In this document: piece after piece, positions 1 to 64,000 of the stretch
Position numbering within the stretch: the stretch's first letter is position 1
How the letters are laid out: every line of letters starts with the position of its first letter
From: Mytilus edulis
Lineage: Eukaryota
Reading direction: 5' to 3'
Assembly: GCF_963676685.1 (NCBI RefSeq)
Contig: NC_092350.1
Coordinates: 40,486,001 to 40,550,000 of the forward strand
DNA: 64,000 bases
Position numbers and translations under genes: made by a program
The notes under the pieces: generated by a model
Database searches by the model: none
Told to the model about the DNA's origin: nothing
The model's input: the letters and a program-made list of their open reading frames with translations, nothing else

Positions 1-763
1 GTAAAGTGGTTTCATCCACGCTGTGGTCTTCAATGATCGACTGCAGGTACGACTCAGTAGTTGCTGCTTCTGACGAGATCTTCCTCAATCCAAGGTACGT
101 TTGAAGGTCAGTACCGTACCTGTCTATGTCATGTAATTGTTTTTCAGCATGATGTGTATTAGTATTGCTGCTTTCTAGCATCTGTAATGTTTGTTTAATA
201 CTATGATTTGATTCACTTGTTATCTCGATGATTTCATTTCTTATCTTCTTTTCCAATTTATCGAACTGGTCATTAATCTTTTTCTTTGTTTCTATGATCC
301 GGGCTAAAATGTTTTCTTCCTGTCTCTCTAAACTTTCTTGTTGCTTCTTTAATTCACTTTGTAGAGTTTTGATGTTTTGATCAATATCTTTCAAGCTTTG
401 TTTTGTTTCTTGGAATAGTGACGACTTTTTAACGTTTTCTAATACCTTACTAAGGGGTACTATACCTTTGCATTCATCATGATTCTCAATACATTTCAGG
501 CAGAGAAGTTCATCGTGAGCTTTGCAAATCATTTGGTATTGTTCATTATGTTCATTGCACATATTACTCGTTTGAGAAATCGAAGACATTGCCGAGTAAT
601 CCTGAATCGATACAGTAACGTGATGTTTGGACGACCTTGAAAAGCCATGATAATCAGTACAGTCGTCACAAAATGCTTGTTCACATTCGGGGCACCAGAC
701 TGTGGATGGTTTTGTAATATGTCGATGATCACAGATATCACAAAGTTGGTGAGATGCCGCCAT
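1..763 (-). CDS. TRIM-like B-box/coiled-coil(/NHL) protein, array copy 1, partial (runs off window start)
   Basis: ATG at 763-761; open frame MAASHQLCDICDHRHITKPSTVWCPECEQAFCDDC...SEAATTESYLQSIIEDHSVDETTL continues to base 1. Paralogous to the 12577-14259 gene. Splice acceptor (ttttcag) about 10 nt upstream of the ATG. Confidence 0.9.
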   Translation of the reverse strand, partial: MAASHQLCDICDHRHITKPSTVWCPECEQAFCDDCTDYHGFSRSSKHHVTVSIQDYSAMSSISQTSNMCNEHNEQYQMICKAHDELLCLKCIENHDECKGIVPLSKVLENVKKSSLFQETKQSLKDIDQNIKTLQSELKKQQESLERQEENILARIIETKKKINDQFDKLEKKIRNEIIEITSESNHSIKQTLQMLESSNTNTHHAEKQLHDIDRYGTDLQTYLGLRKISSEAATTESYLQSIIEDHSVDETTL

Positions 764-1540
764 TTAAAGTATTCTGAAAAAAAAGACACTGCATATTTTC
801 ATCACCAAGCGTTATATCGAAAAAAAACTTTAATTCTCCTTGTTTTGATCAATCTCAAAAAAAGCCTTGCAGCGAAATGTAAAATTTCGGCAGGTTTTCT
901 GTACGGAATCTGAAAGAAACGTATTCAATATAAAAAGTTGTACCAAGGGCGCATATACGCTTTCTCACTTTAACTCGAATTAAAGTTTTGGATTAATTTA
1001 TTTGATTATCAAGAAATATTATGAACATTGCTCAAGTATAAGCCAAACCGAGCGCCCAATGCCCCAAAAAGACATGCTCACACAGTAGTTCCTATTGAAA
1101 CAAAACATGGACAATTTGACACTATTAAAGCTACCAAGTTAAAAATCGGAAACTTAAAATAAATAGTAATCAAATGGGATTAACACAAATAACCAAATTG
1201 CAGACATTGCATGACAATAGTGACAGCATTTTTGAATTATTGTTTGAAGTTTTGACGACAGATAGACGGGCGGACAACTGTATAACATAATATGTCAACA
1301 GGAAACACAAAAACGTAAACATTTCCGAGGTTGTCTGCATCATAGTAAACAAGACCTCACGAATTCATTCATTTGATTCATTTATCAAAAAAGGTTAATA
1401 CATAGATATATATAGATCGATCATTTTACACAAGAATATTGACTAAAGTGTATGAATAATCTCTGTCGTCTTGATCAAGAACAATTTGAAGAAATGTGAA
1501 AGGATAAATATTAAAACAGAAAACAATCATTTAAAAAGCA

Positions 1541-1680
1541 TGTTTACCTGCAGTCTGTTACAACACCAAATGAATGTATTCGACCAGGAAATACACACCA
1601 GGTAAATTTGATAAACTTCAAGTAATAAAACGCGGCAGATTTTGAATTCATTGATTGATGTCAATAATCGGATAATCAAA
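1541..1680 (-). promoter_or_regulatory. 5' non-coding exon and promoter module of TRIM-like copy 1
   Basis: Minus-strand donor CAG|GTAAAC at 1547, plus the block gtattcgaccaggaa shared with the modules upstream of the other paralogs. Confidence 0.55.
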
Positions 1681-2679
1681 TCATACGTTCCTGCTGCAGA
1701 AACAAGGAAAGAAAATAAATACCTTGCCATTCATACCAGTGGAACAAATTAATTATTATAAATTTTCACCCCAAAGATAATTAAAACACGTACATATTTG
1801 GTAAAGTTTTATCTATTTACAAGTTTTTTGTTTACACATATCTATTGTTTAAGTTTGATAAGGTTGCGAATAATACGGTTACCATGTAAGTATAATCCAC
1901 GTTGTTCACCTTACTGTAAATACTCTTACATGGGTCTCTGGTCGGAAACTGTACGACTCTAGGTACGACTAAGGCTAAACAATGAAAACAAAAAACCATA
2001 ATCAATATTCCAGCATGTTCATTAGTAATTAGATCACAAATAGGACCAATTTTCAAGGTGTTATTTTACTCTTTTTCATACCAGTATCAACACAAGCATA
2101 TTTTGCCATGATTCTCATCACTTTATGAAATGATTCCAATACGAACCCTGGACCATCTCAATTCGAACCAAGCTATTCGAGTGGTACCTGTGATAAACCT
2201 GCTAAATGGGACGATAAAGGCATTGAATGCAATATATATACTTGTAACCAATGGTATCATGTTGTCAGTCAATGTCACCAAGTATGTACCTTTATCAATG
2301 ACTCTGCAGCTGCATTGAATAGACAACTTTCGAGTTCAATGCATTTCCATCAAAAACTTTACTTTTAGTGTAAGTCATCCGTGCGTTTAGGGGCGTCGTC
2401 TCTTCCGTTCCAATGTTGAGCAAGTGGCTGGAAAACTATGATATGCTATATTGCACGACTTTTTTGGCAAATTAAATTCTCATAATTGACAATCAGCACT
2501 GGTGTCATTAGGGAATTATGATCAAGTACCTACAGAACAAACATTATTTCTAGTTTATCCTGCACAATGACGATCACTAAGACGTTTGGTGAACGTTAAT
2601 ATCTGAAAAATGACGTCATAAAGGCGCGCATAGTTAACGAGTATTTTCCGGTGACAGACAAACTCGAAAATGGTCTTTT

Positions 2680-4080
2680 ACATTGCATGTATAACTTTCC
2701 GATTTATTCAACATTCGGATTTTTCTATGGTTTTCAGCACTTCAAAACATTTTGATATCATGTCCGAATCACCTCAAGAAAGTCCCTAACCAACAAACCA
2801 GATGCAAACCATTCATGCATTTAAACCAATAAAATCAGCAACAAGACGACTTAATCACAATAACATTTGAGATTTTCAATTATTCAAAAGAAAGCAACCT
2901 CAACTTGACTATCTTATTGATACTACAGCCCTGGATATTATCATTGGTACATAGTCATTGACATAAAAGATTCTCGGATCTTTCCACACGAATAAAATAT
3001 ATCTAGAAATGACAGAAACCTATCAGAAGGAGATATATTCAAAGCAGTAAAGAATATATATATAACTACATCAGCTCCAGAATTGCAAACTGACGGCGAA
3101 ACGATATGGTGCAAATTAGAGCTAGTTTGATAAAAACCCATTTACATATTCTCCTATACAACCCTTGGATATCAAACGAAAAAAACATAATTCAGTTTGG
3201 TAGGTGCATAGGAAGAGCATCAAGAATAAACAATGCATTTATATTGTCTGCTGGAGGTGTCAACCTGCCAGGATGGAATTGGATGAAAAAAAAACCTAAA
3301 CCATATTCCCAGTGTCCAACTATACACTATAACTTTAATTACATACTACATGATTGTGGTTTTACTCAACTAGTCGAGAGAAAGACAATTACATCTTACA
3401 AGCCATCCATCTAGTATCAGTAGGACTAAGATCATACCAGGTATACCATATCACGAAATAGCATATCTGGAATCAATATAATACCAGCTAGACATCACCA
3501 AAAAGCTTACAGACACCATTATATGGCAAAAGAAACTCGGAGAATGTAAAAATAGACATCATAATCATCAATAAGTCACTACCAGATATGGTAAGATAGG
3601 GAAGATTAGTAGAGAATATTTAGAATATATTCCAGAAAAAGTTATAGGAAAGTATCAAGAATAACATATCTCACAAAGCAGCAAGGAATAAAGATGAATG
3701 GTCATTGCTTAATACAGACATGAAACAACTTATGCGAAAACGAGATAGGTTGTTTAAAAGACTACAAAAATTGGAAACCATGCTGATGCGGCAAAATACT
3801 AAAAAAAAGTAAGATACACAACGTGAGGTTTGGCGTGCTTACGAGAAATACAATAAAAGCATAGTTACTACACAATATGATGACCACAGTGGCACTAGAA
3901 ACTACATGAAGTGTTTTTTTTTACTTGCATCAAACACACAAAGGATAATAATGACAGCATTACTACACTTCAATCAAAGAGAATCGTTCATAAAGAACCA
4001 ATGGTAATAAGGCAAACATTCAAAATTATTAATTCTTAAAAGCATTTTTCATCAAGAGAAGATATACCAGACAAAGACAA
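2680..4080 (+). mobile_element. Decayed non-LTR retrotransposon (CR1/L2-like) APE endonuclease fragment
   Basis: Broken frames give LDYLIDTTALDIIIGT, NISRNDRNLS, PELQTDGETIWCKLEL, AGGVNLPGWNW (degenerate GDFN motif) and GFTQLVE. Many stops and frameshifts; boundaries approximate. Confidence 0.7.
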
Positions 4081-4689
4081 GGGTGCCAACTGAAGCCCGC
4101 CTCCGGTGTAAGATTTTCACTCAAGTGTTGAAGATCCATTGGTTGCCTTCTGTTGATTTCTGTCTATTGGTCGGCCATTGCGATTGCCAAATAAACGGAT
4201 CACCAGATGTATATATAGAAGTCAATATGATTAACTTATCTTGTTATGAATGATGAAAATTATCTAAGAATTTGAATACGCAGTCCCATTTTTTTTTGGA
4301 AAATAATCGATAAATAGTTAAACCATAATATAAAAGATTACTGTTCGAGTAATAAAAGATTAATTTGAAAGCGAATTTAAAATGTGTGACCATATCATCT
4401 TACCATTAAAGACAATGTGGAGTACAAGGTTTTCTTTGGCAATGTTTAAGTTTAGTTATCAGAATCAAATGAATAAAAAGAAGGAACATGTCATCTTCCT
4501 TCAGAATCTGTTATCTTTTAATTCAAAGTCTAAATTAAATGATGGAAGCTTTCCAAATACACAAATAACAAATGTTTTAAAATGTGTCGTCTGTACATTT
4601 TATTTGACTTATTAACTGATCTTCGTACAATCTTCATTTGTTAAATTATAATTATCTATTGAAAACATTGCCGATGTAAAATCAATAGA

Positions 4690-4862
4690 TACAAGAAGAT
4701 GTGGTATTAGTGCCAATGAAACAACACTCCATCCAAGTCACAATTTGTAAGAGAAATCATTATAGGACAAAGTACGGTTTTCAACACGGAGCCTTGGCTC
4801 ACATTGAACAGCAAGCTATAAGGGCTCCAAAATGAATAGCGTAAAACCATTTAAACGGGAAA
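4690..4862 (+). repeat. Abundant interspersed repeat family A (fragment)
   Basis: aagaagatgtggtat..tgccaatga..caac..cttcaaca..gctataa core recurs about ten times in the window. Confidence 0.7.
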
Positions 4863-5789
4863 ACAATGCATACTTAATCTTATTCGTTTAAATTAAGAAT
4901 AACAATTCAAGTCTGACAAATTATTCAATGACAGGTTCTTATTTTTTTTTTTGCAATCATTGGTATAATGATAAGATTGTCATTCTATCATTTGTCTTTG
5001 ATAACACAGAGTCAATAAAAATAACGAATTTCAGTAGCTAAAGATAATTCAACCATTCTCTTAGTACTAAAAAAAATTACTATAGTATTATTCAACTAAT
5101 GATGTCAATCAGATGTGGATTCTTAAAAATTCTAAAAATCTCTCGCAAAATCTTTGATCACAATTTATGCAATTTTGCAGCAGCATTAGGAAATTGATTT
5201 TTGTACGGCTCCAAATGCTCAATTGAGGTATCAACTTTACCATCTCATTAAACAGAGCTTTTTTTCTATAAAAATTGGAATCAAAGATATATATTTTTTG
5301 TTTCGGGTTATGAGAATTATTGTTTTGTGAAGAACCATATTGATTCTATCAGAAAATACCAATAAGATGAAATTACGAAAATATCAACCCTATTCCAGTC
5401 TATATCTAAATTTGTTAATTTCTTTAATAATGTGGTGACATTTCTTTGAAATCGTACAAAGTTGATGAATTAAAACAGAAATAATCTAGTGACAGAAAAT
5501 TCCAGAGGTGTGAGACTGGTACATTGGAATGAACTTCTTGTATTTATGAATGTTGAAAGTAAACAATAAGGTCATGGTCAAATGTAGTATGTACAAGTTT
5601 TGCAAATAATTATATACATATTGCTCGCCTAGCATACATAGTGAATAAGATTAAGCTCATTAAAAGAAACAAGGTAAAAGTACTCATGGAGAAAGCCAAT
5701 TTCTGCGCAAACCCCTCCTTATTGAAGACATTTATAGTCGAAATGTAAATCTGGAGCAGTGCAATTTGTACCGTTTATGTTACTATACA

Positions 5790-6182
5790 TATCAAAATGT
5801 AGTATGATTGCCAATGAGACAACTCTACACGAGAGACCAAATGATACAGAAATGATCAATTATAGGTCACCGTATGATCTTTTACAACGAATAAACCTCA
5901 TACCGCATAGTCAGCTATAAAATGCACCGAGATGATATATGTAAAATAATTCAAACAAAAAGACTAACAGCCCAATTCATGTAAAAAAAAATAATGAACG
6001 AAAAACAAATTTGTAACACAGCAACAACTAAACTACAGGCTCCTGGCCTGGGAAAGGCACATAAAAAGTGTTGTACAATTAGACAATAGTTTGAAGGCCC
6101 CCTACCTCACCTACCATGAAACAGTGGGGTAACAGTACAACATAAAAACAAACTATAAAATTCAGTTGGAAAAAGTCTTAAC
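5790..6182 (+). repeat. Interspersed repeat family A, at the truncation point of TRIM copy 2
   Basis: gtatgattgccaatgagacaactc...ataccgcatagtcagctataaaa...; directly abuts the broken end of the pseudogene. Confidence 0.75.
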
Positions 6183-6578
6183 TTCTTTGGTCAATATCTT
6201 TTAAGCTTTGTTTTGTTTCTTGGAAAAGTGACGACTTTTTAACGTGTTCTATAACCTTTTTAAGTGGAACTATCCCTTTGCATTCATCATGATTCAAAAT
6301 GCATGAAGGACATACAAGTTCATCGTGAGCTTGGCAAACCTTTTGGTATTGTTCATTATGTTCCAGGCACATAATACTGTTTTGTGAAATCGATAAAGGC
6401 ATTGATAAATAGGACTGAATAGATACAGTCATGTGATGTTGGGACAACCTTGACAATCCATGATAATTCTTGCAATCGTCACAAAATGCTTGTTCGCATT
6501 CGGGACACCAGACAAATGACGGTTTTTTTTATTATGTCGATGATCACAGATATCACAAGGTTGCTGAGATCCCGCCAT
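6183..6578 (-). pseudogene. TRIM-like copy 2 pseudogene (B-box region only)
   Basis: ATG at 6578 (MAGSQQPCDICDHRH), +1 frameshift in an A-run near 6525, then ...CLEHNEQYQKVCQAHDELVCPSC...ETKQSLKDIDQ, ending at repeat A. Its 5' exon donor is at 7615. Confidence 0.85.
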
Positions 6579-8447
6579 TTAATGTATTCTAAAATAAGAA
6601 AGAAATTGCATAATTGGTTTTCATCATGCGTAAAATCGATCAGATGTACATGTTCCCTGTTTGGATAAATCCACAACATAGATAGCTAAAAGTGGAAGTT
6701 CCCTAGTTGTCTGTACCGAGTCTACTCGAACTTATTCAATATTTTTAAAAGAGCTACGCCATGAGCAAAAAATACGCCCATCAACCTTTAAGCTGATCTT
6801 CATGCTTTATATGAATTTATATGATCCAATAGAAATACTAAAACCACTTCATCAATATAGCAGTTTTTGATCATTTGTCTGAAAAGTGGAAAATTCCCTT
6901 CTGTATGAATACATTCCTAATACTTCAAAACGTAAATCAGAAATTGTTAAAGAATCGTATGAAAATTCATGTCAATATATATTAAAAAAATTCAATAAGG
7001 TTTCTTAAAAGTTGATTAATTATAGTCAGAAAACTGAAAATTCCATATTTTCTGAGAAAAAATTCCCATAGCACGGAAATACAGAATTTTAAAACAAATA
7101 AAACTTGAAAGCAAGTTTACGTCACGGATATACAAAAAAATCACCAAATCTTTATGAAAATTGGTAAAAGCATTTTCGTGTTATAGTCCGAAGTGTTGAC
7201 GACGGAAGAACAATGGTATATTGTCTTTAAATTCATGCGTATAAAAATGAAAGCATATTGATTTTATACAAGAAAGATGACCTTAAACATGTAGTTCAAC
7301 ACTTTCTTATAAGAGCTTTAACAGTCTCAAACGTGAAATAATGAAGAATCTGTAAATTATGTTTCGAACCAGGCAAAAATACGTATGAAATCAATGTTCC
7401 TGGTTGGTTTAACCCAATAAACCATACAAAACAGCGAAAAGTTTTAAATAATTCAAAGGTTTTCGGCAGCATATTAAACGAGACCTCATAAAGCAGCCAT
7501 TGATATATTTAATAAAAAAGTTAATATATAGATAAACTTTAAACGAGAAACGGTTTTAAAATTCCAAATGAAAAATAATAAAACAGTGAAAAAATGTTAA
7601 GAAAAACAAGTTTACCTGTAATGTAAATCAACATCAAAATAAATCTGTTCGATCTGGAAGTATACAATATGTAAACAGTTACGTGAATATGATTAACTTA
7701 AAGTTCTTAAACCTCGAGAAAAAAATGCAGCAGATGTTGAATGTCCTCAATCTGATAATCAAAGAAGATTATGTTCAAGAAAACAAGTGGAAAAATATAT
7801 TGCCACTTATAACAAGAGTGCACACGCTGAAATGTCTCGCCTTCTTTACTAACCACTGATATTTTGTTTATAGTCCTAAATATAAAGCTTTACTACAACT
7901 ATCCCATAAACTTAACATGATCCAAGAAAATGAGGCCACGATCGTATAAATTGAAAGGGGCAATACATGTTCACCTTACAATCATTCAATAAACTATCTA
8001 TAGTTGACCTATTGCTTTTAGTTTCAAAAAAAATGAACATTGACTAATGAACCAAGAAAATTAGGTCAGGTTCAGATAAATAAAGGCCCTTGCCAGGCAG
8101 ACATGTCCTGCTTACAATCATTCCATACATCAAATATAGTTGACCTATTACTTATAGTTAAAGAAAAACAGACAAAAACACAAAAACTCAACATTGAGCA
8201 ATGAACCGTGAAAATGAGGTCAAGGTCAAATTAGACCTGAAAGACTGACATATACATCTTAAAATCTTTCCTAATACCAAAAATAGTAAGCCTATTGCAT
8301 ATAGTATTAGAAGAATGAACCATGAAAATAAGGTCATGGTCAAATGAAACCTGTCAGTTGGACATGTACTCCTACAATCATCCGATACACTAAATACATT
8401 ATACCTAGTGTGTACAGTTTAAGAACATCAGACCAAAACACAAAAAC

Positions 8448-9338
8448 TTTTTATTTTTATTTTTTATTTATAACTTCCAATTTACAACATAATATACACA
8501 TATATAATAGCAATATATAATTTATAAATCTATATATATTATCTAATCAATACATTTTTCTATCAGGAAGCAATTTTTTATAATATACAAATATAAGATA
8601 AAGAGTAANNNNNNNNNNNNNNNNNNNNNNNNNNNNNNNNNNNNNNNNNNNNNNNNNNNNNNNNNNNNNNNNNNNNNNNNNNNNNNNNNNNNNNNNNNNN
8701 NNNNNNNNNNNNNNNNNNNNNNNNNNNNNNNNNNNNNNNNNNNNNNNNNNNNNNNNNNNNNNNNATAATTCATCTAGACATTGAATTCTATTTTAGTATA
8801 GTAAATACAGAATTTTCATTTATAATATGTATAATATTAAGTGTAAAGTATATAAATTTTTGTACTTCACTAAGTAATCTATCAAAAACAATTCATTCTC
8901 TGCGAAACTGATTTTCACATTTGTTTTTTATAGTAATATTTGTGTCCATTGCATACACATATTTCATCTTTTCTTTTACTGATTTTATTTTTTTTAAACA
9001 TTTGGAATTATTAATATATTGCTTTATGGTAAGAAAAAGAGTATTTTTTGCCTTTTGATATTTTGCAATGTTACCAAAAAAAGCAAACTTCTTTTGCAAA
9101 AAGTACACTAATTCCATTGGTCAGAAACCAATTTTCAATCTGTTCTTATAATAATTGTGTATGTTCACATTCCCAAAATAAATGTTCTAATGTTTCAATT
9201 TCTCTTTTACAAACTGTACAATTTGGATTATCAAAAATCTTAATTTTATGAAGAAATTTGTTTGAAGCTAAGATTCGATGTTTGAATCTATACTGTAGCC
9301 ATTGTAACTTAGTATTATTAGTGACAACAAATGGCAGT
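8448..9338 (-). mobile_element. 3' fragment of an L1/Tx1-like LINE (zf-RVT region and A-rich tail)
   Basis: KLQWLQYRFKHRILASNKFLHKIKIFDNPNCTVCKREIETLEHLFWEC is the C-terminal Cys/His motif of L1/Tx1 ORF2. T-rich tail on the + strand at 8448-8470. Confidence 0.75.
8609..8764. other. Assembly gap (156 N)
   Basis: Run of n. Confidence 1.
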
Positions 9339-10869
9339 ATTGACCGTCCCTTTGGTATCATTTGTCCCTCTTTTATCATTTTTTCCAATGATTTTGATCA
9401 AGCCAAAAATTTCAGTCCATCTTAACTGACTAGTGGGAACACTTCAATTTTTATTAAAAAAAACCAATATACATATCTTTCAATCCTTTCAAACTTTAAA
9501 CAAGTCTTTTAATAGCAGATGGAATTAAAAATCTTAACTCTTATCACTGAACCAAGACAACGAGGTCCAGGTCAGATGATACCTGCCTGTTGGACATGTA
9601 CACCTTACACTCCTTCCATACACCAAATATACTAGACTCTTATAGTATAAGAAACATGGACTTGACCACCAAATCTTAACTTTGTTCACTGCTCTATGAA
9701 ATGAGGTCGAGGTCAAGTGAAACTGGCATGAGAACCTTACAAGGTTTGAAGCTAAGATTCGATATAACTTAAAATAAGAGAGGAATTAACATTACAAAAA
9801 ATCTAAACTTTTTTTCTAGTTGTCACTGAACCATGAAAATACGGCCAAGGACACTGGTCATGTGACAGACGAAAACTCGTAACATAAGGCATCTATATAA
9901 AAGTATGAAGCAACCAGGTTTTCCACCTTCTAAAATATAAAGCTTTTTAAGAAGTTAGCTAACGCATTCGCCGCCGCCGCCGCCGCGGGACAAAAGTTGC
10001 AGGCTTAACCAAAATTGCCTTAACAGCGGAGAACATATAGTTTTTTACAGCAATTTTTATCCTGACTACCTGAAATACTTGTACTTAACCCTTAAAATTC
10101 CTTTTAAAAAACGTGCATATTTGATACAGTTCTATCTGCATATAACTTTTTGTTATTTTTATAAATAGTTATTGTTGTATTTGATTAGTTTGCAAAGAAT
10201 ATGTTTGAATCTATAGCATGTAAGTATGTATTAAAATATATATAAAGAAGATACTTATTATGATAATATGTGTGTTTTTAACTTTTTTATTAAGGAATTA
10301 TTTTTGAATGCTGTTCACCACTTATCATTTGTCGTCATATTAAAAGGATCGCTGATGTTATATTCGGACACTGTTCACCGATCAAAACGGAATGATGCCA
10401 CTTTAGTCATATATTCATAATCATGAATTCTAGTAACAGCATCATAACAAAACTTGTGGTTATAAAAAGAGATTCAACGACTGTGAGTGTCAACTGTTCC
10501 ATAATAAGTATACAGCTAAGATGATCCCTGTACCCTTATTTTTGACATTTATTTATATTACTAGTATGTCTGTTTGTTCGTCACACAATATAATGGATAT
10601 TTATATTACTTTCATACAAGTGAGAGATAATCGCAAATGCTGTTAATGTATCGTCTATGATCAAGCGATATTTGTTTTAAATCTCCTATAATAAGTCTTA
10701 AAAGATCATAAAGAAACTGAAAACCTAGCAATTGAAAAGTGCTGCGTTATACAAAACATAAAAAAAAAAACAGTCCGAAGAACAATACATCAGGTTGGTT
10801 GCTGATGAATCTATGGTAGATGAATTTTGATGCACAATCTGATTTCAAAAAAGTTGCAAACAATTAGGA

Positions 10870-11385
10870 TCACTTATAACATGCGTGTACTCTCAGATCA
10901 GTACTTAGTGTCTTATTGTTGTTGGGATATAGAAGTACCAATCTCTGTTTTTGTTAGATGTATTTCTATTTGTATCCATCTGATGACTTTTTCGACTGAT
11001 GTTTATATTTTGTTCTTTTGTTGTACTGTTACACCACAGTCCCAGTTTAGGGGGAGGGTTGGGAGCACGCAACCATGATTAACCAAGCCACATTATGTAT
11101 GTATGTGCCTGTACCAAGTTAGGACTTTGTAACTCAGTGGTTGTCGTTTGTTTAAATGTTACATATTTGTTTTTCGTTCATTTTTTTTTTACATACATTA
11201 GGCCATAAGTTTTCTCGTTTGATTGTTTTTACATTTCTCATTTCGTGACTATAGCTGACTATGCGGTAAGGGCTTTGCTTATAATGGAAGGCCGTATGGT
11301 GACCTATAGTTAATAATTTCTGTGGCATTTGGTCTCTTGTGGAGAGTTGTCTCATTGGCAATCATACCACATCTGCTTCTGTTTT
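10870..11385 (-). repeat. Interspersed repeat family A (long copy)
   Basis: Reverse complement of 5790-6182 and 45370-45690. Other copies at ~33550-33690, 35420-35576, 44095-44590, 56925-57050, 62470-62590. Confidence 0.75.
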
Positions 11386-11699
11386 TATTTTTACACCCTG
11401 ACAGGAAACTTTTGAATGATGCTTAAATCTCTGAAAACCAACAAAATGTTTTTGGTTCTACTCCATTGAGTTTCAGTGATTATCTGAATAATTTCTTTTA
11501 CCCAGGAGGAAAATAAAAACATAGCAGCATTCTGTTTAACATAGCTCATTTTCCTTTTATATATGAACTATTATTCCATAGAAATATGATATTGATTGTC
11601 ATTTCAATGCTTACATCGTCAAATCTGGGAATTCGATGGATTCCAGATAAAGTGTGTCTCCTCTTTACTTTCTTATGTTATACTGCTTTCGTCTTAGTA

Positions 11700-11830
11700 A
11701 GATCATAATTAATTCTAACAACTATCGTGCATTTCATTTCACAATTGCTTTTGATAGAGGATTGCTGCTTACGCGGAAGCTATTAAATCGAGAGTTTCAA
11801 GTGATAATATTAAAAGCATATCTTGAAAAA
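11700..11830 (+). mobile_element. Penelope-like RT C-terminal fragment
   Basis: FDRGLLLTRKLLNREFQV matches the decayed RT at 50020-50620 (FLDRGLLLTRKLLK). Confidence 0.5.
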
Positions 11831-12576
11831 CAAATACAGATTTTTTTTACATTTACAGGTAAAAGATAAAATGAAAAGGGACATTTAATCGCGTTTACTA
11901 GACATACATACATAAGAGTATTATTGCTATCATCTGTGTATATCAAAGCCTGGAAACACTAAAAACATACAAAACGAAACTACATTGAAAAACGAAAATT
12001 GTGCCTAGATAGCGGCAAATGAAAATAAATCGTTCATTAAATATTTATAAGAAATACAATAAATTATGTTCTATTACCTCAAAAGAATTGTAATAAACAA
12101 CAGAAGTAATACGTTATACCGCTTATTTCGTGTTTAAATACAACACCTCGATAACATTTTAACAACTTGTCGAATAAAATCATTCAAGAATTATAACCAA
12201 TATGTTTAGGACCTATGGAAGGTGCTACACGAACGACAACATTGTAGGTATGCTGATAATTGCCCGAAAATAATAAATATGATAATAGAACTATATTGAA
12301 CAATTGAGCATACAGGATGGTCCGTGCTAAAAAGCCAATTATGAATAGTTTGTTTCCGGGTTTACACAGGCATATAATGATCAATTTCCGACATTTGTTA
12401 CCTGTCAGCAGACTAAGAAAAAATGCCATTTCTTCAATTCACAAAAATGGAGCAAGTTGTTTCACGTTTCATCTTTACTTCAAACAAAATTACAATATAT
12501 CAAACAAACATAAGTCTAATGATTTAGAAACTTCTTTTTATCGTGAAATGAATTACAACGATTCGCAAAGACAGTA

Positions 12577-14259
12577 CTAATGTATGGTTTCATATGTGAA
12601 AACAGTTTGTTGTTTGTTTGCAACCAACAGACAATTGCTTCTCCGATCGAAATGAATTGCACTAGGGTTTACCAATCCATCATCCAGAGACAACAACTCT
12701 CTGCTTTGTTGTCCATCGGGAGATATCACCACAACGCGATGTGATGTTGAACAAACAACATACACGTTTCCACTGCTATCTACTGCTAGACCACGTGGAC
12801 ATTTCAGTGTGTTCCCATCTTTAAATTTCCAGATCTGTTTGCCCTGCATGTCATAACATTTAACAGATTCATTACTAGTGTAATAGATTTTGTTATCAAA
12901 GATTTCAATGTAGGACCATGAAAGTAAATTAGACTGGACTATAACTGTACTACTTCTGTCCTGAGGGTTGAGTTTGAGAATACCAATGTTGTTTGCACAA
13001 ACATACAACGAACCATTGTGATAAATTATTCCATAGCATCTAGAGTTTGTTGATATATGCCCCGTTATCCTTTCTGTTTCAATATCGATAATATTGACAC
13101 CATTACCATTCCACAAGTTTGACGTTGTAGCTATTGTTTTATCATGTATAAACGTTACATCAAATGAATGGGCCGGTTCGACTGAGATTTTACCATGTCT
13201 TTTCCAATCAGTTCTGAAGACAGCTATATTTCCGGTAATGTAGTCACTTATTGCAATGTTTCCACTCGGTAATACAACAATTCCTCTTATGTCTAAAATT
13301 CCTATTTTTGTGGCTTTGATTAGGTTTAATTTGATATCAGCAATGGATTTTTTAATTTTTATATCCCCTAACTGGGCCTGTCTATTTTTATACCTGACGA
13401 GATCAATTTTACATAGTATTTTATGTATCGTAACTGATCCAAATTTTTTGCTGTTATTTGTAATGTTGCTTATTTTGTCATCTACTTTGAAGATCAAAGT
13501 CATTTCATCCAAGCTATGATCTCTTATGATCGACTGCAGGTACAACTCAGTAGTTGCTGCTTCTGATGAGATCTTCCGTAATCCAAGGTACGTTTGAAGA
13601 TCGGAAGCGTATCTTTCAATGTCTTTTAGTTGTTGTTCAGCATTGTTTGTGTCACCATTCTTACTTTCTAGTATCTGTAGTGCTTGGTTCATATCATTAT
13701 TTAATTTTGCTGTAATTTCAGAGACTTCATTTCTGATCTTCTCTTCTAATTTATCTAAGTGATTATTAATCTTGTTCCTTGTTTCGCTGATCTGGGACAA
13801 TATTGTTTCTTCTTGCTGCTTTATACCTCCTTGTTGTTTCTTCAATTCATTTTGTAGTATTTCTATATTTCTATTAATATCATTCAAACTGTTTTGTGTT
13901 TCTTGGAAAAGGGACGACATTTTAACGTTTTCTATAACCTTACTTATGGGTATTATACCTTTGCATCCATCATGTTTCTCAATACATTTAAGACAGAGAA
14001 GTTCATCGTGAGCTTGGCAAACCATTTGGTATTGTTCATTATGGTCCATGCATGTATTACTGGTTTGTGAAATAGATGCAGACATCGCCAAATGGTCCTG
14101 AATCGATACAGTCACGTGATGTTTAGACAACTTTGAAAATCCGTGGTAAGCGTTACAATCATCACAAAATGCTTGTTCACACTCGGGACACCAGAAAGTT
14201 GACGATTTGGTAACATGTCGTTGTTCACAGATATCACAGAGTTCCTGGGAAGCTGCCAT
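12577..14259 (-). CDS. TRIM-like protein copy 3: B-box1, B-box2, coiled coil, NHL-type beta-propeller, no RING (560 aa)
   Basis: CDIC..CPECEQAFCDDC..H..H and C..H..C..HDELLCLKC..H B-boxes; heptad region; PRGLAVDSSGNVYV NHL motif. True ATG at 14259 follows acceptor ttttgtag at ~14270; single coding exon. Confidence 0.93.
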   Translation of the reverse strand: MAASQELCDICEQRHVTKSSTFWCPECEQAFCDDCNAYHGFSKLSKHHVTVSIQDHLAMSASISQTSNTCMDHNEQYQMVCQAHDELLCLKCIEKHDGCKGIIPISKVIENVKMSSLFQETQNSLNDINRNIEILQNELKKQQGGIKQQEETILSQISETRNKINNHLDKLEEKIRNEVSEITAKLNNDMNQALQILESKNGDTNNAEQQLKDIERYASDLQTYLGLRKISSEAATTELYLQSIIRDHSLDEMTLIFKVDDKISNITNNSKKFGSVTIHKILCKIDLVRYKNRQAQLGDIKIKKSIADIKLNLIKATKIGILDIRGIVVLPSGNIAISDYITGNIAVFRTDWKRHGKISVEPAHSFDVTFIHDKTIATTSNLWNGNGVNIIDIETERITGHISTNSRCYGIIYHNGSLYVCANNIGILKLNPQDRSSTVIVQSNLLSWSYIEIFDNKIYYTSNESVKCYDMQGKQIWKFKDGNTLKCPRGLAVDSSGNVYVVCSTSHRVVVISPDGQQSRELLSLDDGLVNPSAIHFDRRSNCLLVANKQQTVFTYETIH

Positions 14260-14589
14260 CAAATATATTCTACAAAAAATAGGGAACATTTTTTTTTGTT
14301 ATACTAGATCTGAAAAATGTTCATGTCATTACACTAAGTACATTGCATATTGGTTGTTTATTTATCAATATTTTTAAAAGACTTAGATACATGATGATTT
14401 TACTAGTCTGAATAATGGGTAAAGTTCGTGATAAGACTTACCTGATAAGTACGTTATTCAGTCAAAAGTAAACTTGTCCGGTTATCTATACCAAGTTTTA
14501 TCGAAACACATCCTGTAACCCATTCAATGAAAAGGTAAATACATAGCGTTTTTGGTTTTTATCAAACTGTGGGAATCCGTGATACCGTC

Positions 14590-14950
14590 TTAGAACGGAA
14601 TAAATATCCATTTCACAGATGATATCGGATATATTCCTTTTGCCGTAACTACTATACCGTTCCCTTTTCACGAATGTGACCTACCAAATTTTACTTTTTA
14701 CCGGGTCTGTAATAAGATGAACAACACAACGGGTGCCACAGGTGGAGCAAGATCTGCTTACCCTTCTGGATCACCTTCGATCACCCCATGTTATTGGTAG
14801 AGTTCGTGTTGATTAGGCTTCTAGTTTTCTGTATTGTGTCTTGTGTCCTATAACTTGTCTGTTTGTCTTTTTGATTTTTAGCCATGACATGGTCAGTTTA
14901 TTTTCGAACTATGAGTGTGACTGTCCCTCTGGTATCTTTCGCCCTCCTCT
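14590..14950 (+). repeat. Retroelement-derived 3' fragment in the 5'UTR intron of copy 3
   Basis: Same insertion at the orthologous intron position of copy 5 (28200-28556); absent from copy 6 (~39105-39120). Confidence 0.65.
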
Positions 14951-15011
14951 AGTAATGTCTTAAACCATAATAATTGATGGAATGTAACAGATAAATAACC
15001 AAATACAGAAA

Positions 15012-15130
15012 ATGTTTACCTATAGTCTGTAACAACGCCCAGGTATTCGACCAGGAAGTAAAGACAGGAAACGAGTTACATAACGTTGATTAATGTCAAG
15101 TATTTAAACGCGGGAGTTTTTAAATTTCAT
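15012..15130 (-). promoter_or_regulatory. 5' non-coding exon and promoter of TRIM-like copy 3
   Basis: Donor TAG|GTAAAC at 15019; conserved ccaggaagta (ETS core), ttacataa (C/EBP-PAR bZIP-like), tatttaaa (TATA-like on the minus strand). Confidence 0.6.
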
Positions 15131-15870
15131 TACACTGAGTATGAATTGATGCTAGACTGTTACATATTTTTTTTTAAAGAAAAAAAAGAACAAAAATACA
15201 TATTTTGCATACCAATTCCGTTTTCAATGCGCACTGCATTATGTTTCCATGTTATACGAGCATTTACGAGTTCAAGTGCGGTTAACACCAATAATAACCC
15301 TATCATTTAAATCACGTCCTCATTTCTAAAGTGTTATCTGTATTTTATTTGTTCATATAAAATAATCATTGTTTTCTTTTCATTACATTGCGAATAAAAA
15401 TGTATAATTTTGTGTTAAGGAAAAGTAAATTTTAAATGACAAACAAAAACAGATAAAAATGATATAAGAAACTTAATACTTCTGTTAACAAATTTCTACA
15501 TTTATAGAAGGAAACTATCTATGGAACAAACCAATATAATAGCACTAAAACATTATTTAAAAGAAAACTTATTAATAGAAAAAAATATATTCTATAAAAA
15601 ATAAATTACTCAGTAGGGCAGAAAACTGCTACCCGTGGACTCCTTTACTTTTATAAAAACAAATAGACTCCACATATAATGTATATATATTTCATATCCA
15701 AACAGCCTAATGTCTTAAAATCCTTTTCTGCAATGTATCAAAAAGCTGTGTCTATCAAATATATTATATATCTTCTGTTTAGTTTATATAACTATTATGC
15801 ATACAAGTGTGTATAACTCATTATGTTCATGTGCAAATAAGAAAAAAATGAAATTTAATATAAAAAAAAC

Positions 15871-15901
<31 letters not shown>

Positions 15902-16200
15902 AACCTGTGCATTTGTTATACTTGATTATCATTGTAGATATAATACTAACAAAAACTAACAACTGTATAAATATGTTTATTTACTAATATTAACGATGCC
16001 GGGATAAGGTACCGGTACTTGATGTTTTAAAATAACAAATGTACAGATTTCAATAAAATATGATAACTTTAAAAAAAAAAATTGTTAATATGACATGAAG
16101 TATCATTGATATGATCATATATATATATATGTTCCGGACCATATGAGTATTTGGACCATACGCGTATGGTCGGGGTAATTAACAGGTAAAATTTTAATAC

Positions 16201-16469
16201 TTAAATATATTTCATTTCGTTTGAAATTGGGGTTTTCCCGTTAGGTATTTGTAGTTATTATATATAGATGGGAACTAGTGGAACTAGTTTTAGAACTAGT
16301 TCTGCAGGAGTATGTACTATTTATAAAGTCTGATGTTACGTGTACAAGGCACGAGAAAAGTTTTGGCGGTTTCTACGGGTGGGGTACTATATAAAGTTTG
16401 GCATTTAAATGTATTAGTATCGAAGGTGCTCGCAGTTAGGTCGTATAGTACGAAGTTAGTCACATTAAT
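16201..16469 (+). repeat. Split direct repeat A1 (269 bp)
   Basis: Identical by eye to 20646-20914. Confidence 0.95.
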
Positions 16470-16480
16470 TTACGTTTATC

Positions 16481-17227
16481 ATGTCCGATACTGGTTCCGA
16501 CCATGATGATTTGAGACCGTCCAAAAGTAAAGAGAGTACATCAAATACCGAGTTGTCTACTGATGGTGCCGTATCTTTGTTTTCAACAGTTTTAACGAAC
16601 GCTCTAGAACAGCAGAAAGTTAATTTAATCAAACATTTCGAAAACCAATTTATACAACCAGTGAAGTCAACCGGTGTTTCGACTCCAGATTTCGTTTTCA
16701 AGAGAGAGGGACATCGCATTCAGTACTTATTTAATACAGAAAGGTCCGACACGATTTCAAGAATAGAGAAACTGATAAGGTCCAAATCGTACGTTCAGGC
16801 GTTGGAGGTGTTAGCAGAAGAGAAAGAAACCTTGCGGAAGAGGAACAAAATTGTGAAAATCGCCGACAAACATGGATGGGACACCGTTAATGAATATCTT
16901 GATAGTCCTTTGGCTGACGATAAGGATGATGCAGCCAATTTGCGTTCCGCTATTGCCAGTGCTTCTAGAAAAAGGAAAAGTTCAAAACCGTATGATCGGC
17001 CCAGCAATAAGCCTACAGAAAGTGGAAATAAATTCAACGCAAAGAATTTTTTTCGTGGGATTAGTCAAAACAGTGGATTCGGAGAAAATGCAGGTCAGTC
17101 ACAGAACAGATCCGGGAAATGCTTCTATTGCAATCAACAAGGACATTTCGCCAGATACTGTCCATTCAAGGCAAGTCCGTCAGCAACAGTCAGCACGGCC
17201 CCAAAGGAACAAGAAAAGTCACAGTAA
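16481..17227 (+). CDS. gag: Gag-like protein with CCHC zinc knuckle
   Basis: CFYCNQQGHFARYC (CX2CX4HX4C); KIADKHGWDTVNEY block typical of DIRS-type gag. Confidence 0.85.
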   Translation: MSDTGSDHDDLRPSKSKESTSNTELSTDGAVSLFSTVLTNALEQQKVNLIKHFENQFIQPVKSTGVSTPDFVFKREGHRIQYLFNTERSDTISRIEKLIRSKSYVQALEVLAEEKETLRKRNKIVKIADKHGWDTVNEYLDSPLADDKDDAANLRSAIASASRKRKSSKPYDRPSNKPTESGNKFNAKNFFRGISQNSGFGENAGQSQNRSGKCFYCNQQGHFARYCPFKASPSATVSTAPKEQEKSQ

Positions 17228-19229
17228 AGAACCGACGTTAGATGAAGATACTACGAATGGAGTTGAGTATAATTTTGACTTTATTAACAATTATGAAATT
17301 AAATCTGGAGATCAAGTTATTAACGTTAAAGGGAATTTAAAACATAATGTGTCTTTTTGGAAATCTGTTTTACAGGCAAATGATTTTATCGTAAATACAA
17401 TAGAATTTGGCTATCGTATTCCATTTAATATTGAACCATGTTGTATTTATTTACCTAATAACAAATCAGCTCTTAAGCATGCCACTTTTGTTGAAAAGTC
17501 AATAGATGAACTTCTTACTACCAATTGTATTAATGAAGTAGAGTGTCCACCTTTTGTAGTAAATCCGTTAACTGTTTCGGTACAAAGCTCAGGTAAAATA
17601 AGACTTGTACTAGATTTAAGACATGTAAACAAATATGTTGAAAAACAAAAGGTTAAATTTGAAGGTGTTAATGAAGCATTATCTTTTGCACATAATTCAA
17701 AATACATGTATAAATTTGATTTAAGGCATGGTTATCATCACTTAGATGTGCATTATGATCATCAAAAATTTTTAGGTTTTTCATGGAAATTCGGCAATAA
17801 AACCAGATTTTTTACTTTCACAGTTTTGCCTTTCGGTTTGTCATCAGCAGGTCACATTTTTACTAAAACGCTTAGAGTTTTAGTAAAATATTGGAGAGCT
17901 ATGAGTATTCCTATTGTGGTTTATTTAGATGACGGGTGGGGAACTGCAGAAAATTCAGAAATATGTGAAAATATGGCTTTACAGGTTAAAAGTGATCTAG
18001 AAAAATCTGGTTTCGTTGTAAATAATAAAAAGAGTGTATGGACACCTGTTCAAATTATGGAATGGCTAGGTTTTAATTGGAATTTAAAAGACGGAACTTT
18101 AGAAATACCTGTGAAAAAATTTGAGAATTTAAAAAACATAATATCTGCTTTATTTGAATGTAATATACATATCACTTGTAGAAATTTAGCTAAAGTGTGT
18201 GGAAAAATAATTTCTATGTTACCAGCATTAGGCAGTATTTGTCAAATTATGACAAGACATTTACATATGACTATCTGTTGTAGAGATTATTGGGATTCTT
18301 TTGTATATTTGAATGAAAATGTTATTCAAGAACTTAGATTTTGGTATTTTTACTGTGAAAAAATTAGTTTTAGGCATATTTCATATTTTCATAGAATGCC
18401 CGAGAGAATTGTTTTTTCTGATGCCAGCGAATATGCAGGTGCTGGTTATATTGTAGGTTCAAATAATGTCGCTCATTTTATGTGGGATAAATCAGAAAAA
18501 ACCAAGAGTTCAACTTGGAGAGAATTAAAAGCAGTAAGCAATATTTTACAGTCTGTACATAATCAATTGAGTGGAAAACTTGTAAAAATTTACACCGATA
18601 ATCAGAATGTGACTAAGATTATTAGAAAAGGTAGTATGAAGTCAGAGCTTCAGGACATAGCTTTAGATGTTTTTAATATATGTTTAGATAACAATATTGT
18701 ATTAGAAATTGAATGGATCCTGAGAGATAAAAATATTCAAGCTGACGAATTGAGCAAAATTTTCGATTTTGATGATTGGGGTGTTTCAGATATTATTTTT
18801 AAATATTTTGATAGATTATGGGGTCCATTCAATTGTGATTTATTTGCTGACAGTAGAAATAAAAAAGTATCTAGGTTCTTCTCAAAGTTTTTTACACCTG
18901 GTACCTCCGGTGTTGATGCATTTGCATATGACTGGTCAGCATTTAATAACTGGATAGTTCCTCCTATTTATTTGATTACTAGGGTTATTAATTATATGCT
19001 TATATGCAAGGCAAAAGGTGCATTAGTAATACCTAAGTGGAAATCAGCTGTGTATTGGCCTATGATTGTGAATCATTTAACATATGAATATAAAGACTAT
19101 ATTAAAGATTTTCGTGAGTACAGAAATCCGAAATCATTTTTTATAAAAGGATCGGACGAAAACAGTATCTTTGCTAAGCAACCATTTAACAGTAATGTGT
19201 TAGTGTTGTTAGTTGATTTTACAACTTAG
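16872..19229 (+). CDS. pol: Reverse transcriptase - RNase H - methyltransferase-like polyprotein
   Basis: RLVLDLR, DLRHGYHH, LPFGLSSA, YLDD; RNase H FSDAS..RELKA..TDNQ..ADELSK; C-terminal DLFA..DAF..W..NWIVPP (Dam-like MT region). Overlaps gag in the +1 frame; real start uncertain. Confidence 0.92.
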   Translation: MDGTPLMNILIVLWLTIRMMQPICVPLLPVLLEKGKVQNRMIGPAISLQKVEINSTQRIFFVGLVKTVDSEKMQVSHRTDPGNASIAINKDISPDTVHSRQVRQQQSARPQRNKKSHSKEPTLDEDTTNGVEYNFDFINNYEIKSGDQVINVKGNLKHNVSFWKSVLQANDFIVNTIEFGYRIPFNIEPCCIYLPNNKSALKHATFVEKSIDELLTTNCINEVECPPFVVNPLTVSVQSSGKIRLVLDLRHVNKYVEKQKVKFEGVNEALSFAHNSKYMYKFDLRHGYHHLDVHYDHQKFLGFSWKFGNKTRFFTFTVLPFGLSSAGHIFTKTLRVLVKYWRAMSIPIVVYLDDGWGTAENSEICENMALQVKSDLEKSGFVVNNKKSVWTPVQIMEWLGFNWNLKDGTLEIPVKKFENLKNIISALFECNIHITCRNLAKVCGKIISMLPALGSICQIMTRHLHMTICCRDYWDSFVYLNENVIQELRFWYFYCEKISFRHISYFHRMPERIVFSDASEYAGAGYIVGSNNVAHFMWDKSEKTKSSTWRELKAVSNILQSVHNQLSGKLVKIYTDNQNVTKIIRKGSMKSELQDIALDVFNICLDNNIVLEIEWILRDKNIQADELSKIFDFDDWGVSDIIFKYFDRLWGPFNCDLFADSRNKKVSRFFSKFFTPGTSGVDAFAYDWSAFNNWIVPPIYLITRVINYMLICKAKGALVIPKWKSAVYWPMIVNHLTYEYKDYIKDFREYRNPKSFFIKGSDENSIFAKQPFNSNVLVLLVDFTT

Positions 19230-19490
19230 AAATTTAGATGATTATCTATTTAGATACAATTATATATGTGTATGTCACACAGTGTGAAATGTTTACGGGT
19301 GAACAATATAGTTGTTCTGTGGTATAATATACAGTGTTATGATGGATTATATATGAACTTTCACGAGCTATGTTGCACAGTGTAACATAAAGAATCACAC
19401 AGTGTGATTAGAGGATGATGTATGTAGATATGAGATGTATATATTAATAGAACTTTAATGTTAAGATACATGTATGTATAAAGATTTTAA

Positions 19491-20510
19491 TTGGGTTTTT
19501 TCTATTTACAGACTCAATGGAAACAGTTCGAAGAATTAGCCAATGATTCTAGATTTGCCAAAATTGTCAGTGCATTGCCATCAATTGTGGAAGCGTCTAG
19601 CTCAAAATCTACTGTTAAAAAGTATAAATTTTATTTTGGAAAATTTCGTATTTGGTGTTCCGATTGCCAACTTGAATTTTCTCCGGCTAATTCAACTACA
19701 GTATGTTTTTATATCGGTTCACTGATACAGCAAGGTGTTGGCGTGTCAGTTTTAGAATCTAACTTTTATTCAATTAAATGGTATCATGACATTAACTTTA
19801 AATACAATCCTTGTTCTGATAAGTTGTTATCTAATATTCTGGAAGGCGGTCGTAGAATTTTGAGTAAACCCATCAACAAAAAAGAGCCTATTACTACTGA
19901 CATTTTAAAGTTAATTGTTTCTAGATACGGCTCCGAACATGATTTGTCTAATTTAAGAGTGTGTTTACTATGTCTTCTTGGATTTTCCGGTTTCTTACGC
20001 TACAGCGAGTTAGCTAAGATAAAAAGAAACAACATTGTTTTTTATGATACTCATGTTGAGATTACTATTGATAAGAGTAAAACAGACATTTATAGAAGAG
20101 GAAACACGGTTATAATTGCTAGGACCGGGAATGAAACGTGTCCTGTTAAGTGGTTAAAAATTTATTTGAAATTAGCTGGTTTAGAATCTGATTCTGATTA
20201 TTTTATTTTTCGGTCTTTGTCATTTTTGAAATCACAAGGTGTATACAAACTAAGCAAAAACAATACATCCTTATCGTACACTAGAGCTCGTGAGATATTA
20301 CTTAAGGCATTGGAAGACATTGGTTTGGATAAATCTAAATTCGGGTTGCATAGTCTGAGAAGTGGAGGTGCTACCTCAGCAGCTAATAACGGGGTTTCTG
20401 ATAGATTATTGAAGGCCCACGGTAGATGGTCATCAGATCAGTCGAAAGATGGTTATATTAAGGACAATTTACATCGTCAGTTGGTAGTATCTTTGAATCT
20501 TGGCATCTAA
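19491..20510 (+). CDS. Tyrosine recombinase
   Basis: GFLRYSE (R), KSKTD (K), HSLRSGGAT (HxxR), HGRW, DGYI (Y). No ATG in the frame; acceptor-like tttacag at 19505-19511. Confidence 0.92.
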   Translation: MGFFYLQTQWKQFEELANDSRFAKIVSALPSIVEASSSKSTVKKYKFYFGKFRIWCSDCQLEFSPANSTTVCFYIGSLIQQGVGVSVLESNFYSIKWYHDINFKYNPCSDKLLSNILEGGRRILSKPINKKEPITTDILKLIVSRYGSEHDLSNLRVCLLCLLGFSGFLRYSELAKIKRNNIVFYDTHVEITIDKSKTDIYRRGNTVIIARTGNETCPVKWLKIYLKLAGLESDSDYFIFRSLSFLKSQGVYKLSKNNTSLSYTRAREILLKALEDIGLDKSKFGLHSLRSGGATSAANNGVSDRLLKAHGRWSSDQSKDGYIKDNLHRQLVVSLNLGI

Positions 20511-20539
20511 TTCTGAACTGTTTCATTTCCTTTGATTCG

Positions 20540-20649
20540 ATGTTACTGCGAGCAACTAACTCTATTTCTGTGTTTGTTTTGTTTAAAGCCTATTGAATTT
20601 AGAGTAGAAATACTTTAAATTCGGACGAGCAGGGCGAGGGAGAATTTAA
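20540..20649 (+). repeat. Split direct repeat B1 (110 bp)
   Basis: Identical by eye to 21015-21124. Confidence 0.95.
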
Positions 20650-20914
20650 ATATATTTCATTTCGTTTGAAATTGGGGTTTTCCCGTTAGGTATTTGTAGT
20701 TATTATATATAGATGGGAACTAGTGGAACTAGTTTTAGAACTAGTTCTGCAGGAGTATGTACTATTTATAAAGTCTGATGTTACGTGTACAAGGCACGAG
20801 AAAAGTTTTGGCGGTTTCTACGGGTGGGGTACTATATAAAGTTTGGCATTTAAATGTATTAGTATCGAAGGTGCTCGCAGTTAGGTCGTATAGTACGAAG
20901 TTAGTCACATTAAT
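20646..20914 (+). repeat. Split direct repeat A2
   Basis: Copy of A1; overlaps B1 by TTAA. Confidence 0.95.
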
Positions 20915-21014
20915 GGCTGCTATGTTTATTACATGTATTTATATTATGTTGTTTGTATCGAAGAAACTTGTATTATAGAGTGAAATAAAATGTGTATCGC
21001 AAGAGAAGATAATA

Positions 21015-21124
21015 ATGTTACTGCGAGCAACTAACTCTATTTCTGTGTTTGTTTTGTTTAAAGCCTATTGAATTTAGAGTAGAAATACTTTAAATTCGGA
21101 CGAGCAGGGCGAGGGAGAATTTAA
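21015..21124 (+). repeat. Split direct repeat B2 (element 3' end)
   Basis: Copy of B1; ends gaatttaa and can form the hairpin ttaaattc..gaatttaa. Confidence 0.95.
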
Positions 21125-21961
21125 CTCTACATATAACCCTTCTAGTTAATCATCACGTCATTTAAAAAAAAAACTACCAAAGGTAATTTTATTATAGATC
21201 TATCAAAAACTAATAGTTTCACAAAGTAAATTTCACTAGTTAAACATGTTAAAACTATAGGTAACAAATTTTTAACCTATGTTCATTACTTATTACGAGT
21301 GAATGGCAAAATGTCGATTTGGGAAGATAACTTCCAAAAATATCTGCTAGAAAAGAAGTCAACTATAAACTGACGTAAAAGTCGACATGCAGAACGAGTC
21401 TAATAATTTGCTTATTTTTAAAACTTTATATAATTAGCATTAGCAGTTCAGAATTTTGTTAATAATATGAGTTTTTAATTCAAAAGATGAATGACGTCAC
21501 CGGCACGAACCCTAGTTTACTTAAGTTATTTGGTGGTATGATGTACAGTCATGTTACTATATTGGAGATCTAAAAACACCGTAGACATATTGGAACGAAC
21601 CAGGACCCAAGAAAAGCTATGGTACCGTGTGGATGTAAATGTCACCCTACGCATACAGGCACGAATACATATGCGATGAAAACTAATTTTGGTATCAATA
21701 TTTAATGTTTATGTAGTCTTTGAATTGTAAATAATACATTTTCATATAGCCATCATTGTTTTTTGGTAAAGTTTTCTAATGCATATTATTGAAAAAAATC
21801 TATATGGTTCAAAAACTCATATGGTCCTGCCCCGTTAATAACCGAAAGGAGTATATACTCATATGGTCCAACCATACGCGTATGGTCGGACCATATAAGT
21901 ATACGCATACGGTCATGACCATACGCGTATTTTCCAAATACTCATATGGTCCGGAACATAT

Positions 21962-22180
21962 ATCGTTTATCAAATACTAAGGCTTTTCTACCTCAGGAAT
22001 AGATATTCTTAACTGTATTTGACAAAACTTTTAGGGAATGGTAGTCCTTAATGCTCTTCAACTTCGTAATTTATTTGGCCTTTTTAACTTTTTGGATTCT
22101 AGCGTCACTAATGAGTCTTTTGTAGACGAAACGACGCGCGTAAATATAAAATTCAATCCTGGTATATATGATCTGTTTAT
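21962..22180 (+). mobile_element. Retrozyme-like repeat (family B) with degenerate hammerhead
   Basis: gcgtca-ctaatga-gtct-tttgt-agac-gaaac at ~22102-22132. Another degenerate copy at ~22632-22677; both duplicated at +2585. Confidence 0.6.
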
Positions 22181-22789
22181 TCATAATTTCAAAAATTAAA
22201 TGATTATGAATAACCCCTTACATTTTTTGAAGTGATTATGCATAATTTCAAAAATGTTAGTAATTATATGAACAGTGATTCTCCATAATCCCTGAAAAGT
22301 TTTAAGTTATACAGAGACAGCAAAACTCTCTCATCTAAAGACACCACGCTGTCCAAATTACGCTATTGAGATATGACATTATATAACCATCGACTATGTG
22401 CCGTACTTGGTAATACAAAAACTAAGGCCAAAATATATCAACTTATTGAATGAAAGTTAGAAAATGGGAGAGGGCGAGCTCTACCAAGCAATTCAACTGT
22501 TTCGTGCTGAATACAAAAAAAAATATATTATCTGAAATTGACCTTATATTGTGTTTATAAGTTGCAGCTAAGATAGATTCAACTATACATGATATTTTGT
22601 ACTTGTTTTGGCTTTCAATCTTTTTCATCTGAGCGTCACTGGTTATTCTTGTGTGGACGAAACGCATGTCTGGCGTATTATATTTTAAACCTCGTACCTT
22701 TTGTTAGCTATTATTCGTGTTTTTATTTGTATTGTAGTCCTCGGACTTCTTTTGAACTGAATTTTAATGTGAGTGTTATTATGCGTTTA

Positions 22790-23130
22790 CTTTTCTACAT
22801 TGGCTAGAGGTATAGGGGAAGGGTTGAGATCTCATAAACATGTTTAACCCGCCGCAATTTTGCTCCTGTCCCAAGTGAGGAACTTCTGGCCTTTGTTAGT
22901 CTTGTATGATTTTTAATTTTAGTTTCTTGTGAATAATTCGGAGTTTAGAATGACGTCCATCATCACTGTACTAGTATACATATTTTTAAGGGGCCAGCTG
23001 AAGGACGCCTGCGGGTGCGGAAATTTCTCGCTACATTGAAGACCCATTGGTGGCCTTCGGCTGTTGTCTGCTCTATGGTCGGGTTGTTGTCACTTTGACA
23101 CATTCCCCATTTCCTTTCTAAATTTTACTG
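22790..23130 (+). repeat. Interspersed repeat family C
   Basis: aggggccagctgaaggacgcc...ttgacacattccccatttcc also at ~4080-4180, 25375-25715, 35305-35380, 61560-61740. Confidence 0.65.
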
Positions 23131-23601
23131 TCTTGTAATGTTGTAATTTTAATGTTATATTTAACATTGCCATTGAAGCGTCAGGTTTGGCATGCCACAA
23201 AACCCATCATTTTTTTTCTTAAAATTTCCTGCACCAAGTCAGGAAAATGGCCATTGTTATATTATAGTTCGTTTCTGTGTTGTGTTTCTGTTGTGTCGTA
23301 GTTCTCTTATATTTTTCCTGAGTTTCTCTCAGTTTTAGTTTTTAACCCGGATTTTTTTTTTCTAAATCGATTTATGAATTTCGAACAACGGTATACTACT
23401 GTTGCCTTTAGTTATTATATAAAAACTTAAACTGTTCAGAAGAGCATAATAGTTTATATACGAATACCAAACTAAGAGAGATTTACTAAGATGGTCAACT
23501 GCAACATGCAGATGTAGATAATAAAAGTAATATTTATTGTAAAACAATTTTAACGAGTGTTTGTTCCTTTGAATATAATCATGTGACACGAATAACAAGG
23601 T

Positions 23602-24358
23602 TTAATTTTCAACTCCATAGATGAAAATGGTTTGATTATAATTTGCAATTAAAAGACTATTGGCTTTTCTGTCGAAATGAATCGGACCAGGACTTTCCAA
23701 TCCTTCATCTTTAGACAAAAGATGTCTGTTTTGTTGTCTATCAGGGGATATCACTACGACTCGATTTAATTCTCTACAAGCTACATACACGTTTCCGGAG
23801 TTATCAACTGCTAAGCCTCGTGGACACTTCAAGATAGTCTCATCTTTAAATATCCAAACTGTCTTTCCGTCCATGTCACAACAGGTAACACTTTTAGTGC
23901 CATCGTTGGTAAAAAACATTTTATTATCAAAAATATCAATACACGACCATGACGGTAAATCAGAAATGACGATAGCTGTAGTACTGCCGTCCTGAGGGTT
24001 TATTTTGAAAATTCCCTCACTCATTGCACAAACGTACAATGACCCATCGAGGTGTTTTATTCCATAGCACTGATAGTTTGTTGGAATAAACTTTGATATT
24101 TTCTTTTCCTTAATATCGATAATACAGACGCCTTTGTGTTTGTGCAAAGGTGATGTTGCAGCTAACGTTCTGTCATCTATATATGTTATATCAAATGAGT
24201 TGGCATTATTAACTATGACTTTACTAAGTTTTACGCCGTCAGAACCAAAGATCATTACTTCCCCGTGAGAGTGAGTATAGTCACTCAAGGCGATGTTTCC
24301 GCTTGGTAGAGAAACTATTCCTTTAATGCTTTGAACTGTTGTTTTTATGGTTTTGTTT
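23602..24358 (-). pseudogene. TRIM-like copy 4: propeller-only partial duplicate of copy 5
   Basis: Near-identical to the C-terminal ~250 aa of 26187-27881 (one V/M change); lacks B-boxes, coiled coil and promoter. Confidence 0.85.
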
Positions 24359-26186
24359 TCTAATGCATATTATTGAAAAAAATCTATATGGTTCAAAAAC
24401 TCATATGGTCCTGCCCCGTTAATAACCGAAAGGAGTATATACTCATATGGTCCAACCATACGCGTATGGTCGGACCATATAAGTATACGCATACGGTCAT
24501 GACCATACGCGTATTTTCCAAATACTCATATGGTCCGGAACATATATCGTTTATCAAATACTAAGGCTTTTCTACCTCAGGAATAGATATTCTTAACTGT
24601 ATTTGACAAAACTTTTAGGGAATGGTAGTCCTTAATGCTCTTCAACTTCGTAATTTATTTGGCCTTTTTAACTTTTTGGATTCTAGCGTCACTAATGAGT
24701 CTTTTGTAGACGAAACGACGCGCGTAAATATAAAATTTAATCCTGGTATATATGATCTGTTTATTCATAATTTCAAAAATTAAATGATTATGAATAACCC
24801 CTTACATTTTTTGAAGTGATTATGCATAATTTCAAAAATGTTAGTAATTATATGAACAGTGATTCTCCATAATCCCTGAAAAGTTTTAAGTTATACAGAG
24901 ACAGCAAAACTCTCTCATCTAAAGACACCACGCTGTCCAAATTACGCTATTGAGATATGACATTATATAACCATCGACTATGTGCCGTACTTGGTAATAC
25001 AAAAACTAAGGCCAAAATATATCAACTTATTGAATGAAAGTTAGAAAATGGGAGAGGGCGAGCTCTACCAAGCAATTCAACTGTTTCGTGCTGAATACAA
25101 AAAAAAAATATATTATCTGAAATTGACCTTATATTGTGTTTATAAGTTGCAGCTAAGATAGATTCAACTATACATGATATTTTGTACTTGTTTTGGCTTT
25201 CAATCTTTTTCATCTGAGCGTCACTGGTTATTCTTGTGTGGACGAAACGCATGTCTGGCGTATTATATTTTAAACCTCGTACCTTTTGTTAGCTATTATT
25301 CGTGTTTTTATTTGTATTGTAGTCCTCGGACTTCTTTTGAACTGAATTTTAATGTGAGTGTTATTATGCGTTTACTTTTCTACATTGGCTAGAGGTATAG
25401 GGGAAGGGTTGAGATCTCATAAACATGTTTAACCCGCCGCAATTTTGCTCCTGTCCCAAGTGAGGAACTTCTGGCCTTTGTTAGTCTTGTATGATTTTTA
25501 ATTTTAGTTTCTTGTGTATAATTCGGAGTTTAGAATGACGTCCATCATCACTGTACTAGTATACATATTTTTAAGGGGCCAGCTGAAGGACGCCTGCGGG
25601 TGCGGAAATTTCTCGCTACATTGAAGACCCATTGGTGGCCTTCGGCTGTTGTCTGCTCTATGGTCGGGTTGTTGTCACTTTGACACATTCCCCATTTCCT
25701 TTCTAAATTTTACTGTCTTGTAATGTTGTAATTTTAATGTTATATTTAACATTGCCATTGAAGCGTCAGGTTTGGCATGCCACAAAACCCATCATTTTTT
25801 TTCTTAAAATTTCCTGCACCAAGTCAGGAAAATGGCCATTGTTATATTATAGTTCGTTTCTGTGTTGTGTTTCTGTTGTGTCGTAGTTCTCTTATATTTT
25901 TCCTGAGTTTCTCTCAGTTTTAGTTTTTAACCCGGATTTTTTTTTTCTAAATCGATTTATGAATTTCGAACAACGGTATACTACTGTTGCCTTTAGTTAT
26001 TATATAAAAACTTAAACTGTTCAGAAGAGCATAATAGTTTATATACGAATACCAAACTAAGAGAGATTTACTAAGATGGTCAACTGCAACATGCAGATGT
26101 AGATAATAAAAGTAATATTTATTGTAAAACAATTTTAACGAGTGTTTGTTCCTTTGAATATAATCATGTGACACGAATAACAAGGT

Positions 26187-27881
26187 TTAATTTTCAACTC
26201 CATAGATGAAAATGGTTTGATTATAATTTGCAATTAAAAGACTATTGGCTTTTCTGTCGAAATGAATCGGACCAGGACTTTCCAATCCTTCATCTTTAGA
26301 CAAAAGATGTCTGTTTTGTTGTCTATCAGGGGATATCACTACGACTCGATTTAATTCTCTACAAGCTACATACATGTTTCCGGAGTTATCAACTGCTAAG
26401 CCTCGTGGACACTTCAAGATAGTCTCATCTTTAAATATCCAAACTGTCTTTCCGTCCATGTCACAACAGGTAACACTTTTAGTGCCATCGTTGGTAAAAA
26501 ACATTTTATTATCAAAAATATCAATACACGACCATGACGGTAAATCAGAAATGACGATAGCTGTAGTACTGCCGTCCTGAGGGTTTATTTTGAAAATTCC
26601 CTCACTCATTGCACAAACGTACAATGACCCATCGAGGTGTTTTATTCCATAGCACTGATAGTTTGTTGGAATAAACTTTGATATTTTCTTTTCCTTAATA
26701 TCGATAATACAGACGCCTTTGTGTTTGTGCAAAGGTGATGTTGCAGCTAACGTTCTGTCATCTATATATGTTATATCAAATGAGTTGGCATTATTAACTA
26801 TGACTTTACTAAGTTTTACGCCGTCAGAACCAAAGATCATTACTTCCCCGTGAGAGTGAGTATAGTCACTCAAGGCGATGTTTCCGCTTGGTAGAGAAAC
26901 TATTCCTTTAATGCTTTGAACTGTTGTTTTTATGGTTTTGTTTAGCTTTAATGTGATATCAGCAATTGATGTTTTCATTTTTACCTCTACTATTTGAGCT
27001 TGTTTACTTTTATGCCTGACGAGAGAAGTTTGACAAGTAGTTGTCTGTACCTTTACTGGTCCAAATGTTTTGATATTATTGATAATGTTGCTTATTTTGT
27101 CATTAATTTGCAGAATCAAAGTAATTTCATCCAAGCTATGATCTCTAATGATCGACTGCAGGAACGACTCAGTAGTTGCTGCTTCTGACGAGATCTTCCG
27201 CAATCCAAGGAACGTTTGAACGTCGGTTGCATTCCTGTCCATATCTTTTAATTGTTGTTCAGCATCGTTAGTGTTACCACTCTTATGTTCTAGTATCTGT
27301 AGAGTTTGGTTCATATCATTCTTTAATTTTGCTGTAATGTCAGAGACTTCATTTCTTATCTTCTCTTCCAATTCATCTAAGTGATCATTAATCTTGTTCC
27401 TTGTTTCGCTGATCTGGGACAATATAGCCTCTTCTTGTTGCTTGATACTTCCTTTTTGTTTCGTTATTTTATTTTGTAGCATTTCTATATTTCTATTTAT
27501 ATCGTTCAAACTTTGTTGTGTTTCCTGGAAAAGTGACGACTTTTTAACGTTTTCTATAACCTTACTAATGGGTATTATACCTTTGCATCCATCATGTTTC
27601 TCAATACATTTAAGACAGAGAAGTTCATCGTGAGCTTGGCAAACCAATTGGTATTGTTCATTGTGGTCCATGCACGTATTACTGATTTGTGAAATAGATA
27701 AAGACAGCGCCGAATTGTCCTGAATCGATACAGTCACGTGATGTTTAGACAACTTTGAAAATCCGTGGTAAGCGTTACAATCATTACAAAATGCTTGTTC
27801 ACACTCGGGACACCAGAAAGTTGACGATTTGGTAACATGTCGTTGTTCACAGATATCACAGAGTTCCTGGGAAGCTGCCAT
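26187..27881 (-). CDS. TRIM-like protein copy 5 (564 aa), B-box x2, coiled coil, NHL-type propeller
   Basis: True ATG (MAASQEL) at 27881 after acceptor ttttggtag; same domain motifs as copy 3. Confidence 0.93.
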   Translation of the reverse strand: MAASQELCDICEQRHVTKSSTFWCPECEQAFCNDCNAYHGFSKLSKHHVTVSIQDNSALSLSISQISNTCMDHNEQYQLVCQAHDELLCLKCIEKHDGCKGIIPISKVIENVKKSSLFQETQQSLNDINRNIEMLQNKITKQKGSIKQQEEAILSQISETRNKINDHLDELEEKIRNEVSDITAKLKNDMNQTLQILEHKSGNTNDAEQQLKDMDRNATDVQTFLGLRKISSEAATTESFLQSIIRDHSLDEITLILQINDKISNIINNIKTFGPVKVQTTTCQTSLVRHKSKQAQIVEVKMKTSIADITLKLNKTIKTTVQSIKGIVSLPSGNIALSDYTHSHGEVMIFGSDGVKLSKVIVNNANSFDITYIDDRTLAATSPLHKHKGVCIIDIKEKKISKFIPTNYQCYGIKHLDGSLYVCAMSEGIFKINPQDGSTTAIVISDLPSWSCIDIFDNKMFFTNDGTKSVTCCDMDGKTVWIFKDETILKCPRGLAVDNSGNMYVACRELNRVVVISPDRQQNRHLLSKDEGLESPGPIHFDRKANSLLIANYNQTIFIYGVEN

Positions 27882-28616
27882 CAAATATATTCTACCAAAA
27901 AAAGGAACTTTTTTTTTCAATACTAGATGTGAAAAATCTTCATGTTATTACACTAAGTACATTATATATTGGATGTGTACTAATCCATATTTAAGACTTA
28001 TAGATACATGATGATTTTACTATTCTGAATAACTGTTCATGATAAGACTAACCTGAGAAGTATGTTATTCGGTCAAAGTAATTTTTTCAGGTTATCTATA
28101 CCAAATATTAACGAAACACATCATGTAAACCATTCAATGAAAAGGTAAATACAGCCTGATTTTGACCAAAATGTGGGAATCCGTGGTACCGTCTGAGAGC
28201 TATTGAACATCCATGTTACAGACGATATCGGATATATTCATTATGTCGTAACTACTATCCCATTCCCTTTAGCGAATGTGACCTACCAAATTTGACTATT
28301 TACCGGCTCTGTAATATCATGAACAACACAACGGGGGCCACAGGTGGAACAGGATCTGCTTACCCTTCTGGATCACCTGCGATCAACCCCAGTGTTTGAT
28401 TGGGTTTGTATTGATAAGTCTTTAGTTTTCTATGTTGTGTCTTGTGTCCTATAATTTGTCTGTTTGCCTTTTTCTTTTTTAGCCATGGCATTGTCAGTTT
28501 GTTTTCGATCTATGAGTTTGACTGTCCCCCTTGTATCTTTAGCCCCTCCTCCTCCAGTAATGTATTAAACCATAATAATTGATGGAATGTAACAGTTAAA
28601 TAACCGAAGACATCAA

Positions 28617-28740
28617 ATGTTTACCTATAGTGTGCAACAACGCCCAGGTACTCGACCAGGAAGTAACGACAGGAAACGAGTTACATAACGTTGATTAATT
28701 TCAAGTATTTAAACGCGGGAGTTTTTAAATTTCATTACAC
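28617..28740 (-). promoter_or_regulatory. 5' non-coding exon and promoter of copy 5
   Basis: Donor at 28624; near-identical to 15012-15130. Confidence 0.6.
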
Positions 28741-30901
28741 TGAGTATAAATTGATGCTGCACTATTAAAGAAAGTAAGAAAAAGGGACATACTTTGCAAA
28801 CAACTTCCGTTTCCAATGTGCATTGTATTATGTTGAGATGTTATACCAGCAATTACTATTCTAATTGTCTTAAACACCATTAATAGCTCTATCATTTAAA
28901 TCACGTACTATTTTGTAAAGTTTTATCTGTATTTAATTTGCTCCTTAGAAATATTCATCGTTTTCTTTTCATTGCATTGCGAATAAAATATTTAATTTTG
29001 TAGTCAATAAAAAGTGTAACAAAAATACAGAATTCCAAAGTAAATTCAAAACAGCGAAAGTCTATAAATACTGACGAAAGCAAACACTGTCAATCAACAC
29101 GACAATTGACCTGGTACAGGGATTTTCCAACGAAAATGGTGGGTTACATTTGAATATCTCGAAAGCTAAACATGCCACTTGCATGTCAATTTTTTTCAGC
29201 TCGGTTATATGGAAAGATTTTGGTGAGAAACCAAACCAGATATAATAGGTCAGTGTCATGATAATTGCAATTTAGCAGCAAAAAAACTGCAAACATACAA
29301 CACAACTGATTAAAAATATTAACAGATATACAAATAAATCGAACGAATATGCCAACAAAAAAGGTGAAGACCATTAATTTTTTATATAACGTAAAAAAAC
29401 AACTTCATGTCGTTGATAAACATAAGGCCGTATGTAGTTTATTCTTTTTCGACAAGCTTAAAATTGAATAAATAAAACTACAATGGTAAACAAAATAGAA
29501 ACAACACTGTAAAAAGCTATTGTGTCCGAATCTCACATCAGCCTGACCCACCGGCAGTAGGAACGCCCAAACTCAAAACTCCCGATGGCAGAATGCATAA
29601 ATACCGAGTCACGTAAATTTAAGTCATACACAAAAGAAACATTAAAGAACGAAGACAATTCACGAGAAAACTAAAAGTAATATAAAAATATACACACCTC
29701 CAACATATATAATCTATAACTCTTGAATCATGTGTAAAGAAGACAGTGTCCATGTATCTATTAGGTCTGTGTACTTTCCAATAAGTAAAGAATGAGTCGT
29801 TCTTTGACAAAACCTTGGCTCCTCGAACTTTTGCTCAGACTCCTTTGACGTTTTACAAAGCCTGAATAGCAACTGCAAACTCTTAAATACCGTATGTGAT
29901 ATAAGACATGTATACCCAATATATGCATAAAGTTGGTATGTTGCTGCTACGGTGAAGACAATTCAAATTTTTAAAATAGTGAAATGTCTCGTTGGTCAAA
30001 GATTTTGTTAGACAATTTTGCCGTTTGTAAAAATAAAGGATTTGTAGAAGAATATTATGCTTTAAATTTTGATATGTATGTTTTTAAAGATGTTTTAAAT
30101 ATGATTTTATAGAATAAACTATTTCATTTTTATGCATTGACCATTGTCTCTCCATTGTAATTATTATGAATAATTCCTTTTTTTGTAGTGATGATAAAAT
30201 AAATCATTTCTGAAAGTATAATGTTGCCAGTGATTCTACATAATCCCTGAAAATTCCATGGATAATGCAAAATCCCTAATTATACACATTTACTGTACAA
30301 TATGTATCAAGGAGGCAACACACCGCGACTCATCATAAGACACCAAGCTGTACACATATTACTATTGAAATATGACATACAACAATTGACAATGTGTTTT
30401 ACTTGGTAAAAAATAAAATTAGGTCATTGTCAGAAAGATATCAACTTTTCATATGAGGCTAAGAAACTTGGAGAGGGCGAGGTTTGACAAACTCTTCAAC
30501 TGTTTATAGTCGAATACCAAAAAAAAAACAAATGATATTACATAAATAGTTATCAAAGGTATTACCAATGTTGTTTTAACTGATCGAGCGGAGTTTACGT
30601 TTTGCATAAGGACAGTCTATTTGAAGATGTGTGTGATAAGGATGATTGCCGTTATATTTATTACTGATTTCTAAATCACCTATCAGTTTCATCAAAGTAA
30701 TTTACAAAACAATGACTGGACACTTCATTGATGAGTTTATCCTAAAAACACCTATCTATAGATGGACTGGTTTATTGTGAGCGAATCAGTTAAACTCCGC
30801 CCAGTCAAGTGAAATAAATTGAGTAATACCAGGAGCCTGTAATTCAGTGGTTGTCGTTTGTTTATATGCTACATATTTGTTTTTCGTTCATTTTTTTTTT
30901 A

Positions 30902-32884
30902 TGCCCGCGTCACACTGTCCCGATTTTTACGCCGATGGCAACACGATTATGGAAATTTTCAAAATCGGGACTGATCGTATCCAGATCGGGCTATTCGTAG
31001 TGCCATCTTTAACCATCGTAGAACCATCGGCCAATTTTTCTAACCTTCGGGGACAACTTCGGGAAGGGTTCTAAATTTTTTAACATGTTAAAAAATCCCC
31101 GAAGGTGCGTCCGATGTTGAGGGTTCGTATTGAGTTCGTATCACCATCCTCACCATCGTAATGTCACCGGGAATGCATCTTTGAACATCGTATTGCATTC
31201 GTGTTTGCATCGTTTCCATCGGGCAGTTTTGGCATTACGATGTCTACACGAATGAATCACGAAGCTACCCGAAGGTCTTACGATGGCAACACGACTTCGT
31301 GAAGACCTCGTAATCCCGTCGTGTTGCCATCGAATAAAAGTACGAAGGCGACAAGATGGAACTACGACGGCAATAAATCCAGCTAAATGTATTAAGTTAA
31401 TTTTCGCGCTAAAATACATTTAAAGTGCCATGCGCGATATGCACTGGTCAGTCTAATACGACAGTTAAGAAAGACGTTCACAAAACATGGAGCTCATATC
31501 ATATGATTCTATGAGAACAAGAAAGGCGACAGCGTTGTTTCTATTAATTCAAATGGAACAAGAAGAGCAGCTATTACAGGCTCCGGATTTACTTTTACAA
31601 GTAAAATATTATTTTTTGTCAATTTTTCATATCAAGTAACATAATGAAAATCATAAACGCGCCTCGTACACCAACACTGCAGGTACACGTATATAGGGAA
31701 ACCAACTTTTTCTTCATTATTCTGATTTTTTATGTATCGTCTGCGTTGTTGTCACACGAATGTTTACTCCATAACCATTTTGTTTTCTTTATGTCATATT
31801 TTGCCGCATTCGTTGCTTTCCCCACATATTTCCTTTTGTCTATATTATTATGATATTCTCCTGGAAAGAGCTCTTTTTGAATAAAAGGGATCAACGAACC
31901 CATTACCTTACCTTTAAGATAGATCAGTAAACATGGGCATAATTATGGGTGATTATTCAGACTAGTGAACACATTTTACAGTTCAAACAAGGCAATTCCG
32001 AGCGTGGCATCCCCTCGTATGTAACATATTTGGGGACAAATATGGACACTATATTTGTATATGACACATGCAGAAAATAGTAAATTGAATATGCATATTT
32101 GATATATAAACTATTTTTTTAGAAATCAACCAAAACATTCAGTAACTGGAAATACCCTTAATATTGTCTTTAGAACCAGCAGGTAAAAAAATGAGGAACC
32201 AATTTCCTGTGTATTATGCTATTTCAAGGAGAAAAAACAAGTCCATCTGCATGACCTTGACCTTTGGCCTTGAACGTAAAAAATGTCAGATCATTACAAA
32301 GAGGAACAATATACCAAATGTGGTTAAAATCTTTTGAAGCATATTGGTTTTAGAGTGTCAACAAGGGTGATATTGTCTTGTATTACAACTGCCACTGTGA
32401 CCTTGACCTTTGAACTTTAAAGTCAATAGCGCTTAAGATATTCTTAACGAGTAACACCATACCAAGTTTTGACCATTTTGGTTCTAGAGTGTCCATAACA
32501 ATTTTATCTACACGCAACTTACGGCATATCATTTAAATGCATCGTAAGCTGTACACGACGTCTTTTAGACATCGTATGGCCATCGCGCCACCATCGTAAT
32601 CCATATTGTAGCCTTCGTAATCCATCGTGTAGCCTTCGTGATCCATCGTGTAGGCTTCGGCTGAGATATGAAGCTTAAATACCCGTCTTCGGTTAACCTT
32701 CGTATGTCCATCTTTTGCTATCGTATATAATTTCGGCACCATCGTATAGACTTCGTTATTCATCGTACTTGCTTCGGTCACTTTTTGGTATTTTAACGAG
32801 ATCGGGACCAACTTTGTACGAACTTACAATTTTCGCATTCGGGTGTCCATCGTATATAAAAATCGGGACAGTGTGACGCGGGCA
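30902..32884. mobile_element. Non-autonomous PIF/Harbinger transposon inserted in repeat family A
   Basis: 28-bp TIR tgcccgcgtcacactgtcccgattttta; TTA target duplication (30899-30901, 32885-32887); many subterminal ccatcgt/catcgta motifs; host repeat A resumes after the element. Confidence 0.85.
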
Positions 32885-33084
32885 TTATACAAATAAGGTC
32901 GTTAGTTTTCTCGTTTGAATTGTTTACATTTTCATATCGGGGCCTTTTATAGCTGACTATGCGGTATGGGCTTTGCTCATTGTTGAAGGCCATACGGTGA
33001 CCTATAGTTATTAATGTCTGTGTCATTTTGGTCTCTTGTGGATAGTTGCCTCATTGGCAATCATACCACATCTTCTTTTTTATT

Positions 33085-33415
33085 TTTTATTTAGTACTTC
33101 AGACGCGTTTTTTGTCTACATAAGACTCATCAGTGACGCTTAGATCAATTTAGTTATAAAGCCAATCAAGTACAACGTTGAAGACAATTGAGGTCCAAAA
33201 ATTCTAAAAAATATTATGCCAAATACGGTTTAGGTAATCTATACCTGGAATTAAAAAAAATCCTAAGTATTTCGAAAAATTCGTATTTTTGTAAACAGGA
33301 AATTTATAAAAATGACCATTTATTATTGATATTAATGTCAGCAATGAAGTGCTGACTACATGGCTGGTGAAAGCCTCGGGGACGAAACGTACACAAGCAG
33401 TGGCATCGACCCATA
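33085..33415 (-). mobile_element. Retrozyme-like repeat (family B) with degenerate hammerhead
   Basis: Minus strand gcgtca-ctgatga-gtct-tatgt-agac-aaaa..cgcgtc-tg at ~33097-33140; rest homologous to 21962-22180. Confidence 0.6.
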
Positions 33416-35908
33416 TTAAGGACATTGACCTAATAATGTTTTTATAAGTTGCAGCTAAAAATTATACAATTATACTTGCTATAGTTAAATATAGTAAATA
33501 TGTTTATTGTTTCCTAGTTTGTACCTTGACTGCGAGACATGATTTACAAAATATTGTTATAGCTGACTATGCGAAATGAGATTTGCTAATTGTAGAAGGC
33601 CGTACGGATACCTATAGTTGTTAATTTCTATGTCATTATGTCTCTTGTAAAGTGTTGTTTGATTGCCAAGCATACCACATTTGCTTTATTTTTATATTGA
33701 ATATTGACACAAATAAAACGCATTTTCCAGAAAGTAGAAGTGTGATTTAATAAATGTAAGATTGGAAAAGTATGTACGCACCCAAGGAACAACTTTATAT
33801 TTGGTGAGATTATGTCAATAGTTATAACAAAGCTTTTGTATCAAAATATTTTGTTGTTTCTGGGCTATGCACAATGTTTTCACAATGGAAATAACGACAA
33901 AAACTGCATAAATTCTATATTTTTCATCGTTTTTGTAAAAACAATACATATTATGACATAATTTGGAAGTCATCAGATTAAATTCTTTATGTTTTTCATT
34001 TATATTTCTTGACCGTATGCATTTCCAAACATTATGTGCCAGTTTTAAAAAGTTTTCAAACATTTTAAAACTGTTTTAGATAAGAGTTTTGTTCACTTTG
34101 TCTCATACTCCTTTGAAAACATCAACATAGATATGAAAAATTGTAAAATCTTCTACTAAGCAAAACCAACTTCGATATAATAAGACCAAATACAAACCAG
34201 CGATTGCCGGTAAATTAAGAACTTACGAAAGCAAATGACTTTGCAATTGAAGTAAACCTTGCTCATTCTAACCCCCCAAAAAAGAGGTTAGAATACAATA
34301 CTCAATACATGCTGATTGTTTTAGATAAGATTTTTGTTCACTTTGTCTCATAATGGTATATTTGAATAAATCTTTGTTAAGAACATCTAAGTTTGGTATA
34401 AAAAATAAACTGTACATATAGCTCTTTTATTTTGCTCTATGTTATGAAAAAAATTCAACTCTTAAAAAAAGATAGATTAAAAAAATTGTGACAGTTATAA
34501 AAACTCATATATATAAAATTAATTTTGGCAATTCCCTATAAAAAATATATTTCATATTTTGATATATATTGGAATGAATTTACAATATTTCGTTAAAGTT
34601 TAAAAAAAATCGGAAATATCATCTTTAACAAATTACAGATCTATGTTTATTGTAATAAATCTATGTATCGTCGAAGTTTAGGACATACATTGTATAACCA
34701 CATCAATAATTGTAGATATTAAAGTTCCAAGGATAAACAATCAGAATAGAATACAGTCTACAACTTGTGCAACGCTTCTCGAGTCTTATATGTTTTCATA
34801 GTTATGGTCTATTTGTGTCAAAAGGTGTGTGTACATGTACATGTACTATAGATACAAAATGCACTTACAGTAAAGGAGGTAGAAGGTATGTGGTATTGAA
34901 TTTGGTAGGGTTCTGATACTGAAGGTTACGTCAATTTTGTATTAAAAGAGACAGGAAATTCTAACAATTCCTGAGCTTGAGTTTAATTATGGTCGGTGAA
35001 CATGCCATGTACAAGGGGGAGGGAGTATATAAAGCCAGACCGCAAACAATGCTCTGTTTCTGATATCAATTAAAACAAAAATGATTCATTAAATGTTCAT
35101 TAGATATACAATGAATTATGTTATATAACCTTAATGAAATTGTATTAAACAACAGAAGTTATGCATTAGACCGCTTGTATCGGGTTTGTAAAACAATGAT
35201 GTCTTCGACATATGGTAGCTGCTATACAAACACGCGCATATACTTCTAAAAGAATTAACTTATTAAATCAAAAATAAAAATCCTTGTCTTTAAAGTTATA
35301 TATATGCTTCTGCTGTTGTCTGTTCTATGGTTGGGTTGTTGTCTCTTTGACACATTCCCCATTTCCATTCTCAATTGTATTACTAGTGCCTGAAACTGGT
35401 AAGTACTAATATGAAACTTTTGTCAATTCGGTGCCTTTAATAACTGACTATACAGTAAAGGCTTTGCTCATTGTTGAAGGCCTAACGGTGACCTAAACTT
35501 GTAAATTTTTGTGTCATTTGGTCTCTTGTGGAAAGTTCTCTCCTTTGACTATCATACCACATTTTCATTTTTTATATGACAACTATTTGATATCAATACT
35601 AAAAAAAAGTGAACAGAAGAGAGTAATAGATAGTCCCCGTGAAAGGCGCATTACTTGTCGTTTTTTTTTTGTCATTGTTGACTATATTTCCACACAAATA
35701 CTTGGACGAATGAAGGTTTGTTTGTGTGCTATTAGCAGACACGAATGCTTAATTTGTAAACAAACATTGAGAAAGAAGTTCTATTATTCATCTCTAAATA
35801 CAACAAAAGGGCATAACAGATGTGGTAAATAAAAACAAAACATTATAAAATTTTAATAATTTTGCGTGTTCTTTGTATTTTGTATTTAAATGATTCTATA
35901 AGAAAATT

Positions 35909-37594
35909 TTAATTTATGATTTCGTATGTACAAACAGTTTGCTTTTCATTTGCAATCAACAGACAATTGCTATTTCGGTCATAATGCATCGCAAATGGAC
36001 TTTCCAATCCATTGTCACTAGACAAAAGTTGTCTGTTTTGTTGTCCATCAGGAGATACCACTACAACTCGATGTAGTGTTGAACACGCAATGTACACGTA
36101 TCCGCTGTTATCTACTGCTATACCATGTGGATTTCTCAATATATTTTTGTCTTTAAATGTCCATATCGCCTTACCGTTCTTGTCACAACAATTCACGGTT
36201 TCAGTTTGTTGGTTTGTATAATAGATTTTATCATCAAACATTTCAATATATGACCATGAAGGTAAATCAGTCGTGATAATATCAGTACTAGCTCCGTTCT
36301 GGGGGTCAACTTTGAATATACCCATGGTAGATGCACAAACGACCAATGAACCATTGTGGTATGTTATTCCATAGCACAGAGCGATTGTTGGTATGAACTT
36401 AATTACGTTCTCTGTATTAATATCTATGATATTTACACCTTTACATGTTTCTGTACTTGACGTTGTAACTACAGTTTTATTATCAATATATGTTACATCT
36501 ACTGGAAAAGCCGACTCAAACGAGCCTGTATTTAGTATTTTCCAATCGGTACTGAATACAACTACATTTCCGCTACTGTAATCTGTTAAAATAATGTTTC
36601 CACTAGGTAGAACAACGATTCCTTTGATATTTAACAGTTTTGTTTTAATGGTTTTCCTTAACCTTAATTTGATTTCAGTGATAGATTTTAGTCTAGATCC
36701 TACCAGTTGAGCTTGCTTGTTTTTGTATGTGACGAGGGGAAGTTGAAATGGCGACTTCTGTGCCTTTATCGACCCAAATGCAGGGACTTCATCGATTATG
36801 TTGTCCATTTTGTTATCAGTTTTGAAAATTAAAGTAATTTCAGTCATGCAATCATCTCCAAAGATCGACTTCAGGTACGACTCGGTAGCAGCTGCTCCTG
36901 CCGAGATATGCCGTAATCCTAGGTACGTTTGAATGTCGGTCGCGTACATTTCAAGATCCTTTATTTGTTGTTCAGCATTTTTGGTGCTATCATTCTTGCT
37001 TTCTAGGATCTGAAGTGTTTGGTTCTTATCATAATTCAGTTTTGCTGTTACCTCAGCAACTTCATTTCTGATCTTCTTTTCCAATGTATCTAAGTGGTCA
37101 TTAATCTTGTTCCTGGTGTCGCTAATCTGGGCAAATATTGTCTCTTCTTGCTGCTTTATACTTCCTAGTTGTTTATTAAGTTCACTCCGCAGAGCTTTTA
37201 TATTACCATTTATATCTTTCAAACTGTGTTGTGTTTCCTGGAAAAGTGACGACTTTTTAACGTTTTCTATAATCTTACTTGTGGGTATTATACCTTTGCA
37301 TCCATCATGGTTCTCAATACATTTAAGACAGAGAAGTTCATCGTGAGCTTGGCAAACCATTTGGTATTGTTCATTGTGTTCCATGCACATATTACTGATT
37401 TGTGAAATAGATGAAGACAGCGCCAAATGGTCCTTAATCGATACAGTCACGTGATGTTTAGACAACTTTGAAAATCCGTGGTAAGTGTTACAATCATCAC
37501 AAAATGCTTGTTCACACTCGGGACACCAGAAAGCGGACGATTTGGTAACATGTCGTTGGTCACAGATATCACAAAGGTTATGGGTAGCTGCCAT
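35909..37594 (-). CDS. TRIM-like protein copy 6 (561 aa), B-box x2, coiled coil, NHL-type propeller
   Basis: Intact ORF with both B-boxes and PHGIAVDNSGYVY; acceptor ttttgtag upstream of the ATG. Confidence 0.93.
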   Translation of the reverse strand: MAATHNLCDICDQRHVTKSSAFWCPECEQAFCDDCNTYHGFSKLSKHHVTVSIKDHLALSSSISQISNMCMEHNEQYQMVCQAHDELLCLKCIENHDGCKGIIPTSKIIENVKKSSLFQETQHSLKDINGNIKALRSELNKQLGSIKQQEETIFAQISDTRNKINDHLDTLEKKIRNEVAEVTAKLNYDKNQTLQILESKNDSTKNAEQQIKDLEMYATDIQTYLGLRHISAGAAATESYLKSIFGDDCMTEITLIFKTDNKMDNIIDEVPAFGSIKAQKSPFQLPLVTYKNKQAQLVGSRLKSITEIKLRLRKTIKTKLLNIKGIVVLPSGNIILTDYSSGNVVVFSTDWKILNTGSFESAFPVDVTYIDNKTVVTTSSTETCKGVNIIDINTENVIKFIPTIALCYGITYHNGSLVVCASTMGIFKVDPQNGASTDIITTDLPSWSYIEMFDDKIYYTNQQTETVNCCDKNGKAIWTFKDKNILRNPHGIAVDNSGYVYIACSTLHRVVVVSPDGQQNRQLLSSDNGLESPFAMHYDRNSNCLLIANEKQTVCTYEIIN

Positions 37595-37670
37595 CTCATT
37601 ATACTACAAAAAATAAGACAGCTTATATGTTTTGCAACATGTGAAAATGATCGTGTTATTACACTAAATA

Positions 37671-38383
37671 CAGGACACTTCATAAACATCTAAATTTTGC
37701 CTGTATTTTTCAACCTATAATGAATAAAGTCCTAAACTATGGGAATATATGTGCATTTAAACATATTTATCATATACACACTGTGTAAATTGTAAATTAA
37801 CATGAAATTGTTGTGCAGTGGCCAAACCGGTTCTTGGGTGGAACACTCAATTTTCAAAAAAATTACTGGAAGCCTGCTAGATGACCTAAATTATTTTAAA
37901 TTAGTATGGACAAATACTGTCACATGTAATGCAGTGCAAGCTAATGTTGATGTTTCAGAAAATGTATTGATTTACGAGTTTCAGTTAATTTTATGTGTCT
38001 AAGTGAACGAATATATAAGGTACAATACAGTACGTATTGGGCAATTATGACATTGAAACATATATATGTGACAAAACAACATTAGCTTGACGTACTGCAT
38101 TACTTGTAACCGTATTCGTTTATACCAATTTTAATCAAATAAAGTCGTGTCGAAGGCATCCCGATTTTTTGAAAAATTTAGCATGTTTAGTGTTCACCTC
38201 AAGAACTGGTTTGGCCACCACATACACATGATACAATTTCAAGTTTATTTACAATTTACTGATACACAGTGCATGCATATATGTTACGTATGTTTAAATG
38301 AACATATGTTCCCATAGTTTAGGACTTTATGTTTTATAGGTTGAAAAATGCAGGCAAAGTTTAGATGTTTATGAAGTGTCCTA
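37671..38383. mobile_element. Fold-back (long imperfect palindrome) MITE in the intron of copy 6
   Basis: caggacacttcataaacatctaaa / tttagatgtttatgaagtgtcct; complementarity continues towards the centre at ~38020; inserted at a TA and absent from paralog introns. Confidence 0.8.
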
Positions 38384-39177
38384 TCATTATTTTGACTTTA
38401 GCGGAACATTGGAAGTCGGAATAAATTAAATATAGGCGAAGTTCGTGATTAGTACTGATGTTATTCAGTCAAAAGTAAACGTTTCCGGTATCTGTACATA
38501 GTCTTAACGAAGCACATCATGTAACCCAACCCATTCAATAGAACGGTAAATACATTTGGCTTGTTTTTTATCAAGCACAGCAGCTAACAAGCGATAGCCT
38601 TTCAAAAAGTGCTATATTCGACTCTTAGCTGATGAAAATGGAAAGAGCTCTCGATCACTTTGTAGATTAATTCATTTACTAGAATAGCCACGTGCATCAA
38701 TAAACAAATTTTACAACACACGTGAGGTCACGCGTTATGAACTTCTAGTATCGTTTAACGTTGTTGTTTACTCCAGAAGGTTCGTCTATTTATACATGTT
38801 ATAGATAAAAGTTAACTCTGTAAAATCTAATTGCTTAAATAGAGAAGACAAATCCGATACTCTACGGGATTGAAGGACATTTACTAGGTTTGGATTGTCC
38901 TAACCAATCAATAAATTTTGATTATTCCCGTCTCGTAATATCTTCAAATCAGGTAGCAAGAAAAATTCACGCCCTAAGTGTTCATCGTTCAATTCTTAAT
39001 TATTAAGAGTCCTAGGAGTCGATAATGACCGTGTGAAATGTATCAAGTCCAAATGCCGAACGGCATGAAGAGAATATGTGAGGAGAGTGGTGAGATTCGT
39101 AATACCGTCTGAAAGCTAGTAATGTTTCAAACTATAATAATTGGTGGAATGTAACAGATAAATAACTGAAAACAAAC

Positions 39178-39300
39178 AATGTTTACCTGTAGTCTGTAAC
39201 AACGCCCAGGTATTCGACCAGGAAGTTTAAGACAGGTAAAGGGTTACATACCGTTGATTAATGTCAAGTATTTAAACGCGGGAGATTTTAAATTTCCTTG
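39178..39300 (-). promoter_or_regulatory. 5' non-coding exon and promoter of copy 6
   Basis: Donor CAG|GTAAAC at 39186; conserved ggtattcgaccaggaagt...gttgattaatgtcaagtatttaaacgcggga. Confidence 0.6.
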
Positions 39301-39660
39301 CACTGATTATGAATTGATTCAGCACTGTTACAGAAAAAAAAACAGAACAAAAAGGCATATTTTGCATACCGATCCTGTTTCCAATGCCCAACGTATTGTG
39401 TTTCCATGTTATATCAGCAATGAATATTTTAAATGTCTTAAACACCAATAATACCTCTATATTTCAAATCACGCATTAATTTTTTTTAATGTTTTATCTG
39501 TATTTTATTTATTACAGAATATTTATCATTTTCTTTTCATAACATTGCAAATAAAATGTATAAATTTATAGTCAATAAAAAGTTGAATAAAATACCGAAA
39601 TCCCATTATATTATACAAATAAATCTAACAAATATGCCAACAAAAAAAAATGTAGAAAGA

Positions 39661-40383
39661 AAAGGATTAGGTCCGGTAAGGGCCGATTTTGGCCTCAAAT
39701 TTCAGGTTCATCTGAAGAAAGATTTTGACCCCTTTTTAAACGTGTCTATTTTATTTGAATCAATTAGTTTATGTGAAAGATTTTAACTGATTTATTCATA
39801 AAAAAACGCACCGATTCAAGCTGAAATATGAAAAATCTACCAAATATGCCGGAAAATGTCACTTTTCAGATGGTTTTTGTCAAAAATCAAAGTGGCCGCA
39901 TCCGTGTTCATCCTCAACCTTTTATATATGTTATGTATTATCATAAAACACAACTTACATTTCAATATTAAGGATGAACACGAATGCGGCCTTTTTCGTT
40001 TTTCACGAAAACCGTCTAAAATGTAACTAAAATGGTAGAATTATGAAGATTTCCGAGTAATTTAGCATGCCTTAATGGTGCTAGTACCCGATATATGTGC
40101 ATTGTATTGTCAAAAACAGCCCATTTTTATGTAGCAGAAGCATTTTACTGTCCAATATATAACTAACAAGAATGTGTCCTCAGTACACGAATGCCCCACT
40201 CGCACTATCCTTTTCCATGTTCAGTGGACCGTGAAATTGGGGTAAAAACTCTAATTTGGCATTAAAATTAGAAAGATCATATCATAGGGAACATGTGTAC
40301 TAAGTTTGAAGTCGATTGGACTTCAACTTCATCAAAAACTACCTTGACCAAAAACTTTTACCTGAAGCGGGACAGACGGACGA

Positions 40384-40417
<34 letters not shown>

Positions 40418-40563
40418 GAACGGACGAACGGACGCACAGAACAGAAACATAATGCCCCTCTACTATCGTAGGTGGGGCATAAAAAGTTTACATTTTTTAA
40501 AACAATTTTGTAAAACTGCTATATTTTGGGGCCAAAAAGGGGTCTTACTGGACCTACTCCTTT
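39661..40563. mobile_element. TIR non-autonomous DNA transposon (superfamily unassigned)
   Basis: Imperfect TIRs aaaggattaggtccggtaag / cttactggacctactccttt. Confidence 0.7.
40165..40485 (+). mobile_element. HINE/DINE-1-like Helentron non-autonomous element
   Basis: Sub-terminal IR atgccccac / gtggggcat, (GGAC/GAAC)n microsatellite, terminal stem-loop; second copy at 49128-49356. Confidence 0.75.
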
Positions 40564-41460
40564 GACAATTATGACGTTATAAAGAAAAAAGTTTATGTTG
40601 TTGATAAAACATAAAGTATGCAGTATTATATTTTTTCGACTAATTTCAAATTGAACTAATATAAAGAAAAGGGTATTACCGTACAAAAAATAGAGACAAC
40701 ACTTGAAAAACCTATTATATCCGAATCGCACAAGAGCCTGGCCCACCTTCAGCAGGAACGTTCACAGTCAAAAGTAAAAACAACTATGGAAGAATGCATT
40801 AATACCAATAAAATCATCATAGAATGTTGTACTAGTAGTGATTATGAATAATTTCTGAAAGCATAGTAATTATGTTACCAGTGATTCTACATAATACCTG
40901 AAAATGTCATGGCTAATACAGAATCCCTAATTATACACATTTACTTTAGCATAAATACCAAGTCCACAGCAAACCGAGACTCATCAAAAGACGCCGACAT
41001 TGAACTTATGTTGTTTCGATATAAGTTGCATCTAAAATTGATGCAAGACGTATAATAAATGTTATATAGTTGTGAATATGTTTATGGTTTCCCAGTTTGT
41101 ACTTGACATATATCATGTACTGTAGTACGCCGCTAGATTAAAACTGACGAGGAAAGGTAACACACGGCCAGCGGCGTACTACAGTACATGATATATAAGG
41201 CATGAAGATGTTATTGTTAAAGATCAGCTAAATTATCTATAGTAAAGGATCCTACAAATTAATGTAATATACAGTCACAGAAAATAATTATATTTATAAG
41301 TACGTCTGAGTCAGTGACAACTCTATAACAGATGTATCCATCGGATCGCCATCAATGATGGTGATACATGGCTGTGTACATAATGTATATACAACTCGTC
41401 TAAACATCAACCCAACAATGTTAGATCTGTAAATTTGCTTTCGCAAATTTTTTGGTTCTT

Positions 41461-41554
41461 CCCTCGCCGGGATTCGAACCCATGATACTGTGATATCGTG
41501 ACACCAAATCGCCTGCACTGCAGCCGTCCTGCTAGACCACACGACCACCTGGGC
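41461..41554 (-). promoter_or_regulatory. tRNA-derived (Leu-like) Pol III internal promoter, unit 1
   Basis: A box TGGTCGTGTGG (41547-41537), B box GGTTCGAATCC (41480-41470). Also intact at 41902-41995; A box deleted in the third unit. Confidence 0.75.
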
Positions 41555-41561
41555 TCTAAAA

Positions 41562-41606
41562 AAAAGAGCTTTCGCTGGCCGTGTGTTACCTTTCCTCGTC
41601 AGTTTT
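41562..41606 (-). ncRNA. Minimal type I hammerhead ribozyme motif
   Basis: AAAA-CUGACGA-G(gaaaggtaacacacggccag)C-GAAA-GC-UC-UUUU. Repeated at 42003-42047 and 42427-42471. Stem II is irregular. Confidence 0.65.
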
Positions 41607-42513
41607 AATCTAGCGGCGTACTACAGTACATGACATATAAGGCATGAAGATGTTATTGTTACAGATCAGCTAAATTATCTATAGTAAAGGATCCTACAAA
41701 TTAATGTAATATACAGTCACAGAAAATAATTATATTTATAAGTACGTCTGAGTCAGTGACAACTCTACAACAGATGTATCCATCTGATCGCCATCAATGA
41801 TGGTGATACATGGCTGTGTACATAATGTATATACAACTCGTCTAAACATCAACCCAACAATGTTAGATCTGTAAATTTGCTTTCGCAAATTTTTGGTTCT
41901 TCCCTCGCCAGGATTCGAACCCATGCTACTGTGATATCGTGACACCAAATCGCCTGCACTGCAGCCGTCCCGCTAGACCACACGACCACCTGGGCTCTCA
42001 AAAAATGAGCTTTCGCTGGCCGTGTGTTACCTTTCCTCGTCAGTTTTAATCTAGCGGCGTACTACAGTACATGATATATAAGGCATGAAGATGTTATTGT
42101 TACAGATCAGCTAAATTATCTATAGTAAAGGATCCTACAAATTAATGTAATATACAGTCACAGAAGATAATTATATTTATAAGTACGTCTGAGTCAGTGA
42201 CAACTCTACAACAGATGTATCCATCGGATCGCCATCAATGATGGCGATACATGGCTGTGTACATAATGTATATACAACTTGTCTAAACATCAACCCAACA
42301 ATGTTAGATCTGTAAATTTGCTTTCGCAAATTTTTGGTTCTTCCCTCGCCGCGATTCGAACCCATGCTACTGTGATATCGTGACACCAAATCACCTGCAC
42401 TGCAGCCCGCCCTGGGCTCTCAAAAAAAAAGAGCTTTCGCTGGCCGTGTGTTACCTTTCCTCGTCAGTTTTAATCTAGCGGCATACTACAGTACATGATC
42501 TATATATATATAT

Positions 42514-43270
42514 AAGTGCCTATAAAAGCTGCCAATACAAGCAGTTCTTTCATCAGCTCCGTTACTAAACAAAAATATACCATCTACTCTAATTCCAACT
42601 GTAAAACGGAGAACTCAATTTCATATTAACATGTGACACTTGTGGCATTCAGTATGTGGGAGAAACAATGGACAAATTTAATATTCGGCTCAATAACCAT
42701 CGTTCATCGTACAAAACCAACAAAAACTGTCCTCTCACAAGACATCTTCGTTCAACGAAACATCCTTTTGATAATGTTACTTTCCAAATTATAGAAGTCA
42801 ACACCGAGTGGGACACCACGGCGAGAAGGAGAAGAGAACTTTAGAACCTGATGGTCTTAACGAAAAAGACGAAAAAAGATACAGGAAAGATAAAGAATAA
42901 TTTTTATCCCGTAATATTGGCCAATGGACGTTGCTAACCCCAACTACCAATTATGTACTTTTAAGGTAGCTAAATCCTAGTGCAACATATACATTGAGCT
43001 GCAAAATTTTCTTATTTTCAAAGCAGCTAAATTCAAGTGCTCATAGACATTGAGCTTCAAAATTTTCTTATTTTAAAGGCAATTAAGTGCAACATAGACG
43101 TTGACCTGCAAAAGTTTCTTATCATCTACATCCGATTTCACCAGGATAGATGCACGCTTGATAAAGCTAGTTGGTCTAGCGAAATATTGCGTTTATTTTC
43201 ATCATTTTGTAAATATTTTAAACATTCTTATATTTACATACTAAATAGTGTGTTAAAATTACATTGTTAG
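42514..43270 (+). mobile_element. 3' fragment of a Penelope-like element (GIY-YIG endonuclease)
   Basis: NCKTENSI/LTCDTCGIQYVGETMDKFNIRLNNHRS...H...FQIIE...RRRRE/LEPDGLNE; frameshifted; bounded by (TA)n. Confidence 0.8.
43154..43192 (+). ncRNA. Variant minimal hammerhead motif of the PLE
   Basis: ACGC-UUGAUAAA-GCUAG-uuggu-CUAGC-GAAA-UAUU-GCGU: stems I and II paired, non-canonical core. Confidence 0.55.
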
Positions 43271-44718
43271 GCAATCTATATATATATATAAACGAGTCTA
43301 AATTGAAAACTACGTTCAAACCTATGATTGCGTTGGATAAAAACCGCAATTTTTTTACGTGTGCATGTAAAAAAAAATTCGGTGTAGAAGGGTCTAAAAA
43401 CAGCACAAACAACATTTTCCAAAAGACCAAAAAAGTGAAAAAGTATATTTAAACAAAACGCATTTGACTAACAGGTCGAACAACTGATGTTCTTAAACCC
43501 TGCTGACTGCCATTGGCGATTGCCAAATAAAAAATATATATATATTGTTATGCATAATGAATTTACACTGGATTTATCTATTTTAGTTCATTAACAAATT
43601 ATAGTGTTAATAAGTATCTGCAAATGAAAAGGATTTTAAAACATCCACAACAATATGAAAAAACATATGTAAAATCTTCTAATAAACAAAACTTAACTCG
43701 ATATAAAAGGAGAAAATACAAAATGACTAGGAAACTATGCAAATGCAAATGTTCTTTTATAATTGAAGGAAGCACATGATTAGTATATTATTAAGATAAA
43801 AAGGTCAAAATATTCAAGCTGGGTTTTTTCACAATTTTTTATTTGGTATAATAAATTGAATCTTTGGGAAGAACTGTTTAGTAGTTTAAGATAAGAAAAA
43901 AAAAAATAAAGGATGCAATTACAATTAATGAGTTATAGATACAGTGTTTGCAGGTTTCTTGTAACGTATGTCAAGTTTGTATTATAAGAGACATGAAGTT
44001 CTTGCAATTGTCGCGCTTGAGTTCAATTATGAATGGTGGATATCTGTTGGTCAGGCCACGAATAATGATCTGTGTCTTACATCGGCGATACCTGTAACTT
44101 GACATTGCACAAGGTCATGTTTTTCGCTGACTGTTTATGTCTTTACACTACATCCATTGGATGCTTGATGTGTACGGATTGATTGTTTAGTCTTAGATGC
44201 ATGATTTTCTTTATTAGTTGTTAGTGGCTTTGAACTAGCTGTCAGATTACTGCGAGTACTCTCAGATCTGTTCCTAGTGTCTTTTTGTTGTCGGGATGTA
44301 CAAGTACCCGGCACGTCCACTTGTATTTTTGTTCATCTGATGAGTTAAACCTTTTTCAACTGATTTTTATAGTTCTTCTTATGTTGTACTGTTATACCAC
44401 TGTCCCAGGTTATATTAGGGGAGGGTTGGGATCCCGCTAACATGTTTAAAACCGCCACATTATTTATGTATGTGCCTGTCCCAAGTCAGGAGCGTGTAAT
44501 TCAGTGCATGGTTGTCGTTTGTTTATGTGTTACTTATTTGTTTTTCGTTCATTTTTTTTATATAAATAAGGCCGTTAGTTTTTGTTTGAATTGTTGGGTT
44601 TCGTTTGTTTGCATGTCGAATATATGCGTTCGATTCATCTTCCTTATCCATTTCAAAAGAACATTGTCAGTTTATAATGTTGTTAAAACAATTGGCGTGT
44701 CTGGTTTGCATTTCATGT

Positions 44719-44780
44719 CAGTGGCGGATCCAGAAATTTTCATAAGTGGGGGCCCACTGACTGACCTAAATCCGCCTCTG
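44719..44780. mobile_element. Tiny TIR element
   Basis: cagtggcggat / atccgcctctg, flanked by catgt on both sides. Confidence 0.55.
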
Positions 44781-45369
44781 CATGTGGTTGATTGCTGGAT
44801 GTTTAATGTTCTGTGGAAAGTATACCACGCTTTTCACGACGATATTAGCGTTTGCAAAAGGTTTGAAAAGTGATTGAGATGACACAAGTTTAGTACTTTT
44901 CATTTATTATATCCACACATTCAGGCTTTATAAATATTGAACGAATAAAGGAGGGCGAGTTTGGATTAATTCTGTCTCCTAGAATAAAGCACCCAACAGG
45001 AAAGTCTCAATGTGGGTTAGGTCAAATTGGTCTGACTTGCTATTAAATTATTTTTGGGAATAAGTTACAGAAATATAAAGGTGCACTTGATCTATCGTAA
45101 AGTTTAGAGTTTTGTGTATTCTTGTTGAAAGTATGAGTGCTACAGCACCAACAAAACTGATAGTTACATAGTTTTTAAAAGGTACATTTTCTAAATAAAA
45201 AAGAAAATAATGAGAAAAAAAGAAACATATACAGCATCAAACAAAAAATCCACGAGAAAAAAAACCAAAATAATTATGTGTATACTAAAATTTGTACGAT
45301 TATACACAAAGAGAAGAAGAACTGCCATGAAAACAAAACAAACCAAAAATAAACCTAATATAAAAAAGA

Positions 45370-45690
45370 AATGACACAGACATTAACAACTATAGTTCGT
45401 CGTACGGCCTTCAACAATGAGTAAAGCCGATACCGCATAGTCAGCTATAAAAGACCCCGATATGACAATGTAAAACAATTCAAACGAGAAAACTAACGGC
45501 CTTATTTATATAAAAAAAATGAAAGAAAAACAAATATGTAACACATAAACAAACGACAACCATTGAATTACAGGCTCCTAACTTGGGACAGGCACATTCA
45601 TAACTAATGTGGCGGGGTTAAACATGTTAGCGGGATCCCAACCCTCCCCTAACCTGGGACCGTGGTATAACAGTTCAACATAAGAAAGAA
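45370..45690 (+). repeat. Interspersed repeat family A
   Basis: cgtacggccttcaacaatgag..ataccgcatagtcagctataaaa..; inverted relative to 44095-44590. Confidence 0.75.
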
Positions 45691-45729
45691 ATAATTACAT
45701 TATTAATAATAGAACATCTTTTTAGTTAA

Positions 45730-46300
45730 AGTCATAAGAAACGAGTGACCGGTGAAAAATAATGTTCTTCAATTCTTAAACCAATGCATACAAACATCAT
45801 AAACTTAGTCTTCTGTGCTCCAATTTATCATTTTTTTCGTGTAAACTTCGTATAATCGTCAATTTTTTTTTCAATCTGTCAGTGTTGTTGTTAAAATATG
45901 GCAGGTAATTAAAGTTCGTGTTCTGAAGCCGAAGTTTAACGATTGTCACCTGTTTGTCAACAATTGACGAAAAATAAACAAAAAAGCATGGAAATTGAGC
46001 ACGTGTTTAACATGTAAATTCAGATAATAGTTTATTTTAAGGACATCCATGCGTATTGTGGTCACCGGATTTTTACGAGATGGGTCACACTGAGGTCACC
46101 TTGCATACGGAAAATATATCGGGGGAATTGCTTGCTGGAAGGAAGCAATTCAAATAAAGTAAACTTCTTCTAAATATGAATAAATTAAAGAATTTTCTTC
46201 AGAAAAAAGTATATGTACATAAGTTTTACAATGAAAACTATCGATTGAGTTATAAAAAACATATGCATTATTTTTTTTTGATTTGAGGTTTCTTATGACT
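45730..46300. mobile_element. TTAA-flanked MITE (Kolobok-like)
   Basis: TTAA|agtcataagaaac ... gtttcttatgact|TTAA. Confidence 0.7.
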
Positions 46301-47481
46301 TTAACTATTTTTTTTTTCAAATATTTATTTCAATGTTTCCCTTTAGTTATCTTATTAAGTTTGTCAGTTTAGCTAGAATATAAATCAGTTTTAAAAATTT
46401 AAAGTCAAGGAGTGATCATTGTGATTTTAGAGTTGTGGCGACGAAGTTACCACGGATCCGAGGATGTTTTTTTATTCAAATTATAAGCTAGAGTCGTTGA
46501 CGCCTAGATTAGTTATTTGCGAAAGACCTTCTTGATCTGATCCTTGTTAAGATTCAAAAAGATTCCTATCCCCTTCCATTCCAAAATTGTATATTTACCC
46601 TTTTTCATATATATTTACTAAAAAATCGAAATGATGTTGTCATGTTTATCAAAATATCTTTTACGATTGCTGTCCTGGGTCTAAATATTTTATATTCTTT
46701 GCCTTAATTTATTGATCAAGTAGATTTTCAACTATTTTGATTAAACCGTAAATTGTATATCATATATTACATATATCAAGTCAATATACTATTTCTACCA
46801 CTCAAAATGGTCTTACAAAATCCAGAATGTATATATATAATTTTTTTTTTTATGTAAAAGACATTTCAAAGGCAAGAAGATAACAACCGATAGTCCAAAA
46901 TTATTGAATAAATGAATGCTCCCTCTTTTCTCGTTACGGCAAGTTACGACACGTTTAAAAGTAAATTTTCGTTCTTTCGTAAGATGTTGAGAAGTAAGTT
47001 TGAATATTTCTACTCAATAAAGTTGACAATGGTATAACTGGAATCGTCGCGTTTGTCATTGATTCTGTTTTAGTTGTTCTTGAAAGATTCATTTTAGAAA
47101 AAAGACCTAAAATTGAAGAATACTTTTATTCTTTACATCAATATTACAAAATATATAAAATGTATGCTCTTTCTGACGAAAATGAAAAAGAAAAGTCTTG
47201 ATATGGTCGTAGTTCATTATGAGTCATATCGGAAAGTGAAGCATGTGCATGCAAAAAAAAAGTTACAGGTAATAATTGTTTTTTAGTTACAATTTATTGG
47301 AGAGTTACACATACAAACTTTTACAATAGTAGAATCAATAACATTAACACATTAAGATAAACGGCTTAAAGAGTCATTCACTTTAAGATGGACTATAATT
47401 TGATCACAAGTTCTTTGTCGGTGTAACACTCGGAAGACACTTGAAATATGACGGAAAGGGATAATCACTATAGAACATTCG

Positions 47482-48681
47482 TCACAGATTATAACTATGA
47501 CTCTTTTTAAAACAAATAATTTTCTTAAAGATATATCTATAGCCATCCCTAAATCTTCTGTCAATAAATGCATATATGATAGGGTTCACTACATTGTTTA
47601 TGGCGAATGACCTGGATACTATTGGCAACACAGCAGACACAACAGGACCTGGTGCAAACAGGAATTTACCTTTCAAGGCCGTCAATAAAGATATCGTCAA
47701 ATGCGGCAGGTAGCTCAAAATGAAGGCGAGACTGACTGCAAATGCGATTTTAGTTAGTTTCTTCGATGCCATGTCTTCTTTTGTTGATTTTTTTCTATCT
47801 TTGATGGTTGACTTTTTCTTGTTCAATAGTTTCTTTTCACTGTGTTCCTTTTTGTCCTTTTTGTCCTCGAAAACCTCATTTTCGTATTGCTGAGAAGTAT
47901 TTACATGGTGTTGCTCATTGGAAAGTGTTGTATCAGACGTTGACTTAGACGATGACACATTAGAGAATTTCCGCCTAAACTGGATGTGTACGCAAAGTTT
48001 TCGTCCAATTAACGAGTATATAACAATCAACGATACCATACAGATAATGAAAATTAGAAACAATGTTCCACCGTACACAGTTGGGTATATTGTTTTTGCA
48101 AATTGATCCGAAAGCGAGCAATCAAATCCTGTGATATTGAGTTGTCCGAGTTTTACATGTCTTATTCCACTGATAAAGAAGTTCGGCCACGAGAACATGA
48201 ATGATAAACAGACACTAAAAAAGATGATTACCGTAGCATGGTGAGAAGTCATTTGAAGTTTTAATGGCGTAAACACACGTCGGTATCGGTCGCCTGATAG
48301 TCCCATTAAAATGAAGATCGACGACAGTGCAAAAAGGTTGTTACAGGCGCGAAAAAATTTACATGCCCACATGTTGTAAAACGTATATTGAAATCGCATC
48401 TCCGTTATCTCAAAAGGCAGAGTTACAGCACAGACAAATAAATCTGAAAGTGCCAGACCAATGATAAATGTACGATGAGTACTCTTCTGAAATCTAATAG
48501 GATAAACAATTAGAACCAAAACATTGCCTGGTATTCCAATTAACATTAGAAGTACGAGATAGATCATTGGTGCCAGTCGTCGTAAAGCTTCTTCATCATT
48601 GTAATCCTGTAAAGTTTTGTTTAAGTCGAGATCTATTATGTTGGTTACATTAAAATGTGGGATTGCTGTTGAATTATCCAT
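47482..48681 (-). CDS. Class A (rhodopsin-like) GPCR, peptide-receptor-like orphan, intronless CDS (399 aa)
   Basis: Seven hydrophobic segments; GN (TM1), LALSD (TM2), DRY, SYLP (TM6), NPIIY (TM7); N-glycosylation sequons in the N-terminus. ATG of MDNST at 48681. Confidence 0.93.
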   Translation of the reverse strand: MDNSTAIPHFNVTNIIDLDLNKTLQDYNDEEALRRLAPMIYLVLLMLIGIPGNVLVLIVYPIRFQKSTHRTFIIGLALSDLFVCAVTLPFEITEMRFQYTFYNMWACKFFRACNNLFALSSIFILMGLSGDRYRRVFTPLKLQMTSHHATVIIFFSVCLSFMFSWPNFFISGIRHVKLGQLNITGFDCSLSDQFAKTIYPTVYGGTLFLIFIICMVSLIVIYSLIGRKLCVHIQFRRKFSNVSSSKSTSDTTLSNEQHHVNTSQQYENEVFEDKKDKKEHSEKKLLNKKKSTIKDRKKSTKEDMASKKLTKIAFAVSLAFILSYLPHLTISLLTALKGKFLFAPGPVVSAVLPIVSRSFAINNVVNPIIYAFIDRRFRDGYRYIFKKIICFKKSHSYNL

Positions 48682-49127
48682 GATTTGTGAATACAACTGT
48701 ACTGTATATACACATGAAATAATATGTCCAAACTGTCACTTAGAATTTTCTTTTCTTGGATATTTCTTTCTTTTAAGACCACGTTTTAATGTCAAAAAAT
48801 GTAAATATCTATGAATGGACATACACAAGACTAAGTTAGTATTATCAATTTATGGCGCATTGTCAAACTTAAAGGCGGATGACAACAATTAAAACAATCC
48901 CAAGTGGAAGGATGATAGTTAGAATTAGTAAATTTTCCGATGAGGAAGTCACTTGTTATATGTACGCATTTGCCATAGTTTGATTATAAAATAAAGGAAA
49001 TAAATTAAAATTGAATTATCTAGTGTATTTACTGTAGATATTAAAACAATTGAATGAAATTGGCTTTCCAAAAACACAAGAGTGGAATGTGGCAAATAAT
49101 ACAAAAAGTTTTTATAGAAATATAATG

Positions 49128-49356
49128 AACAAGAATGTGTCCCAAGAACACGGATGCCCCACTCGCACCATCATTTTCTATGTTCAGTGGATCGTGAAAT
49201 TGAGGTCAAAACTTTAATTTGGAATTAAAATTCTTCAAAAACTACCTTGACTAAAAACTTTAACCTGAAGCGAACGGACGCACAGACGGACGGACGAACG
49301 GAGGCACAGACCAGAAAACATAATGCCCCTCTACTATCGTAGGTGGGGCATAAAAA
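49128..49356 (+). mobile_element. HINE/DINE-1-like element (internally deleted copy)
   Basis: Same termini, microsatellite and stem-loop as 40165-40485. Confidence 0.75.
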
Positions 49357-50019
49357 CGTCGTTGTATATATATATATATCATTTTTGAAACTCAAAATAA
49401 AATCTATAACCTTGTTTGTTGTGGAAACATTAAGTTGTCATTTTGTTGTTGCTTGATCATTGGCATACACATCTCTCTTTTATCAATCCACTCATGAAAC
49501 AGTGATATTTGGTCAACAATCCATGAAAATTGGGTCCAGTTTGGGTGCATAGGAACATAAGTGTTCAGACAGGATAGTGAATGTTTCTATGATTTGTACG
49601 AACACTTTTTATCCAGCAATATAAATAGCTGATAATGATCTCTTTCTTACACAACAGCGTACACGCTGAAATGTCTTGCCTGTCTTACTGACTATCGAGT
49701 TTATGTTGAAAGTCTTAAAGATCAAGGTTAAAAGACAAGTATCACATAATCTAAAATATTAAAGAGATTCTTTACAATGAGGTCAAGATCAGATAAATCC
49801 TGTCAGACAAACATGCACTGCTTACAATTTTCCCTTACATCAAATTTATATGACATATAATTTACATGTATCACAATAGAAAAAAAGAAGACCAAAACAC
49901 AAAAGCTAAACATTGACCACTGAAACATGAAAATGAGATCAAGATGAGATAATACCTTACAATTATTAAACACATAAAATTTAGCTGACATATTGCTATA
50001 ATTATTTGAAAAACGGACC

Positions 50020-50620
50020 AAAACAGAAATATAGTTAACCTGCTGCTTTTAAAGTATCGGAAAAACGGAGCAGCCATATTTAGGAGTTCAGACAAAAATT
50101 ACACTGGATAACACCAATAACATCTATAACATTTTCGTGGTGGTCATTTAGACCATAGACATTCCTTTAGGAACCAACTGTGCCGTTCATATGTGTCAAC
50201 ACGTTTTACTTCACTCCGTTATTTAGATGTTGTCCTTTCACTTAATAATTCAAATAGGTGACTATGTTGACTGCATCTATACTACGTGATAATTATAACA
50301 GTTTCAACTAAGTTCGCTTAATAACTTGACCTATATCTAGTAATTTATAATGAATATTAGTTGTGAATCAACTTTTAAATTATCCCAATGTGAACTTTTC
50401 CTTTCATAACAGCAACATTTCAGCAGCAACTGCATATGCCATGTGGAGAACAGGTTATTCCCGAACTTGTGATTCCTATAATAATTTCCTTGATAGAGGG
50501 TTACTACTTACAAGAAAGCTATTAAAGTTCAAAAATTTTAAAGTCAAAGTTATTCTCATGAAAATTTACATCACCAAGATTTTGGTGGCTATTTCGAAAC
50601 ATGTGTGTCACAGATTACCA
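50020..50620 (+). mobile_element. Decayed Penelope-like reverse transcriptase
   Basis: IPLGTNCA, RYLDVVLSLNNS, SNISAATAYA, YSRTC..FLDRGLLLTRKLL in broken frames. Confidence 0.65.
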
Positions 50621-53600
50621 TAGAAGTTTTTATCTTATTGTCACCTGCCTGTTTTTCTATTACAGAATGAAATGTATAACCATATAAGACAAGAAAAATT
50701 CACTCCAGTATAAAACGTTTATTATAAGACTTATCTTCCCTCAAATGGTCAAGTTGAAAAATTAATTCTAAAAATCCAAACATTTGGTATTTGTTTAAAC
50801 ATTGTGGTGTATGGTAGAAATAGTTGTTTGTGTACCAATCTATAGGTTTACACATAAAATGCAAATATGTCTCAAATTTTGCAGATTTAGGCAAAGATAA
50901 AACCAATTATGTACTGCTATTGTACAATCCAATATGGTAGTATACAGTGGATCTACCTAAAGGAAGCTGGAAAGAAACACAACCTCTGAGAAAAAAAAAC
51001 TGTCAATCCTAGTCAATTTAGATCGGTTTCAAGCACAACTACCACAAACAAGGTATGAACTCACAATGTCAGATTGACAGACAACTGAAAATGAACTACT
51101 ATGACCACTAAACATCTAAGGTCTCAATTATTCTTGAAAAAAGACAACAGTCAATAATTCTAAGCATAAACTAAACAAATTGACAACAATAATTTATTTT
51201 TATTTTTACTGTGATGAAAATGCATACAAAGCATGTTTGTAATTTCTAAATGAGATCAATATCTTGTATTTAATATTATTGTGATAGCACACATTCCCTA
51301 ATGTGTTCAAAATCATATTATGCAGTAAAATGACTTCTAATAAATAACAACTCATTTATAATGCTTATATGGATAAATTTATATTGCTGTATACACACAC
51401 ATATTCTGTTCCTAGATACACATGAGAATGTCAACCCTGGAAAAAAAACTTTTTTTTGAAACAGGAATAGAAATAGAAATAGAAAATATGGGACAAAATT
51501 GTCAAATTTCATAGCAATGATAAATTTTGATCGTTAACACATACAATTATATTTATAGAACCTTTGATAATGTCGACCCTTTCATGATTGAACATTTTTT
51601 AGATATCAAACATGAAATACAACTATATGCAAATTTTCATGAAAAACATAAAAAGTTCAGCCTTCCATTTTTAGATATCGATGCAGGTCTTAGGTAAAGA
51701 AAATGAACTAAAAACAAGACTTAAAAATCTGGAGTACACATTCTATTGCATAAATAGTATATATATTATCTCAAACCTTGAATAAATTTACATCAACTTT
51801 CTTGTAAGTGGTTGTTAATTTAGTAAAAACATGGCATTTGATGTGTTGAGAACCGTGAGAAAGCCTTCATGAATGAGGCTCTATTAGGAAGACATTTACG
51901 TAGCAGATAATGTTTATAAATTGCTTCTCTGGCATACAACTAATAATAGGTTGTCTCATACATGTATGGATTTAGAAACAACATAAATTGCAGCAATTTA
52001 AATAATAGTTCATCTTATTCAGTACTGGTGAAACAAACAAACAAACAAACAAAATTGTAAAACCTATCTCAATCAAATTAGGAGACTGGATAAAAATAAC
52101 TATCGGCTACATAAAACAAAACAAAATAAATTGTTTGGTGCTGGTTTTTTGGGGTAAAAAAAGAAATAAATTTCATGTTTAACACTTTTTTTCTTAATAA
52201 TTTTTACTCTTTTACTATTTATGTAAATTTCTTTAAAACAAACTTTCAAAAATAATGCTATGTGTAAGTTATCACATAACTTGATATGAATTAGTTTATT
52301 TCAAAATTCTACAAAATTATACAACAGATCTACGTGCAAAATATTTACAATTCCAATTTGGAATAGTGAGTATTCTTATCAATCATTCATAAAGCCTTTA
52401 GAATTACATCAGAATGAAACATTAACAATGTAAAGTGTTATAACTTATAAGCAAATGCTATGTGATTTCACTTATATTCTGGGTTGTTTTTCTTTTTAAA
52501 TGTTCACCAATAAATTTTTCTAGATACATGTTTCTAAGAAAATTTCAACATAAGAAGCTATTTCAAAATTTTAAAACCATTTTCTTCTATTATGAATATA
52601 TAATTTTGAAATTATTTATTTAAAAAAATGATTCATTTGAATTATAAAAAGTTGTAATGCTACTTATAAATTTGTACTAAAAATCTCATCCTTACTCTCA
52701 TCTGCAAAAAATCTTTTAATTTAAAAAAAATTATACACGATATATTATTGTCAATCCTGGTACAATGTCTGAATAACATGAAAACTTGAATGCAGCACAT
52801 ATAATAAATAACATTTTGACAAAAAAAATATATATTTTAAATCAAGTTAACTAAATTTTAGATATATCTCATTAAGGAAACTTTAAGACTACATGGTAGA
52901 GAGGGGACAGAAAATACTGAGTGGTCTAAATGAACCAATCAAATGGTTGATTAGTGTTCTGTATGACCACTTAAATGGTTGACTCAATTTCTTTGTAGAA
53001 ACCTTGAAATTGCTTCCTTATTTCAAGAATCACTTAACAATATAAGCACCAAAATAAAATAACTAAGTAATAATTGAGATCACAGATTTAGTACCCTTTA
53101 AAACAATAAAATAAAATGCTTAACATACTTGTGTAGTATTCTGTTTAAAACTATCATCTCTTTGAAGATTAAAAATATATCATTTGTAAAATTGGAATGA
53201 ATGCTAAAAATTAACATTGTATTTGGAATGTAATTACCTGTTAAATGACACACATTACCCATACATCCAATTAAAACAAAACAAACACACTGTGTAATAC
53301 TGATATCTCAAGGAAAATGCTGTGTGAAATCTACCTAATTTGCATTTGATTTGAAAAAAATATCTTTCATTTTAGGCACAAACTATATTTCATTTGCACC
53401 AAAATAAAAATTTGCAATTGTGTCAATAATAATTGAAATATGTCTGCATTCTATATATTCAGAAAGATGTAGGTTAAACATTATATTAAATTAATATATA
53501 TTTTCAAGTCAATCCTCATATTTTGCTGCACAAAAATTCAATTTTCATACAAAACAATACAGTATCCTTGTAAACAACTTTTCCACAGCGAAACAATATA

Positions 53601-53697
53601 CAATTGGCAAACTTGGATTTTGCATTGATTACCTATATGGGAATATCACTTTATATATTTACAGACTATCATACTGCATCATATTTTTAGATATGTA

Positions 53698-53872
53698 CAA
53701 TGCAACCTGCCTAATGACACACTGGGGAACCAGATAAAATGTCGGATTAAGCAGGGTGTCGGAATACTAAGGTTTTTTTCTTCAAGGATAGGCATATTTT
53801 GGAACCATGAAAATGTGTCAGTTAAAGCAGGATGTTGGAATACTCAGGTGTCGGATTAGGCAGGTTGCACTG
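53698..53872. mobile_element. Tc1/mariner(pogo)-type MITE
   Basis: TA|caatgcaacctgcctaat ... attaggcaggttgcactg|TA. Confidence 0.75.
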
Positions 53873-54833
53873 TACTTTAATTACACAGATCTTCAGAAAC
53901 AATAGTAAAAAGTTGTATACATTGCCATGCTTATAGGATGCCTCCCTTATTTATTCAAAGTATCAGAAAACATAAAACAGATGTCAGACAGATCCAAAAA
54001 GCTCTGACAAGTTACAATGCATTACTGTCAAAGTGCTGACCACACATGAAGTCATTCTGTGCAGTGGTTTCAGAGAAAAATGATAGGAAAATATTCATTC
54101 AAACTCAATATATAGGCATTCTAGCTTAAATTGCTTAAGTTCAAAAACAAATAGCAAAAAGGTTTATTCATTAGTTATCTGCATCAAATGCAAAATGACT
54201 TCATATCTTTATTGCTCTTCCATTACCCAAATTTTGAATAATTTTAAGATGCATCCACTTTACATTTTTGTTTCATTTTTTTTTAGTTAGATGCAGATCT
54301 AGAAAAGTGGAAAACAACCATAGTGACAAACATATACAGTTTAACCTTTTTAGGTCAGAGTTATGGCACTTTGTCTGATTGCATTGTTCACACATTGTGG
54401 TAAATATAATGGAATTTTATGCGACTGTCATACAAGAGAGAGGTTTAGCTTACTAATAAACTATGTTTAATATATCATTTTCTACAAAAAGAAATGCTTT
54501 TTACCAAGTCAGGAATATGACAGTTGTTTTCCATTTTTTTAATGTATTTGTGCTTTCGATTTGCCATTTGTTGAGGGAAGGCAATTCAAAATTGCATATC
54601 CATCATAAGAAGCAATGCATTTTTACTGTACAAAAATAGTGTTCGACACCGGCCTATACTTGTGATTTGAAAATAACTTCCCTGGGTCCATGTACCTTCT
54701 AATGATACAAGCCTCACAGTGTATGCACAATCATATTACCAATAAAGCCAAATATAGAAGTTAATGGAACAAAAAAATACCTACATAAAATTTATCTATA
54801 TTTTTGAAAGATACATGATTAAACAACCATTAA

Positions 54834-55120
54834 GGCAGCAACCATTTGATTTTCTGGGGGGGGCTATGGTTTTTTTTTCTGGACAAATTATTTTTTTCGC
54901 CTTCGGCGAAAAACAATCTATTTTGTTCACAACAAGTCGAAAGCAATTTTTTTCTTTCAATTTTAGCATTACATATAGTGGCAGCTGAGAGTGAAACAAA
55001 CAATTTTTTTTTCTCAGAATCAAAAACAAATTATTTTTTTCTCCAAAAACTGGAAACAAACTTTTTTTTCTAAAAAAAACCATAGCCCCCCCCCCCCCAG
55101 AAAATCAAATGGTTGCTGCC
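54834..55120. mobile_element. PIF/Harbinger-type MITE
   Basis: TIR ggcagcaaccatttgattttctggggggg..ctatgg; TAA on both flanks. Confidence 0.8.
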
Positions 55121-56399
55121 TAATACATTTTATTTTAATATTTGGTTTATTTTCTTTACAACCTTAAGTAAGAATTTGTGGTAATGTTACTCAAAATACA
55201 ATGTTACCATATAATATCTATACGAAAGTCTAGTTACATATATGTTTTAATAATGCCAAATACGAGTTCAAAATAAATAAATAATGAATGCCACATCTTT
55301 ATGAAAGACTAGCTAATATTGTGTATGTTATATGTGACAAAATGTAAAGTATCAATTGTATTATAAACATTATTTAAAACACTTTTTATTCCAAAAATAC
55401 TGGACTATAATCAGACACTAAATAGTTATGGTGTTAAATATATAGCTACAGAATAAGCTGAAATTTGATTAAGATTAAAAGTAAATACGTGAACATTTTG
55501 TCAGCAAAAACTTAAAATGAAAACAGTATTAATCTTCCATTTTCTTTTTGTTTTGTTTGATTCAAAATAGTTAAATTAAAAAAAAAGATAACACAAATAT
55601 TTTAACCACAACTAGTATATCAAATGTAAAACAAACTTGCTAAGAAAATAAAATGTCTGGAATAGATAATTCAGAATTTCAATACTTCTTATCGAAAAAA
55701 TGTAGTAAAAAGAAGTGATGATAATTGACATAACTAACAGACAAAATGGCACATACTTAAATTTTCTTTCAATTCTTTACTTTAAAAATCTTTAATCATA
55801 AGAGATCTATGAAAGTTAATTATTTAGCATAATGATTTCTTTCAATTGAACATAATTAAATATAAAAAAAACATTATCAATTTGGAAATTGACAGTCGAA
55901 AGCTTACAGTGTTCATATAATTACTTTTCATCTTGTTTGAAATCATTTTCAATGTTTGGTACTGGCATACAAAATAAATATAAAATGTAAAGATGAAATT
56001 GCACCTTTTAGTGAGAGAGCACAACCTGATAAATGGGATGACTTAAAATATAATGCAACAATCTATGACTCAACAGTATCCCCTTAAATCACAATGAGAA
56101 TAGCTTTTCATGCATTATTATACAAACATCTCTGGATATATCACAATTTTACATATTTTCAATGCTTTTCTATGTGTTGGAAAGATGCCTGAAACTACAG
56201 CACATTGGAAGATTTCCTTGTGGAACCTAATAAATAGTATAATATTGATTATTTCTAAGAATGACATTTGTTGAGCTCCATAATGCATTTGAGCTTGAAT
56301 TAGGTCACTGTAGCCTGTATAACTGCTTCCAGATCCAAGTAAATGCTTCAGTAAAGCCAATGATCACATGATTGTCAATAGTATCAATAACAATGACCT

Positions 56400-59300
56400 T
56401 CATACAATTGTCCCTGGCCATGAAACAACTGTCAAGGTCACAGCACCATCAGCCATCTTGAGTAGTTCTACAGCTTTTGAATGTGTAACATTATGTAAAC
56501 TATGTTCATTAACGCTAAGCAAAATATCACCACATCTGAAAAATAAAAACAGATACTAATAATTATACCAGGAATCGAGCTGTTTACCGGAAGAGCTATG
56601 TTTGTATCTTAATTTGACATACTGTTTTGGGTATGTTAAAAAAACTTTTATGCTAATTGCTTATGTGTACAACTTATTGTTCAAGTATATTTACTATCAA
56701 TACATTATTACAATGATCAGATGAAATTGTATAAAACATTCTTGACATATAACTTATAACATCTGGGAAATGGACTAAACCACTAACAGGGGAACACTGC
56801 CTGACAGACATGTACACCTTACAACCCTTGCATGCATTTTGTCAAATAATCAAATTTCATACCGATAGAATATCACAAAAAATTCTAGTTTGGATTTTTT
56901 TACATTTGTGGTTTAGGGGCAGTTTATAACTAACTACGTGGTAAAGGCTTTGCTCATTGTTGAAGGCTGTACAGTGACCTACAGCTGTTAATTACTGTGT
57001 CATTTGGTTGTATTATTGGCAATTCATACAACATCTTCTTTTTTTATATTAAGTTAAATTACACATCAGTACCATCACATGTGTTTAAATTTTCAATTTA
57101 AACAGATTTATTTTATAAATATTGGAATGCAATTTATAAAACTATATTTAACAGAATAAATGCACACACACTGTAAGCAAATACACATGTTTTTGTAACA
57201 TTTATAAAACTATCTTTATCAGAATAAATGCACACACATTCAAGCACATACACATATGTTTTTGTAACAACTTACTTCAAACGCCCATCTTTATAAGCGG
57301 GTGTATCGAGCACAACTGACTTAACATAAACAGGAAGTGTATAAGAAGTTACAATTTCACTGTCACATCCTCCAACTACAGAAAATCCTAGACTACCACT
57401 CGGACTACGTAACAATGTTACAGTCTTAATGTTCTGACAGTTTCTGAAATAATAACAAATGTAAATACTGTTATATTCTATCATTTATTTTTATTACCAC
57501 AGAGGTATCAATTTTTTTAGATTTTACAGTTCATTAGAACCCTGAAATCAATTTGAAAACAGCATTTTATCTTAATCATACTAATTATTAAATTTGCAAC
57601 TATAAATATTACAGTTTTTTTTCTTCTTATTAACAATGCAAAAAGTTAGCAATGGCTGAATATGTCAAGCTATTACAAGATGCAGGATTTATAAAATTGT
57701 GGTAGTCATATTAAAGAAATGTATCGCAAAAGTTTATAGTTCATTTAATTCTTTTAAAGATCTTACCTTGGCATTTGCTGCCAGAATAACCATGTTGGCG
57801 TGAAGTTTCCAGGGCCATTTGATGTCTCTGGACCTTCAATTATTTTAATAGAAACTACCTTGGACTCTGCATTGGCCTTGACCTGGGTCACAGCCTCATT
57901 GTGAGTCAAGGCTAATAAACTAACTCCATTTATAGACAGAAGTATGTCTCCCTTCTGAAAATAAAGAAAATTAATGAAATATCATTTTTAATACATAGCT
58001 ACATTTTAAGTTGCTAAATATCTCATTTTAATTATACCTTATGGTCAATTTTATCACATATCTTTATCTATAATATCTGTAGAGCTTGAATGATTTGGCC
58101 AATCTTTAAAGTTCCCTTAATTATGGTTTTACATCTCTCTGCTGAAAATTCTATTATACCCTTTTTAACTTGTGGGACTATAATTATGTTCCTTTAAGCA
58201 CATCCTGGGTTATTATTCTACAAAAATGTTAGGTTGCAGGTTGCATCAACCTAGCTGTTTATAAGTCTATTACCACTTATTGCGATATTACATTTAGTAA
58301 ATTTGATTATCTCCCCTTCAGATGCAAGGATAGATGTATATATCCTAAAGTAGTGTTCTACAACTGTGTATAATCATTATCCATGAGTGTTTCAGTAGGA
58401 GTAAAAGTTCTTAACAGAGTTTATTCCCATAATTTGCAACTTTGAAGTAGGTAATTTCAATTATCTCCCCTTATATATGTTGAACTGGAATTATATTTAT
58501 ATGTGCACATCCTCTGTATGTATTTCATCAATGTCGTTCTAGCCATTAAGGAGTTACACTAACAAGGGACATGGAAAATTAGTCATTGATAGAACCATTC
58601 ATACTCCAAATTTTATTTGGATGTGTATAAAAAGGCTTCATATTTGTAACGTAAACATAGATAACTATCATTTTATGGCTGGTAAATCATTAAGCTAGTT
58701 ACAAGTGCTACCTACCTTGACCTGTTTAGATCTGCCCATACAACCATTTGGATTTATATTTGTTACATATATAGGTGTATCACCTCTGGGACTACTTAAC
58801 CCTCCCGCTACACTTATACCTAGAGTTTCTGTAGGATCCTGCAAGGCAAATCAAATACATTATTGATAGGATTGCACCTGACCCTAGCCAGAATGCCAAA
58901 AGATGTTGTCCTTGGTTATATATAAATATTGTTGTGTCTTTATACAATTTAGTGTTCATGAATGTTCTCTTTAATAATTTCTGTTTAGTTTATCAATATC
59001 TTTTCCACTCTTGGCTATTGTTCAGGGCTGCATGTTGACCTGTAGATGTTTTTTGCCCTTTTTGAAGCCTTGGGTTGCTGTCTCTTTGAAGTTTACCTTA
59101 CATCTCTTTTTATTTTTATTTTTAAAAACTTTTTAACTGTAAAATTATTAAATTATTAAATAAAATTCTGATCATTCGACAGTCTAAGCTCAAGTTCCTA
59201 TTAGAAAATTTATCAAAGAACCAACAAATTGAGTTAAATCATTAATGTGGTTGTTCCATGCAAGAAGTGATGTTGCCCTTATCCAACACATATTATGATC

Positions 59301-61802
59301 AAAGTCTTTTTCATTCTTGAAACTTTATATCCTTAGCTGAAACGCTGCATATTAATATATTTATGTGTAAAGCCAATGTTCCAACACACAAGGCTATCAT
59401 AAAATCATTAAATAAGAAACTTATATAAACAATAAATGTTCTTTCACAATAATAATTAATCCTTTTTATTTGTCAATTGATTTTTCATATCATTAACTTT
59501 GGACTCTTAGAGTATATAGCTATTGACAGATTAACTTCTCTACTGAAAGACATTCTACATTCTGGAGTTCTGTCAAGTAAGAGCAACTTAAAGAAATAGA
59601 ATTAAGTTTACAATCAGCGTAATTTGGGGAAAAAATAACTGTTTTATGTCTTCTTTTAAGCAACAACATCATAAGAGAAAAGTTGGATGACATCCCCCCC
59701 TCCAAATTGAACAGAGGTGTGATACATACCTGCCAAATGTCAATATTTGTTGGTGATTTCCCCCATGGAGGCTCCCAAATTGAAATTTTGAAAGAACAAT
59801 ATGTCCACAATTTTAAACAAAAAAGTTAATTGTAAAATGACATGAGGCTTATAAAAGTATGAAGAAGCCAAAAAACAACATTTAAATGTATTTGAAGGCC
59901 CCCTTGAAGGCTTTTTAGAACTATGACAGCCATCTTGCACGCAAAACCCCCATGGGCATTTTGAAAAGTTGGCAGGTATGGACTGATATACTCCAACATT
60001 TCAAACCACTGACCTTTGTGACAGTAACAAGTTTTTCTCTACACATATGACACTGTAAGAACTTTTCTGGTCTAAATTCAGAATTAGCCGTACTAGCAGA
60101 ACTTTCACATGAGGTAGAACGTATCAGATCTGGCGTCTGTGGACGACTCCGTCTTGATATCACAAATTGCACTTTATCTTCACATATCTACAATAAATAC
60201 ATAGAATACAGTCCTGTTTACATTCTGTTATTTCACTACCCTGATGTCATACAACAATAAGTGATGTCAATGAAATTGCTTCAAAATGAGGCGAAAATTT
60301 GCAGGAAAAGACCTAGTATGTTGCATTTTCTATTTACTTTAATGTAATAAAAGGAACAAATCCTAGAATTTAAGTATAAAAAAATAAATGCAAATAATAA
60401 TCAAATATCAAGGATATTTGCATGAATGTCCTTCACACATTTGTGGATTGATGTGTTGGTAAGTCATTATTTCGATATTTTTAAAATAACTAATCCCAAA
60501 ACTCGATCATCATACAACATCCAATAAGTGACCAAACAAAACATTAATTCACAAATGGTCTAGTGTATGAGTGAATAATAATAAGTGGTTAGTCAAGAGA
60601 TTGGTCATAAACTTCTTCCTTTTCACTACATATTTCAATTATAATTTTTATTTTTTTCTACCTCAAAAATGATTAGAGAACAGTGTAGAAATATCCCCGC
60701 CTTGCACATATTCTAACTATACAAGGAATAAGGGTAATAACTAAAACATCCACTTTTTGTTGTTCTTTCAAACCTTTTATAAATAGCTTAGAAAAGTGAT
60801 GGGCTTTAGAGCAAATGCATGCAATTACCAATATAATCAATATTTTCAAGTAACATTACTCAAAACAAATATACAAACATGTTCAAGACAAGCTGATATA
60901 AACATATGATATAAATATCATAAAAATCTGTCAAGAAATGTACATGTGAGAGCACTAACGATGCAATATTTAACATAAATAATACTACCATGGGGCATAA
61001 CTCTTTAAAGAAATAATCAATCAGTACTGATTATTCGAACAAGTCCAAGATATTGTAAATGTGAGAGCGCTCTCAAGACTGAATGGACAGAGGGGCACCC
61101 AGCATTTCTACGTCCCCAACAAGGCATTGTGTAGGGGATAAAATCTAACCTGTATGACTTGAGCAGCTTCTTCCTGAGAACCATACGACACATCTTTACC
61201 GTTAATCTCTAACACTCTATCGTCTGGTGTTAACCGACCATCTTGTGCTGCTAAACTATCTGGGACCTAGAAATATATCAGTATATATTATTAAAATAAA
61301 CTAAAGTAAGAAGATATAAAGGCTCAGATAAATCACAAATTAAATAGAAATGTCTGAAAGTCTTAAATGATCATTTATATTAACCAAATATCTTTGTTCT
61401 ATGAATGAATATTTTCTTTGAACGCTTGTCATATAAAAGATATCCTAGTTGTTTTGACTTCACAGCAACATATACACTTCATTTGTATAATCTAGGTTAT
61501 TCGAAATGTTTTATTGTCTACTTTTTAACTATCTATATTTTATATATTCAGGTATTTAGTATGGAGTTCATTAACACTGAACTAGTACACAAATTTGTTA
61601 AGGGGCCAGCTGTATAACGCCTCCAGCTGCAAGATTCACTTGGTGTATTGACCATGCATTAGTGGTCTTTGGCTGTTTTCGGCTCTTTGGTCGGATTGAT
61701 GTCTCTTTGACACATTCCCCATTTCCATTAACAATTTTATTTATACAAAAACTTAGTTAACCATTACTTACTAGATTAAGAATATAAACTCCTGTACCAT
61801 TC
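56400..61802 (-). CDS. LNX: LNX (ligand of Numb X)-like multi-PDZ E3 ligase, last seven coding exons; 5' part lies outside the window
   Basis: Exons 61802-61772, 61266-61150, 60187-60014, 58838-58716, 57954-57767, 57443-57276, 56535-56400, all GT-AG and phase-consistent. PDZ motifs [49 protein letters not shown]; C-terminus VVSWPGTIV* as in LNX1/2. Confidence 0.88.
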
Positions 61803-63209
61803 CTGCAAATTAAAAAATGTACTGTATTTTTTCATTAATTGGTAGATTTCTAGTTTTTTTTTTTATTTCTTTGTTTTCATTCTTTCTTTTTTAGTCACAT
61901 GATAACCCATATCCTGTTGATGTTGGTCATATGAATATAGTGGTATGTTTTTGATGTTGTAAAACAAATGCATAAGATCTAAAGAATGTTGAACTTACTG
62001 TACTATGTTGTGTGAACTCTCAAAAGTAAGTGATAAGGCCTGGCAGATATAGCTATGAAGCCAGATATAAAAGTTTTAAATGCCTTTCATTCAATCTTCA
62101 CCCCCAAATTTGTATAAAAATTATCAATTATCATTGTTCATATTCTTCATTTGTTTTTGTTTTTACTTTATATCTTACCTCTTTCCAACTAGCTTAATAC
62201 CAAGCTGTTTTCCTTTCTCTTTGGTCAGAGTTATCTTCAATATTTCTAAAGAAAGACAATTAAATAGATTTCAATATGTTGCTATCTATATATGTAGGAC
62301 TCGGAAGTGTGATGGGGACACTGAAGTGTGATGGTCATGCTGAAGTGCGATGGTCTGGCATGACGTTTGAGTATTGTGACGTTTTTATATGCTTTAATAT
62401 ATCACAATATCAGAAACAAACATGTTCACAAATACAAATTTTGAATTGTCTCCCCATTGTTCCAAAACAAAAATATTCATATAAGATTGTATATCTATTG
62501 TTGAAGGCGTACTATAGCCTATAATTGCTTAGATTAACATCATTTTACCTTTGGTGGATAGTCTCATTGGCAATCATACCACATCTCCTCAGTTTCATAC
62601 TATAGGAAATCATATTGCAAATCTGTCAAAAGTTCAAAAGTAAACATTACATTTTGTACTTTGGTCAAATGTTAATTAGAAATATGTCAATCTCTATTTG
62701 CCCATATCAAAAACGTTCCTAATGAATGAACTTCAAAAAATCTATGAACTGCTACAAGATATAAATGTTATGTCTGAAACCTACAATGCAAGCTGCATTT
62801 AAGAAGCAGCCAGACATCTTCAAACCTAAACTTTAACACACACAAAGCTTCACATGCAGAGAGATTTGAGAAGGTAAACTTATGTAAGGGACATAACTCT
62901 GCAATATCACTGGTACATTTTGTTAACCATTTTCATACATATATTGTGAGCCTCCAGATTAAATTGATTTGGTGTTATATGATTGATGGAATCAACTATT
63001 ACAAAAGAATAATCTCCCATAATTCACTGATGATAATGAGCCTGAAATATCATTTTGTAATGTAAGACTCATTGTGAAGGAAATATAAAACCTTTTACTA
63101 GAATCAGTACTTGTTCAATTGGGTATTTCTTTTTTTTTATTTTGCAACATGAATTGGCCAATTGAACAAATAAAATAGCTATTGTTTCCTGTTAAAGAGA
63201 ATTTTTAAT

Positions 63210-64000
63210 TTCTACTTGGATAAAATGCTCCGCAGGGCGCAGCTTGATAGGACCGCAGAGGTTGAACCCTGAACAGTTGGGGCAAGTATATGGACACAAC
63301 ATTCAAGCTTGACACAGCTCTGAATTTGGATTGTGATTAAATAGTTGACACAGCATAGGTTTCTGACACAAAATGAATGTGGTCTAAGAACTTAAAAATT
63401 TTGAATTGGACTTTTATTTTTTATGGTCTAATATCCAAAATCTAAATACAAGGTTAGATTCAGCATATCAAAGAACCCCAAGAATTCAATTTTTGATGAA
63501 ATCAAATAAAGTTCAATTTTGGACCCTTTAGACATCAATGTTGACCAGTTTGATAAATGGGCCCAAATATCAAAAATCTAAAAACATGGTTAGATTCTGT
63601 ATATCAAAGATCCCCATATATTCAATTTTTGTTGAAATCAAGTTTTAAAAGTTTAACTTTTGACCCCAATTTGGACCAACTTGAAAACGAGGCCCATAAT
63701 CAATAATCTAAGGACATGTTCAGATTCAGCATATCAAAGAACCCCAAGAATTCACCTTTTGTTAAAATCAAACAAAGTTTAATTGTGGACCCTTTAGACA
63801 TCAATATTGACCAGTTTGATAAACGGGACCAAATATCAAAAATCTAAAAACATAGTTAGAATCTGTATCTCAAAGATCCCCATATATTCAATTTTTGTTG
63901 AAATCAAGTTTAAAAAGTTTAACTTTTGACCCCGATTTGGACCAACTTGAAAACGAGGCCCATAATCAAAAATCTAGGGACATGTTCAGATTCAGCATAT
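63210..64000 (+). repeat. Satellite-like tandem array with 266-bp dimeric period (136+130 bp subunits), probably inside a HINE-type element
   Basis: gattcagcatat at 63457, 63723, 63989, alternating with the gattctgtatatc variant at 63593 and ~63858; GC-richer leader at 63225-63290. Confidence 0.7.

What the first reader, a model, noticed from the sequence alone, without database searches (positions are those of the whole stretch)
1..39300. TRIM-like array with frozen N-terminus and hypervariable beta-propeller: candidate diversified immune receptor locus
Seen: six tandem copies. Copies 3 and 5 differ at only 8 of the first 120 residues, whereas their propellers are only about half identical by eye, with indels in loops (DYITG vs DYTHSHG; SNLWNGNG vs SPLHKHKG vs SSTETCKG). 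Two copies are truncated. Known: bivalves have large RING-less B-box/NHL TRIM expansions, and TRIM C-terminal domains are ligand-recognition modules. Inference: birth-and-death evolution with diversifying selection on the recognition surface, while the oligomerisation module is kept compatible for hetero-oligomers.
Basis: partly seen in the sequence, partly recalled or inferred. Interest (0 to 1): 0.7.

Follow-up and report, generated by a model that had tools for sequence, protein, structure and literature searches.

The report
Mussel TRIM-like array with copied B-boxes
Three neighbouring mussel zinc-finger/propeller genes have nearly identical front ends, silent DNA letters included, which likely means that the DNA was copied between them, while one predicted face of the propeller changes fast, as would suit a family of intracellular sensors whose immune role is untested.

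Summary
In detail: six minus-strand copies of a RING-less B-box/B-box/coiled-coil/NHL-propeller gene of Mytilus. Four are intact (copy 1 is only cut by the window edge) and two are fragments. They are half of a 12-copy, 88-kb array in a very large family. Copies 3 and 5 match at 112 of 120 N-terminal residues and 55% in the propeller. The 'frozen' N-terminus is best explained by gene conversion, not protein-level selection: silent divergence among copies 3, 5 and 6 is 0.04-0.08 over the B-boxes but 0.68-0.79 in the propeller; the other three intact copies lack the tract; the coiled coil is not homogenised; and the tract holds 17 replacement against 4 silent changes. Variation concentrates on the predicted top (binding) face: b-c loop omega 0.96 against 0.21-0.36 in bottom loops, with the same contrast in 7 of 7 arrays. 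Positive selection is not significant here (M8 vs M8a p=0.22) but strong in one sister array (2dlnL 71.5). An immune role is inferred only. The design resembles fish finTRIM and NLR-B30.2 families. The scan noted similar arrays on other DNA before.

The parts
1..763 (-). copy 1, 5' part of the coding exon (gene intact, 560 aa, continues left of the window)
1515..1652 (-). weak match (70%) to the exon-1/donor block of copy 3; likely first exon of copy 1
6181..6578 (-). copy 2, pseudogene: B-boxes only, frameshift near codon 19, stop near codon 130; M. galloprovincialis counterpart (66 of 69 residues identical) continues into coiled coil and propeller
12577..14259 (-). copy 3, intact single coding exon, 560 aa: B-box1, B-box2, coiled coil, NHL propeller
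12580..13332 (-). six-bladed NHL propeller of copy 3 (residues 310-560), top-face loops variable
13924..14238 (-). homogenised B-box tract of copy 3 (about codons 8-112)
14270..15019 (-). 750-nt GT-AG intron in the 5' leader of copy 3
   Evidence: joint 14269/15020 in one contig of run X13, RNA by guess
14961..15400 (-). exon-1/promoter block shared by copies 3, 5 and 6 (80-83% identical)
16201..21124 (+). intact tyrosine-recombinase retrotransposon with split direct repeats, inserted between copies 3 and 4 (bystander)
21756..24358 (.). first unit of a 2.6-kb tandem duplication (second unit 24339-26943), 4 differences away from the junction
23605..24357 (-). copy 4, propeller-only fragment of copy 5 without its own start or upstream exon
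26187..27881 (-). copy 5, intact, 564 aa; mosaic of a copy-3-type 5' part and a propeller of another lineage
27546..27860 (-). homogenised B-box tract of copy 5
28566..28988 (-). exon-1/promoter block of copy 5 (by homology)
35909..37594 (-). copy 6, intact, 561 aa
37259..37573 (-). homogenised B-box tract of copy 6
39129..39556 (-). exon-1/promoter block of copy 6 (by homology)

Best explanation
This is one tandem array of a very large mussel family of RING-less B-box/coiled-coil/NHL-propeller proteins, in which gene conversion likely copied the B-box DNA among copies 3, 5 and 6, while the loops on the predicted top face of the propeller diverge fast and likely give each copy a different binding target, as would suit cytosolic immune sensors or substrate adaptors. 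Shown: architecture, single coding exon, 6 intact and 6 broken copies, silent-site homogenisation limited to the B-box tract, conflicting domain trees, high omega in top-face loops, omega above 1 in a sister array. Inferred: conversion as the cause (about 0.9); selection rather than relaxed constraint on the top face (about 0.7 for the family, unproven in this array); coiled-coil dimers with B-box-mediated higher-order assembly, and reliance on a partner for any ubiquitin ligation (from known TRIMs, untested); immune targets (about 0.55). The conversion is probably a by-product of the B-box being the best conserved stretch and is tolerated; it need not be selected for hetero-oligomers.
For: B-box vs propeller silent differences: 5/72 vs 81/166, 6/72 vs 76/170, 3/72 vs 81/168; Fisher p 6e-11, 8e-9, 7e-13; none of the other 12 of 15 pairs reaches p<0.001. 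Runs tests place tracts at codons 2-104, 8-112, 8-132. Between-array pairs show no low silent rate in the B-box (pS 0.77 vs 0.72, 333 pairs). M. californianus P0006 groups with copy 5 in the propeller (75%, bootstrap 96) but not in the B-box (76%), where copies 3, 5, 6 group (bootstrap 90). Among 331 within-array pairs, 20 have a significantly lower B-box pS and 4 a lower propeller pS; 12 of 20 tracts start at codon 25 or earlier and none starts in the propeller. Propeller pLDDT about 82-96; top Foldseek hits are the NHL domains of Thin, NHL-2, Brat, TRIM2. b-c loop omega exceeds bottom-loop omega in 7 of 7 arrays, p from 4e-5 to 1e-15. C14 61-Mb array: 2dlnL 71.5, omega 4.7 on 7% of sites, against at most 14 in 6 recombination simulations. 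Tree-free test on 20 disjoint pairs: b-c pN/pS 1.22, p=0.008. B-box and TolB-like propeller domains are enriched among dispensable mussel genes (PMC7653742 Table S52).
Against: In this array omega above 1 is not shown: M8 vs M8a 2dlnL 0.60 (6 intact copies), 1.22 (7 copies) and 6.28 (10 copies, 4 of them broken), all inside the simulated range; b-c omega 0.96 is indistinguishable from 1. The C7 72-Mb signal (7.3) is also inside that range, and its b-c omega is 0.66. With 30 pairs the tree-free excess falls to 1.07, p=0.17. Loop indels can inflate omega. The 5' bias of conversion is not universal: mean pS is lower in the B-box in 6 of 10 arrays, pairs are not independent, and 3 tracts run deep into the propeller. 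No ligand, tissue or induction data. The 17:4 excess of replacement changes in the tract is unexplained.
Confidence: 0.6

Rival explanations
1. Relaxed constraint in a redundant birth-and-death array: top-face loops drift at the neutral rate and conversion is incidental; there is no selection for new specificities.
For: b-c loop omega 0.96 and M8 vs M8a not significant here; 6 of 12 copies broken; b-c omega is not significantly above 1 in 5 of 7 arrays.
Against: Bottom loops are also surface loops yet stay at 0.19-0.58; omega 1.62 (p=0.0002) and a class at 4.7 in the C14 61-Mb array; between-species counterparts differ at 63 of 201 top-loop positions vs 23 of 151 bottom-loop positions (p=0.0005). 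These show face-specific change but do not exclude relaxed constraint on that face in this array.
Confidence: 0.2
2. One reading: selection keeps the oligomerisation module compatible so that copies form hetero-oligomers; conversions were fixed because they allow mixed assemblies with several specificities.
For: The tract covers both B-boxes and ends near the start of the coiled coil; copies 3, 5, 6 also share an exon-1/promoter block; N-terminal tracts recur in 3 other arrays. The same idea was raised as speculation for zebrafish NACHT domains (bioRxiv 10.1101/022061, passages).
Against: Replacement changes outnumber silent ones 17:4 in the tract, more than expected at the family B-box omega of 0.20-0.28 (p 0.0006-0.006); the coiled coil is 64-79% identical; only 3 of 6 intact copies share the tract.
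Confidence: 0.12
3. The propellers bind diverse endogenous targets (RNAs, transposon products or cytoskeletal proteins) like Brat, LIN-41 or TRIM2, with no role against pathogens.
For: Closest solved folds are RNA- or protein-binding developmental TRIM-NHLs; a 'TRIM2/56' transcript is muscle-enriched in M. galloprovincialis (PMC4581086, passages; family membership unknown).
Against: Those proteins are low-copy and conserved (recalled); here the top face is the most variable surface and carries no consistent basic excess (K+R 5-10 vs D+E 6-11); the domains are enriched among dispensable genes.
Confidence: 0.15
4. A DNA- or RNA-level element overlapping the B-box exon constrains silent sites.
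For: Low dS with omega near 1 in the tract is what silent-site constraint would give.
Against: No overlapping open frame of 110 codons or more there; the other three intact copies and unlinked pairs have ordinary B-box dS; the M. californianus relative of copy 5 lacks the tract.
Confidence: 0.04

Closest known systems
TRIM-NHL proteins (Brat, Thin, NHL-2, Mei-P26, TRIM2/3, LIN-41/TRIM71)
   Same: Two B-boxes, long helix, six-bladed NHL propeller closed by the first strand after the linker (LIN-41 topology in PMC5908797, passages); RING-less like Brat (recalled).
   Different: 12-18% identity in the propeller; no filamin domain; single coding exon; at least 150 copies in the genome; the face that is a basic RNA-binding patch in Brat/LIN-41/Mei-P26 is here the most variable one.
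Fish finTRIM, btr and trim35/hltr families; TRIM5alpha (PMC3137616, passages)
   Same: Multigene TRIM subsets with a conserved N-terminal scaffold, a C-terminal domain whose binding loops are under positive selection, and recombination between copies.
   Different: Those have a RING and a B30.2 beta-sandwich; this family has no RING and an NHL propeller, and no antiviral function is shown.
Zebrafish NLR-B30.2 family (bioRxiv 10.1101/022061, passages)
   Same: Domain-limited gene conversion inferred from dS, homogenising the oligomerising domain within groups.
   Different: Unrelated scaffold; there B30.2 is also homogenised across groups, here no tract starts in the propeller.
Dispensable B-box and TolB-like propeller genes of Mytilus galloprovincialis (PMC7653742, Table S52)
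   Same: Probably the same expansion at annotation level: 1133 B-box and 1410 propeller genes, both enriched among dispensable genes.
   Different: The passages and table rows seen give domain counts only, no analysis of selection or conversion.

Membership tests
TRIM (RBCC) ubiquitin ligases | N-terminal RING finger | tested here: not met
   No RING family in Pfam scan; no RING-like pattern in six frames of the window; in-frame stop 22 codons before the ATG in the spliced leader of copy 3.
TRIM (RBCC) ubiquitin ligases | One or two B-boxes | tested here: met
   zf-B_box 23.0-25.1 bits (cut-off 24.1); 15 Cys/His invariant and H84 nearly invariant in 63 sequences.
TRIM (RBCC) ubiquitin ligases | Long coiled coil after the B-boxes | tested here: met
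   Continuous helix 116-247 in the model; dimer formation itself not tested.
TRIM (RBCC) ubiquitin ligases | E3 ligase activity | not testable with these tools
   Needs a ubiquitination assay; no RING present.
TRIM-NHL (class C-VII) | C-terminal six-bladed NHL propeller | tested here: met
   Pfam NHL above cut-off; 24 strands in six blades; Foldseek ranks 1-12 are NHL domains, E 1e-14 to 6e-13.
TRIM-NHL (class C-VII) | Conserved basic top surface that binds RNA | tested here: inconclusive
   Residue counts only: K+R 5-10, D+E 6-11 on top-face positions, which vary between copies; no electrostatics computed.
Diversified intracellular sensor families (finTRIM / NLR-B30.2 type) | Large lineage-specific tandem arrays with pseudogenes | tested here: met
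   12 copies here, 6 broken; at least 150 matches genome-wide, 150 of 1600 candidates scored.
Diversified intracellular sensor families (finTRIM / NLR-B30.2 type) | Positive selection on the loops of the binding face | tested here: inconclusive
   Met in the C14 61-Mb array; omega about 1, not significant, in this array.
Diversified intracellular sensor families (finTRIM / NLR-B30.2 type) | Domain-limited gene conversion | tested here: met
Diversified intracellular sensor families (finTRIM / NLR-B30.2 type) | Induction by infection, pathogen ligand or protective effect | not testable with these tools
   Only contigs without tissue or treatment labels were available.

The most novel reading that the evidence does not exclude
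Mussels have turned the TRIM-NHL scaffold into a repertoire of hundreds of cytosolic pathogen sensors: the NHL top face is the variable recognition surface, and repeated 5'-biased conversion sorts copies into groups that share promoter and B-boxes, so that dimers with different propellers co-assemble into mixed lattices - an invertebrate counterpart of TRIM5/finTRIM built on a propeller instead of B30.2.
Probability: 0.2. Interest if true: 0.75.

Novelty: new variant of a known kind. Interest (0 to 1): 0.45.

Why it matters
Hundreds of these genes are annotated as 'TRIM2/3/56/71-like' in bivalves, and TRIMs recur in oyster disease-tolerance transcriptomes (PMC9892467, passages), yet I found no study of how the family evolves. 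The result names the surface to test (b-c and d-a loops), corrects the reading of N-terminal identity (conversion, not freezing), and warns that B-box reads cannot tell copies 3, 5 and 6 apart. If the sensor role holds, this would be one of the largest cytosolic recognition repertoires in an invertebrate. The evolutionary design itself is known from fish TRIM and NLR families.

Tried and rejected
Complex prediction of three copies of residues 1-130 of copy 3: no verdict; not evidence either way. RING exon upstream: none found. Close propeller donors elsewhere in the genome: all 10 matches at E<=1e-55 lie in this array (150 of 1437 candidates scored). Assembly artefact for copy 4: not favoured; run X1 has a contig ending exactly at the junction (26943) with about double depth, while contigs of X4, X6 and X9 run through it; X1 may not be independent of the assembly. 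Low intrinsic silent rate of the B-box: rejected. Positive selection in B-box or coiled coil: 2dlnL 0.5 and 4.0 (C14 61-Mb), 0 and 0 (this array). Copy 4 starting at the propeller boundary: explained by a short imperfect repeat at both junctions; no sign that it is a gene. ETS-like, IRF-like and kappaB-like words in the shared upstream block were seen by eye from recalled consensus motifs and not tested. Missing RNA cover of copy 3 in X17 and X3 is no evidence of absence. Five of 70 fetched family loci gave no full frame and were dropped; 6 genes of this array were added to give 71. PMC10514466 text passages and 4 supplements, and PMC8382680 passages, held nothing on this family beyond one B-box orthogroup row. 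Paper searches found no study of the family; most subscription journals and bioRxiv supplements are not covered.
Full report
What is there. Six copies of one gene lie on the minus strand. Database relatives are Mytilus proteins. Copies 3 (560 aa), 5 (564 aa) and 6 (561 aa) are intact single coding exons; copy 1 is cut by the window edge but intact in the genome. Copy 2 keeps only the B-boxes, with a frameshift and a stop; its M. galloprovincialis counterpart runs on into coiled coil and propeller. Copy 4 is the 3' half of copy 5 inside a 2.6-kb tandem duplication. The duplication junction appears in 1 of 4 DNA runs laid and is crossed without a break in the other 3, so it looks like a real, polymorphic event. 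The array continues leftwards: 12 copies over about 88 kb, 6 intact. A B-box search of the genome gave 150 matches of 150 scored, from 1600 candidates, most in long open frames and in arrays on several chromosomes.

Anatomy. Two B-boxes with 15 invariant Cys/His in 63 sequences, a predicted helix at 116-247, a low-confidence linker, and a six-bladed propeller at 310-560 with pLDDT about 82-96. Foldseek ranks NHL domains first. No RING was found, in the coding exon or upstream, and no hydrophobic leader or membrane segment. One contig of run X13 joins 14269 to 15020, a GT-AG intron in the leader of copy 3; contigs cover copy 5 in 4 of 4 runs and copy 3 in 2 of 4 (X8, X13). Only X17 is on record as RNA, the others are guessed. 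Copies 3, 5 and 6 share an upstream block at 80-83% identity; copy 1 matches it only over 150 bases at 70%.

The 'frozen' N-terminus. Protein-level selection cannot do that. The other 12 of 15 pairs have B-box dS 0.37-0.70. Unlinked pairs have no low B-box pS. Domain trees conflict: M. californianus P0006 and the copy-2 lineage group with copy 5 in the propeller but not in the B-box. So copy 5 is a mosaic, and the tract spread after those propeller lineages had split. The M. trossulus counterpart of copy 6 is closer to copy 3 (98%) than to copy 6 (94%) in B-box1, a hint of repeated events resting on 1 vs 3 differences. Ordinary purifying selection does act on the B-box (omega 0.22-0.30). Inside the tract there are 17 replacement and 4 silent changes, more replacements than that omega predicts (p 0.0006-0.006). 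This speaks against selection for identity; it may reflect chance, tract ascertainment, or selection keeping copy-specific residues while silent sites are overwritten. It is unexplained.

Is it general? In 71 intact genes from 12 clusters, 20 of 331 within-array pairs have a significantly lower pS in the B-box and 4 in the propeller, 3 of those with one very distant gene. Twenty pairs carry a significant tract; 12 start at codon 25 or earlier, none in the propeller, 3 run deep into it (the number of pairs tested was not printed, at most 331). Mean pS is lower in the B-box in 6 of 10 arrays, and this array is the extreme. Pairs are not independent. The bias is real but moderate, and is expected if conversion starts where identity is highest.

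The propeller. Pairwise omega is 0.30-0.53, so the domain as a whole is constrained. Loop classes were set from the model; the top face (b-c and d-a loops; convention recalled) lies opposite the linker, like the binding surface of LIN-41 (PMC5908797, passages). In this array omega is 0.96 in b-c loops, 0.47 in d-a loops, 0.21 and 0.36 in bottom loops, 0.28 in strands; b-c exceeds the bottom loops in 7 of 7 arrays, and exceeds 1 significantly in 2. With my own implementation of site models, M8 beats M7 here (p=0.014) but not M8a (p=0.22); adding broken copies gives 6.3, within the range of 6 recombination simulations (up to 14). The C14 61-Mb array gives 71.5, omega 4.7, and all 10 sites with posterior above 0.9 fall in or at b-c and d-a loops; three separate segments give 5.0, 44.2 and 23.1. 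A tree-free test gives pN/pS 1.22 for b-c loops in 20 close pairs (p=0.008) and 1.07 in 30 pairs (p=0.17). Between species, counterparts differ twice as often in top as in bottom loops; orthology is assumed from similarity.

Mechanism. Most likely each protein is a cytosolic dimer whose propeller top face binds a target, with the B-boxes driving higher-order assembly and any ubiquitin ligation supplied by a partner; these steps come from known TRIMs (recalled) and were not shown here. Duplication, loss and unequal exchange renew the array; conversion copies the conserved 5' part, and the binding face escapes it and diverges. An immune target is the best guess from copy number, face-specific change, enrichment of these domains among dispensable mussel genes (PMC7653742: passages and Table S52 rows) and the link of TRIM2/3-like transcripts to parasite tolerance in oyster (PMC9892467, passages; family identity unknown).

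Known kinds and novelty. It works like fish finTRIM/btr families (PMC3137616, passages) and shows the domain-limited conversion described for zebrafish NLR-B30.2 (bioRxiv 10.1101/022061, passages). It is not a canonical TRIM ligase, since the RING is absent; it is TRIM-NHL-like by fold. The expansion is known as domain counts. Nine searches of the held library found no study of its selection or conversion. Earlier notes of this scan report mosaic copies and a variable face in other mussel arrays; these are unchecked notes, not support. New here: the dS evidence that N-terminal identity is conversion, its 5' bias across arrays, and a face-specific selection test. Verdict: real, a new variant of a known kind, interest 0.45.

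Noticed in passing
window 16201-21124 (+): Intact tyrosine-recombinase retrotransposon: gag zinc knuckle, RT-RNase H-methyltransferase, recombinase; split direct repeats A1 16201-16469, B1 20540-20649, A2 20646-20914, B2 21015-21124, each pair 100% identical, TTAA at both ends (PAT-like by recalled classification). A second full copy at 100% (rounded) lies on C4, with internally deleted copies at 99-100%; contigs of run X8 cover much of it. Recently active.
   Followed up: partly
window 13924-14238, 27546-27860, 37259-37573: 17 replacement vs 4 silent changes inside the homogenised B-box tract; unexplained.
   Followed up: partly
window 47485-48681 (-): Single-exon rhodopsin-family GPCR (Pfam 7tm_1).
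   Followed up: no
window 41170-42504 and 63430-64000: 441-bp tandem repeat (3.1 copies, 95%) and a 136/266-bp tandem repeat.
   Followed up: no
L049, L050, L054 (C14 about 60.9-61.0 Mb); L072, L073 (C7 56.4 Mb): Gene pairs with 93-100% identical B-box and coiled coil but 69% identical propellers: whole-propeller swaps.
   Followed up: partly
P0003: Protein from another M. edulis record with a copy-3-like propeller, copy-3/5-type B-box2 and a different B-box1; no such copy in this array, suggesting presence/absence variation.
   Followed up: partly
window 14961-15400: Shared upstream block holds ACTTCCTG (ETS-like) and GAAAAGAAAA (IRF-like) words in copies 3, 5, 6; motif labels recalled, chance not tested.
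   Followed up: no

What the first reader, a model, noticed from the sequence alone, without database searches (positions are those of the whole stretch)
41108..42499. Tandem retrozyme-like repeat coupling a hammerhead ribozyme to a tRNA-derived Pol III promoter
Seen: on the minus strand each ~441-bp unit reads AAAA-CUGACGA-stem II-GAAA-GC-UC|U-run and then, about 10 nt later, a tRNA(Leu)-like head with A box TGGTCGTGTGG and perfect B box GGTTCGAATCC. This is followed by a perfect 8-bp GAAA-tetraloop hairpin (41431-41450). An inverted partial unit caps the left end (agcg microhomology) and the array ends in (TA)n. Known: animal non-LTR retrozymes are tandem repeats with minimal type I hammerheads that cleave as dimers, give circular RNAs and are thought to be moved by Penelope elements; the schistosome Sm-alpha repeat is a precedent for tRNA-like plus hammerhead. 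Inference: this is a SINE/retrozyme hybrid carrying its own Pol III promoter. The U-run could serve as both stem I and Pol III terminator, so transcription and self-cleavage would define a unit-length RNA or circRNA. I do not recognise this family as described.
Basis: partly seen in the sequence, partly recalled or inferred. Interest (0 to 1): 0.85.

Follow-up and report, generated by a model that had tools for sequence, protein, structure and literature searches.

The report
tRNA-headed tandem retroelement, hammerhead look-alike
A 441-base repeat in a mussel-type genome is a young, heavily transcribed mobile element with a tRNA-derived promoter piece that is pasted into TA-repeats the way Penelope-like retroelements are, but its supposed self-cutting hammerhead ribozyme is a chance look-alike.

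Summary
The repeat is real: 3.1 units of 441 bp (95% alike), with an inverted partial unit at one end and (TA)7 at the other. The hammerhead is not supported. Rfam finds none even at E<=10, yet finds genuine hammerheads elsewhere in this genome. Helix II cannot form. The essential core A9 is U in 61 of 111 genomic units and in about 88% of the RNA reads. The proposed cleavage C lies in a different, covarying hairpin. RNA reads cross the site without ends. The bare string pattern occurs at chance frequency. The tRNA-derived head is supported, but it resembles the genome's tRNA-Glu(UUC), not tRNA-Leu, and the A box is TGGTCTAGCGG. The family is dispersed, with at least 353 candidate places. Its 3' ends are fixed at UA-rich sites beside (TA)n and its 5' ends vary, with a cluster just before the head. 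It forms partial tandems, inverted partial copies and tail fragments. That is the insertion signature of Penelope-like elements, and a GIY-YIG fragment of one abuts this array. I read it as a ribozyme-less, tRNA-headed non-autonomous retroelement; its reverse-transcriptase partner was not identified. Abundant strand-biased RNA has ends I cannot explain. This scan found the same family before on other DNA of this genome.

The parts
41108..42504 (-). Whole array of the 441-bp family: 3.1 units plus an inverted cap
   Evidence: TRF, unit alignment, BLAST to the family consensus
42064..42487 (-). Unit A, the degenerate one: a 19-bp deletion removes the A box and the B box is mutated
   Evidence: 93% identity to the consensus
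41623..42063 (-). Unit B, the reference unit (unit position p = 42064 - p)
   Evidence: 98.6% identity to the family consensus
41182..41622 (-). Unit C
41108..41173 (+). Inverted partial unit (unit 426-441 plus 1-50) joined to the array at an agcg microhomology; a snap-back type junction
41894..41994 (-). tRNA-Glu-like head of unit B (unit 70-170). A box at 41970-41980, B box at 41911-41921. The same head in unit C lies at 41453-41553
   Evidence: Alignment to this genome's tRNA-Glu(UUC): score 43 against shuffles 22.4 +/- 4.1
42007..42043 (-). Hammerhead look-alike of unit B (also at 41566-41602 and 42431-42467). It lies inside an interrupted inverted copy of the 5' end of the head
41994..42010 (-). 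Hairpin with a U-rich loop (unit 54-58 paired with 66-70). It contains the proposed cleavage C57 and shows C-G to U-A covariation. Also at 41553-41569
41873..41892 (-). 8-bp GAAA-tetraloop hairpin after the head (41431-41450 in unit C)
41826..41833 (-). TATATACA (unit 231-238). This is the main 3' end of DNA copies family-wide. It also lies 31 nt upstream of the RNA 5' end; the copy in unit A is at 42267-42274
42243..42243 (-). Sharp RNA molecule end (unit 262): 135 of 179 molecules in X21 and 192 of 250 in X22. It is the 5' end if the RNA is minus-sense
   Evidence: table 6
41592..41593 (-). Sharp RNA molecule end (unit 31/30): 427 of 685 molecules in X21 and 444 of 767 in X22. It is the 3' end if the RNA is minus-sense
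   Evidence: table 6
42501..42514 (.). (TA)7 shared by the 5' end of the array and the 5'-truncated Penelope-like fragment
42515..43276 (+). 5'-truncated Penelope-like element fragment. The GIY-YIG coding part is 42605-42841; the 3' UTR holds a 56-bp tandem repeat. It lies head-to-head with the array and ends at (TA)7, 43277-43290

Best explanation
The stretch is one locus of a young, dispersed, non-coding retroelement family with a 441-bp unit, in a 1.37-Gb mussel-type genome.

Anatomy of a unit:
- A SINE-like module (unit about 64-239): a tRNA-Glu-derived head with A and B boxes, a GAAA hairpin, and a short tail ending in TATATA.
- About 265 bp of extra sequence. Its last part is an interrupted inverted copy of the 5' end of the head, followed by a small conserved hairpin with a U-rich loop.

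The 'hammerhead' sits in that inverted copy and hairpin. It is a chance string match, not a ribozyme.

Proposed mechanism (inferred): a GIY-YIG endonuclease and reverse transcriptase of a Penelope-like element nicks (TA)n microsatellites. The freed TA-ended DNA anneals to a UA-rich stretch of the family's RNA, mostly the UAUAUA at unit 231-236, and primes cDNA synthesis. Synthesis stops at variable points, or at an RNA 5' end just upstream of the tRNA-like head. Template switching, or multimeric templates, give partial tandems, inverted partial copies and short tail fragments.

Shown: the anatomy, the insertion pattern, strong strand-biased transcription, and the absence of hammerhead features.
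Inferred: Pol III use of the head, the identity of the reverse transcriptase, and the priming mechanism.
For: Not a hammerhead:
- No Rfam hit at gathering score or at E<=10. RF00163 finds 34 hammerheads in this genome, 26 of them over the cut-off, each with 4-bp helix II and 6-bp helix I.
- Helix II closes with 1 bp.
- Core A9 is T in 61 of 111 units, and CTGACGT is the majority core in 18 loci against 17 for CTGACGA.
- 86-91% of RNA reads carry U there (places 41596 and 42037).
- Unit 54-68 is the least conserved part of the unit.
- C57 pairs with G67 and covaries (CG 39, UA 20).
- Unit 7-48 matches the reverse complement of the head at 75-94, with a 22-nt insert; the match is exact over 12 of 12 bases in an older subfamily.

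Head: one search gives an alignment score of 43 against shuffles 22.4 +/- 4.1 (maximum 36.5).

Insertion pattern, 76 blocks in about 50 loci:
- 42 of 73 3' ends lie at unit 231-249 (p about 4e-38); 14 more lie at the two other UA-rich sites.
- 5' ends are spread, with 10 of 70 at unit 59-70 (p = 2e-5).
- (TA)3 or longer lies within 12 nt of 43% of ends, against 3% background.
- Arrays run from 0.1 to more than 8 units. Inverted partial copies occur in the window, L011, L022, L028 and L055.
- These features match published Penelope-like element traits, including (TA)n targeting (PMC8557442).

Neighbour: a GIY-YIG Penelope-like fragment bounded by (TA)n abuts this array head-to-head, and the same layout occurs in L055.

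Expression: depth 1000-1500, with strand bias from about 15:1 to over 100:1.
Against: - No partner reverse transcriptase was identified. The 3' UTR of the adjacent Penelope-like fragment shows no significant similarity to the family.
- (TA)n could partly be an element tail rather than a target. Some copies have it only on the 3' side (L015).
- Some arrays are 99.8-100% uniform (L002, L003), so local amplification by unequal exchange also contributes or could suffice.
- The ends of the abundant RNA (unit 262 and 30/31) match neither the inferred Pol III start nor the ends of the DNA copies.
- No read pile-up marks a start at unit 59-70.
- Target-site duplications cannot be read inside microsatellites.
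Confidence: 0.6

Rival explanations
1. Each unit holds a working minimal type I hammerhead that cleaves as a dimer after C57. With a tRNA-type Pol III promoter and the U run as stem I and terminator, this yields a unit-length linear or circular RNA: a SINE/retrozyme hybrid.
For: - The strings CUGACGA, GAAA and a palindromic AGCU followed by C and a U run are present in all three units.
- Genuine hammerheads of this genome also have a palindromic helix III.
- The tandem layout and the Penelope-like context fit retrozymes (PMC7229834).
Against: - No covariance-model hit at E<=10.
- Helix II is absent, and helix I would be four A-U pairs.
- A9 is U in 55% of units, in half of the loci and in about 88% of RNA reads, so the family spread and is expressed without the core.
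- C57 is paired in a covarying hairpin.
- Reads cross the site, and no molecule ends reach a fifth of the depth there.
- The string pattern occurs at chance frequency.
Confidence: 0.03
2. An ordinary tRNA-derived SINE with a (TA)n tail, moved by a LINE. Its copies were later turned into short satellite-like arrays by unequal crossing-over or replication slippage.
For: - Solo pieces of unit 59/64/66/68 to 239 exist (L011, L028, L055, L060).
- Bivalve SINEs form tandem and palindromic structures (PMC11481361).
- Some arrays are nearly uniform.
Against: - Copies are truncated at any point of the whole 441-bp unit, not only within the 175-bp module.
- 3' ends fall at three different UA-rich sites.
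- (TA)n lies on both sides of many copies.
- Inverted partial copies and tail fragments sit in the flanks.
- No LINE-like tail was recognised.
Confidence: 0.17
3. A Helenus-type TRIM: a miniature LTR retrotransposon with a tRNA-like sequence in its LTRs. The LTR would be unit 64-238 and the internal part unit 239-63, and the arrays would come from LTR-LTR recombination.
For: - The commonest copy, [58..441][1..239], looks like LTR-internal-LTR.
- A TG...CA frame can be drawn at unit 64 and 238.
- Solo pieces resemble solo LTRs.
- Helenus families exist in Mytilus (PMC10886601).
Against: - There is no primer-binding site after the would-be LTR. Published Mytilus Helenus internal parts start TTGGCGCCC and end in a G-rich polypurine tract; this one starts TTATGTACAC and ends in a T run.
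- 5' ends are not precise.
- No 4-bp duplications are visible.
- Diagnostic words of the family are absent from the published consensus file.
Confidence: 0.05
4. A DNA-level satellite carried by a Helitron or Helentron, or by a MITE-like element. Bivalve satellites are known to travel this way, and Helitrons insert at AT sites.
For: TA-rich flanks. I recall, but did not check here, that bivalve satellite arrays are described inside Helentron-type elements.
Against: - No conserved left and right terminal modules flank the arrays; the flanks differ from locus to locus.
- The asymmetry between fixed 3' ends and variable 5' ends points to reverse transcription.
Confidence: 0.04

Closest known systems
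Animal non-LTR retrozymes (Cervera and de la Pena 2020, PMC7229834; Li et al. 2026 preprint, 10.64898/2026.07.22.740005)
   Same: Short, non-coding, AT-rich tandem repeats of 170-400 bp. They are dispersed, highly transcribed, thought to be moved by Penelope-like elements, and abundant in mussels.
   Different: Retrozymes are defined by a type I hammerhead in each unit and by circular RNA. Here the hammerhead fails every test and no circle is seen. A tRNA-derived head is not part of described retrozymes.
Schistosome Sm-alpha (a SINE-like repeat with a hammerhead; recalled from general knowledge, not checked here)
   Same: A Pol III-type head combined with a tandem or dispersed short repeat.
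   Different: Sm-alpha has an active, conserved hammerhead. This family does not.
Penelope-like elements that target (TA)n: Naiad and Neptune (Craig et al. 2021, PMC8557442)
   Same: Insertion into (TA)n, strong 5' truncation, partial tandems (pseudo-LTRs), adjacent inverted truncated copies, and short tail extensions. Naiads also lack hammerheads.
   Different: Those elements encode the reverse transcriptase and GIY-YIG endonuclease. This family encodes nothing, and shares no detectable sequence with the adjacent Penelope-like fragment.
tRNA-derived SINEs of bivalves (PMC11481361)
   Same: A tRNA-related head with A and B boxes, a simple-repeat tail, a length of 200-700 bp, and occasional tandem or palindromic arrangements.
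   Different: Those rely on LINE partners and show target-site duplications. This family shows the Penelope-type pattern, and its repeat unit is larger than the SINE-like module.
Helenus TRIMs (Kojima 2024, PMC10886601)
   Same: Terminal direct repeats containing a tRNA-like Pol III promoter. They are present in Mytilus, and tandem arrays have been reported.
   Different: No primer-binding site, no polypurine tract, no precise ends and no 4-bp duplications. The sequence is unrelated to the published Mytilus Helenus consensus sequences.

Membership tests
Hammerhead ribozyme, type I (Rfam RF00163) | Covariance-model match | tested here: not met
   No hit at gathering score or at E<=10 on 40900-42700. 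The same model finds 34 sites in this genome, 26 of them over the cut-off.
Hammerhead ribozyme, type I (Rfam RF00163) | Conserved catalytic core CUGANGA...GAAA...UH across copies | tested here: not met
   A9 is T in 61 of 111 units. CTGACGT is the majority core in 18 loci against 17 for CTGACGA. 86-91% of RNA reads carry U there.
Hammerhead ribozyme, type I (Rfam RF00163) | Helix II between the core strands; helices I and III | tested here: not met
   Helix II closes with 1 bp. Helix I would be four A-U pairs. The free-energy fold does not form the motif (z-score +1.0).
Hammerhead ribozyme, type I (Rfam RF00163) | Unpaired cleavage nucleotide C17 and self-cleavage | tested here: not met
   C57 pairs with G67 in a hairpin with C-G to U-A covariation. 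About 850-1100 reads per run cross the site, and no end pile-up is reported there. In vitro cleavage was not tested.
Non-LTR retrozyme | Short tandem repeat, dispersed, transcribed | tested here: met
Non-LTR retrozyme | A type I hammerhead in each unit | tested here: not met
   See the hammerhead rows above.
Non-LTR retrozyme | Unit-length circular RNA | tested here: inconclusive
   Only 19 and 8 'goes back 405' reads in two runs. A tandem reference cannot separate circles from multimers. Few fragments span more than the apparent 652-nt species.
tRNA-derived SINE | 5' head derived from a tRNA, with A and B boxes | tested here: met
   10 of 10 and 15 of 16 identical blocks with this genome's tRNA-Glu(UUC); score 43 against shuffles 22.4 +/- 4.1. 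The B box is 98% conserved. It is not a foldable tRNA.
tRNA-derived SINE | Pol III transcription from the head | tested here: inconclusive
   DNA copies start at unit 59-70 in 10 of 70 cases (p = 2e-5). No RNA start pile-up is seen there, and the abundant RNA reads through the T8 run. Whether these libraries keep or lose Pol III RNAs is unknown.
tRNA-derived SINE | 3' tail shared with an autonomous partner; target-site duplications | tested here: inconclusive
   No significant similarity to the adjacent Penelope-like 3' UTR. Duplications cannot be read inside (TA)n.
Non-autonomous passenger of Penelope-like elements | Microsatellite (TA)n target | tested here: met
   (TA)3 or longer lies within 12 nt of 30 of 70 5' ends and 31 of 73 3' ends, against 62 of 2040 background.
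Non-autonomous passenger of Penelope-like elements | Fixed 3' end, variable 5' truncation, partial tandems, inverted truncated copies, tail fragments | tested here: met
Non-autonomous passenger of Penelope-like elements | Shown dependence on a Penelope-like reverse transcriptase | not testable with these tools
   Only adjacency to GIY-YIG fragments could be shown: in the window, L047 and L055.
Helenus TRIM (LTR retrotransposon) | Primer-binding site and polypurine tract next to the LTRs; precise ends with 4-bp duplications | tested here: not met
   The sequence after unit 238 and before unit 64 lacks both signals, whereas the published Mytilus Helenus sequences have them. 5' ends are scattered. 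Family words are absent from the published consensus file.

The most novel reading that the evidence does not exclude
This family is a 'SINE' of Penelope-like elements. It would be a Pol III-headed, ribozyme-less counterpart of retrozymes, copied into (TA)n by microhomology priming on internal UA-rich RNA sites. That priming produces partial tandems in a single insertion step. It would show that passengers of Penelope-like elements need neither a hammerhead nor sequence shared with their partner.
Probability: 0.4. Interest if true: 0.6.

Novelty: new variant of a known kind. Interest (0 to 1): 0.4.

Why it matters
If the reading holds, passengers of Penelope-like elements are not limited to hammerhead-bearing retrozymes. 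A tRNA-promoter module can fill the same niche. The hammerhead would then not be needed for tandem, Penelope-style copying.

The 3' ends at every UA-rich site of the unit give a concrete, testable picture of how a (TA)n-cutting endonuclease primes reverse transcription.

There is also a practical lesson. String-level hammerhead matches in AT-rich repeats occur at chance frequency. They need helix, conservation and RNA-end tests before being called.

Tried and rejected
- Rfam at both thresholds and ARAGORN gave no hammerhead and no tRNA.
- A descriptor scan of both strands of the circularised unit found no other hammerhead candidate.
- Genuine hammerhead loci L031-L036 share nothing with the family.
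- A word search of the paper library with three family-specific sequence words found nothing.
- The Helenus/TRIM reading was rejected for lack of a primer-binding site, a polypurine tract and precise ends.
- I sought the partner through 3' similarity to the adjacent Penelope-like 3' UTR and to the neighbouring repeat Y. Neither is significant; only a short shared tail motif, TTTAGAC..GTT(TA)n, links the family to Y.
- ORFs in the flanks of 60 loci yielded one GIY-YIG ORF (L047) and unrelated genes.
- The long stem between unit 7-49 and unit 74-94 is 89-98% paired, but it varies mostly on one side or breaks. I read it as a decaying inverted duplication rather than a selected structure.
- The strand of the RNA could not be checked on a control gene.
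Full report
**The observation**

Tandem Repeats Finder reports a 441-bp period, 3.1 copies and 95% matches at 41170-42504. Read on the minus strand, the three units are A (42064-42487), B (41623-42063) and C (41182-41622).

- CTGACGA...GAAAGCTC followed by a T run in each unit.
- GGTTCGAATCC in units B and C.
- A perfect 8-bp GAAA hairpin at 41431-41450.
- An inverted partial unit at the left end, with 27-nt arms that are 100% complementary.
- (TA)7 at 42501-42514.

Unit A has lost the A-box region through a 19-bp deletion, and its B box is mutated.

**The hammerhead fails every test I could run**

1. Rfam finds nothing at gathering score in the window, and nothing at E<=10 on 40900-42700. The same Hammerhead_1 model finds 34 sites in this genome, 26 of them above the curated cut-off. 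These have a 4-bp helix II, a 6-bp helix I and a palindromic helix III. The model therefore works on this genome.
2. The 22 nt between CUGACGA and GAAA close with a single pair. Helix I would be four A-U pairs. The free fold does not form the motif.
3. Across 111 units from about 40 loci, the essential A9 is T in 61. CTGACGT is the majority core in 18 loci against 17 for CTGACGA, so both variants spread equally well. The stretch at unit 54-68, which holds the proposed cleavage site and the T run, is the least conserved part of the unit.
4. The bare string pattern is expected 1.04 +/- 0.92 times per shuffled window. The three matches here are one repeated occurrence.
5. In stranded RNA-seq, 86-91% of reads carry U at A9. 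About 850-1100 reads per run cross the proposed cleavage site, and no pile-up of ends is reported there.

**What the look-alike region really is**

Unit 7-48 matches the reverse complement of the 5' end of the tRNA-like head (unit 75-94). The match is CCGCTAGA, then a 22-nt insert, then CACACG(A/G)CCA. An older subfamily matches 12 of 12 bases in the second block. The CTGACG(A/T) string lies in the insert.

Directly downstream, unit 54-58 pairs with unit 66-70 around the U-rich loop. In 66 distinct copies this hairpin is 94% paired. Two of its pairs change on both sides: C-G 39 against U-A 20, and U-A 30 against C-G 9. The proposed cleavage nucleotide C57 is one of these paired bases, which does not fit the hammerhead fold.

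The longer stem, between unit 7-49 and unit 74-94, is mostly paired. It varies on one side or breaks, as a decaying inverted duplication would.

**The tRNA-derived head is real, but Glu-like**

A pattern search turned up an array of more than 60 tRNA-Glu(UUC) genes on contig C11. The head aligns to this tRNA over TGTGGTCTAG (10 of 10) and the T-arm block (15 of 16). The score is 43, against 22.4 +/- 4.1 for shuffles, with a maximum of 36.5 in 500.

The middle of the head is expanded, and the head no longer folds as a tRNA. The A box is TGGTCTAGCGG.

**The family**

The genome has 1.37 Gb and 14 large contigs. It holds at least 353 candidate places for the unit.

In 76 blocks from about 50 loci:
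- 42 of 73 3' ends lie at unit 231-249 (TATATACA), 9 at unit 325-340 and 5 at unit 424-432. These are the three UA-rich sites of the unit.
- 5' ends are spread over the whole unit. They cluster at unit 59-70 (10 of 70, p = 2e-5), which is 9-18 nt upstream of the tRNA-like +1. They also cluster at the unit's own TATATA near position 425.
- (TA)3 or longer lies within 12 nt of 43% of the ends, against 3% of random 12-mers in the same loci.
- Blocks range from 34 bp to more than 3.4 kb. The commonest complete form is [58..441][1..239].
- Inverted partial copies and 10-35-nt tail fragments sit in the flanking (TA)n (L011, L022, L028, L029, L055, and this window).
- Identity within arrays runs from 90% to 100%.

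A fixed 3' end, variable 5' truncation, partial tandems, adjacent inverted truncated copies, tail extensions and (TA)n targets are the published hallmarks of Penelope-like elements. This holds notably for Naiads, which also lack hammerheads, and for Neptune (PMC8557442).

**A Penelope-like fragment touches this array**

On the plus strand, 42515-43276 is a 5'-truncated element piece:
- It contains a GIY-YIG coding stretch at 42605-42841. This is 96% identical in protein to the ORF L047:2899-3444, which passes Pfam PF01541.
- Its 3' UTR contains a 56-bp tandem repeat.
- It ends at (TA)7, 43277-43290.

The fragment and the array meet head-to-head at the (TA)7 of 42501-42514. L055 shows the same layout with different truncation points. 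This shows that a (TA)n-targeting Penelope-like element has acted at this very site. It does not prove co-mobilisation. The fragment's 3' UTR has no significant similarity to the family.

**RNA**

Two stranded raw-read runs (X21, X22) cover the family at depth 1000-1500, from about 6% of each run. Reads whose first mate lies on the plus strand outnumber the others from about 15:1 to over 100:1. By the usual convention the RNA is then minus-sense, the same sense as the tRNA-like head. I could not verify the convention on a control gene.

About three quarters of the reads carry the variants of one subfamily, also seen in L013, L025 and L026.

Molecule ends pile up at two places:
- 42243 (unit 262): 135 of 179 and 192 of 250 molecules.
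- 41592/41593 (unit 31/30): 427 of 685 and 444 of 767 molecules.

Read placement argues for a species of about 652 nt, [262..441][1..441][1..30].

TATATACA lies 31 nt upstream of unit 262. AUUAAA lies 11-12 nt upstream of unit 30/31, but no poly(A) loose ends are listed. These ends match neither the inferred Pol III start nor the ends of the DNA copies. The RNA also runs through the T8 tract, so this abundant species is not a Pol III product terminated there. Circle-type joints are few. This RNA remains unexplained.

**Proposed mechanism**

A GIY-YIG endonuclease nicks (TA)n. The TA-ended DNA anneals to a UA-rich site of family RNA and primes cDNA synthesis. Synthesis ends at the RNA 5' end near unit 59-70, or earlier. 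Multimeric templates or template switches give tandems and inverted pieces, and later local exchange can lengthen arrays.

The pattern is shown. The enzyme, the template and Pol III use are inferred.

**Rivals**

- A Helenus-type TRIM would explain the repeat-internal-repeat form and the solo pieces. But there is no primer-binding site, no polypurine tract, no precise ends and no 4-bp duplications, and the published Mytilus Helenus sequences are unrelated.
- A LINE-driven SINE with later satellite-like growth cannot be excluded. It fits the truncation pattern, the three alternative 3' sites and the inverted pieces less well.

**Known or new**

The held literature describes hammerhead retrozymes as passengers of Penelope-like elements (PMC7229834; preprint 10.64898/2026.07.22.740005). 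It describes LINE-dependent tRNA SINEs in bivalves (PMC11481361) and tRNA-bearing TRIMs (PMC10886601). I found no description of a tRNA-headed, ribozyme-less passenger of Penelope-like elements.

This scan had already met the same family at least five times on other DNA of this genome. Its follow-up notes reached the same overall reading. I saw those notes after forming mine, and they are not independent evidence.

- The RNA-level test of A9.
- The RNA ends.
- The origin of the look-alike region as an inverted copy of the head.
- The covarying hairpin that contains C57.
- The tRNA-Glu assignment.
- The exclusion of the TRIM reading.

Noticed in passing
window 43291-43526: A repeat of about 240 bp ('Y') with (TA)n on both sides. 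Its minus-strand 3' end, TTTAGACTCGTT(TA)n, resembles the family tail TTTAGACGAGTTG(TA)n. Copies lie within 1.5 kb of family arrays in at least 9 other loci (L011, L014, L015, L029, L038, L042, L045, L057 and others). It may be a second passenger of the same machinery.
   Followed up: partly
window 42959-43122: A 56-bp tandem repeat, 3 copies, inside the 3' UTR of the Penelope-like fragment.
   Followed up: no
window 12577-14289, 23602-24288, 26187-27920, 35909-37594 (all minus strand): Four uninterrupted ORFs with B-box and NHL-repeat matches: a local cluster of TRIM-NHL-like genes or pseudogenes.
   Followed up: no
window 47482-48696 (minus strand): An uninterrupted 404-aa ORF with a rhodopsin-family 7tm_1 match, E = 1e-32. 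A similar GPCR ORF lies beside a family copy in L046.
   Followed up: no
G000 contig C11, about 38.67-38.80 Mb (example L064:94-166): More than 60 identical tRNA-Glu(UUC) genes in a tandem array with a period of about 1.1 kb, about 1.4-1.5 kb in part of it.
   Followed up: partly
L031-L036 (for example L031, around position 1500): Genuine type I hammerheads of this genome with a palindromic helix III. They are not in 350-390-bp tandem repeats at these six loci.
   Followed up: partly
window 40370-40434: A GGAC/GAAC-type microsatellite with 4- and 20-bp periods.
   Followed up: no
family-wide, unit 95-135: Many copies carry different short deletions between the A and B boxes, often between short direct repeats. 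This makes the head length highly variable.
   Followed up: no
run X24 against X21 and X22: Family RNA is 30-50 times lower and unstranded in X24. There, 63% of what was laid (by the tool's count) continues for 20 or more letters into sequence unlike this stretch. Expression therefore looks dependent on tissue or library.
   Followed up: no
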